A stretch of DNA of 63,469 nucleotides, the filler included, from Sanchytrium tribonematis (taxonomy: Eukaryota): NCBI GenBank assembly GCA_018985235.1. It is 7 parts of 7 records of this genome, joined end to end, with 100 filler letters (N's around TTAATTAATTAA, not from the genome) between each part and the next. Parts side by side here need not be neighbours in the genome. Positions count along the whole stretch, not along the records: positions 1 to 9,026 come from JADGIG010000345.1; positions 9,127 to 18,122 come from JADGIG010000346.1; positions 18,223 to 27,216 come from JADGIG010000347.1; positions 27,317 to 36,305 come from JADGIG010000348.1; positions 36,406 to 45,381 come from JADGIG010000349.1; positions 45,482 to 54,441 come from JADGIG010000350.1; positions 54,542 to 63,469 come from JADGIG010000351.1. One strand, written 5' to 3'. Below are positions 1-63,469 of the stretch, piece by piece. A program made the position numbers and the translations under genes. A model generated the notes under the pieces. The model searched no databases and was not told the origin of the DNA. It was given only the letters and a program-made list of their open reading frames with translations. Numbering within the stretch: position 1 is the first letter of the stretch; the number at the start of each line of letters is the position of its first letter.

Positions 1-553
1 AAAATAAACTTTTCATTCAAAATATAAAATATATCATATTTCAATTTAAAATAATAGCTGTAGTTGACCAATGCCTTCGAAAATCCTCGTGATTAATGAA
101 AGGAAATATGATCTCGGCATTAATTTCGGTATATATGGTGTTAAATGTTAGAATCTGTAAACAAGACAGCAATATGTTGATATTATGGTGTGATAGCAAA
201 TTTAATAGTCTACTATTTAAATCTAGTGGAGGCTCGAATTTTGAATTTTTTTTAATTTTAATAATAGTTCTTAAAAGCAATTTTTCATCATCATTTTGAT
301 CCAACGCACTGTAATACTGCCCATTATTAGAAGGAGGTATACTCGACGGTTTTTGATATGGACTGAAATTGATTTTCTTCTCAAACATTTGCTCTGCCAC
401 GTAATTTACGTTTTTTGATATTTTTCCATGGTTTCAGCTACTATTGATTATTCACTTGGACCACGAAAAGTTAGCTACTATAAATAACAAATAATCAGCC
501 AGTCTGACATTTGAATTCAAAGATATAATCGGCTTAATACGGTTAGGCCAAAA

Positions 554-1867
554 ATGTCATCAGCGTTTTACAGTAAACAAGGAAATGCAGGCTTTTCTGC
601 GTTTTTGGTGATTTTAAATCTAGCAATTATAATTCCAGGTTATTTATTCTATTTCAAAAATAGAGCGCATCCTATGATATCAAAAAGACTGCCACAGGTC
701 GTCTTATTACAAGCTGGTTTTTTTGGCGTCGCTAGCTTAATTGAGGTGTCATTTTTTGATCCCTTCTTTGCTTATTGGTATACAGTAGTACCTTGTCCTT
801 TTTACACGATTATTTTTTGTGCATTTTCGACCACAGCATCCATCTTAACATTGACTAGACAATGCGTGTTTTATTCAATGGCCAAGAGTGCAATGAAAGA
901 AAATTGGAGCACTGGAAAAATATCTGTTATTTGGGACGTTATTTTTGATGGTATTGCGATGATTGTCGGGACTGAAGACTACCAAAAGTTTAAAAAGAGA
1001 CAGCTCAAACGTCAAGTGTCTGTAACATCAAACTCTTCTAGATTGACTGGTTCTGCATCTATGAGTCGATCAAATCTTCGACTGCTCATCATTTCTGTTA
1101 TAACCTTTATTATTGGAGGTCTTGCCAGTTTATCAGAGCTTTTAGCCACTGAGAACTACGATTTTATGTCATTTCCGTCTCGTGAAAAAGCGGATTGCGG
1201 TGAGCCTGGAACAGTGAGTATGACAGTACTTGGAAGTTTTATGATTATTAGCTCGACGATTATGGCAATTCGATTGTTTAGCATTCGTGATATGCTTGGT
1301 TTTGGATACGAAATGTTTTTAATCGCGCTTGTTCCTAAAATTTGGTATCTTGTGTTTTGGATCAGTGAGGATGCAACACAAGTATCTGAAAATGTTCCTC
1401 GTGTATTATTTTCATGGATGGCAATCATTTTTGAGCTTATGATACCTTTATACTTTCCGATATATGTGGTAAAGAGATTTGACAAGTTAAAGTCTCGCGT
1501 TGAAAACATCAAAACTAAGCAACAATTTTTGGAAATTTGGAATACTCCTGAGGCTCGACTTGCCATAATCAAGGTATCCGATCTTCAATTTTGTAGCGAA
1601 AATACTCAGTACTTGATGGATTTTGAAAAATTGGAGAGTGGAAGGGAATCTAAAGATATTGATGGATATCTTAAGATGCTGTACAAAAAATATGTAGGAC
1701 AAAATGCAGTTATGGAACTAAATCTTAAGGGTGACATTCGATTAGAAGCGGGTAATCAGTATAAAAATAGTGCTTTGAAGATTGAAACATTTTTACAAAT
1801 TAAAGAATCAGTTGTACAAATGTTATTAGAAAACACAATGCCTATGGTTGATTTGACACTTTCTTGA
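554..1867 (+). CDS. 7TM receptor fused to C-terminal RGS domain (GprK/RGS1-like architecture)
   Basis: About seven hydrophobic segments followed by RGS-like motifs FLEIWNTPEAR...FCSENTQYLMDF...YVGQNAVMELNL. Confidence 0.8.
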   Translation: MSSAFYSKQGNAGFSAFLVILNLAIIIPGYLFYFKNRAHPMISKRLPQVVLLQAGFFGVASLIEVSFFDPFFAYWYTVVPCPFYTIIFCAFSTTASILTLTRQCVFYSMAKSAMKENWSTGKISVIWDVIFDGIAMIVGTEDYQKFKKRQLKRQVSVTSNSSRLTGSASMSRSNLRLLIISVITFIIGGLASLSELLATENYDFMSFPSREKADCGEPGTVSMTVLGSFMIISSTIMAIRLFSIRDMLGFGYEMFLIALVPKIWYLVFWISEDATQVSENVPRVLFSWMAIIFELMIPLYFPIYVVKRFDKLKSRVENIKTKQQFLEIWNTPEARLAIIKVSDLQFCSENTQYLMDFEKLESGRESKDIDGYLKMLYKKYVGQNAVMELNLKGDIRLEAGNQYKNSALKIETFLQIKESVVQMLLENTMPMVDLTLS

Positions 1868-1887
1868 ATAAATATTTTTTACGACAT

Positions 1888-3945
1888 TTATTCTAGCTCC
1901 ACTAATTCCTCATCTGCTGCAACTGTTTGACCTGGTTTGACGTTAACTTTTTTAATTTTTCCTGCACTCTGAGACTTTAGAACATTTTGCATCTTCATTG
2001 CTTCTAAAATTAAGATCTCGCTTCCTTCACTGACTACGTCACCTACTTTAACACTGACGGTATTTACGCTTCCAGGCATAGGTGCAACAATTAATTTTGA
2101 AAAGTCTCTTGGTGGTTTTTCCTTCATATATTGCAAGTATTCAAATTGCTTTTGAGATAGGACCTTTGTTTGGTACTTCATTCCATTCATTTGCATGGTG
2201 AATCCTAAAGCTTCAGGTTCGCTGTATTGAAGGATCTTGTGTTTTTCATCAACTACAATATTGATGATGTCCTGCTCAATGTTCCATTCGATGGAAATGG
2301 AATGCTTGCCTCCTAGATATTGGATTTCAAAATTAAAAGTGCCATCGTCGAGTTCTACATAGTCTTCAACATTCACCTTGACTTTTATGTACTTTTCATT
2401 TGTAACTACATTTTCAGGGGCACTAATGTAAAATTTCCAGGCTTGCTCATGACCCGAAGGAACAAATTGCTCGTTTTTAATCCAAGTTTTGTTCCTCAAA
2501 TCTCTCAATGCAGAGACAGCAGCACTGGAGGCAAGGTAAAATTTAAGTCCCTCTTCTGACAAAGGTGATGGTTTGAACCCATTTGGATAGTGAGTGGGCA
2601 AAAATTTTGTACTCGTATCCCCGCTTCTCCAAGCTTCGTGATCAATTATTCCTCTTAACAAAGGAATATTGTGATTGACACCCTTTATCAAATAAGAATC
2701 TAATGCTTTACCCATTAATTCAGTAGCACCTTCTCTACTTGGATGCCAAGTGCAGAGTTTGCATATCATTGGGTCGTAGTAAATGCTAATGTCTGAACCC
2801 TCTCGAATGCCGCTATCATTCCTAATAATTCCTTCAGTTTCCTCGATTATTTCCATCGAAGGCTCCTTATATCTTGTCAAGCTTCCAATACTTGGCAAAT
2901 ATTTGACAGGATCTTCAGCGTAAACTCTAGCCTCAATGGCATGTCCGTTGATTTTTATCTCATCTTGTTTAAGTGGTAGTTTTTCATTGGCAGCTACTTT
3001 AATCATCAATTCTACAAGATCTAGCCCGGTAATCAGTTCAGTAATGGGATGCTCTACTTGAAGACGAGTGTTCATTTCTAAAAAGTAAAAATTTAGATGA
3101 GGGTCAACCAAAAATTCGACTGTGCCTGCGGAATGATAACCAACATTTTTTGCTAACATTACTGCTTGCTCTCCCATTTTTCGTCTTGTTTCCTCGTTCA
3201 AATGTGTTGAAGGCGCTTCCTCGACTACTTTTTGATTTCTTCTTTGAATACTACATTCTCTCTCGGGCAAATAAAATGTGTTTCCATGTTTATCTCCAAT
3301 CAATTGAATTTCTATGTGTCTTGGATTTTCGATAAATTTTTCTACCAAAAGTCTATCATCTCCAAAAGAATTCAATGCCTCAGACTTGGTCAGTTTATAG
3401 TATTCCTTGACATCTTTATCATTCCAGCAAATTCTCATGCCTTTCCCGCCACCTCCAGCAGATGCTTTTAGCATAATTGGATATTTTATACTGTTTGCGA
3501 CGGCTATAGCTTGGTCCAAGGTGTCAATTTGCCCTTCAAATCCCGGGATCGTAAACACACCGGCAGCCTTGGCTATTTGTTTCGACTCAATTTTGTCTCC
3601 CATTTTTGTCATGGCACTGCTATTTGGCCCAATAAATGAGATATTGTTTTTTTCCAGCTCTTTCACAAACTTTGGTTTTTCGCTTAAAAATCCATATCCA
3701 GGGTGAACAGCATCAACACCCAGATCTTGGCAAGCTTTGAGCAATTTATCGACCCTTAAATATGACTCACTACTTGGGGAGTTACCTATGTGGTAGCATT
3801 CATTTGCCATTTCAACATGCTTACTATGTTTATCCGCATCTGAATATACAGCGACAGTGGGTATACCCAAGGATTTGCAGGTCCTTATCACTCTACATGC
3901 AATTTCACCTCTATTTGCAATCAATATCTTGTTAAAAAGTGTCAT
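1888..3945 (-). CDS. PCCA: Propionyl-CoA carboxylase alpha subunit (biotin carboxylase + biotinyl domain)
   Basis: KILIANRGEIACR, HPGYGFLSE, KASAGGGGKGMR, ERECSIQRRNQK, EMNTRLQVEHP, EAMKMQN biotin site. Confidence 0.85.
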   Translation of the reverse strand: MTLFNKILIANRGEIACRVIRTCKSLGIPTVAVYSDADKHSKHVEMANECYHIGNSPSSESYLRVDKLLKACQDLGVDAVHPGYGFLSEKPKFVKELEKNNISFIGPNSSAMTKMGDKIESKQIAKAAGVFTIPGFEGQIDTLDQAIAVANSIKYPIMLKASAGGGGKGMRICWNDKDVKEYYKLTKSEALNSFGDDRLLVEKFIENPRHIEIQLIGDKHGNTFYLPERECSIQRRNQKVVEEAPSTHLNEETRRKMGEQAVMLAKNVGYHSAGTVEFLVDPHLNFYFLEMNTRLQVEHPITELITGLDLVELMIKVAANEKLPLKQDEIKINGHAIEARVYAEDPVKYLPSIGSLTRYKEPSMEIIEETEGIIRNDSGIREGSDISIYYDPMICKLCTWHPSREGATELMGKALDSYLIKGVNHNIPLLRGIIDHEAWRSGDTSTKFLPTHYPNGFKPSPLSEEGLKFYLASSAAVSALRDLRNKTWIKNEQFVPSGHEQAWKFYISAPENVVTNEKYIKVKVNVEDYVELDDGTFNFEIQYLGGKHSISIEWNIEQDIINIVVDEKHKILQYSEPEALGFTMQMNGMKYQTKVLSQKQFEYLQYMKEKPPRDFSKLIVAPMPGSVNTVSVKVGDVVSEGSEILILEAMKMQNVLKSQSAGKIKKVNVKPGQTVAADEELVELE

Positions 3946-3995
3946 GTTGGCAAACTGGGGGAGTTAGACAGGAACCTTGAAAAAATATTGTCAAT

Positions 3996-4829
3996 TTATT
4001 GAAATTTTGTAAATAGACTTTTAACAGGACTGGACTCTGTGAGATCAATAACTTGCCCAGCAGATCTATATGCGTTATGGTCTATGGATTTTTGTAAGGG
4101 AGTCAGATCAATTGATTTCCTAGGCTCTGGTTGTCCCAATATATCAGGTAAAACTTTTTTACTTGGTGATATATTTTTAAATAAATTCGGATTAGACAGT
4201 TTTCTTACCTCGGTTTTAGCAGCTTTGTTTACAGGCGCTTTCAAATTTTGCTTTTGTAAGGTTTTTAGGGTATTTTCTGAATTTTGTTCCTCTTGCTTAT
4301 TGGAAGTAATTTGAGATGTTGTCTTTGGTGAGAAAAATTGAGTTATAGACTTAGGTTTGACCTCTGACTTGGCGTTTGTGCCATTGCTTGGCAGAACTCT
4401 TACTATCTTTGGTTCCGTTTTTTTAATAACTTTCAAATTTGCAGTGATCTTTTCAATATCGGGTTTGATGGAACGGATTGTATTTCCAAGATATCTAACT
4501 GACCTTTCTATAGCCGTGAATTGATTCACGTACCCTTTTCCAAATTTGTAAAAGTGCATTTTATCAAGATAAATGCAATACATGTCAAGTTCATCATCCT
4601 TACTTTCATCAGCACTCTTCACAAAGGATCCCAAGATATCTTTGCACGATGAGCAATGAATTAATTTCCCTACACAGCCTTCAAAGGCATGAGTGAGCCT
4701 TGTGAAGGTTTTTGCCAAATCACAGCTGGACTCGGTGAAAATTAAATAATTATTTCTTGAAGTTAAAAAAACTGTAGAATCACAAATGATTGTACTGCAT
4801 CTTGAACATAAAAATACAGTCAAGTCCAT
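3996..4829 (-). CDS. Mis18/Yippee-domain protein with low-complexity tail
   Basis: VFLCSRCSTIICDS ... LIHCSSCKDILG paired CxxC motifs typical of Yippee-Mis18. Confidence 0.65.
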   Translation of the reverse strand: MDLTVFLCSRCSTIICDSTVFLTSRNNYLIFTESSCDLAKTFTRLTHAFEGCVGKLIHCSSCKDILGSFVKSADESKDDELDMYCIYLDKMHFYKFGKGYVNQFTAIERSVRYLGNTIRSIKPDIEKITANLKVIKKTEPKIVRVLPSNGTNAKSEVKPKSITQFFSPKTTSQITSNKQEEQNSENTLKTLQKQNLKAPVNKAAKTEVRKLSNPNLFKNISPSKKVLPDILGQPEPRKSIDLTPLQKSIDHNAYRSAGQVIDLTESSPVKSLFTKFQ

Positions 4830-4856
4830 TCTCCTTGTTTTGTCAGAATTTATTAT

Positions 4857-7800
4857 TCATGTTTTATTAGACTTTTCGAAATCTAGTTTTTCAATGTTTT
4901 CCACGGAAAAATCGGAATCTGATTGCTCTGATATCACATCACTCGTATTATCAATTTTTAAATTCTCAATGTCTCCATCAGAAGTTAAAATAGGTTGTTC
5001 TTTAATAGTGTTCCTCCTATCAAAAGTATCATCGAAAATGAGAGTATTGGCGACAACCAAGCTACTAGTTATTGATCGCTGTTCCAAAGTCGGTTTACCG
5101 AGTTTCTTACTTGTATTTCCGTCTAAAATGTTATCCATGTTGAGAGTGGTATTTTCAATTTGCGACTTTTCAGGAACAACAGATATTCTTGAATTTTTCT
5201 TGGAAATTTCGGACGAAATTTCCAAAACGGGTGCAATAGTGGACTCATTTTGAAGCTTTGTAACTCTCATGGCGTTGCTTGAAGTTCTTGTTAAATTATT
5301 TTCTGCTGAATCCCTTTGAACAACACTTGAGAGTTCAACATCAACTTTCTCAAATTTTGAAATGACACTTTTTGTTCGATCAGTAGAATTTTCAAGTATG
5401 ACTTTCTTTGGGACTGGATCAGATTTTTGAATTGGATTTGGTGCCACTTCTGAAGTCGTTTTATATGATTTCGCAATTGTATTATTTTTGGATAAAGTGT
5501 TGGTAGTCGAGTGATTTGCGTTCGTTTTTTGAGTTGATGGTGTAGCAATAAAAGATTTCCTTTGCTTTTTTCGAAATGCCTCGTTTTTGATATCTCTTTG
5601 CATCTGGACCAATATCACAACTATCAGAGCAATTGTTGAAAATATAACTATAATTGTCAAAGGATTTGAATAAGTAGATAAATATTTGGATTGAGTTGTG
5701 GCGAACACTGAAAACAAAATGCCGCAACTTAAAGTTACAATGAGACAAATTTGGCAAAATATGTCAATGATGGTATGCTCTTTCTTCTTGTAAGGCTTTG
5801 AATGGAGTAGGAAGCCCAAGTACGTAAAAGTTAATAGCATAATAAATATTGCCTGCAAAATTTGTAAATCATTCAAAAAGGCTTGTACAATTAGAATGAG
5901 ACACCTTAAAGACAAATGAATAGCAATGATATACTGCCCGGTACCTTTGAAATCACCCTTTTCTGAATTGAGCATTTGACTGGCAAAATTAGAAATTTTC
6001 AAATGTTTTGTTTGCGACTTCAAATAAAATAAAATTCCAAAATACATTGGAATTCCAATAACATATATAATTGTACCAAGTGCAAAGTAGCCTTCTTGCT
6101 TATTGTATTCATTGCTTCCACAGATCATTCCAGGATATTTCACCATGACTCGATTTACAGTTCCTGACTCTACGCAACTGAAAAAACCCAAGATCCAACT
6201 ACACAAGCTCACATAGATGACCTGTAGAAATATATGAAATATATTGATGCAGGTGTAAAATGTGGTCCCGATTGTTTTGATGGATGGTTTTAAAACTTTG
6301 AAATGGGGTCTGAATTTTCTAATTAAAAGTGCAAATGGATATCCGATAGGTGAAATCAATGTCAAAAGTATTAAAAATGCCAGGAAGAGTGGAGGAATCG
6401 CCATGAATACTTTCGCTTTCCAAAAATAATTGTAGCTTGAATTAACACATTCTGGTTTGGCCAAGTCTAAATTGAACGAAAATATACTTAAAGCATCAAA
6501 AAATTGAACGACTGTATCACTCCAGTTAAGAATGAGCGATCTGAAAACGTATATAATTTGAAAATATTGAAATAAGATGCCAAAAACGACCAAGAATGAC
6601 CCATACTTGATTTTTAAAAATAACGACCCCACTATTAATAGTGCTGCAGCAACACCAACCATAACGAATTCGAATGTACCCCATTGAGCCGGACATTTGA
6701 CGCAGCTCTGAAGTTGGGCATAATATTTCTCTGCACACCTGCCACATCCAACTAATATGAATAAAAAATACCATCTGGATTCGCATAACCTTCTGCACAC
6801 ACATTAGCTCCTTGGCAAGAGTCGGCATTAATGCATCTATTATATTCGTAAGAGTGGCCCATTTGAGTACTACTCAAATAGTAACCACGTTTAGCAGTAG
6901 GCATTGTGCCATTTTTGAAACAGTCAGCACCAAGTGGACAAGGTGCACAAAAATCGTATGTTTTCTGATCGCTATTTAATGCGTAGAACACATTGATAAA
7001 GTTAGTTCCACAATCAAATGAAATTTGGATGTCTATACTGGCAATCGGATAATTGAATGCTGTTTTATAATAGCCAATTCCGACATTTTGATCAAAATTT
7101 GCGTTGGTACTATTTAAATTTTCAAATGAATTGCTACTTGAAAAATTCACTTCCAATTTGAATTTGGTATCAAATATAGCAGCGTTGTCATAAAAACCAA
7201 CTCCACTATAAGTTTTGATTGTATTGTCCATTGGGATAAGCTGATTATTTATATACAAATATCCAATGTTTCTTCCATGAGGAGATACATTAAGAACTAG
7301 TGGGCTAGGCAAGTATTGACCAAGATTTGCATATGTCAAATTTTGGCTTATTGCAGGACTATTTAATGTATATAGATATTTTGGTATATTAATATAGCCA
7401 TTTCTTTTCAACAAATCAGAATCCTCGAGTTTCAATTTATAATCACCACTTGGTGATTTTTGAATTTGCCTCGTGTAGACATTTCCAAGAAAGCTGGGCG
7501 AGTCATACGAAGTTACATGCAAAACTCCGAGAATATTCCTGTTTTTGTATTTCAGATGATACAAAACATAGCAATCCTGCGATTGATTTGGCGTAATGTC
7601 AAAAATAAAGACTGAGTTTACACCAATTGTGCCACTCTCTCTTCCAGCTGAATCAATATACAATTTGCACTGTATAGCATTGTAAGCATTGTCTATTGAA
7701 ATAATTGCGGCGTCATTGAATTGAGATTTATATTCAGATGGGATTTGCAATGTACCAGTATTAATTGGAACAATGTAGTTTAGAAATGGATTAATTACTT

Positions 7801-8908
7801 TTTTATAAGAGCTATCCGGGACAACGATGCTATTAGCAGAATCGCCGTTTTGCTCTAGAATTAGATAATGTCCAAAGTTCTCAGAGGCAGGCACATTAAA
7901 TTTGAGATAAGTCGTATTGCTTACAACTTGATCTAGAGGATAAGAGCTATCTTGAAAGTCTCCCGCTTTTCGAATGGTCACACCGTGAGATCCTTTATTA
8001 TTTTTAAAACAAGTCTGATAAATATCATGGGCTTGGTTAAGGTTTTTCCCAAATACATTAATTGAAAAATAACCATCATTAATATAGCCAATGTAAGCGA
8101 AATCGATCTCTGTTGTGGAATCACACAACATATTGCTCTGTTTACACGAGCTTGGCACATTGTCTGATGGATTAAATGGATTAGAGCTTACATCACAATA
8201 CCCAATTGTATTTAAACTAATCATACCGTTAATTGTTGTGACAGCATTATTACTAATGTCAAAGGCGTCAAACGAGGAAGATCGTGTAGAAACATCAATG
8301 ACAGTTAAATAATTGTTGCTAATATTCAAACGTAAAATATTAGGCGCATTTATATAAAAAACTCCAGTCAAGTTGTTTCTGGACAAATCCAAGCTCAAAA
8401 GATTAGGTATTGGATGGTTTGAATCTCCCAATCCAATCTGACCACTTAGTTGATTATTTGATAGATCAACGTTGGTAGCAGAAAAAGGCACACCACCCTG
8501 TATGTTTCCAACAAAATTACTACTAGAGGCATTTAATATAACAATATTTGAGGGAAATGACATGACACTTAATTGAGTATTATTAACATACATTTCTGTT
8601 ATACTCCCCATAATTGGCACACTACCTATGATACTATTTCCACTAAGATCTATAACTTGTAAATTTGTTATAGATGTTAGATAACCGAGTGTTGTTGTTA
8701 GATTTCCCCTCAAAGCTCTGTCTGCCCAACGAATTTTTGTAATGTTTGATAAATTGCATTCGACCCCGACATCGATCGAGGTACTGCAGCAGTCTCCAAT
8801 CATTAAATTGTTCCCAAGGATGGGATTATTCAATGATCGGGCTACTTTTGATGCCAGTGAACAATCTTGCGGTGCTGTAAAAAGAAGCTCAAGCAATAGT
8901 AAGAACAT
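4857..8908 (-). CDS. Large membrane receptor: signal peptide, LRR ectodomain, Cys-rich repeats, multi-pass (7TM-like) region, S/T-rich tail; two exons (intron 6752-6771)
   Basis: ORFs 6752..8935 and 4857..6800 join in frame after removing 20-nt GTATTTTTTATTCATATTAG (NPD-V-GCGRC); likely ATG at 8908. Confidence 0.8.
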
Positions 8909-9026
8909 GTAAATATAGTTTGATGCGACTCTCACGTTTAATCGTACGGCCTCGAAAGTAGGTCATTATTTGTTTCATAAAAACGTTTTTATTGAAAATT
9001 CTGATTCAGAATCATTTGAATTGCAT

Positions 9027-9126
9027 NNNNNNNNNNNNNNNNNNNNNNNNNNNNNNNNNNNNNNNNNNNNTTAATTAATTAANNNNNNNNNNNNNNNNNN
9101 NNNNNNNNNNNNNNNNNNNNNNNNNN
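9027..9126. other. Artificial contig linker (N-TTAATTAATTAA-N)
   Basis: 100 nt of N with six-frame-stop spacer; same linker at 18123-18222, 27217-27316, 36306-36405, 45382-45481, 54442-54541. Confidence 0.98.
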
Positions 9127-9640
9127 ATAAAATCGTAGATATTGGATTGAACAGACTGCGTTGACACGCTTGGAAATGCTTGTTCTTTCCTAGATTTTAA
9201 ATCAGAAATATAATTATTGATTGTTGGTACCATATTGGAGTAAATTGGTTGATCAAATGCGTTAATTTTAGCAAGAAATGCTGTTCCTGACTCAATTCAA
9301 TCAATGTATTTTGATTCATCGTGACCATTTACATCTTCCAATGCACCTTCAATTTCTGGCGTGTAAAATGACTCATTGTTAACATCATTAAATTCCCCAC
9401 TGTACTCACCAAATACAAAGCATTGTATTGTATTGCTTCCTGCACTGTTATTTAACTGGACGCTGTTTCAATTGACAAATTTACAGCATTTTCAATCCTG
9501 TCAATATGACACAAAGGGCCTCCGCCTTGCCAGGTCAAACTTTTGAAATTAATCAAAATGATCAAAACTTACCCTAAATCACCGATATTCCACAGAAAGT
9601 CTCATTACGAAAACAGAAAAGAAAAAATTACACTGAAATT

Positions 9641-12600
9641 ATGTCTATTAACAACTTCGACTCAGATATCACATCAACAGCATTCAAAATGAAGAAAAAG
9701 ATGATGTTTCGAAATTGGCAAAAATTCGCCATTAGATCCCCCCAGCAAACTTGAAAGTATTTCAAATCAAGTTGCTAAAAAATTTGTGTCTACAATCTTA
9801 AGCAGCTTAGATTTATCCAATTTACTTGTAGAACTAAAGAAAATGCACTTTACTTTGTATTGCCCAAGTGAGATTCATCATGCGGGATGTGAGATTAAGT
9901 TTATTAAATTGGACCATGGAATAGTCCATGCAGGATGTTCAGGTGGATTTACATTGCCGACGTCCACTAAACATAACGATGTAAAATTATGTCAAGAGTT
10001 GAAAAGAATGACAATGAGCAAATTAAAAGAATTGGTGTTAAAGAAAATTTTTAATCCCCTAGAGTTTCCTGATGCACAATATAACAACATTTTATATATT
10101 CAAACCAAACCGCTTAATCGATTGATGTCATTGAATCGAATTCTGAGCAATATTCCAAAATTGACTCTGAATAAAATTGATCTAATTGGAATTGGTAGAT
10201 CAGACGCTTTCAGTGGATTTAAAGACGTTCAAAATGCTTTGTCTATGAGTATAACTGTTCCTTATGTGCCTGATTGGAGTCAAATTGATGATACAGACAG
10301 GTTAGAATTGATTTTAAAATCAAATTATTTTGTGAAACAAAAGATCGATACTTTTGTCTTTAGTGACGATCTTGGTACTTCAAGAAATCAAATAGTATCT
10401 CTACTTAAATCCACCACATCATTGGATGTGCCCGCCATCACTCAAATGAAGCATTTTAAAACATAACAAAAATTGGTTTTTATCTCCTTTAGACAAACAG
10501 AGACTAGTGTAAATGATTGGGAGTCGTTGATTGGACTGTTCAGTAGTATCGGCATCAAAAAGATTGAGACTACTCATGAACGATGCTCCATTTTTGATGT
10601 CATTCAATTCTAAGATCCAATCGATGCATTTGGAAATGACTGAATATTTACCACCTCATTCTTATCATGGTAAAGAATTCTGCATCAGCAAGCTGCTTCT
10701 AGCTCAACAAATTGACAGAATTAAGCATTTGGCAATTGGATACATGATCAATTATCACAAATTTCAACTCGATAAAGTCAAATCACAATTAAGAGATAAG
10801 ATCATTCAACTTAAGACATCCAAAATTAAGATTGCAACAACAGAAGATACTCATATGAAGGATGTAGAAGATGACACCAAACTGCCACCAATCGTTCAGA
10901 TACTTGAAAAACCAATCAGATTTGGAATTAGCTGGATTATTATCAATGAGGATAACGAGGATCCTGATTTTGAGTCATCTCATTTGGATATCAAGTCAAA
11001 TATTGCTGTTTTAAAAGATGAATTAGAAAAATTATTACCAATCACACTAAATGGTGTAAAATTTGATTGCTTGACCAGAATTGCAAAAGATGGTACACAT
11101 GTGAATATCTCGCCAAATACGGTGCTCTACAACATTCGTGACTCGAGATTTATTGAAGCGACCATTATCTGCAAATCATCTCATTACAAAGTAATTCTAA
11201 CTAAATTAGGAGCAAGGTGGACAAAACCAACAATTTGATCAACAATAAATCAATTGTCTGATAATTCCCTTGCTCCTAAGCGTTTATTGGCTTCAAAATC
11301 TTTACAAATCAAAAAAGTCAAATTCGACTCCCCTTGGGTGACTTGTGATTGTAATTCAAAAACAGACAGCCCATCAATAAATACTTCATTTGATTCTTTA
11401 TCACTTACAATTAATCAGAACAGTATAACTAGTCCTGTCTCTTTTAAAGAGACACAAATCATGCTAAAGCGACTGAATGGAAAAACTGCCATGATATACA
11501 TCAACACACCCTGCTCGTACGAGACATTTGTCTCTCATATCCATTCTAAAGGCATCCCTTATTGTTCGAATCATCATAAACTCTTCTATGAATTTCATAA
11601 CATCTATCCAAATAGTATGATTACTTCTGACATGCGTCGTATTCAAATACAGCCCAAAATGCTTGGTGGTAGTGCTGATGATGAAGAAATATCCACTGAT
11701 TGTTCAATATTTGACAAATTAGATCAAATGAAGATTCTCTCCTATAACTGTCGTGGTGACAGAAATGGATCATTATCTAATGAATTAAAGTCATTTGTCT
11801 CTAGATATCACCCTACAATTCTTCATTTGACTAAATATCGAATATCGAATGAAATTCATCTACCAGGATACAACATTGTCAAATTTAAATATTTAAATGA
11901 GTGCGACCGACAGGCTATTTACGTACTATCTGGAATTGAGGATATATCCCTAGTTAGTGTAGACAGCCAATACTGTCACACCGTGAAAATATCAGGTAAT
12001 TGCTTCACCTTTGGATATCTTCCTCCAAGATTCAAAAACGGTTTAGAATTTCAAAGATCTCAGCTTCAAATAACATTTATTATTCGCTCCCTTTTCATTG
12101 GTGATTCAAATCAACGATGTCCATCCATCCAAAATGGACACGACTCGTCCGGCAGAAACTTTGAAAGTATGATGCGTGATAATTGCTATTCTCCTTCCAA
12201 TTCCCCAAATGAAAGCCTTATGCGTCGTGGAAACAACTGCTTCGACCAAGTCTGGTGCCATAATTCTATATCTGTGAGAGTTAGTCCAATTATTGTCCTA
12301 AAACTTGAAAATACGACCTCGGATCATTATCCAATAATGTTTCAATTTGATCTCTTGGAACCAGTCCATTTACTACGGACAGTAGATTATAACACTCTTA
12401 GACATGACATCATCATTCGAAGACAATTAGAACTAAGACTTAAATCCAAATTTGATGAATCCCTTCACAAAATCCCAAATTTAAATATCAATGAAGTGTG
12501 GAGTGAATTTAAACATATCGTGACTCAAACCAGCTTCAGGACACTTTCAGTGACTTCCTTCAGAGATGGTGATCCAACTGACTCTATTGGGGACAAATTG

Positions 12601-15220
12601 TTGATTTTAAATGTGAGGCGTAAAACACTGAAGAAGCAGCTTCAAAAACGAGGGAATTCGCAGACCCGAATAGTGAATTTACAAAATGGAATTAAAAATC
12701 TCAACAAACTAATCAAAATTAACCTGATGAGACAGAAAGACAATCAATTCAACAAATATCTTGATAAATTAGCAGACGACGAATTATCTGGTTACTTTGA
12801 ATTTTGTAAGTTGCGTCGTAATTTTTCCAAATCCAACAGCAATCTCAAAGCTGATCTACATCAATCCATTGAATACCACAAATCTCACTTTGAGAATGAT
12901 CATGATTCAATCTGGCCAGATATTTCTTTTAATAACTCACCTCAGATTATAAGAATAGCCAATGATATATTTACAGTAGAAAATGTTACCCATGCCCTTC
13001 GCACTACTAATAGTAGAAAGATAAGTGGGGACATTATTCCATCAATAATTTACAAATATCTACCAGGGAGTGGCTTTGAGTATTTACAACAGCTATTTAT
13101 TAAATGCTATCTTGAGTGCCGAGTCCCGGATGATTGGAATGTCAGTAGTGTCGTTGAAATATTCAAATCAGGCAATTCAATTGATCCAGGCCGATACAGG
13201 CCAATTTCTTTAATCAGCATCTGCTACAAAATTTATCAACAGATGCTGTATTATCACATTTACAAAGACCAAATCTTCCCATCCCTACGTCAACATGGCT
13301 TTGTTGGCAAGAGATCTTGCTCCACTCAAATACATTCAGTTTTATCCAAAATGCAACATTATCGAGAATCTCATGGATCAGTGCATTGTTTGGCTCTTGA
13401 CCTTTCAACAGCATTTGATTGTATGAAGCATAATGACATTTACAATTATCTTTTACCCATTTTGAATCCTCATGACACTAACTCGTGATCAAGTACGTAG
13501 CTTTTTAAAAAGATATAGAAAAGTGGCAAATTTGCCGCCGAAAGTAAAGCTCTTTAAGGGTAAAATTCAGGGTCGAGAAATGCTTCAAATAAAAAAGAAT
13601 GTTCAAGAGTTTCCAAAATATCTATTAGAGACCGATTGAATGGGTTAAAAGCGAATTATTCACGTTCAACTCTGTGGCGATTTATGAAAGAAAATGGAAT
13701 TGTAAAACGTCAAAGACCGACTGGAATTGTTTTTAAAGAACATCATAAAGTTGCGCGATATAATTTTGGCAAACAAATGCTTGCTGCGATTGATGAGGAT
13801 CCAGAATTTCACCGACGAATCATTTTTAGTGACGAGAAAATGGTTCGTTTGGCTGAATTTGACAGTGTAAAGTACTATTATTCCAATGTGAAGCGATGCG
13901 ATGTATTTTTGGCTAGATCTCAGAAGCTTATGAAAGGGTGCATGTTTTGGGCCTGTTTCTCCTTTCAAGGTAAAGGTCCATTAGCAACCATTGATGGTCG
14001 AATGAATGCAGCAGATTATCAAAATTTATTGCAAAATCAACTTGTGCCCAAATTGGAGGCATCTAAAGGTATTTTTGATCCTATTTTCATGCATGATAAT
14101 GCTCCGATTCATCGTGCAAAGTCCACTTCTGATTGGCTCATTTCTAAAGGAATCAAGAAATTAGAGTGGCCAGCGTGCTCGCCAGATCTTAATCCAATTG
14201 AGGATGTCTGGGCGCTGATACATAATAAGCTTTCAAAAATAGAGTTTCCAGGGTCTATTGACGAATTGGAAAATATTTTTATCAAAGAGTGGCAAAACTT
14301 TCCAGAAGAGACTTTAAAAAAATTGGCGGACTCTTTTAAAGAGCGTATGGTCAAAGTTGTGAGAAATAACGGTGAACTGATCAATAAAACTTACGTCAAG
14401 TAATTTTATTTTCTGTGTCAAACGGATGAGACAGAGGATATCACTACCCAACAAAAGTTCACTCTTAGACGGGATCAGACCAATGCAGTTGTTTATATGC
14501 GACGAGGGACACCTCAAGGTGGTACTCTATCGCCTCTTTTGTTCTCATTTATTCTTGATAAAATTTTAGCCAATTTACCAGAATCAAATATATATAGCAT
14601 ACATGTGTATGCTGACGATATCGTCATTTTATCTCATGATATAAACATATTGACGAGTACTGGACGTCACATTACTAATCTTCTTACTGATCATGGCTTT
14701 AAAGTCAATCAATCCAAATTTCAGCTAATTTCAACAATTGACAATTCTCCCATTACCCTCGAAAATGAGATCCTAATACAGTCACAGGCAACATTGAAGT
14801 ATTTGGGCATATTTATTAAATGCTCTGGTATTGATTATAGCACGGATATAAAGAATAAAGTGACCAAAGCGAAATTTGCTATTTCAACAATCAAATGGAC
14901 TAAAAATCTTATACAAATTAGAAATTCATATAATAAGTTCTATATTGGCGTTATAATTCCTCTAATGTGCTATGGTATAGAGAATTATTTGTTAGATGGA
15001 CTAAATCAGTTAGAATTACATCGCACCAAAATTATTCGTAAATTACATTCAAACAAATTCCGTTATTATCAGATGCATTACAATTATCTATCCATTCACA
15101 ATAACTACAGAATTAAACGATCTTGATCATTATAGAGACGTGTGCAATGGAGATCTTCCCGTCTAACGATCAAGACGAACTATTTACGATGCCTTAATGA
15201 GTCATTCAAAACGTAAAATA
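9641..15220 (+). mobile_element. Degenerate non-LTR (LINE-like) retrotransposon: ORF1-like region, ubiquitin-like domain, APE endonuclease, reverse transcriptase split by a Tc1 insertion
   Basis: APE motifs SYNCRG, GDSN, FDQVW, SDHYPI; RT motifs YRPISL, QHGFV, DLSTAFD, then after the insert GTPQGGTLSP, YADD, KYLG; premature stops at 10464, 11236, 15124; boundaries approximate. Confidence 0.85.
13481..14440 (+). mobile_element. Tc1/mariner (DD34E) transposase inserted in the LINE RT, 5'-truncated and frameshifted
   Basis: IIFSDEK, FMHDNAPIH, SPDLNPIEDVW with 34 residues between second D and E; HTH-like TRDQVRSFLKRY readable from 13481. Confidence 0.9.
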
Positions 15221-15336
15221 TTTGAAGAATTGAAGTACTTACGTGATTGCACGTTTACTCAATTTAGTCACAGACACTAATTTTGTGAATTGTATGGAGA
15301 TGTGACCTATTATAACTGTTATCTCGCCACAATTCT

Positions 15337-16175
15337 TTAATAAATTCTATTATTATTATTATTAATCCTGTCAATTTCATCAATGTTGGAAATCATCATT
15401 CCTAATATAAGAACTAAATTACCACCAAATAGAGTATTAATGTGATTTAACCCCAATTCTCTATCCATTTCCTCTGTTGATTCAGTCATTGTTGCTGGTA
15501 GATTGGGAGAAATTGGCAAAAATTCAATTGGTGGTAATGGCAAATTGTTTGTGATATTGATGAACTGTTGTCTCTGTAGACCCATTTTATCAAATAATGT
15601 AGTATTAGCAGCCTTTAAAATGGCATTGCTATCTTCATTTATCAATATTTGTTGAATATTTAAAACTTTTGTTGCTTCCGGAAGACAATCAGATCTAATC
15701 CATGCCCGCGTTATCATATTAGAATCAATAGAATCCCAGCTCATGTAAATAAATTTGGCTAATTCAAATGTTGATGGAGATGAGCATTGGATAGAATCAA
15801 ACAATGCGTTTTTCAATAATTCATTTTCATTTGTAGTAATAATTTCACCAAAATTCCTAGATTATTTACACTTTTAATAAGCAATAAAAGGGCTTTCTCA
15901 AGTTTGCAATACATTGGTGTTCTTTGGTGACCAGCAAATCCACTTAAACGAATGTCAGATGGCAATAAATGCTTTTCAATTCTAGTTTTGGGATTGGATT
16001 TGACAGTTAAAACCCCAATTTTTTTGAATGTACTTAAAGGAATGGCCAATACCTCTGCATAATATGCGTAATTGGTGTTTATTTTACATGCGTATATCAG
16101 AAAATAAGCAATCTTCATTTTTAATGCATCAGGATAATTTCTGTATTGATTTAATACGCTGTAATTTCTTCTCAA
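15337..16175 (-). mobile_element. Internally deleted pogo/Tigger (CENP-B-like) transposase relic
   Basis: HQRTPMYCKLEKALLLLIK resembles the CENP-B HTH; IYMSWDSIDSNMITRAW resembles the DDE_1 C-terminus; catalytic core absent. Confidence 0.6.
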
Positions 16176-16260
16176 GAGTATATTGTATTCAACAAGTCTT
16201 TGATTACATTGGATGCTATTAATGTTGAATACTTTATTGTGAATATGGGTGTGGCGAGGA

Positions 16261-17728
16261 CTATTGATTGTAATAGAGAGGGAATTCTGTATTGTACAGG
16301 GGTGTTTTAAAAAATAATTTATTCAAGGTTCCTGGTTCCGTGGATTTATGGGATGGGTTCAAGTTCCCAGGAACTGGAACCAGTTCCGCTAAAGTCGGTT
16401 CCGCTAAACCATTTTCACGTGTACATATATCATCTGCATAGCAGAGTATCCAAGTCCCATCTACGCAAAAATTGTAAATTGCAACAAGGCAAAAACAGAA
16501 TAATGTTGGAGAAATGGGGCAGCCCTGTGGTATGCCACTAGTAGTAATCACAGGACTTGCATGAAATTTATTGCTTTTAGGCTTTCTTAATTTTTGTTTG
16601 ATAGGTTTATCGTTACTAGAGATGTCTCGCTCATTTGATTTGCGTCTTCGGAATTTCCATGAAGCATCTCCTTGGGGTGTTTCATTTGATTGCATGCTTC
16701 ACAGCAGTGGTGCAACCTTTCTGTAATTAGAACAATTTCTTAAAACTTTTCAGTAACAAAACGAATCTGGCCCTGAATCCCATATTAACAAGATTATAAT
16801 AATGCTCTGATTCTTTAAAATCAGGACCAAAGTTCATGTCTTCAGCACTTTCCATGACCGGATTAAATTTTTCATCATCCGTGTCACTTGTACGTGAATT
16901 GAACTTGTCAATTTTATCTTTGAAAGCTAGTATAGCATCCAAGCTATTCAAATGAATCTTAGATTTTATTTTACTTCGAGCAGCAGATACGCAATATCCA
17001 TCTACCCAGACTAATCCCTGAGGGACTTCATTCTGTCATAAAAGTGCTCAAATTGTTCACCAGGTTTTTGGCGACCAGCTTCCCATTCCTTGAACATAGA
17101 GTCTAAAACACCCTTCGGTCTGTAAAGACGAATAACCTTCTTGTTCAATTTTTCATAAGGTACCTTTAAACCTTCTCTCGATGTGCTTGAATGCATGCTC
17201 AGGCATCAGTCTAATCATGACTAATTTCCTATACTTCTTATCCAAATTACACAAACTCCAATTTTCTGCACCAAGGGTCAATATCATTTCTTGGATGATA
17301 CTTATCTAAACTATTCTAAACTTCTTTTATCCAAGTCAGGACTCCTAATTCAGATTGCACAGGTGGTGGTGCAGTGTTATAGGTTAGACTGTTAGTCATT
17401 GATCCTCTTCTTGGCTGACTATAGTCACTTGAATCTCGTCGTGAGGGATTCGAACTGTTATCGTCATCTGATCCATTACTTTGTAGATCAGGGTCATCTC
17501 TGATAGTCGGACTTAGTTCTTTTGACTCTAAGTATCTTTCATTTAAGGCATTTTCTTCTGAATTGTGCATGCTTTCAGACTCAATTGCTTGCTCAAAGGG
17601 TGGTCTTAACGCAAGTCTTGGAGTTTCCGCAGGATCCCACGCTGATCCATTCTTTTCGCCACATTTGAGGAACGGCCTTCGACCTCTCCTGTTGGTGGAT
17701 TTATTTTCGAAGCAGGACTTTTTTCCAT
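16261..17728 (-). mobile_element. Fragmented retroelement: gag-like ORF pieces, degenerate CCHC knuckle, LINE-type RT fragment
   Basis: EWEAGRQKPGEQFEHFYDRMKSL (gag-like), CEACNQMKH, GIPQGCPISP...YADD; many stops and frameshifts. Confidence 0.65.
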
Positions 17729-18222
17729 TTTATTTTTAGTGTTTTTAATATTTTTTCGTGTTTAACTGATTTTTTGCCTGCAGAATCCTTTTAATTCAAG
17801 ACACCTTTTTCTTGATTTGTGTAAATATAGTCGAAAATTGATCAAAGCCTCATTGATTGACTTCATGAATTAAAAAATATTTTTTTAGACTAATGTACAC
17901 TCCGTTACTTAAGAATTTCAATTCTGCATAGTCTACCGCTTTCTCAATAATTAAATTGTCTAAATTTGTAAAAAAATTCTTCATGATATTCTTACTCATA
18001 TTCCTATTTTTTAATATTTATTAGAGACTTCAAACAAGGGGCTCTAATGAATAGGGGAAAGTTAGCCAGAAAAAATATTTCACTTTTTTTTAATAAAATT
18101 TCATGTTCTATTTTACTAGCTTNNNNNNNNNNNNNNNNNNNNNNNNNNNNNNNNNNNNNNNNNNNNTTAATTAATTAANNNNNNNNNNNNNNNNNNNNNN
18201 NNNNNNNNNNNNNNNNNNNNNN

Positions 18223-19569
18223 ATCAATTGTCAAAAATTCTACCTTTTTAGTAAGGTCTGCCAATGAATTGGCATATTTAGTAAATAAAATTTGAGATGA
18301 TTCGAATGTCTCTTTTGTGTCATTAGACTGCGAAGTCATATTTGCCAATTCTGAAGCAAAAGTTTTTGAGGAATTATGCATTTCTGCTATCGAATTCTCC
18401 ATTTTTGTAAGATTCTCCCCCGTGCTTTTAAAGTTATTCTCAAGGCTACATAATCGTTTGTCTAAAGATTTTGTTTTGCTTTCTATAAGATTTACCAGTT
18501 CTTCTACCTTTGAGTCCAGGGCTTCAACTTTGTTAGATAATGCCATATTTTCTTCAAGAAGAAACTTTTGCTGAGCCTCATGATCATCAATCCTGCCTTC
18601 TGCTTTAAAAACAGTCTCCCAAATATCTGTAATCTTCGAGGCGTGACCGCTAATAGTTCCTTTGTTAGTTTCAATCAATTTTGCATTTGCTTCGATATTC
18701 TCATTCAATTTTATATCATCATTAGAAAGCAGCTTGATACTTCCTTGATTTTTTTGAATTTTTGAATTTAAATCCGCATTATCTTTTATAAAAGTTTGCT
18801 GCTTTCCACGTAAATTCAGAATCGTTTGTTCTACGTCAACAATTTTATTCAGCAGAGACTTAGTAGCTATAATATTTGCTTCCTCGTGCAATTTTAATTT
18901 GTTGGTAATTTCTGTTATTTTTTTCTCGTATATATCTCGCTCTTTCTCCAACTGTTCATTCAAAATTTCAATTTCTCGCTCCAAAATCTGATTTGTCGTT
19001 TGTATGGTATCATTCTCTTTCATGATCTGAAATAATTCTTTTTTGGAATCGTTAATATGTGATTTAATTTCTTCGCTTTGCTCCAAGATTTCTTTTCGTG
19101 ATATTCTAGATGCTTTGATAATCTTTTCAATTTCTAGATCTCTGTTACTAATTTGCTGCTCTAGAGAAGAGATTTTGTTTAGAACATTTGTATACTCTGA
19201 TTCTTGGCTATCTAAAAAGACCAACTTTGAAAAAAAACTGCGAATAACCATGAAAAACGAAAGAATACTATTCATGGTAAAGGGTTGATAGACCTGAACA
19301 ATAGGAGATCGTTGTGGAGATTTAGATGGCGATGTTGATGCTTCGTTTGTCTCAATTTCACTTATTTTCGAGGATGGTTTTATTAGGACATCCGGAGCTA
19401 TAACATGTCGCTCATTTTGATCTGGAGTTGGAACCAGTCTTAAGATATCACTGTCATCTTTAAAAGGATTTCGTTTCAATTGAGTACTCGCCTTATTGGC
19501 AGCATTTGCAGATTTTAAATTTGCAGTTTGCATGTGACAGAGGAGAATGTCGTTGCCTGAAGAAATCAA
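18223..19569 (-). CDS. Long coiled-coil protein, 3'-partial at contig edge
   Basis: Open 450+ codon ORF rich in E/K/L/N heptads; first ATG at 19533. Confidence 0.6.
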
Positions 19570-20266
19570 CCAAATGATTCTACGATGGCTACCTTTTCAC
19601 TTGCAAATAGATTTGGAAAATGCGGCTTATGCAGATGATAGCAGAAATCGCTGCCAGCTCAAATTTTTTTGCACAGAAACAATTGATTTTCTTACCTTTG
19701 AGTTTAGTTTGTCATTTTACAAGAGAAAGTACATAATTGAATACAAAAATTATTATGATGATCAATTAGTTCTCGAAAATACTTGGACAAAAGTAAGCAA
19801 AGAGAGTTGTATCGAGTTTTTTAATCAGCAAGATTTCAAAAACTTCCAAGGCCAATTCTTGTTAAAAGCCGAAGATTCTACATTGGTATTCAGCAGTCGA
19901 AATATCTTACACGGTCTTAATTTCTTTCACTCTTTGGAATATTTGGGACTGCGTGGAGGATGCTGGAAGCTTTGCAAGTTTCTGAACAAAACCTCTTTTG
20001 CGAGCATGCAAAAGCGGGCTTCATTTTCAAATTACCTTGCAATTAATTACAATCACTCCACATATTTTGTTGGTATATGTCACACTAATGGTTTCTGTAG
20101 AGAATTGGCAATCTCCAAGTATGAAAATTTAGCCTTTTTAGTATTTGATTTCTTTTTAGACAAAATTGTCGAGGTTTTCATAGAAAATGAGATTCAAATA
20201 GATATCAATTCTATCAACGAGGCGTCGTTGACATCCAGAAAAGAGGCTGTAATATTTTATTTATAA
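19547..20266 (+). CDS. Hypothetical protein with N-terminal F-box-like motif
   Basis: MSLPEEINQMILRWLP matches the F-box LPxEI...I..L pattern. Confidence 0.5.
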   Translation: MSLPEEINQMILRWLPFHLQIDLENAAYADDSRNRCQLKFFCTETIDFLTFEFSLSFYKRKYIIEYKNYYDDQLVLENTWTKVSKESCIEFFNQQDFKNFQGQFLLKAEDSTLVFSSRNILHGLNFFHSLEYLGLRGGCWKLCKFLNKTSFASMQKRASFSNYLAINYNHSTYFVGICHTNGFCRELAISKYENLAFLVFDFFLDKIVEVFIENEIQIDINSINEASLTSRKEAVIFYL

Positions 20267-20273
20267 CACCACT

Positions 20274-21543
20274 CTATGGTTTATTGGCAGAATTATTTGT
20301 AGCTGAAGTCAAAGGGCTTAGCAAAGACTCTGCTGAATGCAATGATTTATGAGGAGATACCAAATTTTGGAGTGATTTTGTCAAACCACAAAATCTAGGC
20401 AATTTATCAGCGCAATCCATGTGAGCATAACATCCACACTCGTCACATCTTAAATGCTTAAATGATATATGCTTTTCACAATGCTCACATTTCTTGGAAA
20501 TGTTTGCTGTTCTATGTATTGTAAATCTATGAGGAATATTATGCGAAATTGCAGTAGCCATATTGATTCGTTGAATGCTTGGATATGACGATTCGGAAAA
20601 TACGTCAGAGTGTATCAAAGTAAGATTTAGCTGTTTGTCTTCCATGGTTACTGCAGTTTCTATATCTAATGAATCTAAATTTGTTTTTGCAATAAATATG
20701 GTTCCGACATTTTTACTTGTTGCAAGCGACATTTCAACTAGTTTGAGACCTTGTTGTATGCCCTTCATATTAATTCTGCTTTTCGTATCAGTATCTATAC
20801 ATTGCAATACTAAATCTACATATGCTGGTGGTGAGATCTCTGTTTCATATTGCCTAATCTCTTTTTCGTCAAAACCAAAACCAGGAATAACTCTTTTCAT
20901 AAAAGACAGTCCATCAGATATTTTCCAAGCCAAAAGTTCCACTAATATCACCCCAAAAGAAAAAATATCGGCTTTTTCATCAAAATCCATTCCCAACATG
21001 ATCTCTGGGCTCATATAACAATCTGTACCGCAGTAAGAAAGTCGTTTTTTCTCTTCTAAATTCTTAGGAAGCGCTCTAGATAAGCCAAAATCACAGACCT
21101 ATATAAAATTAAAATACCTTTATCCTAAGATTTTCAGTCAATAACAGATTCTCAGGCTTTAAATCTCTATGGATAATATTTTGCTTATGAAGATAGTATA
21201 TTGCTCTTGAGGAATCAATGGCAAAACTTATTCTAGTATGCCAGTCAACATTACTGTTGTCTTTAATGTACGTTGCCAAGTTCCCACCACTTAAGAATTC
21301 TGTTACAATAAAAGTATTTTCATTTTTTGTATAGATCCCTAAAAATTGTATTATATTTGGATGCCTCATAGTTTGAAGTAATCCAACTTCCCGCTCAAGG
21401 TACTTTTTAAAATCCATACCTTCTAGTTTAAAGCATTCTTTTACCGCTACAGTTGTTCCAAGGTAATCAGATTTGAAGACTCTTCCAAATTGTCCAGATC
21501 CAATTTCCTCTATTATTTCAAAATCTTCTTCATTCAATGACAT
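20274..21543 (-). CDS. TKL-group (LIMK/TESK-like) protein kinase with C-terminal C1 domain; two exons (intron 21099-21117)
   Basis: GSGQFG, VAVK, HRDLKPEN; removing a 19-nt intron gives RIK-VCDFGLSR...YCGTDCYMSPE; C1 motif HRF...CEHC...CDEC...HMDC. Confidence 0.85.
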
Positions 21544-21600
21544 ACTTGCGATGGGTAATTGGAAGTACGCGGTTTTTTATATAGATTTTTATTAGGCCAA

Positions 21601-21828
21601 ATGGATAATATTTATGACATAATAATGCCAATTACATATGACTTAATCAAAGCAGCTTATGATAAGATTAGTTTGGAAAAATATTATGAAATGGAAAGAA
21701 AGTTGGTGATAAAATATTTTTTACAGAAGATTGAAGAAGTGGCAAAAACCCGCACAATTTTAGTGAAGAAACCTGCAGCGATTACATTTCCAAAGTTTAT
21801 AAATATTCCGCCGAGCTATCTAGACTAA
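21601..21828 (+). CDS. Small hypothetical protein
   Basis: Short ATG-initiated ORF filling the intergenic space; no recognisable motif. Confidence 0.3.
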   Translation: MDNIYDIIMPITYDLIKAAYDKISLEKYYEMERKLVIKYFLQKIEEVAKTRTILVKKPAAITFPKFINIPPSYLD

Positions 21829-21846
21829 ATTATTTAAAGATAATAA

Positions 21847-22686
21847 ATGGATAGAATATTTGAGAGACATTTTTTAAATCTATTTCTCCTTATTGTTGTG
21901 AGTAAGATGACGCTCTCACTACCTTCTTTCAAGAATATTCACAAAGGTAGCCATGGAAGAATTGCCATTATTGGAGGCAGTCGTCATTACACAGGAGCAC
22001 CATTCTTTTCCGGAATCGCATCGTTAAAGACTGGAGCGGATTTATGTTCCATCTTAACCCATCGCGAAGCTATGACTCCAATTAAGTCTTATTCTCCCGA
22101 CTTGATGGTTTCTGACGTCACGGATGCTGAACACAGAGACAGAGTATTACTTAAAGCACATGCTGTTGTGCTAGGCCCTGGACTATCGAGGGACAACTCG
22201 TTTGAGGTAATCTTGGACAGCATAAAACCTACTGATACACCGGTGATAATTGATGCAGATGGGATATTTTTTTATAAGCCTGGATTGTTCAAAAATGTCG
22301 TTTTGACTCCGAATGTTAATGAATATAAACAACTAGTTAAGAGAAACTCATCAGCCGTCGATTTAGCCCGAGAGCTGAGAGCCACCATATTACTTAAAGG
22401 GGAAAATGATCAAGTGATTACTAAAGACGGTATCACCACAATTGAAGCCGAGAGTGCTCCTCGACGATGTGGCGGACAAGGAGATTTACTAACTGGTATT
22501 TTGGCCACTCTTTGTGCCTGGAATCCAAATAATATAGTAGAATGTTGCGAATTTGCGAGCAAAATTTTGAGAAAAGCTGCCAATTTAGCTTACGAAAATA
22601 GCAGTGGTAGAAGTCTTATATCCAGTGATATTGTGAACTATATAGGTCAAGCTTTTGAAATTATTTTTCCCGAGGACCAAATATGA
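21847..22686 (+). CDS. NAXD: ATP-dependent NAD(P)HX dehydratase (YjeF C / carbohydrate kinase family)
   Basis: HKGSHGRIAIIGGSRHYTGAPFF, LGPGLSR, IIDADG, LTPNVNE, RRCGGQGDLLTG; start may be ATG 21907. Confidence 0.9.
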   Translation: MDRIFERHFLNLFLLIVVSKMTLSLPSFKNIHKGSHGRIAIIGGSRHYTGAPFFSGIASLKTGADLCSILTHREAMTPIKSYSPDLMVSDVTDAEHRDRVLLKAHAVVLGPGLSRDNSFEVILDSIKPTDTPVIIDADGIFFYKPGLFKNVVLTPNVNEYKQLVKRNSSAVDLARELRATILLKGENDQVITKDGITTIEAESAPRRCGGQGDLLTGILATLCAWNPNNIVECCEFASKILRKAANLAYENSSGRSLISSDIVNYIGQAFEIIFPEDQI

Positions 22687-23464
22687 TTCCTATATTGCGC
22701 TAGAAGTCATGATACCAAAATCGACGTCAATAAATTTGAAACAACCTCTCATGTCTGATCAGAATTTTGATAAACTTGAAAAAGAAATGGGTGAAGATTT
22801 CTTAAAAGATCAAGATGAGGTTGAGAAGACATCAAAAGAGATAATTGATGAAAAGGATGTACCAGAATCTGTGAAAAAAGGCGAAAACCAACAAGTGGAA
22901 GAGTCTAAAGATGGCAATGCCGAAAGCCAAGTGGAACAAGATCAAAATAAAAAATCTGATCAGGAGGAAAACAATAAAGGGGCTGCAGATGCTGAAAATC
23001 AAGACGGGAATCAGAAAATTGGAGTAGATGACGATTCCAAATCGCAACTGGCAGAAAATAATAATCTGAAAGTCAATGAGGCAGATCCAAAAAATAGCGG
23101 TGAAGATTTATCGCTGGATGATCCTGTAGAAAGTCCAAATGATGGAAGTCCAGAAGATAATTCAGGAGACCCAAAAGACGCCGATGACGGTCAGCCGGAA
23201 AACCCAAATGATGGCTTGGTCTTGGACGACCCTGTCATCGAGAGTTTAGAAAATAAGGAAAATTCCAATGACAAAGTTCCAATTCAAGTCGACTCTGCCC
23301 CACAACGAGGATACCCCCCAATGCTAGCACCAAGCCCATTTACTGATTCTGTATCATATGCACCTATTGCCTGTGCTGCTTTGGTGACGTTGGTGCTATT
23401 GTATTTCATTTTTAAACCAAAACAAAAATACTCTCGTGTCAGTCAAAATAATAAATCCATCTAA
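22655..23464 (+). CDS. Acidic low-complexity single-pass membrane protein with YxxV tail
   Basis: D/E/N-rich region, C-terminal TM, cytosolic KYSRV. Confidence 0.55.
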   Translation: MKLFFPRTKYDSYIALEVMIPKSTSINLKQPLMSDQNFDKLEKEMGEDFLKDQDEVEKTSKEIIDEKDVPESVKKGENQQVEESKDGNAESQVEQDQNKKSDQEENNKGAADAENQDGNQKIGVDDDSKSQLAENNNLKVNEADPKNSGEDLSLDDPVESPNDGSPEDNSGDPKDADDGQPENPNDGLVLDDPVIESLENKENSNDKVPIQVDSAPQRGYPPMLAPSPFTDSVSYAPIACAALVTLVLLYFIFKPKQKYSRVSQNNKSI

Positions 23465-23469
23465 TTGAA

Positions 23470-24096
23470 TTATTCCTGCGAATCTGGAATTATGTCTTGA
23501 TTATCGGGAATCATTGCAAACGTCTCTAATTTAAAAGCAGAATTTTCGACGGTTCTTACAGGAATTGCCAAGCTGGGAAGCTCAAACCTAATTTCTCGAT
23601 TCTCTGCAGGAACCCAGTCATCCAATTCAGAGCAAGGATACCTTCCATCAGTATGTGCGACTATGTAGAATGATCGCTTTCCTTCAAGATACTCTTTCTC
23701 TGATAGTTCGACAGCTTCACCGATAGCTGCATCTATTGAATATAATTTAATGAAAATACCACGACATTGGTGCCAAAATTCATCCTCGGATACTCTCCCA
23801 TCATAGTTGAATATTCTGACAGAATGTTTTTCAAAAGGCTTGTTGTCCTGTATAAGAATTACACTAATTTCTTCCACGTCATCGAAATTAATTCCAATTA
23901 GCATTTCGCCAATATATTTTTTCAAGCTTTCCAATTTTGGGATGGCTATGTGGGTGTTATGAGCCAATTCTCTACTAAATGAATGATAGGGATACACTTT
24001 TCTAAGATGTAATATATTGTAAATCCATTTTTCTAAAAATTGCTGCAATATTGTCATCATCTCCCCAATGTTTCGTTGATCATCTTGCTGCAACAC
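23470..24096 (-). CDS. REV7: HORMA-domain protein, REV7/MAD2L2-like
   Basis: FLEKWIYNILHLRKVYPYHSF...LKKYI...PFEKHS, matching the Rev7 pattern. Confidence 0.7.
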   Translation of the reverse strand: MLQQDDQRNIGEMMTILQQFLEKWIYNILHLRKVYPYHSFSRELAHNTHIAIPKLESLKKYIGEMLIGINFDDVEEISVILIQDNKPFEKHSVRIFNYDGRVSEDEFWHQCRGIFIKLYSIDAAIGEAVELSEKEYLEGKRSFYIVAHTDGRYPCSELDDWVPAENREIRFELPSLAIPVRTVENSAFKLETFAMIPDNQDIIPDSQE

Positions 24097-24200
24097 TTTA
24101 CAGAGTTTCTTGAGTAAGACGCGCTTTCGAATTTTTCCAAATTAAAGAACTACTAGAAATTGGGACTTGAAACTTCATTTAGTCGATATCAAAAATTTGA

Positions 24201-24847
24201 ATGCCAAATATTAAAACACCGAGAAAAAATGACAGCCCCCTTCCTCGACCTGATGATATGCCGAATGAGAAAATAGGAAACGAAAAAGCCGACAATATGG
24301 ATCAAGGTTTTGAATCTTCCGGCTCAAAAAACGACGATTTTTTAGCAGATTCATCAGACTTTAAACCTGAATTTGACAAGCAAAAGGCTAACGATAAAGG
24401 ACCAGAGCTGATGGTCGCCGAAAATCAACTCCATCATATGAGGGAGATGAGTAATTATAAAAACGAACATAAAGAGTTAGATTCGGATTCTATTAAAATT
24501 AAAAAAAAGATGGAAGCCGATAAAGCAGCAGCAGAGTCTATGCAGAGGAAAAAACTTTTGGCAAACAGCCCTGATGATTTTGTCGAAGAGACCAGACTCT
24601 TGCAAAAAAAGCCAAATAAGCCCATAATAGAAGACATTGGATCCAGCTTTCCAGAAGATGATGAGCCTTTGTTTGACTCAATTAATGGCTCAGTAGTTGT
24701 GTATTAATTTAGGGGTCCAGCATTCAAACCGGCCAATCCTACGTGCCAATACTATTTTTAATAACGTTTCTGCTGGTGGCATTTTTGTTTGTAAAGAAGA
24801 GAAATTATTCCTCTAGCGGCTACAAAAAAGTTCAGTCCAAAGAATAA
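24201..24847 (+). CDS. Acidic single-pass membrane protein with YKKV tail; two exons (intron 24693-24712)
   Basis: Removing 20-nt GTAGTTGTGTATTAATTTAG extends the ORF with SYVPILFLITFLLVAFLFVKKRNYSSSGYKKVQSKE*. Confidence 0.65.
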
Positions 24848-24950
24848 AATCCGATTCTGAAACAAATAACCTAATTTCAACACTTTCGTGATTGGCTCTT
24901 AAACGTGAGCAGCAAAAGATATGTTCTTGAACATTAACTTCGAAAGTAAT

Positions 24951-25271
24951 ATGAAATATCTAGCTGCGTATCTTCTTGCTCAACTTGGTGGTACCGAATC
25001 TCCTGATGATGCATTAATTAAGAAAATTATTTCATCCGTTGGAGCTGATGTCGATGAAAAACAATTGAAACTTACAGTTGATGAACTTAAAGGCAAAAAT
25101 GTTAAAGAACTCATTGAAGAGGGCAAATCTAAATTTGCTAGCGTTCCAAGTGGGGGTGCAGTAGGTGGAGCTCCAGCAGCAGGTGGAAAGGCTGAAGCAG
25201 CAAAAGAAGAGGAAAAAGAAGAAGAAAAAGAAGAGTCTGATGACGATATGGGATTTGGTCTTTTTGATTAA
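24951..25271 (+). CDS. RPLP2: 60S acidic ribosomal protein P2
   Basis: [10 protein letters not shown]...[13 protein letters not shown]. Confidence 0.95.
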
Positions 25272-25316
25272 AGTAAATCTATATATACATTTTCACACAT
25301 AACTGATTTAAAAACT

Positions 25317-25769
25317 TTATTTTATTGTCAAGAAAATATCACGAATATCTTTGGGCCTATCCTTTTCCTGTTCTTGCTCCATAGTTTCCATCAATTTGGG
25401 CATAAAAAACATCAGCCCGAAACTTACCATAGTCATAAGCATCGTGGGATTCTTAAGAAAACCTAAAATACTAAATCCTGGTTTTGGAACGTCATATTCA
25501 TATTCTTTCGAAGGCCTCAGTTGACAAGGGAACTGACTGACTCCTCTATCATGTGCAAAACCTCTCAAAGTGCAATTTTTCCCGGAAATTATGACATCGG
25601 GATATTGATATTTAGTGCTTTGAATCTGCACAATTTTTCCATCCTTTGGAATAATCAACAAGTTGTCTCTGGGGTAAATTAAATACGAGTTGTCTACCAG
25701 TGCCGGGTCGGTGCCATTGAATTCTATTAAAAATGACGCACAAAGGCTAAGCAACAAAACAAGTTTCAT
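25317..25769 (-). CDS. EMC7: ER membrane complex subunit 7-like
   Basis: Signal peptide; FSILGFLKNPTMLMTMVSFGLMFFMPKLM resembles the EMC7 TM region. Confidence 0.65.
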   Translation of the reverse strand: MKLVLLLSLCASFLIEFNGTDPALVDNSYLIYPRDNLLIIPKDGKIVQIQSTKYQYPDVIISGKNCTLRGFAHDRGVSQFPCQLRPSKEYEYDVPKPGFSILGFLKNPTMLMTMVSFGLMFFMPKLMETMEQEQEKDRPKDIRDIFLTIK

Positions 25770-25788
25770 CTGGAGAAAAAACAAATTT

Positions 25789-27216
25789 TTATTTTACAAC
25801 ATAGACTTCGTTATTCTCGTCTGTGTCCAAATTCCACTGATTTTCAACCGCAAGATGTAACAAACAAACAAATAGGGTAGACAGTTGAACATCTCCCCTT
25901 TCAATCGCATTCCTGTCAACGATTTCTGTCATTGGAATTTTTCCATCTTCTCTTTCATGCATTGCGGTTTTACGCTCAACTGATTCAACCAAGTCGCTCT
26001 TAATTTGCTGCACATTTGTAATTGTGGGTATTTTGGTAAAATTCGTTGCAGCATTTTGTGAAAAAGGAATGGTTTGTTGCGTCAATGGAAGTTCATCAAA
26101 ATTAAAATCGATGTTATTGGAATTTAAATCAATCATGTCTCCCATATCATTACTGGCGAGCAAGTTTTCATTTTCCTCAGCCAAATCTCCCAGAATATTG
26201 TCAAGGGCATCTTCATCAATTTTACTATCGACTCTAATCTTGTTAAAATTAATTTGAGATGACAAGAGCCACAGTCTATTCAATTGAATTCTTTCAAAGG
26301 GGCACATGGTTTTGTAGTCATTTTTAGTAACAACAGTTGATCCATAATTGAAATCCTCTTCAGGGAGCATCAACGATTCCTTGCTGACTAATGTGACTGA
26401 CTTTGGAGCAGTTTTAAGTTGCACAAAATTCTTTTTTATCATATCCGATCCACTTTTATTCTGAGTTTCATCGTAGTATTTAATAAAATCGAATGAGGAT
26501 TTTGTAGGCTTCTGAGAAACCGTTTTTTCATTGGCATTTTTTCTTGGCTTACGAACTTTGTAATGCATTGGACCGGCCCAATTTTGAGTAGTCTGCCACA
26601 ACAATTCGGCTTTGCCACCATCACCATCTAAAAGCAAGGACGGCCCTTCATTCGACATACGTGGTTTTAAATCTGGGTCAATCTGGCTTTGAAGCGCATC
26701 GATTTCATCTAATTCCACATAGTTTAATGGCTCTACATAGTCATGTAATAAGTGCTCCTTGTTATCATAATCAAGATGTATATTTTCTTCGAAATCCTCC
26801 ATTGAAACAGCATCGATTGAATTGATTGCTTCGGCAGCCTCCTCTTGGACAATGTCCTCCATTGCGTCTATCATAGGATTTTCTACCATTTCAGATGCAT
26901 TGCCCTTGATATTTGATGAAGCGGAAAGTCTTCTCATCTCCTCGATGTCAATGTCATTGTACCAAAAGGGCATCTCGCCCATTTTTGATAAGATTTGGAA
27001 TTCAGATGGAATTCCTTTACCTGACAAAGATTTTAGTGAAGGCAAAATTTCCCATTCCGGGTGAACGTATGCGCCGAAGGCGTCCTCTAAAAACGGCTCC
27101 ACTGGTGCCAAATCTTCGTTCGGCATCGATCTATCTACTTGGAAATCAAATCTTAGTTCTAAACCTTTCATTTTCCATTTATCTGACCATCTACCTTCCA
27201 TGAGTGGCATCATCCA
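25789..27216 (-). CDS. BRN1: Condensin kleisin subunit (Brn1/CAP-H), 5'-partial
   Basis: NWAGPMHYK and C-terminal FVCLLHLAVE motifs. Confidence 0.8.
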   Translation of the reverse strand, partial: WMMPLMEGRWSDKWKMKGLELRFDFQVDRSMPNEDLAPVEPFLEDAFGAYVHPEWEILPSLKSLSGKGIPSEFQILSKMGEMPFWYNDIDIEEMRRLSASSNIKGNASEMVENPMIDAMEDIVQEEAAEAINSIDAVSMEDFEENIHLDYDNKEHLLHDYVEPLNYVELDEIDALQSQIDPDLKPRMSNEGPSLLLDGDGGKAELLWQTTQNWAGPMHYKVRKPRKNANEKTVSQKPTKSSFDFIKYYDETQNKSGSDMIKKNFVQLKTAPKSVTLVSKESLMLPEEDFNYGSTVVTKNDYKTMCPFERIQLNRLWLLSSQINFNKIRVDSKIDEDALDNILGDLAEENENLLASNDMGDMIDLNSNNIDFNFDELPLTQQTIPFSQNAATNFTKIPTITNVQQIKSDLVESVERKTAMHEREDGKIPMTEIVDRNAIERGDVQLSTLFVCLLHLAVENQWNLDTDENNEVYVVK

Positions 27217-27316
27217 NNNNNNNNNNNNNNNNNNNNNNNNNNNNNNNNNNNNNNNNNNNNTTAATTAATTAANNNNNNNNNNNNNNNNNNNNNNNNNNNN
27301 NNNNNNNNNNNNNNNN

Positions 27317-27711
27317 GTGAATTGGTTGCCATCAATCATGGCAGTTTGTAATCCATCTGGTAATTTAGGAACAATTCCATTCAAATTGTTGTCATTAATT
27401 GCCAAATAAGTCAATGTTGTTGGGTATCCAGTGGTGGGTAGTGGGCCAGTTAGAGCATTTCCCCCCAATTCAAGACGAGTCAATTGGGGTGGTAAAAATG
27501 CTTGAAATGTGCCATTTAATCCCAAATAATTCCAAATGATGGACGTAATGACATTTGAAGTGCAAGAAACACCATCAACCCCACCCGTACAGCACTGTGT
27601 ATTGATTTGATTCATGATGGTTGGATTGATTTGTGGCATTCCCAATCCAATTGCAAATTGTTTCAATAATTGACAATCTGTAATTGCTGATGCGAGTGCA
27701 CTGAAGAGCAT
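27317..27711 (-). CDS. Secreted/surface LRR family protein, 3'-partial
   Basis: TDCQLLKQFA...QCC...GVSC...W..LGLNG cap shared with the 49785-54441 genes. Confidence 0.8.
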
Positions 27712-27812
27712 CGATGTGTTCTGAGGGGCGCTGCTATTTATATTGAAATGGTGTCCATGTATTGGATCAAAATTAGAAGTTTCTAAAAGATGGCTAAAAT
27801 TGTCAAATCACA

Positions 27813-27911
27813 TTTCTGGTGGCTTTTAACCCGTTTTAGAGTCATTTGGATTGATTCATAATGGTTTCTGGTGGGCTTTTAACCCACTCTAGAGTCATTT
27901 GGATTGATTCA
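27813..27911. repeat. Imperfect tandem duplication, ~52-bp unit, 2 copies
   Basis: TTTCTGGTGG(G)CTTTTAACCC....TAGAGTCATTTGGATTGATTCA occurs at 27813 and 27865. Confidence 0.85.
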
Positions 27912-28520
27912 CAATATAACACCAAATCTTCTTTGTGAAACTTTACAAAACATTTACAATTCTTTCTGTTTCTCCCAAAACTTTCCCCATGTTCATTCTA
28001 CTTTGTTTATTATATTCACAAAAGGAATTCTATTGGAAGCATGAACTTTCTCAAGTTTTGCGAAATATCAATTTCAAAGCAACAGCTTCTATGTGGTATA
28101 TGAAAAAGAACGAATGCATTCAACCCCTACATTCCAATATCTTATTGATTTAAACAAATTAATAATTGTGCATTATACGGAACTATTGGGTGGCATTCAA
28201 AATGAGTTGAGAATATTTCATGAAAAGAATTTGATAATTTCAAAGTAATTCAAGTGATTGTGAATCATATTTTAATCATTCGAAAAATTTGGTTGCATTT
28301 GGTTAGCTATCAAGGGCCAGAACAGTTTAAGAATTTTTTAAGTTTTATCAAATTTGCGGATGTGTCATATTTAACTAGAATTCCTGCAGATTATTTCAAA
28401 TCTGCTGAGTTTGGTAATGAATTATTTCGTTACTCTTTTAATGATCCCGACATGAATCAATTCTGTATAGATATTTTAAATCAATAAATCTCAATATTTT
28501 TTGAAACATCTCATTTAAAA

Positions 28521-30528
28521 ATGGATTCCCAATTAATCACGCTCGTCAATCAACTTCAAGATGCACTAGGTATTATCACCAATAATCCAATTGATTTGCC
28601 TCAAATTACAGTCATAGGATCCCAATCTAGTGGTAAATCATCTGTATTAGAGAATATCGTCGGTAGAGATTTCCTCCCTCGTGGATCTGGTATTGTCACC
28701 CGTAGACCATTAGTCCTCCAATTAATACACCATCCCACTGAATATGGCCAATTTCTACACAATGACACCAAATATACTGATTTTAATGAAATTAGACAGG
28801 AAATTGTCAATGAAACAGATCGATTGGCTGCTGGTGTAGGTGTCTCTCCTATCCCCATCAATTTAAGAATATACTCTCCAAATGTACTCAATTTGACTCT
28901 AGTTGATTTACCAGGTATCACCAAAGTCCCTGTAGGAGATCAGCCAGTTGACATTGAACAACAAATTAAAAACATGATTCTCAAGTTTATTACCAAACCA
29001 AATGCCATTATATTAGCAGTAACAGCAGCCAACACCGATTTAGCCAATTCTGATGGATTAAAATTAGCCAGAGAAGTCGATCCAGAAGGCATCCGTACGA
29101 TTGGCGTACTCACTAAAATTGATTTAATGGATAAAGATACAGATGTCATTGATGTATTAGCAGGTAGGGTCATCCCATTGCGACTTGGATATGTCCCAGT
29201 GATCAACAGAGGTCAAAAAGACATTAATCAAAAGAAATCCATCCACAAAGCACTAGATGATGAAAAACAATTCTTTAGTAGCCATCCAAGCTATTCCAAC
29301 AAATCACAATATTGTGGTACCCCTTATTTAGCCAAAAAATTAAATGTCATTTTAATGCATCACATTAAATCCACTTTACCAGAAATGAAACAGAAAATTA
29401 CCCATCAAATTCACTTGATTCAACAGCAATTAGCAGATTTAGGGGATCCCATTCAAGATAATGAATTAAATACCCTGTTACACATTTTAACAGATTTATC
29501 CAATGAATTTAATCGTATTTTAAATGGTCAAGCAGATATCCACGATCAATTATCAGGTGGTGCGCGTATTGCTTATGTATTCCATGAGTGGTATGCACAA
29601 GGTGTGCGTGATTTAGACCCATTTGATAAAATTAAAGATGGGGATATTCGTACCATTTTATACAATTCAAGTGGATCACAACCTGCTTTATTTGTTGGAT
29701 CTGCTGCATTTGAGACATTAGTGAGACAACAAATTGAAAGATTAAGAAATCCATCTTTAAAATGTGTGAATTTGGTACATGATGAATTATTACGCATTTT
29801 AAATCATTTATTAAATCAACAAACTCAATTCAAGAGATTTCCTCAATTAAAAGATAAAATATATACTTGTTTACTCTCATTTTTACAGTCTAATATGGAT
29901 CCTACATTGAAATTAGTAGGGGATTTGATTAATAGTGAAATTGGATATATTAATACAGCCCATCCTGATTTTATTAATGGACACAAGGCAACTGCCATGG
30001 TACAAGAACGATTAGCCAATAATGCAAGTAGTAAATTAGCCAGCATGACTCAATCTAATTCAAATCCAAGTCATTTTAATTCATTTAGAAAAAGATGCAA
30101 CAACCATCAGACAAGAAGAAGTCTTGAAAGGAGGCATGCCAGATCAAAATGGATGGTTTGGTGGCTTATTTAATAAAACAAAAAGAACCAATTTAGATGA
30201 AAATCCATCTCCACCCCCAGTGATTAAAGCACAAGGCCAATTAAATGACAGGGAAATATTAGAAACAGAAGTGATTAAATTATTATTACAGAGTTATTTC
30301 AGTATTGTCAAACGAACATTAAGTGATATGGTGCCTAAAGCCATTATGTTTTATTTAGTGAATTATTCAAAAGAGAATATGCAAAAAGAATTATTGAGTC
30401 AGATTTATAGGGATAGTGAAGCATTGAATTTATTGGAAGAATCTGCAGATGTGAGAGAACGTAGAGAGGAATTAAAGAAAACATTGGGCGCATTGCGTAA
30501 AGCAGAGAAGATTGTGAATTCCGTATAA
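28521..30528 (+). CDS. VPS1: Dynamin-related GTPase Vps1; two exons (intron 30070-30088)
   Basis: [31 protein letters not shown]; removing 19-nt GTCATTTTAATTCATTTAG joins the GED ORF ([13 protein letters not shown]). Confidence 0.9.
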
Positions 30529-30544
30529 TAAATTTGAATTTTAT

Positions 30545-30928
30545 TTATTCAGGAACTGGATACCAAGAATCTCCTACCATTCTTAAGTAATGCGTGGATT
30601 TGTTAGCTAATGGCTCACAATACGCATATGCAGAATCAAAGCAATCATTTGGGTTTGAATTGCAATATTTGCTAGTGTAATCATTGACACATTTGGACCA
30701 TTCCATTGTTACGATTTGCTTACACGTATCACAACCTGGTAATTCAGATGGAATTGCGCAAAATGTGCGTGCATTAGTGAAGCATTTAGAGACACTCCAT
30801 TCTGTTTCACAGCCATATATTCTATATAAATGATGGCATGAATTTACTGTAGATGTTGATAATGGAAATAAAGACGAATAAAAGATCATTTGATTATTTG
30901 GGGATCGAAACATGAAATAGAATGACAC
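30545..30928 (-). CDS. Small Cys-rich, probably secreted protein
   Basis: About 10 Cys in ~115 aa after a hydrophobic N-terminus (MIFYSSLFPL). Confidence 0.5.
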   Translation of the reverse strand: MSFYFMFRSPNNQMIFYSSLFPLSTSTVNSCHHLYRIYGCETEWSVSKCFTNARTFCAIPSELPGCDTCKQIVTMEWSKCVNDYTSKYCNSNPNDCFDSAYAYCEPLANKSTHYLRMVGDSWYPVPE

Positions 30929-30996
30929 AGAGACTGTACGTGTCTGAAATTAAATGAGATGTAAATTGACTGCACGGTGATTAAGCATGTCTTTAT

Positions 30997-32001
30997 TTAA
31001 TCAGATGGCTCATTATTTAATTGAAAACCTTTAAATTTAAAGGGATTCAACAATTTTAATGTTTCAGAATTAACCCGCTTCAACTCTATTTTTTCTATAT
31101 TTTTTTGTTGTATTATCAATTTATCATTTTCAAGATACATTTGAAGCTTTTTGCTGAAATAAAATCGCATATCATCCACCAATGTCACACTTTTAATAGT
31201 ACTTTTAATTTTCACAATTAATGTGATTCTCTGCAATTTAGTATTTTTAGAATCATCAATTTTAAATGTTCTACAATATAAATCATCATAAACAAGTCCA
31301 AATGATTCTAATGGAATCATATGAATGATATTTTTGGCATATTTCACAGGAAAACGCTGAAATTCACCATTTTCTTTCTGGATGGTAAATACACAATTTA
31401 AAACACATTTCAAATTTATAGTCCATCCATTTATGATTTGAGTACTCTCATGATTTGATCTGATAGTATTTACCCAAAATGCCCTATTTCCTTCTTCTCC
31501 TTTCCAACAACTTATTTTTAATTCAATATCCTCTTTCACATGACAATATGACTGACTATCTGACACCATTGATCCCATGGATTTTTTATCGTACTTGAAA
31601 TACCCGCTTTCTGACAATAGTGGTTTTTCCTCAGGAAAATCGTCTTTTTCTTCTTCCTCAGAAAATACCAAATTCGGTAAATATTTAAATGTCCTAAATT
31701 GTCCATGGCCATTCGTTTTTAATTCAAATCTGTCATTTGAATCCGCAAAGGATATATAATAGTGGCCATCGATTTCATAATATCTTGCAATTAATGAATA
31801 ATTGGGAAATACATTCCACTTGATTGATTCTTTATTTAAATTTAATGTCAATTCCCTTTTATTGATCTCATATCCATAATTATGATAACACATGAGTTTT
31901 AATGCGTACAATGAAATCATCAAAATCATCATTGTCACAAGGAGAAGATTACACGGGGTAAACCCAATCACGCTGGATGCAATGGCTAAATCATTCATCA
32001 A
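30997..32001 (-). CDS. Hypothetical protein with N-terminal hydrophobic segment
   Basis: 334-codon ORF, no recognised domain. Confidence 0.5.
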   Translation of the reverse strand: MMNDLAIASSVIGFTPCNLLLVTMMILMISLYALKLMCYHNYGYEINKRELTLNLNKESIKWNVFPNYSLIARYYEIDGHYYISFADSNDRFELKTNGHGQFRTFKYLPNLVFSEEEEKDDFPEEKPLLSESGYFKYDKKSMGSMVSDSQSYCHVKEDIELKISCWKGEEGNRAFWVNTIRSNHESTQIINGWTINLKCVLNCVFTIQKENGEFQRFPVKYAKNIIHMIPLESFGLVYDDLYCRTFKIDDSKNTKLQRITLIVKIKSTIKSVTLVDDMRFYFSKKLQMYLENDKLIIQQKNIEKIELKRVNSETLKLLNPFKFKGFQLNNEPSD

Positions 32002-32098
32002 TCATTAACCACTTATTAACCACTTGTTCCATTGATTGGGTGCAATTATTTAAATCACTCATTAAACCATAAATAAAAACCAATTCTTTCATTGTACA

Positions 32099-32471
32099 AT
32101 GATATTTACAACCAATTTAGCATCACTTCCACAATCAGCACCCAACATAAATTTAGTATCCATGGACACACAAGGCAATTCTGTGTGTTTGGTGACAGAT
32201 CGGGGTGAAATTGGATGTGGATTACAACCTAGTTTTAATTATCCTATTTTTACAGTGAATCAAATGACGGGTGCAGATGTAATACATATATTATTATCAC
32301 CATTGTATCCATACATGTGTTTATTGAATTCAAATGCACAAATGTGGTGTATGGGATTGGGAAATGCGGTGAATATATATTTGATACCACCAAGGAATGG
32401 ACAGAAATGAAGGGATTTAGTGAGATTGATGGGATTAAAATGGTAAATCAAAGTATTTGTGGGCATGTATA
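32099..32471 (+). pseudogene. RCC1/BLIP-II-like repeat fragment, apparently frameshifted
   Basis: SVCLVTDRGEIGC and MCLLNSNAQMWCMG repeats; coding-like sequence continues in another frame after ~32368. Confidence 0.35.
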
Positions 32472-32562
32472 GGGTTCTGTAGTGAATTCATTAGAATGTG
32501 TGGAGATTGGAAGTCAGTTTGATGAGCTTCAAAGAGATACAGCAGCAACTTCAATGTCAATT

Positions 32563-34138
32563 TCATAAATTGGATTTATTATACATAAAATGATCATTTT
32601 GAACATGTTTGTGATATTTGATTTTAGATACAACGAAAGCTAGTCCCATTAAGTTAAAAATAAAGCGAATTATCATTTGTGCCGTAATGGCAATATCTGG
32701 AATGTTGTATGGAATGTGCTGAATTGCAGCACGCATGGTAGAATAAGAGATATGAATGGTTGTATCAGAAGATTGTCTCGTTTGTCTTTGTGAATTTGAC
32801 AATGTTCGAGTGGTTATGCCAATTTGCCTTCTAGCTAAATAAAAATGTATTACTGACAATTATTGGAGAATCTAATGATGCGGGACTATTAACCATTGAC
32901 AATTCTGATGAGGAACCAGTAATGTTCATTGATGATTCTGTAATACGGACACTCTCTGGTAATGTCACTGCAAATGTAGATTCACCAGTCATTTCTGTGT
33001 CCTGAGTAGCCAATAATGAGTCTAATGTGATGCTTGTACCTGGTGTTGAAATTGTCAAAAGTCTAGTGGTAGAATTGATTAGATTTGCTGTAGTTGTTGT
33101 CAATGGAGGCGTATAAAAAGAGCCAAAAATGCATTTTGAATAATTTGCATAAATTGGAAGATAAGAAAGATGGTTATTTTGAGCATTACAATCCGTTAAT
33201 TGGGATGGATCTGAAATGATTAATTGATCAACCAAATTATTTTCTATTCTAAGAATTTTTATGGATGATGAAATATTGACTGTGCCACTTAGAAAATTAT
33301 CATTCATTCTCAATGTGGTGAGTGAAGAAGGAAAACAAGATGAAGGAATCATTCCAGTTAATAGATTATTGTTTAGATACAAATCTACTAATGAATTAGA
33401 AAATTTGTCTGGTAAAGATGCTGAAACACGACTACCTTGAATTGAAAATCCAGTTAGGGAATTTGGAAATGGTGGGAAAAAAGTAGCATTTAAATTTGAA
33501 TAAGTCAAATCAAATTGAATCAAATTAGGTGGCATAATTGGAATGGGACCCGTCAATTGACTATGCATAATTTTGAGTATAGTCATTGAATTTGGCAAAT
33601 CTGGGATAATTCCTGTCAATTGACTTGCTTCAATATCAATAACTTGAGTAGTATTTGGGAAACTTGATAATGTGCCATTGACTTTGATCGAATTAAGTTT
33701 TATATGAATCAAACTCTTTGGAAAACGTGGCAGATTTCCAGAAAATGCATTTCCCATTAAAAGTATAAATTGCAACGAATCAGGCCATTGGAGCGGCCCA
33801 GTTAGTCGATTATCACTAAGAACTAACGCCGTCAAAGTGTCTGGTAGTTTGGGAAGCTCTCCCTTAATCTGATTTGTATTTAAATTTAATTGTCTTAAAT
33901 TTGGAGGAATGCATGATCCGTTTAAATACCCGTCTAATGGTCTAGTAAATGTAGTTGATGGCCATCTAATAATATCTACATTTCCATTCAAGCATGTGAT
34001 GCCAGTAGAAATGCAGCAGTCTCCTTGTAAAGAAGTAAAAATGGATGGGGAGATGATATTGACGTTCAAGTAATATGCAAAATCAACCAACTTGGGACAG
34101 TCTAAAGATATGGACAGTAAAACTAAATGAAATAACAT
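32563..34138 (-). CDS. Surface LRR receptor-like protein (signal, LRR, S/T stalk, TM); two exons (intron 32835-32853)
   Basis: LDCPKL...DCC...GITC cap and LP.LP..L LRRs; a 19-nt intron joins the TM-coding ORF 32563..32859. Confidence 0.85.
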
Positions 34139-34543
34139 TTCAGAATGGGTGAGCTCGCGTCTTTTATAATGAAAATTACCCACTTTTTTAATTGATTGGT
34201 TCACGTTAGTTGGTATTTGATTTTATTGATTAGCAAATAAGTGCGCATTTTAATTCAATATTGCAGCATTGGTACCATTTGCATCCAAAACCCCATATAT
34301 CGCATTTCTTATCACTTGTAAACCACTTTGGAACTGGTTTTGGGGATGGTTTTGGTGCTGCCAGTAGCAATGAAGTGAAGATCATGATGTTGATATGGGC
34401 CAGAGCTCTTTAAATCAGTAGAAATTCCTAATTTCAGAAAAAATAGTTTCAAGTAGCAAATCACAGAATCTGAGCGCAACTGGCCATCACAGAATAGTCA
34501 AGTCCAAGACAATCGTCACGTCATCTAGACAATAACAATTTAT

Positions 34544-35485
34544 TCAATTCAATTTAAAATAAACACTTTCTGCAAAATATTCATAATTATCCGCATTATT
34601 TACAGCTTGCAATGGATCTTCAATAGCCAATGCGATTGCCTCATCTTTACCATACTCTATATCATCGGTACCACCAACAGTCAAAAAATGACTCAATTCA
34701 TGCACAAATACACCTGGTTTTGAATCCCATCCTTTTGAATTCGTTTTAAAGAATTGGTTGCAAACATATAGCATATCTGATTCATTCGGATATACAAATG
34801 CATAAACACCATTAGATCCACATGATTCTGCATCAGCACAAGTCACATCAAATTTGTGGGATTTACTTTTTGTATAAATTTGTTGAACGTGTTTAATATT
34901 GGCATTTACACCAAAATATTGAATGGATTTGGTGTGATCTTTGGAATGCAAGTTGATAAGTGCAGCATCGAGTAATTTGGGATATTCTGCAATCGCGTAT
35001 CGAGTTGATTTTAATTGATTTGGGGTACATTCAAACATGGTAAATGTGGGTTGAATGGCTCTTTTATGTCTTATAAATGCAATCACAGGTGTTGAAATGC
35101 TATTGGATTGGATAATTTGTGGTTTACTGCATTCAGAAGCAGTGCAAATGCGTAATGGAAATTTGGCAAATAATTCAACATTGCCATGAAATGTGTTGTA
35201 TCTTTTAGAAATGGAAATGGATTGAGTAAGGGATTGATGTGGCTGAATGGTAGTGGTTATAGATTCTAAATCATCATAATTCCAATGGACATGTTGACCA
35301 AAAAAGTCTTTTTTGTTGCCATTTTGATGAATTTGCAATACATCTTCACGTAATCCTGAGAATGGTGTATTGGCAGTCATGATAGTCACTGGTGCATCAG
35401 ATGGGTTGATTAATGTGACTTGGATGACATCTATTTGCAATGGACTGATGATTAATTGAAATGCAGTAATAATTGGGAAATACAT
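34544..35485 (-). CDS. M35 family (aspzincin/Lys-specific-like) secreted metalloprotease
   Basis: HELSH, GTDDIEYG, NADNYEYF; prodomain ending in RHKR. Confidence 0.85.
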   Translation of the reverse strand: MYFPIITAFQLIISPLQIDVIQVTLINPSDAPVTIMTANTPFSGLREDVLQIHQNGNKKDFFGQHVHWNYDDLESITTTIQPHQSLTQSISISKRYNTFHGNVELFAKFPLRICTASECSKPQIIQSNSISTPVIAFIRHKRAIQPTFTMFECTPNQLKSTRYAIAEYPKLLDAALINLHSKDHTKSIQYFGVNANIKHVQQIYTKSKSHKFDVTCADAESCGSNGVYAFVYPNESDMLYVCNQFFKTNSKGWDSKPGVFVHELSHFLTVGGTDDIEYGKDEAIALAIEDPLQAVNNADNYEYFAESVYFKLN

Positions 35486-35817
35486 GTTGGAAATGGGGAT
35501 ATGCATTATTTATAGTACTCACACATCATGGGATTTGTAATAGACCATCCGGATGTGCAAAAATGGCGAGAGAATGGATTTTCAAATCAAGGGGATTGGC
35601 ACACATTTGCCAATTTTAATCGCCAATTGGGTCATCACTCGACTCGCAATTGCCATTCAAAGAACTCTGTAAATGACTGCTCTGTGCCCAAATGAGCATC
35701 TGCTTGCATCTATTCTGTTTGGCGTCTTGCCCATTTACCAAGTCTGATATTTCTGTGACTATTTAGCGGTACTAAATTGTTTTATACATAAATAGAGCCA
35801 TTTCCCATTTAATTAAC

Positions 35818-36060
35818 ATGATTTCATTACTCGCATTCACAATCTTCGCAGCACCAGCTACTGTTGCAATAACACCAGCACATTTGTTGCTTAAACAAAT
35901 CAATGAATGCGTTGCCAGAAAAAATTATAAATGTGAACTTGAACATGGTCCGAAATGTGTACCTATAGAGGGTTACAATGATTGTGGTCCAGATATTAAA
36001 ATGGTCAGTTGTAAACTCGGATCAGTTACTTCATGTCTGGCAAATCCAGCAGCGAAATAA
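35818..36060 (+). CDS. Small secreted six-Cys peptide
   Basis: Signal peptide MISLLAFTIFA, six Cys, upstream TATA/CCCAT motif. Confidence 0.6.
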   Translation: MISLLAFTIFAAPATVAITPAHLLLKQINECVARKNYKCELEHGPKCVPIEGYNDCGPDIKMVSCKLGSVTSCLANPAAK

Positions 36061-36405
36061 TAAATATGATATATTTATTAATCCCATTAAAAATCAACGC
36101 ACTGTCTCCTCGCCTCAAATTGTCAAATGTCAATTACCCATTTTTAAAATGATGTTTTTCTCGCTCTACGGTGCTCAGTATATCAAGTGGAACAATGGAT
36201 ACTCTGCTGGTAACACACGCTTACAGAATGTAAATCCATTTGTGATTTGGATGATTTATGTACTGGGTTTTCATATTCTAATGGATCCGTGTGTCATTTC
36301 CAACGNNNNNNNNNNNNNNNNNNNNNNNNNNNNNNNNNNNNNNNNNNNNTTAATTAATTAANNNNNNNNNNNNNNNNNNNNNNNNNNNNNNNNNNNNNNN
36401 NNNNN

Positions 36406-36936
36406 CCTGATGTTTTAGGAGTTGAAGAATTAAATGCTACCAACAGAGTTGTAACCCTGTGGACCCGTGCTCCAGAACTTGTTCTTGGAACCACCAAGTA
36501 TGGAATTGAAATTGATTTATGGTCCGCGGGGTGCATCTTGTATGAACTCTTATTAATGACATCCGCATTTTCAGGAAATTCAGAACTGGAACTTGTCGGT
36601 AATTTTTTAGATTTTTTTTCTGACGAAAATATTGGCTATTTAAAGAAACGTGATTACCCTTGGTCGTTTTTATTGTACTCTGCGGAACATTGTCGAGAAT
36701 CAAAACGACGTGAAGTTAAAGAATTGGCGATGAGAGAGCTCGAATCGAATCAAATTGAACTAATTAAAGGGCTTATGCATGTTGAACCTGAAAAGAGATT
36801 AACCGCAAAGCAGGCTATTGCCAATAATTTTTTTATACCCAGTCCCTCGTTATTTTCACTTAATAATATAGAAGATATGCATGAGCAGCGTGCCAAAAGC
36901 GATAAACTCAAATTTAGAAAAAAATCTCAAGAATAA
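36406..36936 (+). CDS. Cyclin-dependent kinase, C-terminal part (5'-partial)
   Basis: TNRVVTLWTRAPELVLGTTKYGIEIDLWSAGCILYELL ... PEKRLTAKQA. Confidence 0.85.
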   Translation, partial: PDVLGVEELNATNRVVTLWTRAPELVLGTTKYGIEIDLWSAGCILYELLLMTSAFSGNSELELVGNFLDFFSDENIGYLKKRDYPWSFLLYSAEHCRESKRREVKELAMRELESNQIELIKGLMHVEPEKRLTAKQAIANNFFIPSPSLFSLNNIEDMHEQRAKSDKLKFRKKSQE

Positions 36937-36972
36937 TAATGAATAAAACATTTTCAGGGGTGCTTTGGAACA

Positions 36973-38198
36973 ATGTCTCTCAATAGAATTGCCAAGTCTA
37001 TAAGTTCTCAGTCTGACGACGATGTTGTCATTGTTGCAGCATATCGAACACCGATTACAAGAGCAAAAAAAGGAGGCTTTAAAGATACTCCGGTTGAAGA
37101 ACTCTTGGATATAGCCTTACGAGGAATTTTGGAGAAAACAAAAATTAAACCTGAGCTTGTTGAAGAAATAACTGTTGGCACTGTCTGCACCCCAAGCGGA
37201 GGAGCACTAGTTAGCAGAATGGCAGCGTTATCAGCCGGATTTCCCATTACTTGTTCTGTTTCGACTGTTAACAGACAGTGCTCATCTGGTCTTCAGGCTG
37301 TTGCTAGCGTATCTCATGCAATTATTGCTGGTGACATTGACATTGGTATTGGCGCAGGTGTCGAGAGCATGACAAAACACTATATGGTACCAGGTATGTT
37401 GCCAGAGTCTTTCAGTGAGCGCGTTAGCAGCGCAAATAGTGACGCACAAAATGCTATGCTACCTATGGGTATGACAAGCGACAATGTTGCTTCAGAATTT
37501 CGTGTTTCCAGAGAGAAACAGGACCAGTTTGCTGCGTTGTCCCACAATAGAGCCGAAAAAGCTCAGAAATTAGGGCACTTTAAGGAGGAAATTTTACCGT
37601 CAAAGATTTTATTAGACGGACAATCAAAGACTATTGATACCGATGATGGAATTAGACCTGGAACTACTCCAGAAAAATTAAGCAAACTTAGACCTGCATT
37701 CGGCGCTGGTGGAACTACAACTGCTGGAAATGCTTCTCAGGTTAGTGATGGCGCAGCTGCCGTTTTACTGATGAGACGATCCATTGCAAAGAAACTGGGT
37801 TTTAAGCCTTTAGCAAAGTTTGTTGCATCCGCAGTTGTAGGTGTTCCGCCACATCTAATGGGAATCGGTCCAGCATACGCAATTCCAGCTGCTGCTAAAA
37901 AAGCTGGTATATCTGTTCAAGACGTCGATATTTACGAGATTAATGAAGCATTCGCCTCTCAGGCTGTATATTGTGTTGAGAAATTAAAGATTCCCGTTGA
38001 GAAAGTCAATGTCAAAGGCGGAGCCATTGCTCTCGGACATCCGCGTATATTTTTTTTAATTTAGTTGGATGTACAGGTGCTAGACAGATTGCAACACTAT
38101 TACCAGAATTGAAGCGTTACAATAAAAAAATCGGATGCACTTCAATGTGCATTGGTACCGGTATGGGAATGGCATCAATTATCTATAACGAGCAGTAA
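36973..38198 (+). CDS. POT1: 3-ketoacyl-CoA thiolase (peroxisomal type); two exons (intron 38045-38064)
   Basis: NRQCSSG, NEAF; removing a 20-nt intron restores GHP-LGCTGAR...SMCIGTGMG. Confidence 0.9.
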
Positions 38199-38241
38199 TA
38201 AAACTCTATTTTCTTGCCAATATTTTCGAAACAAATTATTT

Positions 38242-41161
38242 ATGAATCTTGAAATTTGCCGTTTAAAAGGAATATTGAAAAAAGAGCAACTAGAAGGCCA
38301 CTTTGAGCTTGATCCGGAATATTACTATAGAAATGGTTTACCTAGCAATGAACTTATCAATTCATACTCTGGACCAGATATACTTCGATTTATATATTCA
38401 CAATTGAATGGGTACGATTATCCTTTTATCCACGCAAAAAACTCAGAAATTGATTTTTTTGTGCAATTTATGAATCATTATCAAAATTTGCCAGCTAATA
38501 TAGAAAATATTATCGAACTTTTAAAATTCTATCAACTAACATTTCAAAACTTGTGGATTCATTTTAGACCATCTCTTTGCATTATTGTTAAAGATATTTT
38601 GCTCAAAAATTGTAATAAAAATCAGCTGCTTCCATTGATGGGTCTCAAAACGAAAGACTTGAGAAAAATAAGGCCAGGTGAGCATCCAATCGATAAACTG
38701 TTCCCTGCTGAGTCCAAAATTCTTGACAATAGTCATAAACTAGACTATTTTTCGTGGGAAAATATTACCTTAAAATTAGACGAAGCTAATTCTAACACCA
38801 TTTTGAACAATAAGGAAATTCCTGGAAAAATTCTACCGTATTTGTACTCGCAGTTTGCAAAATGCTATGGCAAAGCTCTTATGTCTATTTCCACTAGTCA
38901 TTCAAGAGAGTTCTCAATCGAAGGTGCACCTTTAAGGTTCATGCTAAAACAAATGACGAACATTGACGATAATATTTCAGAATCTACCGTAGTTATTGAG
39001 ATTCCTGTGAATGTATCGCCTTGGAAATACTTTTGGGTAACTTGGCATTACAATATGGGCATATGCTTAAAATCAAAATCAAAGGACTTACCCGCTCTAT
39101 TATCCAAAACTGTACAAAACGACCTGAATGTATTGTATACTCACAACAAGGTTAAATTTGCTGCTGAACAACTGTCTAATTATTGCTCAAGAATATTTAG
39201 TACTCTACTCACACATCCAGTACTGGACTGTGATATGGCTGCGATTCACTCTTATTTAAGCCAAGGAAGCGATATTTTGAAAGCACTTGTATTAGTAGGT
39301 ATGGCAGCTCATTCAAAAATTAGCCATCATCATAAGACTAGTTATTCATCGAATCATTTAATCTCATATTTATCACAAATTGATCCATCTCCTATTTTAA
39401 AATCAGGTATATTGATTGCCAAGGGACTTCTTTTTATGAGTAGTCCAAAACATGTTCCATTCCAAAAAAGGCCTTTCACGAAAGAACTCAATAGCATGGA
39501 TTACCTACAAGAATGTTCCGATCTTGTTTTAAATTTCAAATTTGAATCCAAAGTTATGGATTTACAAGACGTTGAATTTTCTTGCTCAAACGGTTATACT
39601 AGTGATCTTGATGTTCTTGTTTTTTCAGCGGGTGTTGGATTTGGACTTACTACAATGGGAATTTTGCATGCAGACTATGACATTCTAAGTCAAATTTTGA
39701 AAAAGATGATTCAAAATATTGACAGAATATCTTGCGATAAGCTTGATTTTAAAATGCAAAAGTTGCACCAATTACCCCAGAAATATTTAAAAATAGATGG
39801 TAAGGAATTGAATGAGGGACGTACACCAAGACCTTTTAGTAGCATAGCAAGCTCGTATGTCGCTCTAATGTTATCATATCTAGATTCGGGAAACAAGGAA
39901 TTAGCGGAAAGCCTTAACATCTTCAAATTTGTAGAAACACCAGATCAATTTTTACAATATAAACGTAAATTTTCGATAGAGGATTCTCTTTATCGTGCTT
40001 TGCTTATTAGTCTAATAGAGAAAGTTGATTTTGATACTCTCGTCGGTGAAATCAGATTCGCTTTCATACCTGATCCATATAAAGAAATTTTAAGTTCTAA
40101 CGTACAAATACATTTGTACTCAATTCTAGTCGGAGCATTTTTGGGTCACTGCATTCATAATATGGGATCCCATAAAAATAGCATATTAAAATCGTTTTAT
40201 AAAATTATGAAGTCATTCAGAGCATTGGATAAAATCAACACGGCTTTGATGCATGAAATTTGTGATTTGGCAATATTGTCTATCTGCATTGTATTTACAG
40301 GAAGCTGTTCTAAACAATTGGGATCTTTCATTAAAAGTAGAATGGACTTGGCAAAATGTTTTAAGAGATTATCAATTTTAAATCAAAGTTTAGGATTATT
40401 ATTTTTGGGAAATGGTCTATTTGGCATAAGAGATTCTCTTGTTGGTAAGGCTTTTACATTGTTGATGGTATTCCCGCAATTTCCCTCTGACATTGAAGAC
40501 CATACAATGATCTTTCCTGCGTTAAAATATCTTTGGGTACATGTTCTTGATTCTCGTAAATTTGAAATGAAAAACATACTTACAAACGAACAAGTAAGTG
40601 TTCTAACTAAAATAAGTGACTCATTTGTTGGAGATCACTCTTATTATATTTCTCCAGTCACACTTAAAAATTCTAGTGGTCCTCAAAAATTCTCAATCAT
40701 AGATCCACAATTCGAGCAGGATAATTTTGAGCTTTATTTTAATGAATATAGTTCATTGAAAGCAGAAACCAAAACTATGCACAATAATAGTATTTATCTG
40801 TTCCCCAAAATAACAGATCCTCTTCACAGTGTACTTTATTTTGATTTAGAATATAGCTTCTTTGGAAATGAATGTTTCGTTCAAAAAACAATTAGTGGAC
40901 GTTGTTGGTATGTGTGGCAATTACTATCTAGTAGATGATATATTTATGATTTTTGAGAGCGTCCCAAAAGATAAAGATTTAGTGAAATTGTCGAATTTTA
41001 TGTGGGATGTCAAACTTTTGGTTGCATATGTGACCTGCAGTCAAACTGATATACCAAATTCGATAATCCACAAGTTGCTGCAAACTTTGGAATCTTTCAG
41101 AAGTGCCGAAAATAACGATCTCGGTATTCAAAGAATTTTTCATGAATATGATGACGAGTAA
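38242..41161 (+). CDS. APC1: Anaphase-promoting complex subunit 1 (PC-repeat and C-terminal part); two exons (intron 40831-40849)
   Basis: SAGVGFGL, LGLLFLGNG, FPQFP...FPALKYLWV resemble APC1 motifs; 19-nt GTACTTTATTTTGATTTAG joins ORF 40862..41161. Confidence 0.7.
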
Positions 41162-41171
41162 GAAATACGAT

Positions 41172-41574
41172 TTATTTTCTATTGTAGTAATTTTCGACTT
41201 TGCTAACTCCAAGATTAATAATTCTGCAACAGCCATCTCTCTACGTTAGTTTTGAAGCTCAGAAGTCTATATGATGTTATCATCAATAAGCAGAAACAGC
41301 CTCTTTATCCTCATTGCAATAAACTTACATCTTTTTCCATCATTGTGCAAACTTTACAATAATAGGCGTCGCTTGCATCAGGAGCGTTGCATACGATACA
41401 TCTACCAGATGAATTGCCCATAGCACATTCGTCACATATTTTGGCTTTTGTTTCCATATCGACAAAGCTATCGCATAAAATGCAACGATCCTCGTGAGTA
41501 GCGCAAACTCTTCCGGTAGAAATCCCGGCAATTTTACGACACAAGCTTAGGTCGTAGTGATACTTTGTCGCCAT
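41172..41574 (-). CDS. PHF5A: PHF5A/Rds3 SF3b zinc-cluster splicing factor; two exons (intron 41241-41328)
   Basis: MATKYHYDLSLCRK...EKD then RDGCCRIINLG after an 88-nt GTAAGT...CTAACGTAG intron. Confidence 0.92.
41257..41317 (-). ncRNA. Putative intronic box C/D snoRNA
   Basis: Minus strand: GC-A-ATGAGGA (box C) ... AGAGGCTGTT-T-CTGC (guide + D') ... TGATGA (C') ... CTGA (D)-GC. Confidence 0.65.
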
Positions 41575-41621
41575 GAGGGTATGGGAACAACAGTTTCGAG
41601 GAGATTGTAGAATCGTTTTAT

Positions 41622-42176
41622 TTAAATCTCGTATTTTTTCTCTACCATACCCTCTGGTGGTTTTACTTCAACCTTCTTATTTTTAACTTCATCCCAATTG
41701 GTGGAAAGAACGGTCCCTCCACTTTCTAAAAATGACTTTTGCATTGCTTTTTGAGCTTCGGGTGAAACATCTTTGAAAAGCTTTTTAAAAAAATCATTAG
41801 GATCACCACCACCTTCCTTATCTTTTTCTTCGTCTTCAACCTTGAGTCTGTCCCACTGGTGGTAGCTTTTACCAATGTATTCGTGCTCTGGCTTTGGATG
41901 TGGAGCATGAAGTTCTTTAGGTTGACTGTCTTTTTTCTGCAAATCAGGCCAAAGTTCTGCATCTACCTTTTTAAGTATAACAGACTGTTTCTTTTTTCCT
42001 TTTTCTATCTTAGATTCAGATGGAATGACTTTGTAGGCGAGGAAAATCTCAGTCACAGAATCATCGTTATGAATTGCAATTTTCTGGTCCTCTATTTTAA
42101 TATCCGCATCAGGTTTGTATATCTCTACAGTTATGGAAGTGTCTGTTTGAAAATATTGATATTTAACGCTAGACAT
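41622..42176 (-). CDS. SGT1: SGT1 co-chaperone (CS + SGS domains, no TPR)
   Basis: YQYFQT CS start; AMQKSFLESGGTVLSTNWDEV SGS motif. Confidence 0.9.
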   Translation of the reverse strand: MSSVKYQYFQTDTSITVEIYKPDADIKIEDQKIAIHNDDSVTEIFLAYKVIPSESKIEKGKKKQSVILKKVDAELWPDLQKKDSQPKELHAPHPKPEHEYIGKSYHQWDRLKVEDEEKDKEGGGDPNDFFKKLFKDVSPEAQKAMQKSFLESGGTVLSTNWDEVKNKKVEVKPPEGMVEKKYEI

Positions 42177-42201
42177 TTTTGCTGTATCAAATTCTCCTTA
42201 A

Positions 42202-43329
42202 TTACGAATTTTTGATACGTTTGCGAAAAATGGAAAAAATGTAGAAAAAGAATTTGAAAAATAAACCAATAATCGGTATAATAATTTCGACAAAACTAAG
42301 AGCTATATCCATCAAAGGCTCACTAGAGGAATAATTCAGGGTATACTGAAATAGATACTCCAATTGATTGATCATTGCACCGTAAAGATCATATATTACG
42401 ATATTGAGATCTTCTACAATATCCTTATAATATAGAACGTCTTGTATTAATTTTTTTGACTCTTCTCCTTGTGTAATCGATTCATTGAATATATCGGTAA
42501 TTTGGTACTTCCAAAACATTAATTGTTGGGGAAACGATAGACTCAATACATCTTGAAAGTCTTTTTCTGAAACATTCGCAAACCATTTTGAATTACGGCC
42601 CACTTGAAGAGAATCAATAGAGACTGGTGCATCCATCGCATTATTGGATTGAGCAGGTGTTGTTAAAGAACCCGAGCTTCCGTACTCATTCATCCTTCTA
42701 CAGGATTCTAAAATTAATCTGGAATTTTCTATTTTGCTGTGTATTTTTGCATCGAGCTCTTCTACATTGCTTTCCAAGTCTTCCACAGTTAAATGCATAT
42801 CCTCTGATATGAAAGTCATCTTTTTTAAACATTTTTTATAAATTATTAAATTATTCTCATTGACAACGCTCTCAAACGAAGCAAATTCATTTATATGTCT
42901 GGTCGACTCTTGCCTCTCAACGTCATCACTTGGTGATCTTGAAGACTTAGCTATATCGCTAGTCGTGTCTAGTGAATAGGCTGAGTACTTTTTAATGTCC
43001 TCCATTAATTCAAACTTTCGCATGTCAGCAACTCTTATATCTAATTTATGAATTTTACTTCCGGTAAAGACACTACCGTCTTTTTTAAACGGCTCGGTCA
43101 TTTGCCGCAAAGCGTGAAGTGGATTGTATTTTTTTCCTTGATCTTCTAGTTCCTTGATGTATTCGTAACGGTCTTCTATGTAATCTTTAGCATAAGTTGA
43201 ACGATGATTAGTGGCTGCTGAGTTAATTGACATAATAGAGTTTGATTTGGACATGGGTATCAGAGAAAGAGTGTCTCTGTTATCTATTTGCTCATCGTCT
43301 AGTAAACTAGCCGCGTTAAATTCTGACAT
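42202..43329 (-). CDS. Hypothetical coiled-coil protein with C-terminal TM
   Basis: 375-codon ORF with hydrophobic C-terminus and basic tail. Confidence 0.55.
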   Translation of the reverse strand: MSEFNAASLLDDEQIDNRDTLSLIPMSKSNSIMSINSAATNHRSTYAKDYIEDRYEYIKELEDQGKKYNPLHALRQMTEPFKKDGSVFTGSKIHKLDIRVADMRKFELMEDIKKYSAYSLDTTSDIAKSSRSPSDDVERQESTRHINEFASFESVVNENNLIIYKKCLKKMTFISEDMHLTVEDLESNVEELDAKIHSKIENSRLILESCRRMNEYGSSGSLTTPAQSNNAMDAPVSIDSLQVGRNSKWFANVSEKDFQDVLSLSFPQQLMFWKYQITDIFNESITQGEESKKLIQDVLYYKDIVEDLNIVIYDLYGAMINQLEYLFQYTLNYSSSEPLMDIALSFVEIIIPIIGLFFKFFFYIFSIFRKRIKNS

Positions 43330-43378
43330 AATTTATTCGAATGTGAATTGTAAAACAAGGATATTTAACAATTCTTCA

Positions 43379-45381
43379 CTAATTACCAAAGAGGCTCAAA
43401 ACTCGATCAATGCCTTTCGGCTTAGTCTTGTCGGCCAATTCTCGAGCTTGTGGAACAGGGCAACGTGAAGCCTCAGCTGCTTGGCAGTAAAGTCGGTATG
43501 CTTTTTTCGTGTCCTTGTCGCATCCAATTCCGTTTTGATAGATGTAAGCCAGTCTGTAGGCACTTGGACCATAATCCATTCTAGAAGACGCTGCATACCA
43601 AAATATGGCTCTAGTATAATTGATCTCGCACAATTTTCCTTCCTCATAAATCTTAGCAAATCGATACTGCGATTCAGGATTAAAAGGTTTTGACTGAGCT
43701 GCTTGTTTGTAAGACTCAAACGCATTTTCTTTGCTAAGAGAAACACCTAGTCCTTTTTCGTAACATTCAGCAATATTTATATATGCATCATTACAACCAC
43801 ATTCCAATGATTTTTGAAAGTGGTAAAACGCTTTGGAATTATCTACTGTTGTACCCAACTCGCCATTTAAATATGCAGTACCTAAAATTTTGTGTGCTAG
43901 ACCATTACCGGCAGAGGAGGCACTCTCAAAATAGTGCTTTGCCATTGCAGAGTCTTTCTTAACCCCTCTGCCACTTGAGTAGCATAGACCTACATTTAGC
44001 AGACTACTTGCATGACCTTGGTCACTTGCTTGCTTAAAGCATTTAAATGCTTCAGCATATTGCTTCCTGAGTTCGTAGCAACGACCAAGAGCATTAAGAG
44101 CTGAAGGATTACTTTGTGCTACTCTTAAATATGATATGGCCTTCGGAATGTCTCTTTTAATCCCCCCTTCCCCTCTCAAAAATACCTTTCCCAAAGCCAC
44201 GCTCGCTTCAAGGTTACCAATTTTAGCAGCACGAGATAAGTAGTCAACTGCTTTCTTCATATCAGCTTCGCTCTTAGTCGAGGCGTATCTCTTTGCAAGC
44301 TCATACATGGCTTCAGCATCTCCATCATCTGCATATCGCTTCACAGTAGTAAAACCAGTTGTCATATTGAGTTGACTATTACGGGTAGCTGTAAAGACAT
44401 TAGATTCTTTGATTGCGAGATTCGGATCGGCTTTAACCTGAGTATGGCGGTGTTGCTCTGTGTTGTTTGAAGAAATTTGGGAAATATCTGCACGAGGTAT
44501 CTGTGTATTTTCATTGGCGATGGTCGGTATGTTACTTTGAGGAACAACAGGTACTTGAGCTTGTTGCCCGTAGTAATAATTGTAATATTGTGGATCATAA
44601 TAATACTGTTGGTTATAATAAGGATCCTGTTGATAATACTGAAATTGATTATGCGAAACAGTATCCGTGCCAGATGTGGGTTCGGGATTGAGTGTATTGT
44701 GAGTTAAATTTGAGTCCATATCAAGGTTCAAATTTTTCGTAATTGCATCATCAATCTTATTTAGCTTGGGAGAAATATTTAGCGGTTCTTTCGATAAATC
44801 TGTATTCACTTCAAGCTGATTATTGGAATTGTTTTCAGTCTGAGATGATTCTTTTGAATTTTCTGAAGAAAGACTTATCTTTTTCTGCGATTCAATCGAT
44901 ATTGGAGACGGTTTGTCCGCAGTTGGACTTGAAAAATCAATTAGTAATTCATCTAGATTAATAGGAGTTGTTGGAGGTATGTTATTAGACATTATAATTG
45001 GCACACCTTCTAGCAATTCACCTTTATGAGTGTCTTCAAGATCCTCAGGCTTAGAATAATATGTTTCTGAAACATCTGAATCTACCATTCCTGGTGATTG
45101 ACTGGAAGAATTATTTGAATCGTTATCTAAATTGGAAGAAAACTCATCCGAAATAGATATTGAATCAGACGGAAGTTTGAAATTATCATTAAATTTGGGA
45201 TCAGATCTATTGGCGCTAACATTGTGCGATGGATCGAAAAATTTTGGCTCCGAAATTGATTGAACTACATTTTCGTTATTGTTAGATAGCTTTTCAGTGA
45301 CTTCTTTTGAGGTTTCATCTGAACTTTCCTTATAGAATTTAATGTCATCACTATTTAAACTCAAATTCGTCTCTGTGTTGA
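43379..45381 (-). CDS. SEL1-repeat protein with low-complexity N-terminus (5'-partial)
   Basis: Repeated A...LG..Y..G.GV.KD...A..YF..A motifs. Confidence 0.85.
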
Positions 45382-45481
45382 NNNNNNNNNNNNNNNNNNN
45401 NNNNNNNNNNNNNNNNNNNNNNNNNTTAATTAATTAANNNNNNNNNNNNNNNNNNNNNNNNNNNNNNNNNNNNNNNNNNNN

Positions 45482-46309
45482 AAAGCAGATAAAGAAGACA
45501 ATACATATACATATCAAGGACTATCTTTGATTGAAATGAAACCATTTATTGATAATGGGTTGGATTTGCATCAAAAAGATGAAAATGGCAAATCATTGAT
45601 TTTATTGGCACTTAGAGTGGGTACATTGGAATTAATCGAATATTTAATAGCCAAGGGTGCAAATATACATGATAAAACAATCAAAGAGTCAAATGCAATC
45701 CATTTTGCAGCACTCCGAAAACCTGTTTATCATAAAAATGAAGAAACCCAGCAAATATTTGATTATTTAGATCCCAAAGATGTGAATGTGGTTAATGAAT
45801 CTGGTGATATCCCATTAGTCTATGCAATAAGTGCCAATAATTTAATATCTGTCCAATATTTAGTGAAACGAGGAGCAAATGTCAATCACATCACGACCCT
45901 CCAACTCAAGAAATACACCGTATTGAGTTTATCATTACTATTAGCCTCTAAAGATCCAAATCATAATGAATCTATCCCAATGTATTTACTTGAAAATGGC
46001 GCAGATCCTAATTTACAGGGATTTGAAAATCAAGCCATTATTTTCGCATTAGCATCCAACAAATGGTCTAAATTAGACAAGGTTATTCATCATTTATTTA
46101 CAATGGTCCATAATATCCATTTAAAAGCCGTAGATGACATAGATCCAACTATTGCTGCTGTTTTATTCTCTGGTGGTCAATTTGCTGAAACTGCTTTAAA
46201 ATTAGGTGGGAATCCAAATGAGGTATTTCAAAATAAACCATTAATACAGCATGTTGAAAAGAATCCAGATTTAGTCCAGTTATTACTAAAATATGGTGCA
46301 ACTCAATAA
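45482..46309 (+). CDS. Ankyrin-repeat protein (5'-partial)
   Basis: GKSLILLA, LIAKGANI, GDIPLVYA, LLENGADPN. Confidence 0.8.
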   Translation, partial: KADKEDNTYTYQGLSLIEMKPFIDNGLDLHQKDENGKSLILLALRVGTLELIEYLIAKGANIHDKTIKESNAIHFAALRKPVYHKNEETQQIFDYLDPKDVNVVNESGDIPLVYAISANNLISVQYLVKRGANVNHITTLQLKKYTVLSLSLLLASKDPNHNESIPMYLLENGADPNLQGFENQAIIFALASNKWSKLDKVIHHLFTMVHNIHLKAVDDIDPTIAAVLFSGGQFAETALKLGGNPNEVFQNKPLIQHVEKNPDLVQLLLKYGATQ

Positions 46310-46311
46310 AT

Positions 46312-48166
46312 TTACTTTAATTCGTCCAAACAATGTTTCTGATAATCAAAAATATCTGTATTGGGCCATACAGCACTGCTGCCATATTCCACATTAATAA
46401 TTTGTTTAAATGCATTTGGATCACTAAAAACAATATCAATAAATTTAACATCGTGACTGACGAGGACTAACGCACCTGTAAAATCACGTAATGCGTATGC
46501 CATGGCTTTCATGCTAATAATATCCAAATGATTTGACACTTCATCCATAATTAAGACATTTGGGACTTGTAAAGCTAAATAAATATAAATTACATAAACC
46601 AGCAAAAGAAACACGGGATTTTTGACCACCACTGAGTGTTTCAAGTGGCTGTAGGGCTAAATCACCTGTAATTCCAAAACTACCTAGAAATCTTCTGGCT
46701 TCTTCCATTGGTACATTTTTGAGGGATTGGATGGTTTCTACTGCATTTTTAGACATGTCAAGTGAATCAATGTGATGTTGTGAGAAATAACTGATTTTAG
46801 TACCACTATTTGTAATCACGTGACCATTCTGAGGATTTAATTGTTTCATTAATAATTTGAGAATAGTACTCTTTCCAGCACCATTTCTACCGACTAGCAC
46901 TGTTTTAGAGTTCATTCTAATCTGTAAATCCATTAAATTAACGATATTCTCCTTCACATTATCATATTTAAACACAACTTGCTTCATTTCAATCAAATTC
47001 AACTCTGAATCATCACCCGGACTTATAAAGTGATATGGCTTCACTTCCACATCCAATTCTGTTAATTCTGGCATTTCCACTTCTTTCATTTTCTCAATGA
47101 CTTTTAATTTGGATTGTGCTTGAGAAGATCTGGCAGCATTGGCTCTAAATTTATCAACAAATGCTTGTAAATGTGCTTTATCACGCTCATTATTCTCATA
47201 TTCTTTAATTTGTTGCTTGGTTAATTCCATTCTCGTCTTTTCAAATTGAGTGAAATTACCCTTGAAACATTTCAACTTGGCATTAAATAAATGATAAATA
47301 TCTGTCGCTATTTGATCTAAAAATGCAATATCGTGACTCACACAGACTACAGAACCAGGGAAACTTAAAAGATACTTTGTTAACCAACTAATTGCTGGAA
47401 TATCCAAGTGATTGGTGGGTTCATCTAATAAAAGTAAATCTGGCTGACTGAATAGAGCTTTAGCCAGTGCGACACGCATTTGCCATCCACCAGAGAATTG
47501 ATCTAATCCCCAATTGATTTGATCATGGTTAAATCCCAATCCGATTAAAAGTGACGCAGCACGTGATTCTGCAGTATCTACTTCTAAAACATCCATTTCT
47601 TCATAAATCTCATCTAATTCTTGAGTTTCTTCTGCAGTTAACTCTGTTTGGTCATTGAGTTCCTTTTCTCTATCCAATAAATAGTTTCTGACTTGGTCTG
47701 ATTTTAATACGATTTGCAAAATGGAATCTGAGGAGATTTGCAATTCTTGTTCTACGTATTTCACTTGAATGTGAAATGGAATATCAATTTCTTTATTGAC
47801 AATGGCATGTAAAATAGTAGATTTACCAGCACCATTCTTGCCAATTAAGCCATAACGACGACCATGAGTGATTTTTAATTCGCTGTCTTTTAAAACAGTC
47901 GTACCGTACAAATTCAATTGGATACTGTCTACTGAAATATCAAGAGACTCGGCTGTATCTTGTGCGAGATACTGCTCATACACTTGTTTATCAGATAGTC
48001 CAATTTTGTGCTGTTTGATTGCAGTTGTTTTTTGTTTTGCTGCTTTTTTGAGTTGCTTTTTCAATAATTTCTTATTTGCTTTTTCTAATTCCTTTTGATC
48101 TACAGCTGATTCCCGTAATTCAATGGATGAATTGCCTTTGATTTTGTTGCCGAATCCATCTTGCAT
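46312..48166 (-). CDS. ABC-F family ATPase (GCN20/ARB1-like); two exons (intron 46575-46593)
   Basis: Two GxNGAGKST Walker A motifs, FSGGWQMR, LDEPTNHLD; a 19-nt intron restores LSLQVPNVLIMDEVSNHLD. Confidence 0.9.
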
Positions 48167-48382
48167 TTTGATGTTTAGAGGAGATATCACAGATAACAAT
48201 CAATGTCACACTTGCGAGACACATGGGGGACTTTTCATAATCGTTGATTGTCAAGTGATGGTCAATTGATTACCCGTCATGTCATTCGATGCTTGCCTCG
48301 ATGCAGAAAGTCTTTTCCGGCCATTTCATTGGATCATGTCGCCTGTTTGAATTATTTGAGTTAAACGGTCCCACCGTGCCAA

Positions 48383-48952
48383 ATGATACAATTCTTAGTG
48401 CTTCTCTTGGGTTTAAGACTACACAATGGTACCCACACAGTCACAGATAGGGACAAACCCTCAAATACGACAATAGACGAACCTGATTTGCAACCCATTT
48501 TAAACACAACTACAAATAATAGCGATGATCCACCTCCAGTGCCAACAGTGACTCAGGTACCCACTACAAATGATGATCCACCTACGGATGAATCAAAAGA
48601 CGTGTCGGATGTCCCACAAATCATTACTCAAATGAGTACGAATGCCACAAATTCTACTGATGATGCAGATTCACTAAATGCTTTTACATCAACAGAAACA
48701 GGTTCCGGAATGGATATAAATATCATCTACTTCATTGTACTTGGCGTGATTGCTTTGTTGGTGCTGTATTTAGTAGCTCATTTTGTGGTCGCTTATTACA
48801 AAAGACGCACCTCTAAAATGGAATCAGAGCAACTCGAAAAGGAAATATCAGGACTAGAACATCACGAACATCAAAATCTCAAAATTAATACACATTCCAA
48901 CAATAGAATGCAATACAGTTTTCTACAATCCCCAAAATACCAAAAGTTTTAG
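48383..48952 (+). CDS. Mucin-like single-pass membrane protein
   Basis: Signal peptide, T/D/P-rich stalk, TM, YYKRR stop-transfer. Confidence 0.7.
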   Translation: MIQFLVLLLGLRLHNGTHTVTDRDKPSNTTIDEPDLQPILNTTTNNSDDPPPVPTVTQVPTTNDDPPTDESKDVSDVPQIITQMSTNATNSTDDADSLNAFTSTETGSGMDINIIYFIVLGVIALLVLYLVAHFVVAYYKRRTSKMESEQLEKEISGLEHHEHQNLKINTHSNNRMQYSFLQSPKYQKF

Positions 48953-49159
48953 GTTCTGGCAATCTTGAATAAATGACATATATTCATGTTTGATTTACAC
49001 GTACTTGCCTTACCTTAATAGCTAGAGGAGATGTCCATTGTCTTTCTCTTGTTATCAGTCTCACAGCGCCAACAGCAACGAGATCATATCGCCAGCCAAT
49101 CAAAGACCGGTAAATTGTCTGAGAGACGCTATTTCTTCTAGATGGCTTCCCACGATTGA

Positions 49160-49600
49160 ATGCTTCCCTTTCAGTTCAACTCAAATACTACTAATTTGAA
49201 TAATAACATCTCATTCCCTCCCATTACGATTCCCACATTCACTCCCCCTTTGATCAACTCAAATGCATTCCCCGCATCTGCACCGACTCCAAATCCATCA
49301 ATTTCTGATCCTGCTGTGTCTGAAAGTGATCAATCGAAACACAAAGCACAAAATAATGATAGTAATACCACTAATACGTCAAATATAGACTCATCCGACA
49401 AAACATCTAATGACAAATTGCAATACGATCTAAATATACTTTATTATGTAGTGGGTGGTATATTAGGACTAGTCATTATCTTACTTATTATTTATATCAT
49501 TAGACGTGCTTATAGAAGCATCATGGCCAAGTCAGAAAAGGATTTGGAGAGAAGCACCTCTAATCAAACATATTTACAACCTAAATTGGGTTATATATAA
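49160..49600 (+). CDS. Mucin-like single-pass membrane protein, paralog-like to 48383
   Basis: DLNILYYVVGG...IIRR...KSEKDLE vs DINIIYFIVLG...YKRR...ESEQLE; true start uncertain. Confidence 0.55.
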   Translation: MLPFQFNSNTTNLNNNISFPPITIPTFTPPLINSNAFPASAPTPNPSISDPAVSESDQSKHKAQNNDSNTTNTSNIDSSDKTSNDKLQYDLNILYYVVGGILGLVIILLIIYIIRRAYRSIMAKSEKDLERSTSNQTYLQPKLGYI

Positions 49601-49784
49601 CAATAAACTATGCAAAATACAAAGAGTGAACTCACTTGACCAAACGCAAATGGCTTTTGATGGTCAAGATTTGTTAAACGCAAGCCACCTCGATGTTTAT
49701 TGGACATTTCAAAGCCATTTTTTCAATTTTAAACCAATAAAATACGCGATATCTAGTTAAAAAGAGACATTTCCCATTTCTTAA

Positions 49785-51377
49785 ATGTTGATACTTGCTC
49801 TCATCTTTGCTGATCCAAATGATTGCTTGGCTTTACAACAATTTGCAATCAATCTCAACATGCCCTCTGTGAATCCAACTGTGATGAATGAAATTAATAC
49901 TCAGTGTTGTGTTGGTGTCGTGACTGGTGTTACTTGCAATTCAAATATCATCTCATCCATTAATTGGTCCAATTTTGGTTTAAATGGGACCATTACGATG
50001 AATTTACCATTTTTACTCAAGGATCTTCGACTAAGTAACAACGCCATCACTGGAACACTACCAAGCACAGGATATCCATCTAGTCTAACTAATCTGTGGT
50101 TAGATTCCAATTCTCTCTCTGGTCAAATTCCAAATTTCCCAAATTCACTTGGATTTCTCTCTTTAAATGCAAATTTGTTCAACAAACTACCTCAACAATG
50201 GCCCACTAGTCTGACATCTTTGTACTTGCATAACAACAAATTAAAAGAAGCATTCCCATCCAACTTGCCATCAATCTTGGAACAATTTGGCGCAGAAGGA
50301 AATCAATTGAATGGATCCATCACTTTCCCATCGAATATTATATACATGTACGTTGGAAATAATCAATTGACAGGTTTAATCCCCGTGATTCCAAATAATA
50401 TGATCAATTTTGATTTATTTTACAATTTATTTACTGGTTTCACAGCACCATTCCCAAATACGTTGAAAAGAATTAGCGCCGAATCCAATCAGCTCACTGG
50501 TGACATGCCATCCATTCCAGACAGTTTAACCGACTTGACTTTGTCACATAATCAATTAACTGGTAGTATTACCATGAAGCAACCCAAAACTCTGCTAATT
50601 GATTTTAATTCGATTCGGGATGTCATTATTTGGGATATTTCAAAGATTTTAAGCTGTGATGTAAGTAATAATCCATTAATGAGTAGCCAGTACATTCAAA
50701 ATATAACCTCAGTTTGTGTACACGATAATTTATATGCGTATGTTGAACCCGTGAGCCCAATTTCCAGTGCAACTACTAGTGCAACTAGTAATGCAGCGAA
50801 ATCATCTCTAGCAGTATTCTCTACAACAATTACAGCTAAGTCGTCTCTAGGAGTATCCTCCACTACATACACAACTATTACAGTAACTACTTTCGCTCAA
50901 AGTCTTTTTGCAACAACTTCTCCTCAAAATTCAAATTTATTGAAAAATGTTCCATTCGTCACATCTATGGAATCTGTAGACACAAATCATACAGCAATTC
51001 AAGTATCCACGATATCCAATGAGAATTACCCCAAGTCATCTACAATCTCAGTAGAAATATCAGAAAATATCCCAATTATTTCCAAAGTCACTATCCCCAC
51101 AAGAGTTTTCAGATTCCTCACAACTTCAATTACTCAAGAAAGTAGCAATATTCAATCCACATCAATATTCATCCTATCAATTTTAAATGCATCCACAGTA
51201 GCACTATACCAATCCAAAATAACACCATTTCAAGTCCATCTAAACACATTCTCATACGTAAGACTGTTTCTGAATACGATATTAGCATCTGTCATGTTTA
51301 CCAAAACTCCATGGAAGTCTTTGTTTGCAAATTCAAAGAAATCACCTCCAATATTGTCCATGACGACAAGTAAATAA
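49785..51377 (+). CDS. Surface LRR receptor-like protein
   Basis: Signal, DCLALQQFA..CC cap, LRRs, CDVSNNPL cap, S/T stalk, TM, KTPW tail. Confidence 0.85.
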   Translation: MLILALIFADPNDCLALQQFAINLNMPSVNPTVMNEINTQCCVGVVTGVTCNSNIISSINWSNFGLNGTITMNLPFLLKDLRLSNNAITGTLPSTGYPSSLTNLWLDSNSLSGQIPNFPNSLGFLSLNANLFNKLPQQWPTSLTSLYLHNNKLKEAFPSNLPSILEQFGAEGNQLNGSITFPSNIIYMYVGNNQLTGLIPVIPNNMINFDLFYNLFTGFTAPFPNTLKRISAESNQLTGDMPSIPDSLTDLTLSHNQLTGSITMKQPKTLLIDFNSIRDVIIWDISKILSCDVSNNPLMSSQYIQNITSVCVHDNLYAYVEPVSPISSATTSATSNAAKSSLAVFSTTITAKSSLGVSSTTYTTITVTTFAQSLFATTSPQNSNLLKNVPFVTSMESVDTNHTAIQVSTISNENYPKSSTISVEISENIPIISKVTIPTRVFRFLTTSITQESSNIQSTSIFILSILNASTVALYQSKITPFQVHLNTFSYVRLFLNTILASVMFTKTPWKSLFANSKKSPPILSMTTSK

Positions 51378-51504
51378 AATTTTGATTGAAATTCATGTCT
51401 TTCAAGCCACTCTGCTTTTATTGGGTGAATTTAGCCATTTTTTAATTTTGGCCATTCAAGAGAGCGACTTCAATTTTTAAAAACAGAGACCGCCCATCGC
51501 TTCA

Positions 51505-52881
51505 ATGTTATTATTTCATTCAATTTTTGCAATCAATGCAGATTGTCTTGCTTTGCAGCAATTTGCCATCAATCTCAACATGCCATCAGTGAATCCATCT
51601 GTGATGAATGAAATTAATAACCAGTGCTGTACTGGCACAATGACTGGAGTCGTATGCATAAGTGGCGTAATTTCCGTAATTAATTGGTGTAGTTTTGGTT
51701 TAAATGGGACAATAACACCAAATTTACCCAATTCTCTCCAAGAACTTTATCTAGGAAATAACGCAATTACTGGGCAATTACCTGCAACTGGGTATCCCTC
51801 TACACTTTCTATTGTTGTGTTAGACTATAATACAATCACCGGTCCTATTCCAATTTTACCCAATGCTGTTCAGAATCTGGTTTTGAATTTCAATTTGTTT
51901 AACAAGTTACCTCTCCAATGGTCAACTAGTTTATCAGTCTTGAAATTGTCTAGCAACAAATTCCAAGAGCCCTTCCCGTCTAATTTCCCATCTAGTTTAA
52001 ATACCCTGGAATTGGAGGGTAACTTTTTTAATAGCTCGATTGTATTTCCTCCAAACATCCAATACATGTCCGTTGGAAATAATTCTTTGACAGGCATCAT
52101 CCCAAGAATGCCCAATGGTTTAATTACCTTTGATTGTTTTTACAATTTCTTGACTGGTTTCACATTGCCATTTCCAAATTCATTGATGCGCATCAATGCA
52201 GACGCAAATCAACTAATTGGAGATGTTCCCTTATTTCCAGATGGTCTGCAAGATTTAAAATTAAGTAACAATCGTTTAACAGGTACTGTAAGATTGGCAA
52301 AACCAGTTAGTTTTCAAATTAATGGAAATTTTATTACAGATGTGGTTGTGTTGGATAAATCTAAAATTACTAGCTGTGATTTGAGCAACAATCCACTATT
52401 AAACAATACAAACATTCAAAATATCACATCTATATGCACGCACAACAATTTATTTGCACATTTCGCACTTGAAACTGTCTCTCTGACAACAAGTTTGAAT
52501 TCTGAATTGACGAATATGTTGGACAAGCGCAGCTCGAGTGTATCAACCAACTCAGAAATGGTCACATCAATCCAATCGGCTTTTGAACCTCAAATTACTT
52601 CCATCTTCATTCCTACTAGAGTCTTTAGATTTACAACATTGGGGACAACTACCTCCATAGCTACTATTTCACAATCCCCTATTAAATCGACTACTTCCAA
52701 AATAACATCAACTACTATGGTGCCATACAAATACCACGATAAACCATTTCAAATCAACTTAAATGTCTTTTCGTATGTTAAATTCGCATTGGATTTGTTA
52801 CTAATTGGTTTGATAATCGCCAAAACACCATGGAAATCCCTTTTCAAGGTTCCAAGACGGGTACATGTAATGACGCAATGA
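51505..52881 (+). CDS. Surface LRR receptor-like protein (tandem paralog)
   Basis: Same architecture; nearly identical N-cap to 49785; KTPWKSLF tail. Confidence 0.85.
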   Translation: MLLFHSIFAINADCLALQQFAINLNMPSVNPSVMNEINNQCCTGTMTGVVCISGVISVINWCSFGLNGTITPNLPNSLQELYLGNNAITGQLPATGYPSTLSIVVLDYNTITGPIPILPNAVQNLVLNFNLFNKLPLQWSTSLSVLKLSSNKFQEPFPSNFPSSLNTLELEGNFFNSSIVFPPNIQYMSVGNNSLTGIIPRMPNGLITFDCFYNFLTGFTLPFPNSLMRINADANQLIGDVPLFPDGLQDLKLSNNRLTGTVRLAKPVSFQINGNFITDVVVLDKSKITSCDLSNNPLLNNTNIQNITSICTHNNLFAHFALETVSLTTSLNSELTNMLDKRSSSVSTNSEMVTSIQSAFEPQITSIFIPTRVFRFTTLGTTTSIATISQSPIKSTTSKITSTTMVPYKYHDKPFQINLNVFSYVKFALDLLLIGLIIAKTPWKSLFKVPRRVHVMTQ

Positions 52882-53025
52882 GTTCTTTGTTATTTACAAT
52901 TTGGCGAATCGATGTTGACAGAAAATGATTGGTAAAATAAAAAGCCATTTTAGATGTTTCTAATTTTTCTCCAATCAAACTGGTGCGATCGACCCATAAA
53001 GAATTCAAATGACTCTAACAAATAA

Positions 53026-54441
53026 ATGTTATGGTCCCTAGTCTCTGCGCTAACAGACTGTCAGAACCTCAAGCAATTTGCAACCAATTTGAACATGAAT
53101 ACTGCAAATCAGACTATTATGAATCAAATCAATTCTGTTTGTTGTACGGGTGTCATTTATGGAGTGACATGTAATAATGGTAAAATTACAGTGATTAATT
53201 GGCCATCTGCTGGATTAAGTGGCAGATTTCAACCATATTTGCCAGTTTCTTTAGAAGAATTGTATTTGACAGATAATTCCATTTCTGGCTCATTGCCGAC
53301 CACCGGATACCCATCTACATTAAGAATACTCAATTTGAATATCAATGCGTTCACTGGTACGGTCCCACTACTCCCAAATTCAGTACAAGTCCTCGATTTA
53401 GGTAATAATTATTTCAACAAACTTGCCACTCAATTTCCAGCCAGTTTAATGGAATTGAGTCTCCTCAACAATGCATTTAGTGAACCATTACCCACCAATT
53501 GGCCAGTCAATCTCACATCTTACATGTTTGGTTACAATTCTTTCACAGGTCCCATCACTTATCCCCCTAAAGCCCAATTTGTAGGAATAGGACACAATTT
53601 ATTAAGTGGTACAGCCCCAGTTCTCCCAAATACAGCCACTCAATTCTATATTATGAATAATGCCATGACCAGTTTCGCACAACCCTTTCCAAGCACTTTA
53701 ATTGAATTAAAAGGAGGTTATAACGCATTTGCAGGTACCATCACACTCCCACCCAATTTACAGCTAGTCTTTTTACCATCCAACAAATTCACATCTCTCC
53801 CCTCTTTCCCATCCAGTTTATTACAAATCAATTTTGCCAATAATTTATTAAAAAATGGTCTCCCATCTCTCCCTCCCATGTTAAGTATGGGTATTTTCAG
53901 TAATAATCAATTAAATGGCAATTTACCACCCCTTCCAGATAGTTTAAATGATTTTGAAATTGCAAATAATCAATTTTCAGGGGTGTTACAAGTCAAACAA
54001 CCCGGTTCTTTACTCGTAAATAACAATCAATTTACAGATGTATTCATTTTAAATACATATTATTTGACTGTTTGTGATATGAGTAATAATCCATTGGCCA
54101 ATAATGCCAATAATGCAAATATGCTTTATGCGTGCAGCCATCCAAATACGAATATCTTGCCATTGGCTAGTAGTACAATCTATGCAAGTAATGCACCAAC
54201 TAGTGCACCAACTACTGCATCAGCTAGTTTGACAAGTAGTTTGACAAGTAGTTTAACAATTGGAAATGCTTTAACAAGTGCAGCAACTTCAAATATCTGG
54301 ATAACATCTTTAACAAGTTTGAAAATATCTACAAATGCGCCTATTACCACATTTACAGCTACTATAAATTCAATCACATCCCTAAAATCATCAGCAATTG
54401 CTTTCCAGGCAAATACATCTGTAATAATACCAAATACATTT
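53026..54441 (+). CDS. Surface LRR receptor-like protein (tandem paralog, 3'-partial)
   Basis: TDCQNLKQFA cap, LRRs, CDMSNNPL, S/T stalk running into the contig end. Confidence 0.85.
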
Positions 54442-54541
54442 NNNNNNNNNNNNNNNNNNNNNNNNNNNNNNNNNNNNNNNNNNNNTTAATTAATTAANNN
54501 NNNNNNNNNNNNNNNNNNNNNNNNNNNNNNNNNNNNNNNNN

Positions 54542-54781
54542 TTTATTTCCGCATTAGCACCAAATACATTTGAAAATATCATTTGTGGACCCAATGCAGG
54601 TAGGGATCACAGATATCCCAGTAATGCCTTGTTTGTGTGTGCAAGAGGACAATGTTGTGGGTATAACAAACGATGTGGAGTATCTGATCAATCTAAAACA
54701 GATAAGAATTCATTTTGCAATGTGACTGGTAAATACAAGTGCCATGTGGGATGGTCTGGTGCGATGTCTGCTTGCGCTTAA
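54542..54781 (+). CDS. Hevein/CBM18-like chitin-binding peptide (5'-partial, absent from the ORF track)
   Basis: Translates as ...ICGPNAG...VCARGQCCGYNKRCG...FC...KC...C*. Confidence 0.6.
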   Translation, partial: FISALAPNTFENIICGPNAGRDHRYPSNALFVCARGQCCGYNKRCGVSDQSKTDKNSFCNVTGKYKCHVGWSGAMSACA

Positions 54782-55107
54782 TAAATAATTATTTGCATGT
54801 TGATTTCTCTGCACGGAAATCTGTTTTTGCGATCAAGACCCCTGAAAAACCAGGACATCCCAATAAACCAAAGAAATGGCACCAACATCCATTGCAACAG
54901 TACGTTAGTACTCATGGCTTTTGTGGTGTCAATCATGGAAGAGATAAACTCTACAAAGATGCAACCGTATTGGTCTCTATGGAACTTGCGGCAAAGATAA
55001 AGCACATTGTCAATCTCTTGGTCCAAAAAAATGCAAGCCATATTTCAGATGAAGATTCTACATGCTATAAAACAGCCCATCAAAATGACCAATAAATTTG
55101 ATTTTAT

Positions 55108-56130
55108 TTATTTTGTTTCAAATCGTGGAATATCATTCACTTTACCACAATAAACAACTGCATGGTGGTGTAAATGCTTCAATACATGTTGACTAGCACG
55201 TTTTGCATCTCCATTCTCTTGTGCAATATTCAATAATTTGAATAATTGGGTGTTTAATTGAGAATTTAATGTTTTTGGGATTGGATTGGGTAGATTAGTG
55301 GATACTTGCTGTAATGCATTCAAGATACCCGTATAAGCACTCTTAAAATCATTAGAATGGATGGTGAATTGTAATAAAGATGGCGCATTTTCATGTAAAT
55401 GCAATTGAGTGGCAATTTTGGCATTTTTAATTTGACCCAAAAGAGACGTAGATTGACCATATTGGACAAGTGGGGTAGATGAGCCTAATACTCGTTTTAA
55501 TTCAATGGCATCTGGTGCATTTGGGATTGGAAATGCAATTGTGACTGAATTTGGACATTGAAATGGAATATTCGTAGATCCACCTACAAATTGATGTTTG
55601 ACATGTTTAATGGGTGATTGATCCATTTTTAATGATTCAGTAGATACAGTATCCTCAGAAACACTCAACAAGACACCAGATAGTAAAGATTGACTGATTT
55701 CTTGCATTTGTTGCAAATTGGGCATATTCACAAATAAATGGTCATTTCCCAATGATTGTTGATGAAATGCCAATTGATGAATGGCGCTATTGATTACGGA
55801 TGCTGGATCACTCTTTAAATAGTTCAAATGTTGCAAATATCGACTAGAAATCTCTTTTAATTTATAATCAGAAACTTCAATTTTATGAATTTGACTGAAT
55901 ATTTCTAATGCTTTTGGGATACTAGATGATAAACAAGTCGCATTCACCGATAAATAATCATATGCCGTCGTAGTAGAGAGTGAAATGCCATTTAATTCTG
56001 CTTCTCTGGCTGTTTTCAAGCTAGAATAATGGGAATTACCAGAATAGACAAATTCGCTTAATAATGGAGCATATGGAGTTGATCGGATACCGGCTTTTTT
56101 GAATACGAATTTGAGAGCGGACAGAGACAT
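55108..56130 (-). CDS. QCR2: Cytochrome bc1 core protein 2 / inactive M16 peptidase-like
   Basis: SSLKTAREAELNGISLSTT..YDYL..NATCL, HQLAFHQQSLGN, FVGGS. Confidence 0.6.
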   Translation of the reverse strand: MSLSALKFVFKKAGIRSTPYAPLLSEFVYSGNSHYSSLKTAREAELNGISLSTTTAYDYLSVNATCLSSSIPKALEIFSQIHKIEVSDYKLKEISSRYLQHLNYLKSDPASVINSAIHQLAFHQQSLGNDHLFVNMPNLQQMQEISQSLLSGVLLSVSEDTVSTESLKMDQSPIKHVKHQFVGGSTNIPFQCPNSVTIAFPIPNAPDAIELKRVLGSSTPLVQYGQSTSLLGQIKNAKIATQLHLHENAPSLLQFTIHSNDFKSAYTGILNALQQVSTNLPNPIPKTLNSQLNTQLFKLLNIAQENGDAKRASQHVLKHLHHHAVVYCGKVNDIPRFETK

Positions 56131-56181
56131 TTCACGGAGATTGTTGCAAAAAATATTTGAAAATTTGAAAATATATTTCAT

Positions 56182-57729
56182 TTATTCCACCAATTCACTC
56201 AATAATTGCAATGCTGAATCTGTGTTATATTCTGTACTTCTACATCCTGGACAACATTTATTCCTTAACTTCCCCATGGATTCCTTACAATATGGTCCAT
56301 GATTACATGAAGTCAATTTTACATTCTCACAATTTTCATAACATATCTTGCATTTCAATAAAGTCTCTTCAAATTCAGAATGGCCCATTTCAATTTGAAA
56401 CATGCTCTTGATTTTAAATGCCAGCGTATCTAATTCTATATTTACAGCATATTGATATGCCTGCTGCATACTACAATCATTTACATTATAACATCCATGA
56501 TTATTAATAATAAATTCAATAATTCCCAAATGTGCTAATTTTAATAAATCTTTAAAAATTGGATTTTGATTCATTTTTATGATATAAATACAATATAATT
56601 TGAATTTATCTTCTTGATTGGGATTAGAATTGATATTTCTAATATATTCTGACTTTAATAGATCTATAGTTTGATAAAATTGGAGTTGAAATCCGAATGA
56701 TAAAACATGTTTCAACTCCAATGGATGATGCTTCAATTTAACAATCATTTTACCCAATGTTGCATCTATTAATTGACACGATTGAATAGCACATAATATA
56801 GCAAATAATTCATATTCTTCTAAATCCACATGATCCAATAAATATCTATAAAATACTACAGGCCAATTTGAAAATTTGATTAATTTCTTTGTCAATTTCT
56901 CCATTTTATCAAAATCAAATTTGTCATTTAAACCATATTGAATCACATTTTTAATATCAAATTTATCAAAATATATATTTACAAGTTCTGTTGGTAGCCA
57001 GTCTCTTACTGTGTCATTTAATGGATGAAATCTATGATAATCTGCAAATATATCCTTAAATGTATCAGGAAGTTTGTCAATATGCTGACTAGCTAAACCA
57101 AAATGCCCATAATCTGTTAATAGATTCTCAATTGCCTCTATTTGTGCTTGTTTATTTATTGGTCTATTCATGAAAAACATCATTGCAAAATCTTTTAATA
57201 ATTGTGGTGTTTCTTTAAATCTGTCACTTGAAAATACTGCATCAAATAATTCTATCATCAATTTGTAGTATACCCAATTTTGAGTCAATCTATTATCATA
57301 TTGCTGTAATAATAATATAGCTCTAAATGGGACATCGTGAATGTCCCAATAAACATCACTAGATTCATCTAAATTATCTGATACACTCTCCAATTTATGT
57401 TTTAAATGCTCTGCAGCATAGTATAATACATTTACAATACATCCAGGTTCTAAATTGACCAGATCTAAGAGAGAAAATCGAAATACTTTAAAGATTGTTT
57501 CATACATATTTTGAATACTACCATGTTTTTCATTTAATGTGCTTAAATCAGTATATTCTGTATAGTAATGAAGTAAATTGTTGGTATTAATTCTTGGGTT
57601 TAATGTATTTTCTCTATAATACAATGATCTTTTACGCAGATTTGTTGAATTTTGTACATGATTTACTGCTATTTTTATTGCATTTTGAGTCGGTTTACTT
57701 GCAAATAGAATGAAAATGATCCATAACAT
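56182..57729 (-). CDS. Signal-peptide protein with C-terminal RING finger
   Basis: MLWIIFILFAS, LRKRS; CKICYE...SCNHGPYCKES...CPGCR. Confidence 0.7.
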   Translation of the reverse strand: MLWIIFILFASKPTQNAIKIAVNHVQNSTNLRKRSLYYRENTLNPRINTNNLLHYYTEYTDLSTLNEKHGSIQNMYETIFKVFRFSLLDLVNLEPGCIVNVLYYAAEHLKHKLESVSDNLDESSDVYWDIHDVPFRAILLLQQYDNRLTQNWVYYKLMIELFDAVFSSDRFKETPQLLKDFAMMFFMNRPINKQAQIEAIENLLTDYGHFGLASQHIDKLPDTFKDIFADYHRFHPLNDTVRDWLPTELVNIYFDKFDIKNVIQYGLNDKFDFDKMEKLTKKLIKFSNWPVVFYRYLLDHVDLEEYELFAILCAIQSCQLIDATLGKMIVKLKHHPLELKHVLSFGFQLQFYQTIDLLKSEYIRNINSNPNQEDKFKLYCIYIIKMNQNPIFKDLLKLAHLGIIEFIINNHGCYNVNDCSMQQAYQYAVNIELDTLAFKIKSMFQIEMGHSEFEETLLKCKICYENCENVKLTSCNHGPYCKESMGKLRNKCCPGCRSTEYNTDSALQLLSELVE

Positions 57730-57813
57730 GGGGAAGGTAGTCTTTTTGTATTTTAATACAAAGCGGGGAACACGTGATTGTACAAATTGTCACATCACAT
57801 GAATTTATGATAA

Positions 57814-58572
57814 CTAATTTAATTTTTTCACTCTAAATTCAATAGATCGTCTTCTATATTTACAGCAATTCTGCTTATAAATAGAAGCATGATACAAATA
57901 CGATGACACAAATACAATGGCATTTCCTTTTTCCATCTGATTAAATTCAAATACATCTAATCCATTTGCAACTGGCCTCATGATATTCACATTAGTAGTC
58001 CGTAAATGAGTAAATTGATAACAAGGAGACATGAAATTTAAATTATGATTCTTTATAGTGGATCCCAAATTAATCCACAAATTAAATGTTTCTGGCTGAT
58101 TGAATGCACGATTATTCTTTTCATTAAATTTTGAATCAATACTCAGTCTTATTCCTTTAAATTTTGTAGTAATCTGATCTCTATGAAATATCTGAATGGT
58201 TTCTCTCAAAATACCTTGGTTGACATCTCTAAATTGCAAATCAACACATAAAACTGTCCATTTAAATTCACTTTTAAAGAATTCTTCTACTAATTCACAA
58301 TATTTTGATACAATCAACTCTGGCAGTTGTTGTGGTTTTACTTTATATAATTCATTGATTTGTGCTTTGGTGAATACTTGTTTCATTGTTTGTATGCCAT
58401 GTGTTTCTAATTCAAATGGATTGTCTTTTAAATTACAACTATGTTGTTTAAGGATATATCTCGGTTGAAATGTCCTCATATTCACAGTATAATTTAAATG
58501 GTCTTTCATTTCACAATTCATTTCTTGTAAATTAAACAATTCATATGCCGTAATGAGATATGTCAAAATCAT
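57814..58572 (-). CDS. AsaB/CmcJ/NvfI-like Fe(II)/2OG oxidoreductase-fold protein with hydrophobic N-terminus
   Basis: HRD, FNLWINL, YHAS and RRSIEFR motifs. Confidence 0.55.
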   Translation of the reverse strand: MILTYLITAYELFNLQEMNCEMKDHLNYTVNMRTFQPRYILKQHSCNLKDNPFELETHGIQTMKQVFTKAQINELYKVKPQQLPELIVSKYCELVEEFFKSEFKWTVLCVDLQFRDVNQGILRETIQIFHRDQITTKFKGIRLSIDSKFNEKNNRAFNQPETFNLWINLGSTIKNHNLNFMSPCYQFTHLRTTNVNIMRPVANGLDVFEFNQMEKGNAIVFVSSYLYHASIYKQNCCKYRRRSIEFRVKKLN

Positions 58573-58619
58573 GATTTGGAATGGGATGTATGTCGACAGA
58601 ATGTCATTTGTTTATGTAC

Positions 58620-58795
58620 CACATTTGTGTCATTGTGTATGACCTACAAACCAATCAAGTGTTTGTGTAAAAATGCAAATCACCCATTTATTGTTGCTAG
58701 TGGGATTGGAAAGCATCTTGCTGAAAAGTTATCTAATTATTTATTTAGCATATTCACATTTGTGTCATGGTGTATAAACTACAAACCAATCAAGT
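58620..58795. repeat. Dispersed direct repeat, ~41 bp, 2 copies
   Basis: CACATTTGTGTCAT(T/G)GTGTAT...CTACAAACCAATCAAGT at 58620 and 58755. Confidence 0.8.
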
Positions 58796-58804
58796 TTGCT
58801 CAAA

Positions 58805-59395
58805 TCATCCATTTATTGTTGATCGTTTTTGACATTCAAATGTACTCATGAGTTGCAAAATATCTTGATGAAAATCTCTCTCAAAATAATGCCCATCATA
58901 ATGGCGAAAATCTTTCTCATGATTACCCAGATGTAATACCCTATTCGAAATAGTTTTTAACTCACCCCAATGAAATTTGGCTGCACCCAACAACGCACTT
59001 ACAGTGTCTGAATTCTTTTTAAATTTACGTATTTTCTGAGTCAATTTATCTGATAGATTGTCACTGGTGATTGTGAATACTTCGTTGTCATATTCAATTT
59101 TAATTTTCAAATTGTCATTGATTTCAAGAGTCAACCAATTGCCACAAATAGGTGATCTCATAAAGCCTGTCAAATGAGATTGCAATTCTGAGTTAAGTCC
59201 AACCACGTTGTTTAAGAACTGATTACTTGAGTCGACGTTCATTGGAATTGCAAAGAAATGTAGCAGCAGCAACATATGGTTTGACCCTTCTCCGTCTTTG
59301 TACAGCAATACAAAATATTTTCTATTATTTTTTGTAACAAATTCTTTATTTAAAAATGGAAATCCTTGCTGGATTTGGGAAGACCATGTTGGCAA
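58805..59395 (-). CDS. Hypothetical protein
   Basis: 196-codon ORF; possible start at MLLLLHFFA. Confidence 0.4.
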   Translation of the reverse strand: MPTWSSQIQQGFPFLNKEFVTKNNRKYFVLLYKDGEGSNHMLLLLHFFAIPMNVDSSNQFLNNVVGLNSELQSHLTGFMRSPICGNWLTLEINDNLKIKIEYDNEVFTITSDNLSDKLTQKIRKFKKNSDTVSALLGAAKFHWGELKTISNRVLHLGNHEKDFRHYDGHYFERDFHQDILQLMSTFECQKRSTING

Positions 59396-59697
59396 TTTCG
59401 ACGATGTGTATTTAAATGGCCAATTTGACTATATCCTTTGAGACAATTCATATAATCACATTGATAAATTCGATTCACCTGTCGTGCTAATTTACGATGT
59501 TTTCTAGTTTTGTAAGTTGTCGCATCAAATAATTCAAATCGATTTAAATGATTTATTCGAAATATACAGTCAAAGTGGGCAATATTGGAAATCAGGGCAA
59601 TGGCGCATTTATTAGCCAATTTGACAGTCACATGCTGAAAATGACACAATTTGGAGATTCTGAGACCAAACAATGTCGTCTCCCAACTTGAGAGCAT
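59350..59697 (-). CDS. Con7-like single C2H2 zinc finger protein (start uncertain)
   Basis: RKLARQVNRIYQCDYMNCLKGYSQIGHLNTHRRNCQHGLPKSSKDF. Confidence 0.55.
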   Translation of the reverse strand: MLSSWETTLFGLRISKLCHFQHVTVKLANKCAIALISNIAHFDCIFRINHLNRFELFDATTYKTRKHRKLARQVNRIYQCDYMNCLKGYSQIGHLNTHRRNCQHGLPKSSKDFHF

Positions 59698-59803
59698 CAG
59701 ATAATTGAGTGTATTTAGAATAAATGGGAATTTGAAATCAAGTAGACTTTATAGTAGAATCATTAGACACATCAGATGGAATGATTGGAGATTGGATTTG
59801 AAA

Positions 59804-60611
59804 ATGCTGATTGCCAATGAGAAATGGCAACAAATTGAGGGATTTACCCCTTTTAAACAACCAAAAATGATGACGATTGGGACCATTTGCAGATGGAAAA
59901 ACTGCAATCAAACATTCCAATCCCAAATAGAATGCCATAAACATTCTCGTAAAATCCATTTAATTAAAGAATCTAAAAAATGCGAGTGGCAAGATTGTTC
60001 AGTGGTTTGTAGTTCACGATGCAATTTATCCAACCATTTACTGAGTCATTTCAATATTATTAAAGCCAAATGTGGTAAATGTCAAATCAATTTCAAATGG
60101 AAAGGTATTTTCGATTAATTTAGGTGATTTTAACAAACATGTCAAGAAAGTACATCCAGAAATAGCAGAGAAAGAGTCTATTAATATGGTTAAATCAAAT
60201 AGTGGATTGATTCCACCCCCAATAGAATATTCCAATGATTTGGTGACTGAACAAAATTACCAATCTGTTTTGCCACCCATGCAATTATTAAATAGAGGTA
60301 TCAACGCGCAAAGCCAGCCAGAAAGAGGACGAGTCAAATCTACATATATGCAAGCACAGCAAATAGCTAGAAATAGAGAAATGGATTATCAAAAATATCA
60401 AAGATATCAATTGCCTACCCCTCCATCTCTTTCTATTCCATCCAGTAGGTCCACGACTCCCATAAATCACTCCAATAGCATCCCATATTCCACTACCCAA
60501 CATTTTGACCATTTTGATAATCATTCTAATGAACAATCTAATGAACATTCCAATGCACATTCTGAATTACCCATTAGATCCACTTTGGGGATCAATGATT
60601 TGATTAATTGA
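59804..60611 (+). CDS. Three-finger C2H2 transcription factor, PacC/Rim101-like; two exons (intron 60105-60123)
   Basis: CRWKNC...H, CEWQDC...H, CGKC...FKWK-GDFNKHVKKVH once a 19-nt intron is removed; start approximate. Confidence 0.75.
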
Positions 60612-60724
60612 ATTCAATAAATCACTCAAATCTTCTATTTGGCACGATTTGCCATTTTCAGCCCTATATTTGCCATGGCATTTCAATTTTGCCATTTTTA
60701 AACAGAACATCCCCCCAATTCATC

Positions 60725-61402
60725 ATGTTGTTAGTCTCCATTCTATTGGCATTGAATGAATATATGGCACCTAAACCCACAGATGTACGTGGTCCATGTC
60801 CATTTCTCAATTTATTAAGCAATCACGGCATTTTAAATAGAAGTGGAAGAGATTTAGATTTGGTGAAAATTAAAGAAGCAGTCGTACAAGAAGCCAATGT
60901 AGATGGATTCTTGATTGATCAAGTGTTGAATGTGGTCAAGCCATACGCAGCAGTGAGTGAAGAAGGCGTAGAAACCATCGATTGGTCTGTTTTAGGAAAA
61001 CATGATATTTTAGAATTTGACGTGTCTTTAACCCGTGAGGATGCTGCTGAAGGAGATCCAATCAATTTATCAAAAGCACTTTATGATCAATTGGTCGAAT
61101 TTGCTGAAGATGGCTATTTGACATTGGATGGAATCATCAAAGCTAGAAATAAGCGATTAAATCAATCTAGAATGAGAGATGGATTTGTAGAATTATCAAC
61201 AACTGCTAAAACTGCACATTTTGCAAATTCAGTGTTGATTGCTGGCACACTGGGAAGAGATTACAAGATTAAATTGGAGCATTTAGAAATCTTCTTGTTA
61301 GAGGAAAGATTTCCTGAGGATTGGGAAAGACGTCCTAAAATGTTGGGTAAATTGGAATTTGCAAATAGAGCATTACAATGCTGGAGAGGATATGACCAAT
61401 AA
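60725..61402 (+). CDS. Heme-thiolate peroxidase / unspecific peroxygenase (short type)
   Basis: DVRGPCPFLNLLSNHG proximal Cys motif; LEFDVSLTRED; EERFP. Confidence 0.85.
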   Translation: MLLVSILLALNEYMAPKPTDVRGPCPFLNLLSNHGILNRSGRDLDLVKIKEAVVQEANVDGFLIDQVLNVVKPYAAVSEEGVETIDWSVLGKHDILEFDVSLTREDAAEGDPINLSKALYDQLVEFAEDGYLTLDGIIKARNKRLNQSRMRDGFVELSTTAKTAHFANSVLIAGTLGRDYKIKLEHLEIFLLEERFPEDWERRPKMLGKLEFANRALQCWRGYDQ

Positions 61403-62643
61403 ATATTTCATAGAGTTAACTGTTATTCATTAGATGGAAATATTCCAAATAATTTACCAAATTCACTCACAACATTCAGAATTGACTCGAGTGCATTAAC
61501 TGGTACTATTCGGAATACATTACCATTTAATTTGGAGTTATTCGGTGTTAGTTTTAATCAATTAAGTGGTAATTTACCAATTTTTTCACCCAAATTAAAA
61601 CAAATTTATTTGACATTAAATGCATTAAGTGGTCCAATTCCATTCATGCTTCCAATCAATTTGACACTATTCCAAGCAGATTCCAACAAATTTAATGAGT
61701 CCCTTCCAAATTTCCCAAATTCTTTAAATGTTTTAAATTTGGGCAGTAATTTATTAATTGGGAATATTCCCAAGTTACCAAATGAATTACTACAATTATT
61801 TCTATATGATAATCTACTCTCTGGTTCATTAATGCAAAATTGGCCATTAAAATTGACTTCTTTAAATATAAAATTAAATGACTTAAATGGCACCTTTCCA
61901 TCACAGCCATTAAAACTATGTGATACCATTAATATTAGTTTTAATCGATTTAATGGATGTTTAAATGTCCCATTAATGTGTACATTTTGCACTTTGGCAT
62001 CTAATCAATTTCAAAATTTAATTATTTTCCAAAAACCACAAATTATGAATATAAGAGACAATCAATTTAACAATGTGAGTATAATAGATACGTCAAAATT
62101 GATTGGTTGTCAATTGGATAATAATCCACTGTTGAATGTCATTGGAAATCTCACATTTGCTTCAAAATGCACAAAATCAGGATTATTTGCAGATACGAGT
62201 AATTTTACATGTCCATTGATCTCCAATATAGTTACAACTGATGATTTGACAAAAACTACTGCATCTTTTACGACTGTACAAAGTGAAATGGAGCAGCCAT
62301 CAATTGTCAAAATCAAAACACGTATTTTTTTGATAATTTAGGGCAATTTTTTAATACAAAAGCCATTTCATTTGAATTCGATAGCACCATGTCAACGACG
62401 AAATCAATTGAAACCGACTATCTCGCCACAACCATATCCAAAAAATGGGATCGAACATTTGATACATTTAAACTTCAATTTAATATACTAATTGCTGCTA
62501 AATTAGCTATAAATATCTTAATATTAGGATATGTACTATATAAAACACCATTTGGAAGAAAGACAAAGAAGAGAAAGACGGAATTTAGTGGATATTCTTC
62601 ATATAATATTAAATTGACAAATCCATCAGACATCAGTCACTGA
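61403..62643 (+). pseudogene. Headless LRR receptor-like gene; two exons (intron 62322-62341)
   Basis: LRR frame opens right after the peroxygenase TAA with no ATG, signal or cap; a 20-nt intron joins the TM and KTPF tail. Confidence 0.65.
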
Positions 62644-62792
62644 TGATGTAAATAAGTCAATGGAATGGCCCAGTTGTTATTGAATCTCTTGTTTGTTAAA
62701 ATCAATCAAAAATAAATTAGGATGAAACGCGTTTGCAATCTTATTTTAGACCTCTAAAATCACTATAAAATGGACCACGTCACTTTTATTTT

Positions 62793-63469
62793 ATGTGTCT
62801 GATCAATAGCCATTTACCATTAGAAATCATTCTTAATATTTACGAGTATTTACCATTAAATTTCAATTATTATTTAATTTGCAAATCAGTTTATCAAGAA
62901 TATGCCAATTTAGTATTCTCCAAATTCATATTCATAGAGGGATTAATAGAACATATTAAATATGGATATTTATTAGAAAATCCATTTATCAATTACAATA
63001 CAAAACAATCAATTTCAACGGATTAAATAAATTCCATCATTTAAATGAAATTCACTTTTCAGAGAGTTGTCCATGTGAAAATATATCCGTTCAACAATTC
63101 AAATCCATTCCATTAATTAAAAATGAAGTTGATTTAACATTTTACAATATTCACTCTCAAGTCATTTTATTGATTCCTATTAAGTTCCCTAAATTCAGTC
63201 GATTATCATTTGTATTCACGATTGAATGTGTCAATCATGCAGATATAGATACGGCTATTCAATTAATCCAATCTGTGGGCAGAGATGTTTATATTTATAT
63301 TAATGAGCATATTACCATTCAAAATAGTGATTATAGTGAATTAGAGATGAATATGATAGAGACTAGACAATTTGGAATCCATTTAATAGCCAGAAATGAG
63401 ATGGATTATGAGTTTTATGGCCATTTAATGACAATTCCGTGTTTGAAACCAATTTTATCGAATTTGGAT
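62793..63469 (+). CDS. F-box-like protein, frameshifted near 62960-63020, 3'-partial
   Basis: HLPLEIILNIYEYL; a second frame stays open to the window end. Confidence 0.45.

Follow-up and report, generated by a model that had tools for sequence, protein, structure and literature searches.

The window analysed here, a 63,469 nt stretch of DNA from Sanchytrium tribonematis, is made up of seven contigs of about 9 kb and the artificial linker between them. The organism is an algae-parasitising sanchytrid fungus, and its genome is 66% A+T. A sequence-only reading of this DNA had listed ten ultra-short spliceosomal introns, and all ten segments are present on the strands and at the coordinates given below, on six of the contigs, each with a GT start and a TAG end (19 nt in six, 20 nt in four). 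The list was incomplete, as it missed an eleventh, 88 nt intron with a CTAAC box at 41241-41328 (-). The density of introns found is low (11 in 63 kb), and ten of the 11 are 19-20 nt.

Tiny inserts in protein-coding genes

Each insert had also been said to restore the reading frame, which proved correct: in all ten cases excision fuses an upstream open frame of 133-906 codons with a downstream one of 43-630 codons. If the insert is retained, a stop follows within 2-35 codons, and in six of the ten the stop lies inside the insert itself. Three inserts are in phase 0 and seven in phase 1.

The earlier reading had placed several junctions within invariant protein motifs. In a protein kinase with a C1 domain, the 19 nt phase 0 insert at 21099..21117 (-) lies directly upstream of the DFG motif, and the junction is gap-free on two Pfam profiles (Pkinase, 138|139; PK_Tyr_Ser-Thr, 142|143). 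The 20 nt phase 1 insert at 38045..38064 (+) is located within the GHP-LG motif of a thiolase, where the Thiolase_C profile runs from position 81 through the split codon to 83 with no gap. An ABC-F protein gene carries a 19 nt phase 1 insert at 46575..46593 (-) between the signature motif and Walker B; its exons are contiguous on the ARB1 chain, on which residue 160 of exon 1 corresponds to position 443 and residue 1 of exon 2 to position 447, and also on the ABCF1 chain. Excision of the 19 nt phase 1 insert at 60105..60123 (+), which contains a stop when retained, restores the C-x2-C-x12-H-x4-H spacing of a C2H2 zinc finger.

Two further sites can be compared with relatives. The 19 nt phase 1 insert at 30070..30088 (+) occupies a variable linker of a Vps1/dynamin gene, with the GED domain in exon 2, and the Vps1 relatives P0003-P0005 run through the site into exon-2 sequence, the insert being absent from all three. 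The 19 nt phase 0 insert at 40831..40849 (+) is in a divergent APC1-like gene, a label that comes from weak matches, one of them with Apc1 Pfam domains.

The other four junctions, across which no homologue is aligned, are placed by long open frames, the common motif and membrane-anchor-like exon-2 ends. These are a 20 nt phase 1 insert at 6752..6771 (-) in a large gene (4857-8962) for an LRR, Cys-rich, multi-membrane protein, with 730 and 630 open codons on its two sides and a stop inside when retained; a 20 nt phase 0 insert at 24693..24712 (+) in a gene without a Pfam family, with 164 and 44 open codons, a stop inside when retained and a hydrophobic anchor in exon 2; a 19 nt phase 1 insert at 32835..32853 (-), flanked by 456 and 89 open codons in a gene for an LRR surface protein whose exon 2 supplies a membrane-anchor-like end as in intronless paralogues of the window; and a 20 nt phase 1 insert at 62322..62341 (+), flanked by 306 and 99 open codons in a gene for an LRR-like surface protein whose exon-2 membrane-anchor-like end also occurs in the paralogues at 49785 and 51481.

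To judge the excess at these lengths we used an untrained scan for GT..AG stretches of 12-45 nt with at least 75% A+T and at least 40 open codons on each side. It returned six matches at 19 nt and five at 20 nt, or 11 where 1.7 are expected (Poisson P about 2e-6; 6e-5 once the choice of lengths is allowed for). With the ten introns removed, none remained at 19 nt and one at 20 nt, over a background of 29 matches across 34 lengths. The range may nevertheless be wider than 19-20 nt, because the frame test cannot see introns of 18 or 21 nt that contain no stop. Scoring by motif alone gives false positives within intact frames (e.g. 6467-6487, 20141-20159 and 46657-46683).

On the donor side A occupies +3, T +5 and T +6 in nine of the ten each, and G is never found at +5. 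On the acceptor side there is T at -8 in 9/10, A at -6 in 9/10 and T at -3 in all, and T-N-A-T spans -8 to -5 in nine. The conserved A about 6 nt from the end, suggested earlier as the branch point, is likely to serve as such; in the sole insert without A at -6, that at 6752, positions -7 and -5 are A. The statement that the introns have no CTAAC branch box is literally true of the ten, but T(-8)-N-A(-6)-T is a degenerate core of the usual branch motif WCTRAY (PMC2483917).

The inserts are different low-complexity sequences with none in common, and their terminal direct repeats are of 0-2 nt. Introner-type mobile introns occur as near-identical copies, often with target-site duplication, and were rejected on these two grounds. 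U12-type introns have an extended conserved donor and branch consensus; this class was rejected because the donors here are GTA and then T-rich, with no common extended motif. GT...AG ends, as expected of U2-type introns, are found in all ten and in the 88 nt intron. Precise excision yields a conserved protein without gaps for the kinase, thiolase, ABC-F protein and PHF5A, by motif spacing for the zinc finger and by comparison with relatives for Vps1. Ten of the 11 introns found in the window also have the typical length (at most about 21 nt) and narrow range of an ultra-short system.

Intron sites in relatives

In a single-gene tree the window clusters with the sanchytrid Amoeboradix gromovi and two ENA proteins (support 100/100), although Blastocladiomycota do not come out as the sister group, as they do in published work. 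Identity to A. gromovi is 79% for Vps1 and 83% for the thiolase. In the thiolase relatives P0127 and P0128/P0245 the break falls at the 38045 site, with tails that fit introns of 20 nt (P0127) and 19 nt (P0128/P0245); for the latter, a frameshifted exon 2 explains the five further residues and the stop. The APC1-like relative P0246, which is 45% identical, breaks at the 40831 site and closes with a V-initiated tail there, and the tail of Vps1 P0005 fits a 20 nt intron at a site other than 30070. These lengths are read from protein tails rather than DNA, so that the introns of P0127 and P0005 may exceed 20 nt and that of P0128 may be at least 38 nt, and the tails of P0003, P0004 and P0246 give no length. 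At the common thiolase and APC1-like sites the insert sequences differ between relatives. Since relatives break at the same sites, with tails fitting 19-20 nt introns of different sequence, sequencing error is very unlikely. Not all positions are shared, because A. gromovi thiolase P0126 is uninterrupted and thus without the 38045 intron, and the three Vps1 relatives are without that at 30070.

Standard gene callers had been expected to split such genes. Public protein records are indeed truncated at introns (P0001, 550 aa; P0125, 363 aa), but the ORF caller behind the public sanchytrid proteins models no introns at all (PMC8371127), so the truncations do not show shortness to be their cause.

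An 88 nt intron in the PHF5A gene

The gene for PHF5A/Rds3, a subunit of SF3b, lies at 41172..41574 (-) and encodes 104 aa when spliced (Pfam PHF5 over 2-81 and 82-103; E 8e-26 against human PHF5A). Its 88 nt phase 0 intron (41241..41328, -) has a GTAAGT donor, an ACTAAC box with the likely branch A at 41246 (-6) and a TAG acceptor, and the spacing from branch to end is thus that of the tiny introns. P0121 and A. gromovi P0124 have an intron at this position; the read-through tail of P0124 requires at least 66 nt, so that the A. gromovi intron is long too. The interior of the intron is conserved in the A. gromovi tail, with a score of 36.8; none of 1000 shuffles reaches it (maximum 26.1), and the next best among 1519 window bins scores 22.0.

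The interior looks like a box C/D snoRNA. The predicted RNA (41257..41319, -) has box C at 41314-41308, a guide at 41304-41294, D' at 41293-41290, C' at 41286-41280 and box D at 41262-41259; boxes C, D', C' and D read ATGAGGA, CTGC, TGATGA and CTGA in this order. Box C has one mismatch in the window and cannot be canonical in A. gromovi, whose tail permits CTGA at D' and TGATGA at C'. The predicted guide plus box agrees with the SNORD95 consensus at 14 of 15 letters (E 2.8). The intron matches no Rfam family at the gathering score; among its weak Rfam matches 16 of 20 are C/D families (best E 0.13), and it folds no better than shuffles (z -0.26). The 88 nt intron probably escaped shrinkage because of this predicted snoRNA.

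Recognition of the introns and its implications

The probable reading, in our judgement, is that the major spliceosome very likely removes the ten 19-20 nt GT...TAG inserts in sanchytrid genes as U2-type introns, probably by recognising a fixed geometry, and that the same machine handles the 88 nt PHF5A intron. Directly observed are the inserts, their effect on the frame, the motif they have in common, protein matches that cross several of the junctions without a gap, and sites that relatives share; that the inserts are spliced, where they branch and how they are recognised we infer. Tiny introns would be found by a GTA donor and a likely branch A at -6, 13-14 nt apart, with this geometry in place of long base-paired signals; base pairing would serve long introns such as that of PHF5A with its full GTAAGT and ACTAAC. 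For want of room, U1 and U2 could probably not bind next to each other in the way they do on human introns, and donor and branch are likely to be read in sequence or by a compacted complex. The introns likely arose by deletion-biased shrinkage to a lower limit, independently of ciliates, mikrocytids, nucleomorphs and microsporidia. The A. gromovi annotation includes PRP8, BRR2, SF3B1, the SF3b K12829 subunit, PRP21, SF3a60, U2AF (K12836), SNU13, CRNKL1 and CWC25 (PMC8371127 supplement); no snRNA was seen within the 63 kb window. A distance of 2 nt from branch point to AG in Yarrowia lipolytica equals a branch A at -6 (PMC2483917).

The earlier reading had inferred a modified spliceosome that measures length. 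In its strict form, a rewired machine (e.g. one without U1, or with altered U6/U2) would cut any GU/AG-bounded A+U-rich stretch of 19-20 nt, the PHF5A intron being a poorly spliced relic or using a separate route. Just two lengths occur among the ten, G at +5 is lacking here and impossible in the tails of six distinct relatives read as tiny introns, and all four sanchytrid-like PHF5A sequences have F at human Y36 and H at C26; a caliper has also been put forward for the 18-21 nt nucleomorph introns (PMC6009652). Yet the 88 nt intron lies on the same contig as a tiny one, in the gene of a spliceosomal subunit, long in A. gromovi too, and retains a canonical donor and branch with the -6 spacing; their coexistence speaks against a strict caliper. 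T-N-A-T, kept in nine of ten, would be needless to a pure ruler, and Stentor, with shorter introns, retains all five snRNAs and standard U1/U2/U6 recognition motifs (PMC9505925). We therefore hold a strict caliper to be improbable.

Removal or bypass by other means (an endonuclease and ligase, excision at the DNA level or ribosomal hopping) is far less credible still. Its appeal is that a donor-to-branch distance of 13-14 nt is far below the roughly 50 nt needed in human splicing (PMC6692369), but it is opposed by the invariant GT/AG ends and branch-like A, by end repeats that never exceed 2 nt and the want of a common insert sequence, by the spliceosomal genes that the lineage retains and by spliceosomal introns of 15-17 nt with transcript support elsewhere (PMC10245619). 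Slightly less credible again, and largely refuted, is the view that errors of assembly or sequencing, or lesions in genes undergoing decay, have produced inserts that resemble introns by chance. Fragmentation of the assembly and the A+T content, with its 29 background matches, would favour it. Against it stand the excess at exactly 19-20 nt, the in-frame stops inside six inserts, the breakage of separate records at the same codons with different sequence, and the profiles, which show none of the six extra motif residues that a one- or two-base error would imply.

The U2-type reading can be set beside known short-intron systems. As had been noted, the size matches the chlorarachniophyte nucleomorph of Bigelowiella natans (18-21 nt), which is alike also in narrow range, A+U richness and GU-AG ends; however, its branch A is not discernible and its genes have 3.1 introns each, against a conserved A at -6 and low density here (PMC6009652), and the sanchytrid host is an ordinary fungal nucleus in which one long canonical intron coexists. 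Introns of the heterotrich Stentor coeruleus (15-16 nt) share the GUA start, the U-rich body without branch consensus and a branch A six bases from the end (position 10 of 15, 11 of 16), and the commonest example ends in UAG; they are four nt shorter and belong to a free-living ciliate (PMC9505925). As the lineages are unrelated, the likeness would be convergent. The parasite Mikrocytos mackini likewise has few introns of two adjacent lengths (16-17 nt), but their sequence is highly conserved whereas the sanchytrid ones are degenerate, and the mikrocytid spliceosome has 17-19 proteins with only U2, U4 and U6 found, where the A. gromovi annotation suggests a fuller set (PMC10245619). Introns of myxozoans and dicyemids (median 22 bp), also parasitic opisthokonts with introns below 30 nt and reduced signals, have a broader range, and their putative branch A recedes from AG as length grows while the sanchytrid A stays at -6 (PMC13644364).

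The closest architectural parallel is in microsporidia, fungus-related parasites from which sanchytrids branch separately and in which tiny introns accompany rare long ones (Encephalitozoon cuniculi, 22-76 nt; PMC3629993). Their long introns have strong branch signals and possible C/D motifs, as in sanchytrid PHF5A (PMC6349667), but reside in poly(A)-binding and S23 genes and have no recognised guide; their short introns are longer than those here, adhere to strict motifs at donor and branch, and undergo splicing less than 20% of the time. Retention of an intron for its snoRNA is likewise described in intron-poor fungi for RPL7/snR59 and NOG2/snR191 (PMC8476143), whereas the sanchytrid host is a spliceosomal subunit and the retained trait is length with strong signals amid tiny introns.

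If spliced, the inserts would be shorter than any fungal intron found in the literature searched, where the shortest are the 22 nt introns of E. cuniculi (PMC3629993) and where we found no printed report on sanchytrid introns. It is conceivable, though doubtful, that no other fungus and no animal has typical introns as short as those of sanchytrids, and that the sanchytrid spliceosome works in two modes. One would recognise 19-20 nt introns without a U1/U2-pairing signal by their geometry, and would owe this in part to lineage-specific changes of the PHF5A branch-adenosine pocket (Y36F, C26H and R38D/E/M-type); the other would process the rare introns that bear snoRNAs in the canonical way. 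The intron in PHF5A itself would then tie supply of the branch-pocket subunit to canonical splicing and snoRNA output in a feedback loop.

How a spliceosome acts on introns below about 21 nt is an open question, given the distance needed by the human machine, and the known cases in ciliates, mikrocytids and nucleomorphs are distant from yeast and human. The sanchytrid case would add an independent origin within fungi, a setting that allows residue-by-residue comparison of snRNAs and proteins with yeast structures and with Blastocladiomycota. Because public sanchytrid proteins are cut at tiny introns, published inventories of gene loss in the phylum may have to be rechecked. Within one genome, the 88 nt PHF5A intron provides a built-in control that separates the signals dropped on shrinkage (+5 G and CTAAC) from the spacing retained (branch A at -6).

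Probable tiny introns in protein-coding genes of a sanchytrid

The window (63,469 nt, 34.3% G+C) is composed of seven ~9-kb contigs joined by an artificial N44-TTAATTAATTAA-N44 linker at 9027-9126, 18123-18222, 27217-27316, 36306-36405, 45382-45481 and 54442-54541. As the contigs are unrelated, gene order across these linkers is meaningless. Sanchytrium tribonematis is the other described sanchytrid species, with a genome of 34.64% G+C (PMC8371127), and is the likely source of the window. The Vps1 protein of the window is 79% identical to that of Amoeboradix gromovi (EukProt EP00835), compared with at most 66% for other named fungi, and the thiolase is 83% identical to its A. gromovi counterpart. 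In a thiolase tree built from 27 of the 120 matches, picked by named taxon and with every sequence trimmed at GHP, the window, A. gromovi and two ENA proteins form one group (support 100/100). Together, these identities and this grouping place the organism among the sanchytrids. The thiolase and PHF5A genes share one contig in A. gromovi, as they do in the window. A metagenome search with the sanchytrid Vps1 alignment (78 stretches examined, 7 loci) returned none above 53% identity, and thus no DNA from a relative.

All ten inserts reported by the sequence-only reading, listed at 6752, 21099, 24693, 30070, 32835, 38045, 40831, 46575, 60105 and 62322, are present; they run from GT to TAG, and six measure 19 nt and four 20 nt. 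Removal of each joins long open frames, and translation stops within 2-35 codons if the insert is retained. To this extent the earlier observation is confirmed, and its interpretation is backed in part. A scan that was not trained on these inserts (GT to AG, at least 75% A+T, 40 open codons on each side, lengths 12-45) gave 11 matches at 19-20 nt versus 1.7 expected (P ~2e-6; corrected, 6e-5). After the introns were excised, 1 match was left at 19-20 nt, with a background of 29 matches over 34 lengths; the sole 20-nt background match lies near the start of a transposase frame.

Six of the inserts could be examined against homologous proteins. Splicing makes the kinase exons abut at Pfam positions 138|139 and the thiolase exons at 81|83, with a split codon in between; the ABC-F exons become contiguous on both ARB1 and ABCF1, and a zinc finger recovers C-x2-C-x12-H-x4-H. 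The GED domain of Vps1 requires exon 2, and three relatives continue into exon-2 sequence. Among 120 thiolases, 111 fit the uninterrupted motif pattern, 3 are truncated sanchytrid-like proteins and 6 have normal ends. For the inserts at 6752, 24693, 32835 and 62322, the basis is open frames, the splice motif and an anchor-like exon 2. Taken as a set, the inserts are very probably spliceosomal introns.

Scoring the window with a motif derived from the ten introns gave further 19-21-nt candidates. The seven listed (6467-6487, 11191-11209, 15001-15019, 15402-15422, 20141-20159, 21314-21334 and 34213-34233) were all turned down because they fall in intact frames, are antisense or yield no long frame. 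Two of them, 6467-6487 and 15402-15422 (both minus strand), are in-frame 21-nt segments with motif scores like those of the tiny introns; judging stop-free introns whose length is a multiple of three requires homologs or RNA.

An expanded LRR-like family (4857-8962, 27265-27807, 32569-34222, 49785-54489, the last with three tandem copies, and 61403-62643) combines a Cys-rich N-terminus, a Ser/Thr-rich stalk and a C-terminal membrane-anchor-like segment, and a tiny intron occupies the stalk of some copies and is absent from others. The APC1-like protein (38245-41161, plus strand) has 965 aa after splicing and no Pfam match; the APC1 proteins that it weakly matches are much longer, at up to ~2,100 aa. 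An M35 metallo-endopeptidase (34544-35509, minus) and a family-2 heme peroxidase (60608-61402, plus) are intronless and possibly secreted, and a protein with multiple membrane segments and a weak C-terminal RGS domain lies at 515-1867 (plus). On another contig, which carries no tiny intron, a Tc1/mariner-type DDE transposase frame (13564-14403) interrupts a reverse transcriptase domain at 11239-15126; both lie on the plus strand, the domain falls into two pieces (Pfam RVT_1 5-91 and 103-203), and no terminal inverted repeats were found. A second reverse transcriptase fragment lies at 16261-16698 (minus).

Intron positions in related proteins

Public proteins of relatives were called without an intron model and finish in read-through tails, from which intron lengths can be read, with longer lengths also fitting most tails. 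The thiolase record P0127 ends six residues past GHP, like the record of the window itself, and fits an intron of 20 nt. Records P0128 and P0245 fit 19 nt, an out-of-frame exon 2 accounting for five further residues and the stop; 38 nt also formally fits. A. gromovi thiolase has no intron at this site. Interruption at the 40831 site is shared by the APC1-like relative P0246 (45% identity). As these positions are common to relatives while the sequences differ, assembly error is a very unlikely source of the inserts, and the same pattern suggests that short length is a lineage trait.

The Vps1 records P0003, P0004 and P0005 break after ETEVI, where the window is intronless, and all three are without the 30070 intron; for P0005 a 20-nt intron fits. 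Judged from these proteins, the two differences represent intron gain or loss within sanchytrids. The proposal that the ETEVI|K intron of the relatives is ancestral found no support, the nearby intron in L003 sitting at another codon.

A long PHF5A intron with a predicted snoRNA

The PHF5A/Rds3 gene (41574-41172, minus) contains an 88-nt intron (41241-41328, minus) that was absent from the earlier list. It carries GTAAGT and ACTAAC-GTAG, with an A at -6 from the 3′ end. The earlier statement that there is no CTAAC branch box holds for the ten tiny introns; this one has ACTAAC at the same offset. A 154-nt alternative was rejected, as it would remove part of the Pfam match. Of the relatives' PHF5A records, P0121 and P0124 (A. 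gromovi) break at the codon of the 88-nt intron, and P0122 is uninterrupted. When the 21-residue A. gromovi tail was back-translated onto the intron, the score was 36.8; none of 1000 shuffles was as high (maximum 26.1), and the next best of 1519 window bins gave 22.0.

Boxes C, D′, C′ and D are legible in the conserved part of the intron, although box C is imperfect, and the first guide with its box agrees with the SNORD95 consensus of Rfam in 14 of 15 letters. SNORD95 directs methylation on the large-subunit rRNA. At the gathering score, Rfam gave no family in the window, including the PHF5A intron; folding of the intron was unremarkable, and no relevant title was found for the guide sequence or for PHF5A with a snoRNA. 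We predict from these boxes that the intron carries a box C/D snoRNA at 41257-41319.

The PHF5A protein (41329-41574, minus) has F where its human counterpart has Y36, the residue of the pocket for the branch A, and H in place of C26 (human numbering); K25 and R38 differ as well. Both F for Y36 and H for C26 occur in 4/4 sanchytrid-like PHF5A sequences. PHF5A lines this pocket, and its surface is identical in yeast and human (PMC10798247). We hypothesize that these changes may be tied to the tiny introns.

Implications for splicing

The donor of the tiny introns is GTA followed by a T-rich stretch, with +5 G in none of the ten. The 3′ end reads T(-8) N A(-6) T T T A G, and the conserved A noted by the sequence-only reading about 6 nt from the end stands at -6 in 9 of 10, a candidate branch point. 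Because of this A, the branch point is likely at intron position 14 or 15. The offset is also -6 in Stentor (PMC9505925) and Yarrowia lipolytica (PMC2483917). Nucleomorph introns are alike in size but, in the available part of PMC6009652, no branch A is evident in them.

Beyond the anatomy, conservation and protein junctions, which are observed, we infer that the major spliceosome removes these introns; its core proteins are included in the A. gromovi annotation (PMC8371127 supplement file 4). Human extracts require ~50 nt from donor to branch (PMC6692369), compared with 13-14 nt here if the -6 A is the branch, so the usual simultaneous binding of U1 and U2 would be unlikely. Fixed spacing probably stands in for the lost +5 G and CTAAC, and full signals would be retained where spacing cannot define the intron, as in PHF5A. 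A purely length-measuring spliceosome is not supported in the form proposed: the 88-nt intron exists with full signals, so length alone is not the rule. We consider the full account, fixed geometry together with a snoRNA-bearing long intron, to be probable.

Ultra-short spliceosomal introns are already known outside sanchytrids: 15-16 nt in Stentor (PMC9505925), 16-17 nt in Mikrocytos (PMC10245619), 18-21 nt in nucleomorphs (PMC6009652) and a median of 22 in myxozoans (PMC13644364). E. cuniculi introns span 22-76 nt (PMC3629993), and microsporidia are the sole fungal exception named in the available part of a 2026 paper (PMC13644364). The sanchytrid genome paper, which called ORFs on genomic contigs (PMC8371127), never uses 'splic' and has 'intron' in its references only. 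Titles and abstracts, in a search whose coverage lay mostly outside subscription journals, held nothing on sanchytrid introns or 19-20-nt fungal introns, nor did the available parts of PMC10158995 and PMC5381614.

SnoRNA-bearing introns persist in intron-poor fungi (PMC8476143). In microsporidia, introns of ~25 nt coexist with conserved long ones that have strong branch signals and possible C/D motifs (PMC6349667). The window resembles them in pairing tiny introns with a long conserved one that has a strong branch signal and a possible C/D RNA. Within a sample of eleven introns, sanchytrids would be a new case of introns at the shortest end of the length range, with an origin of its own among the fungi and a two-class architecture.
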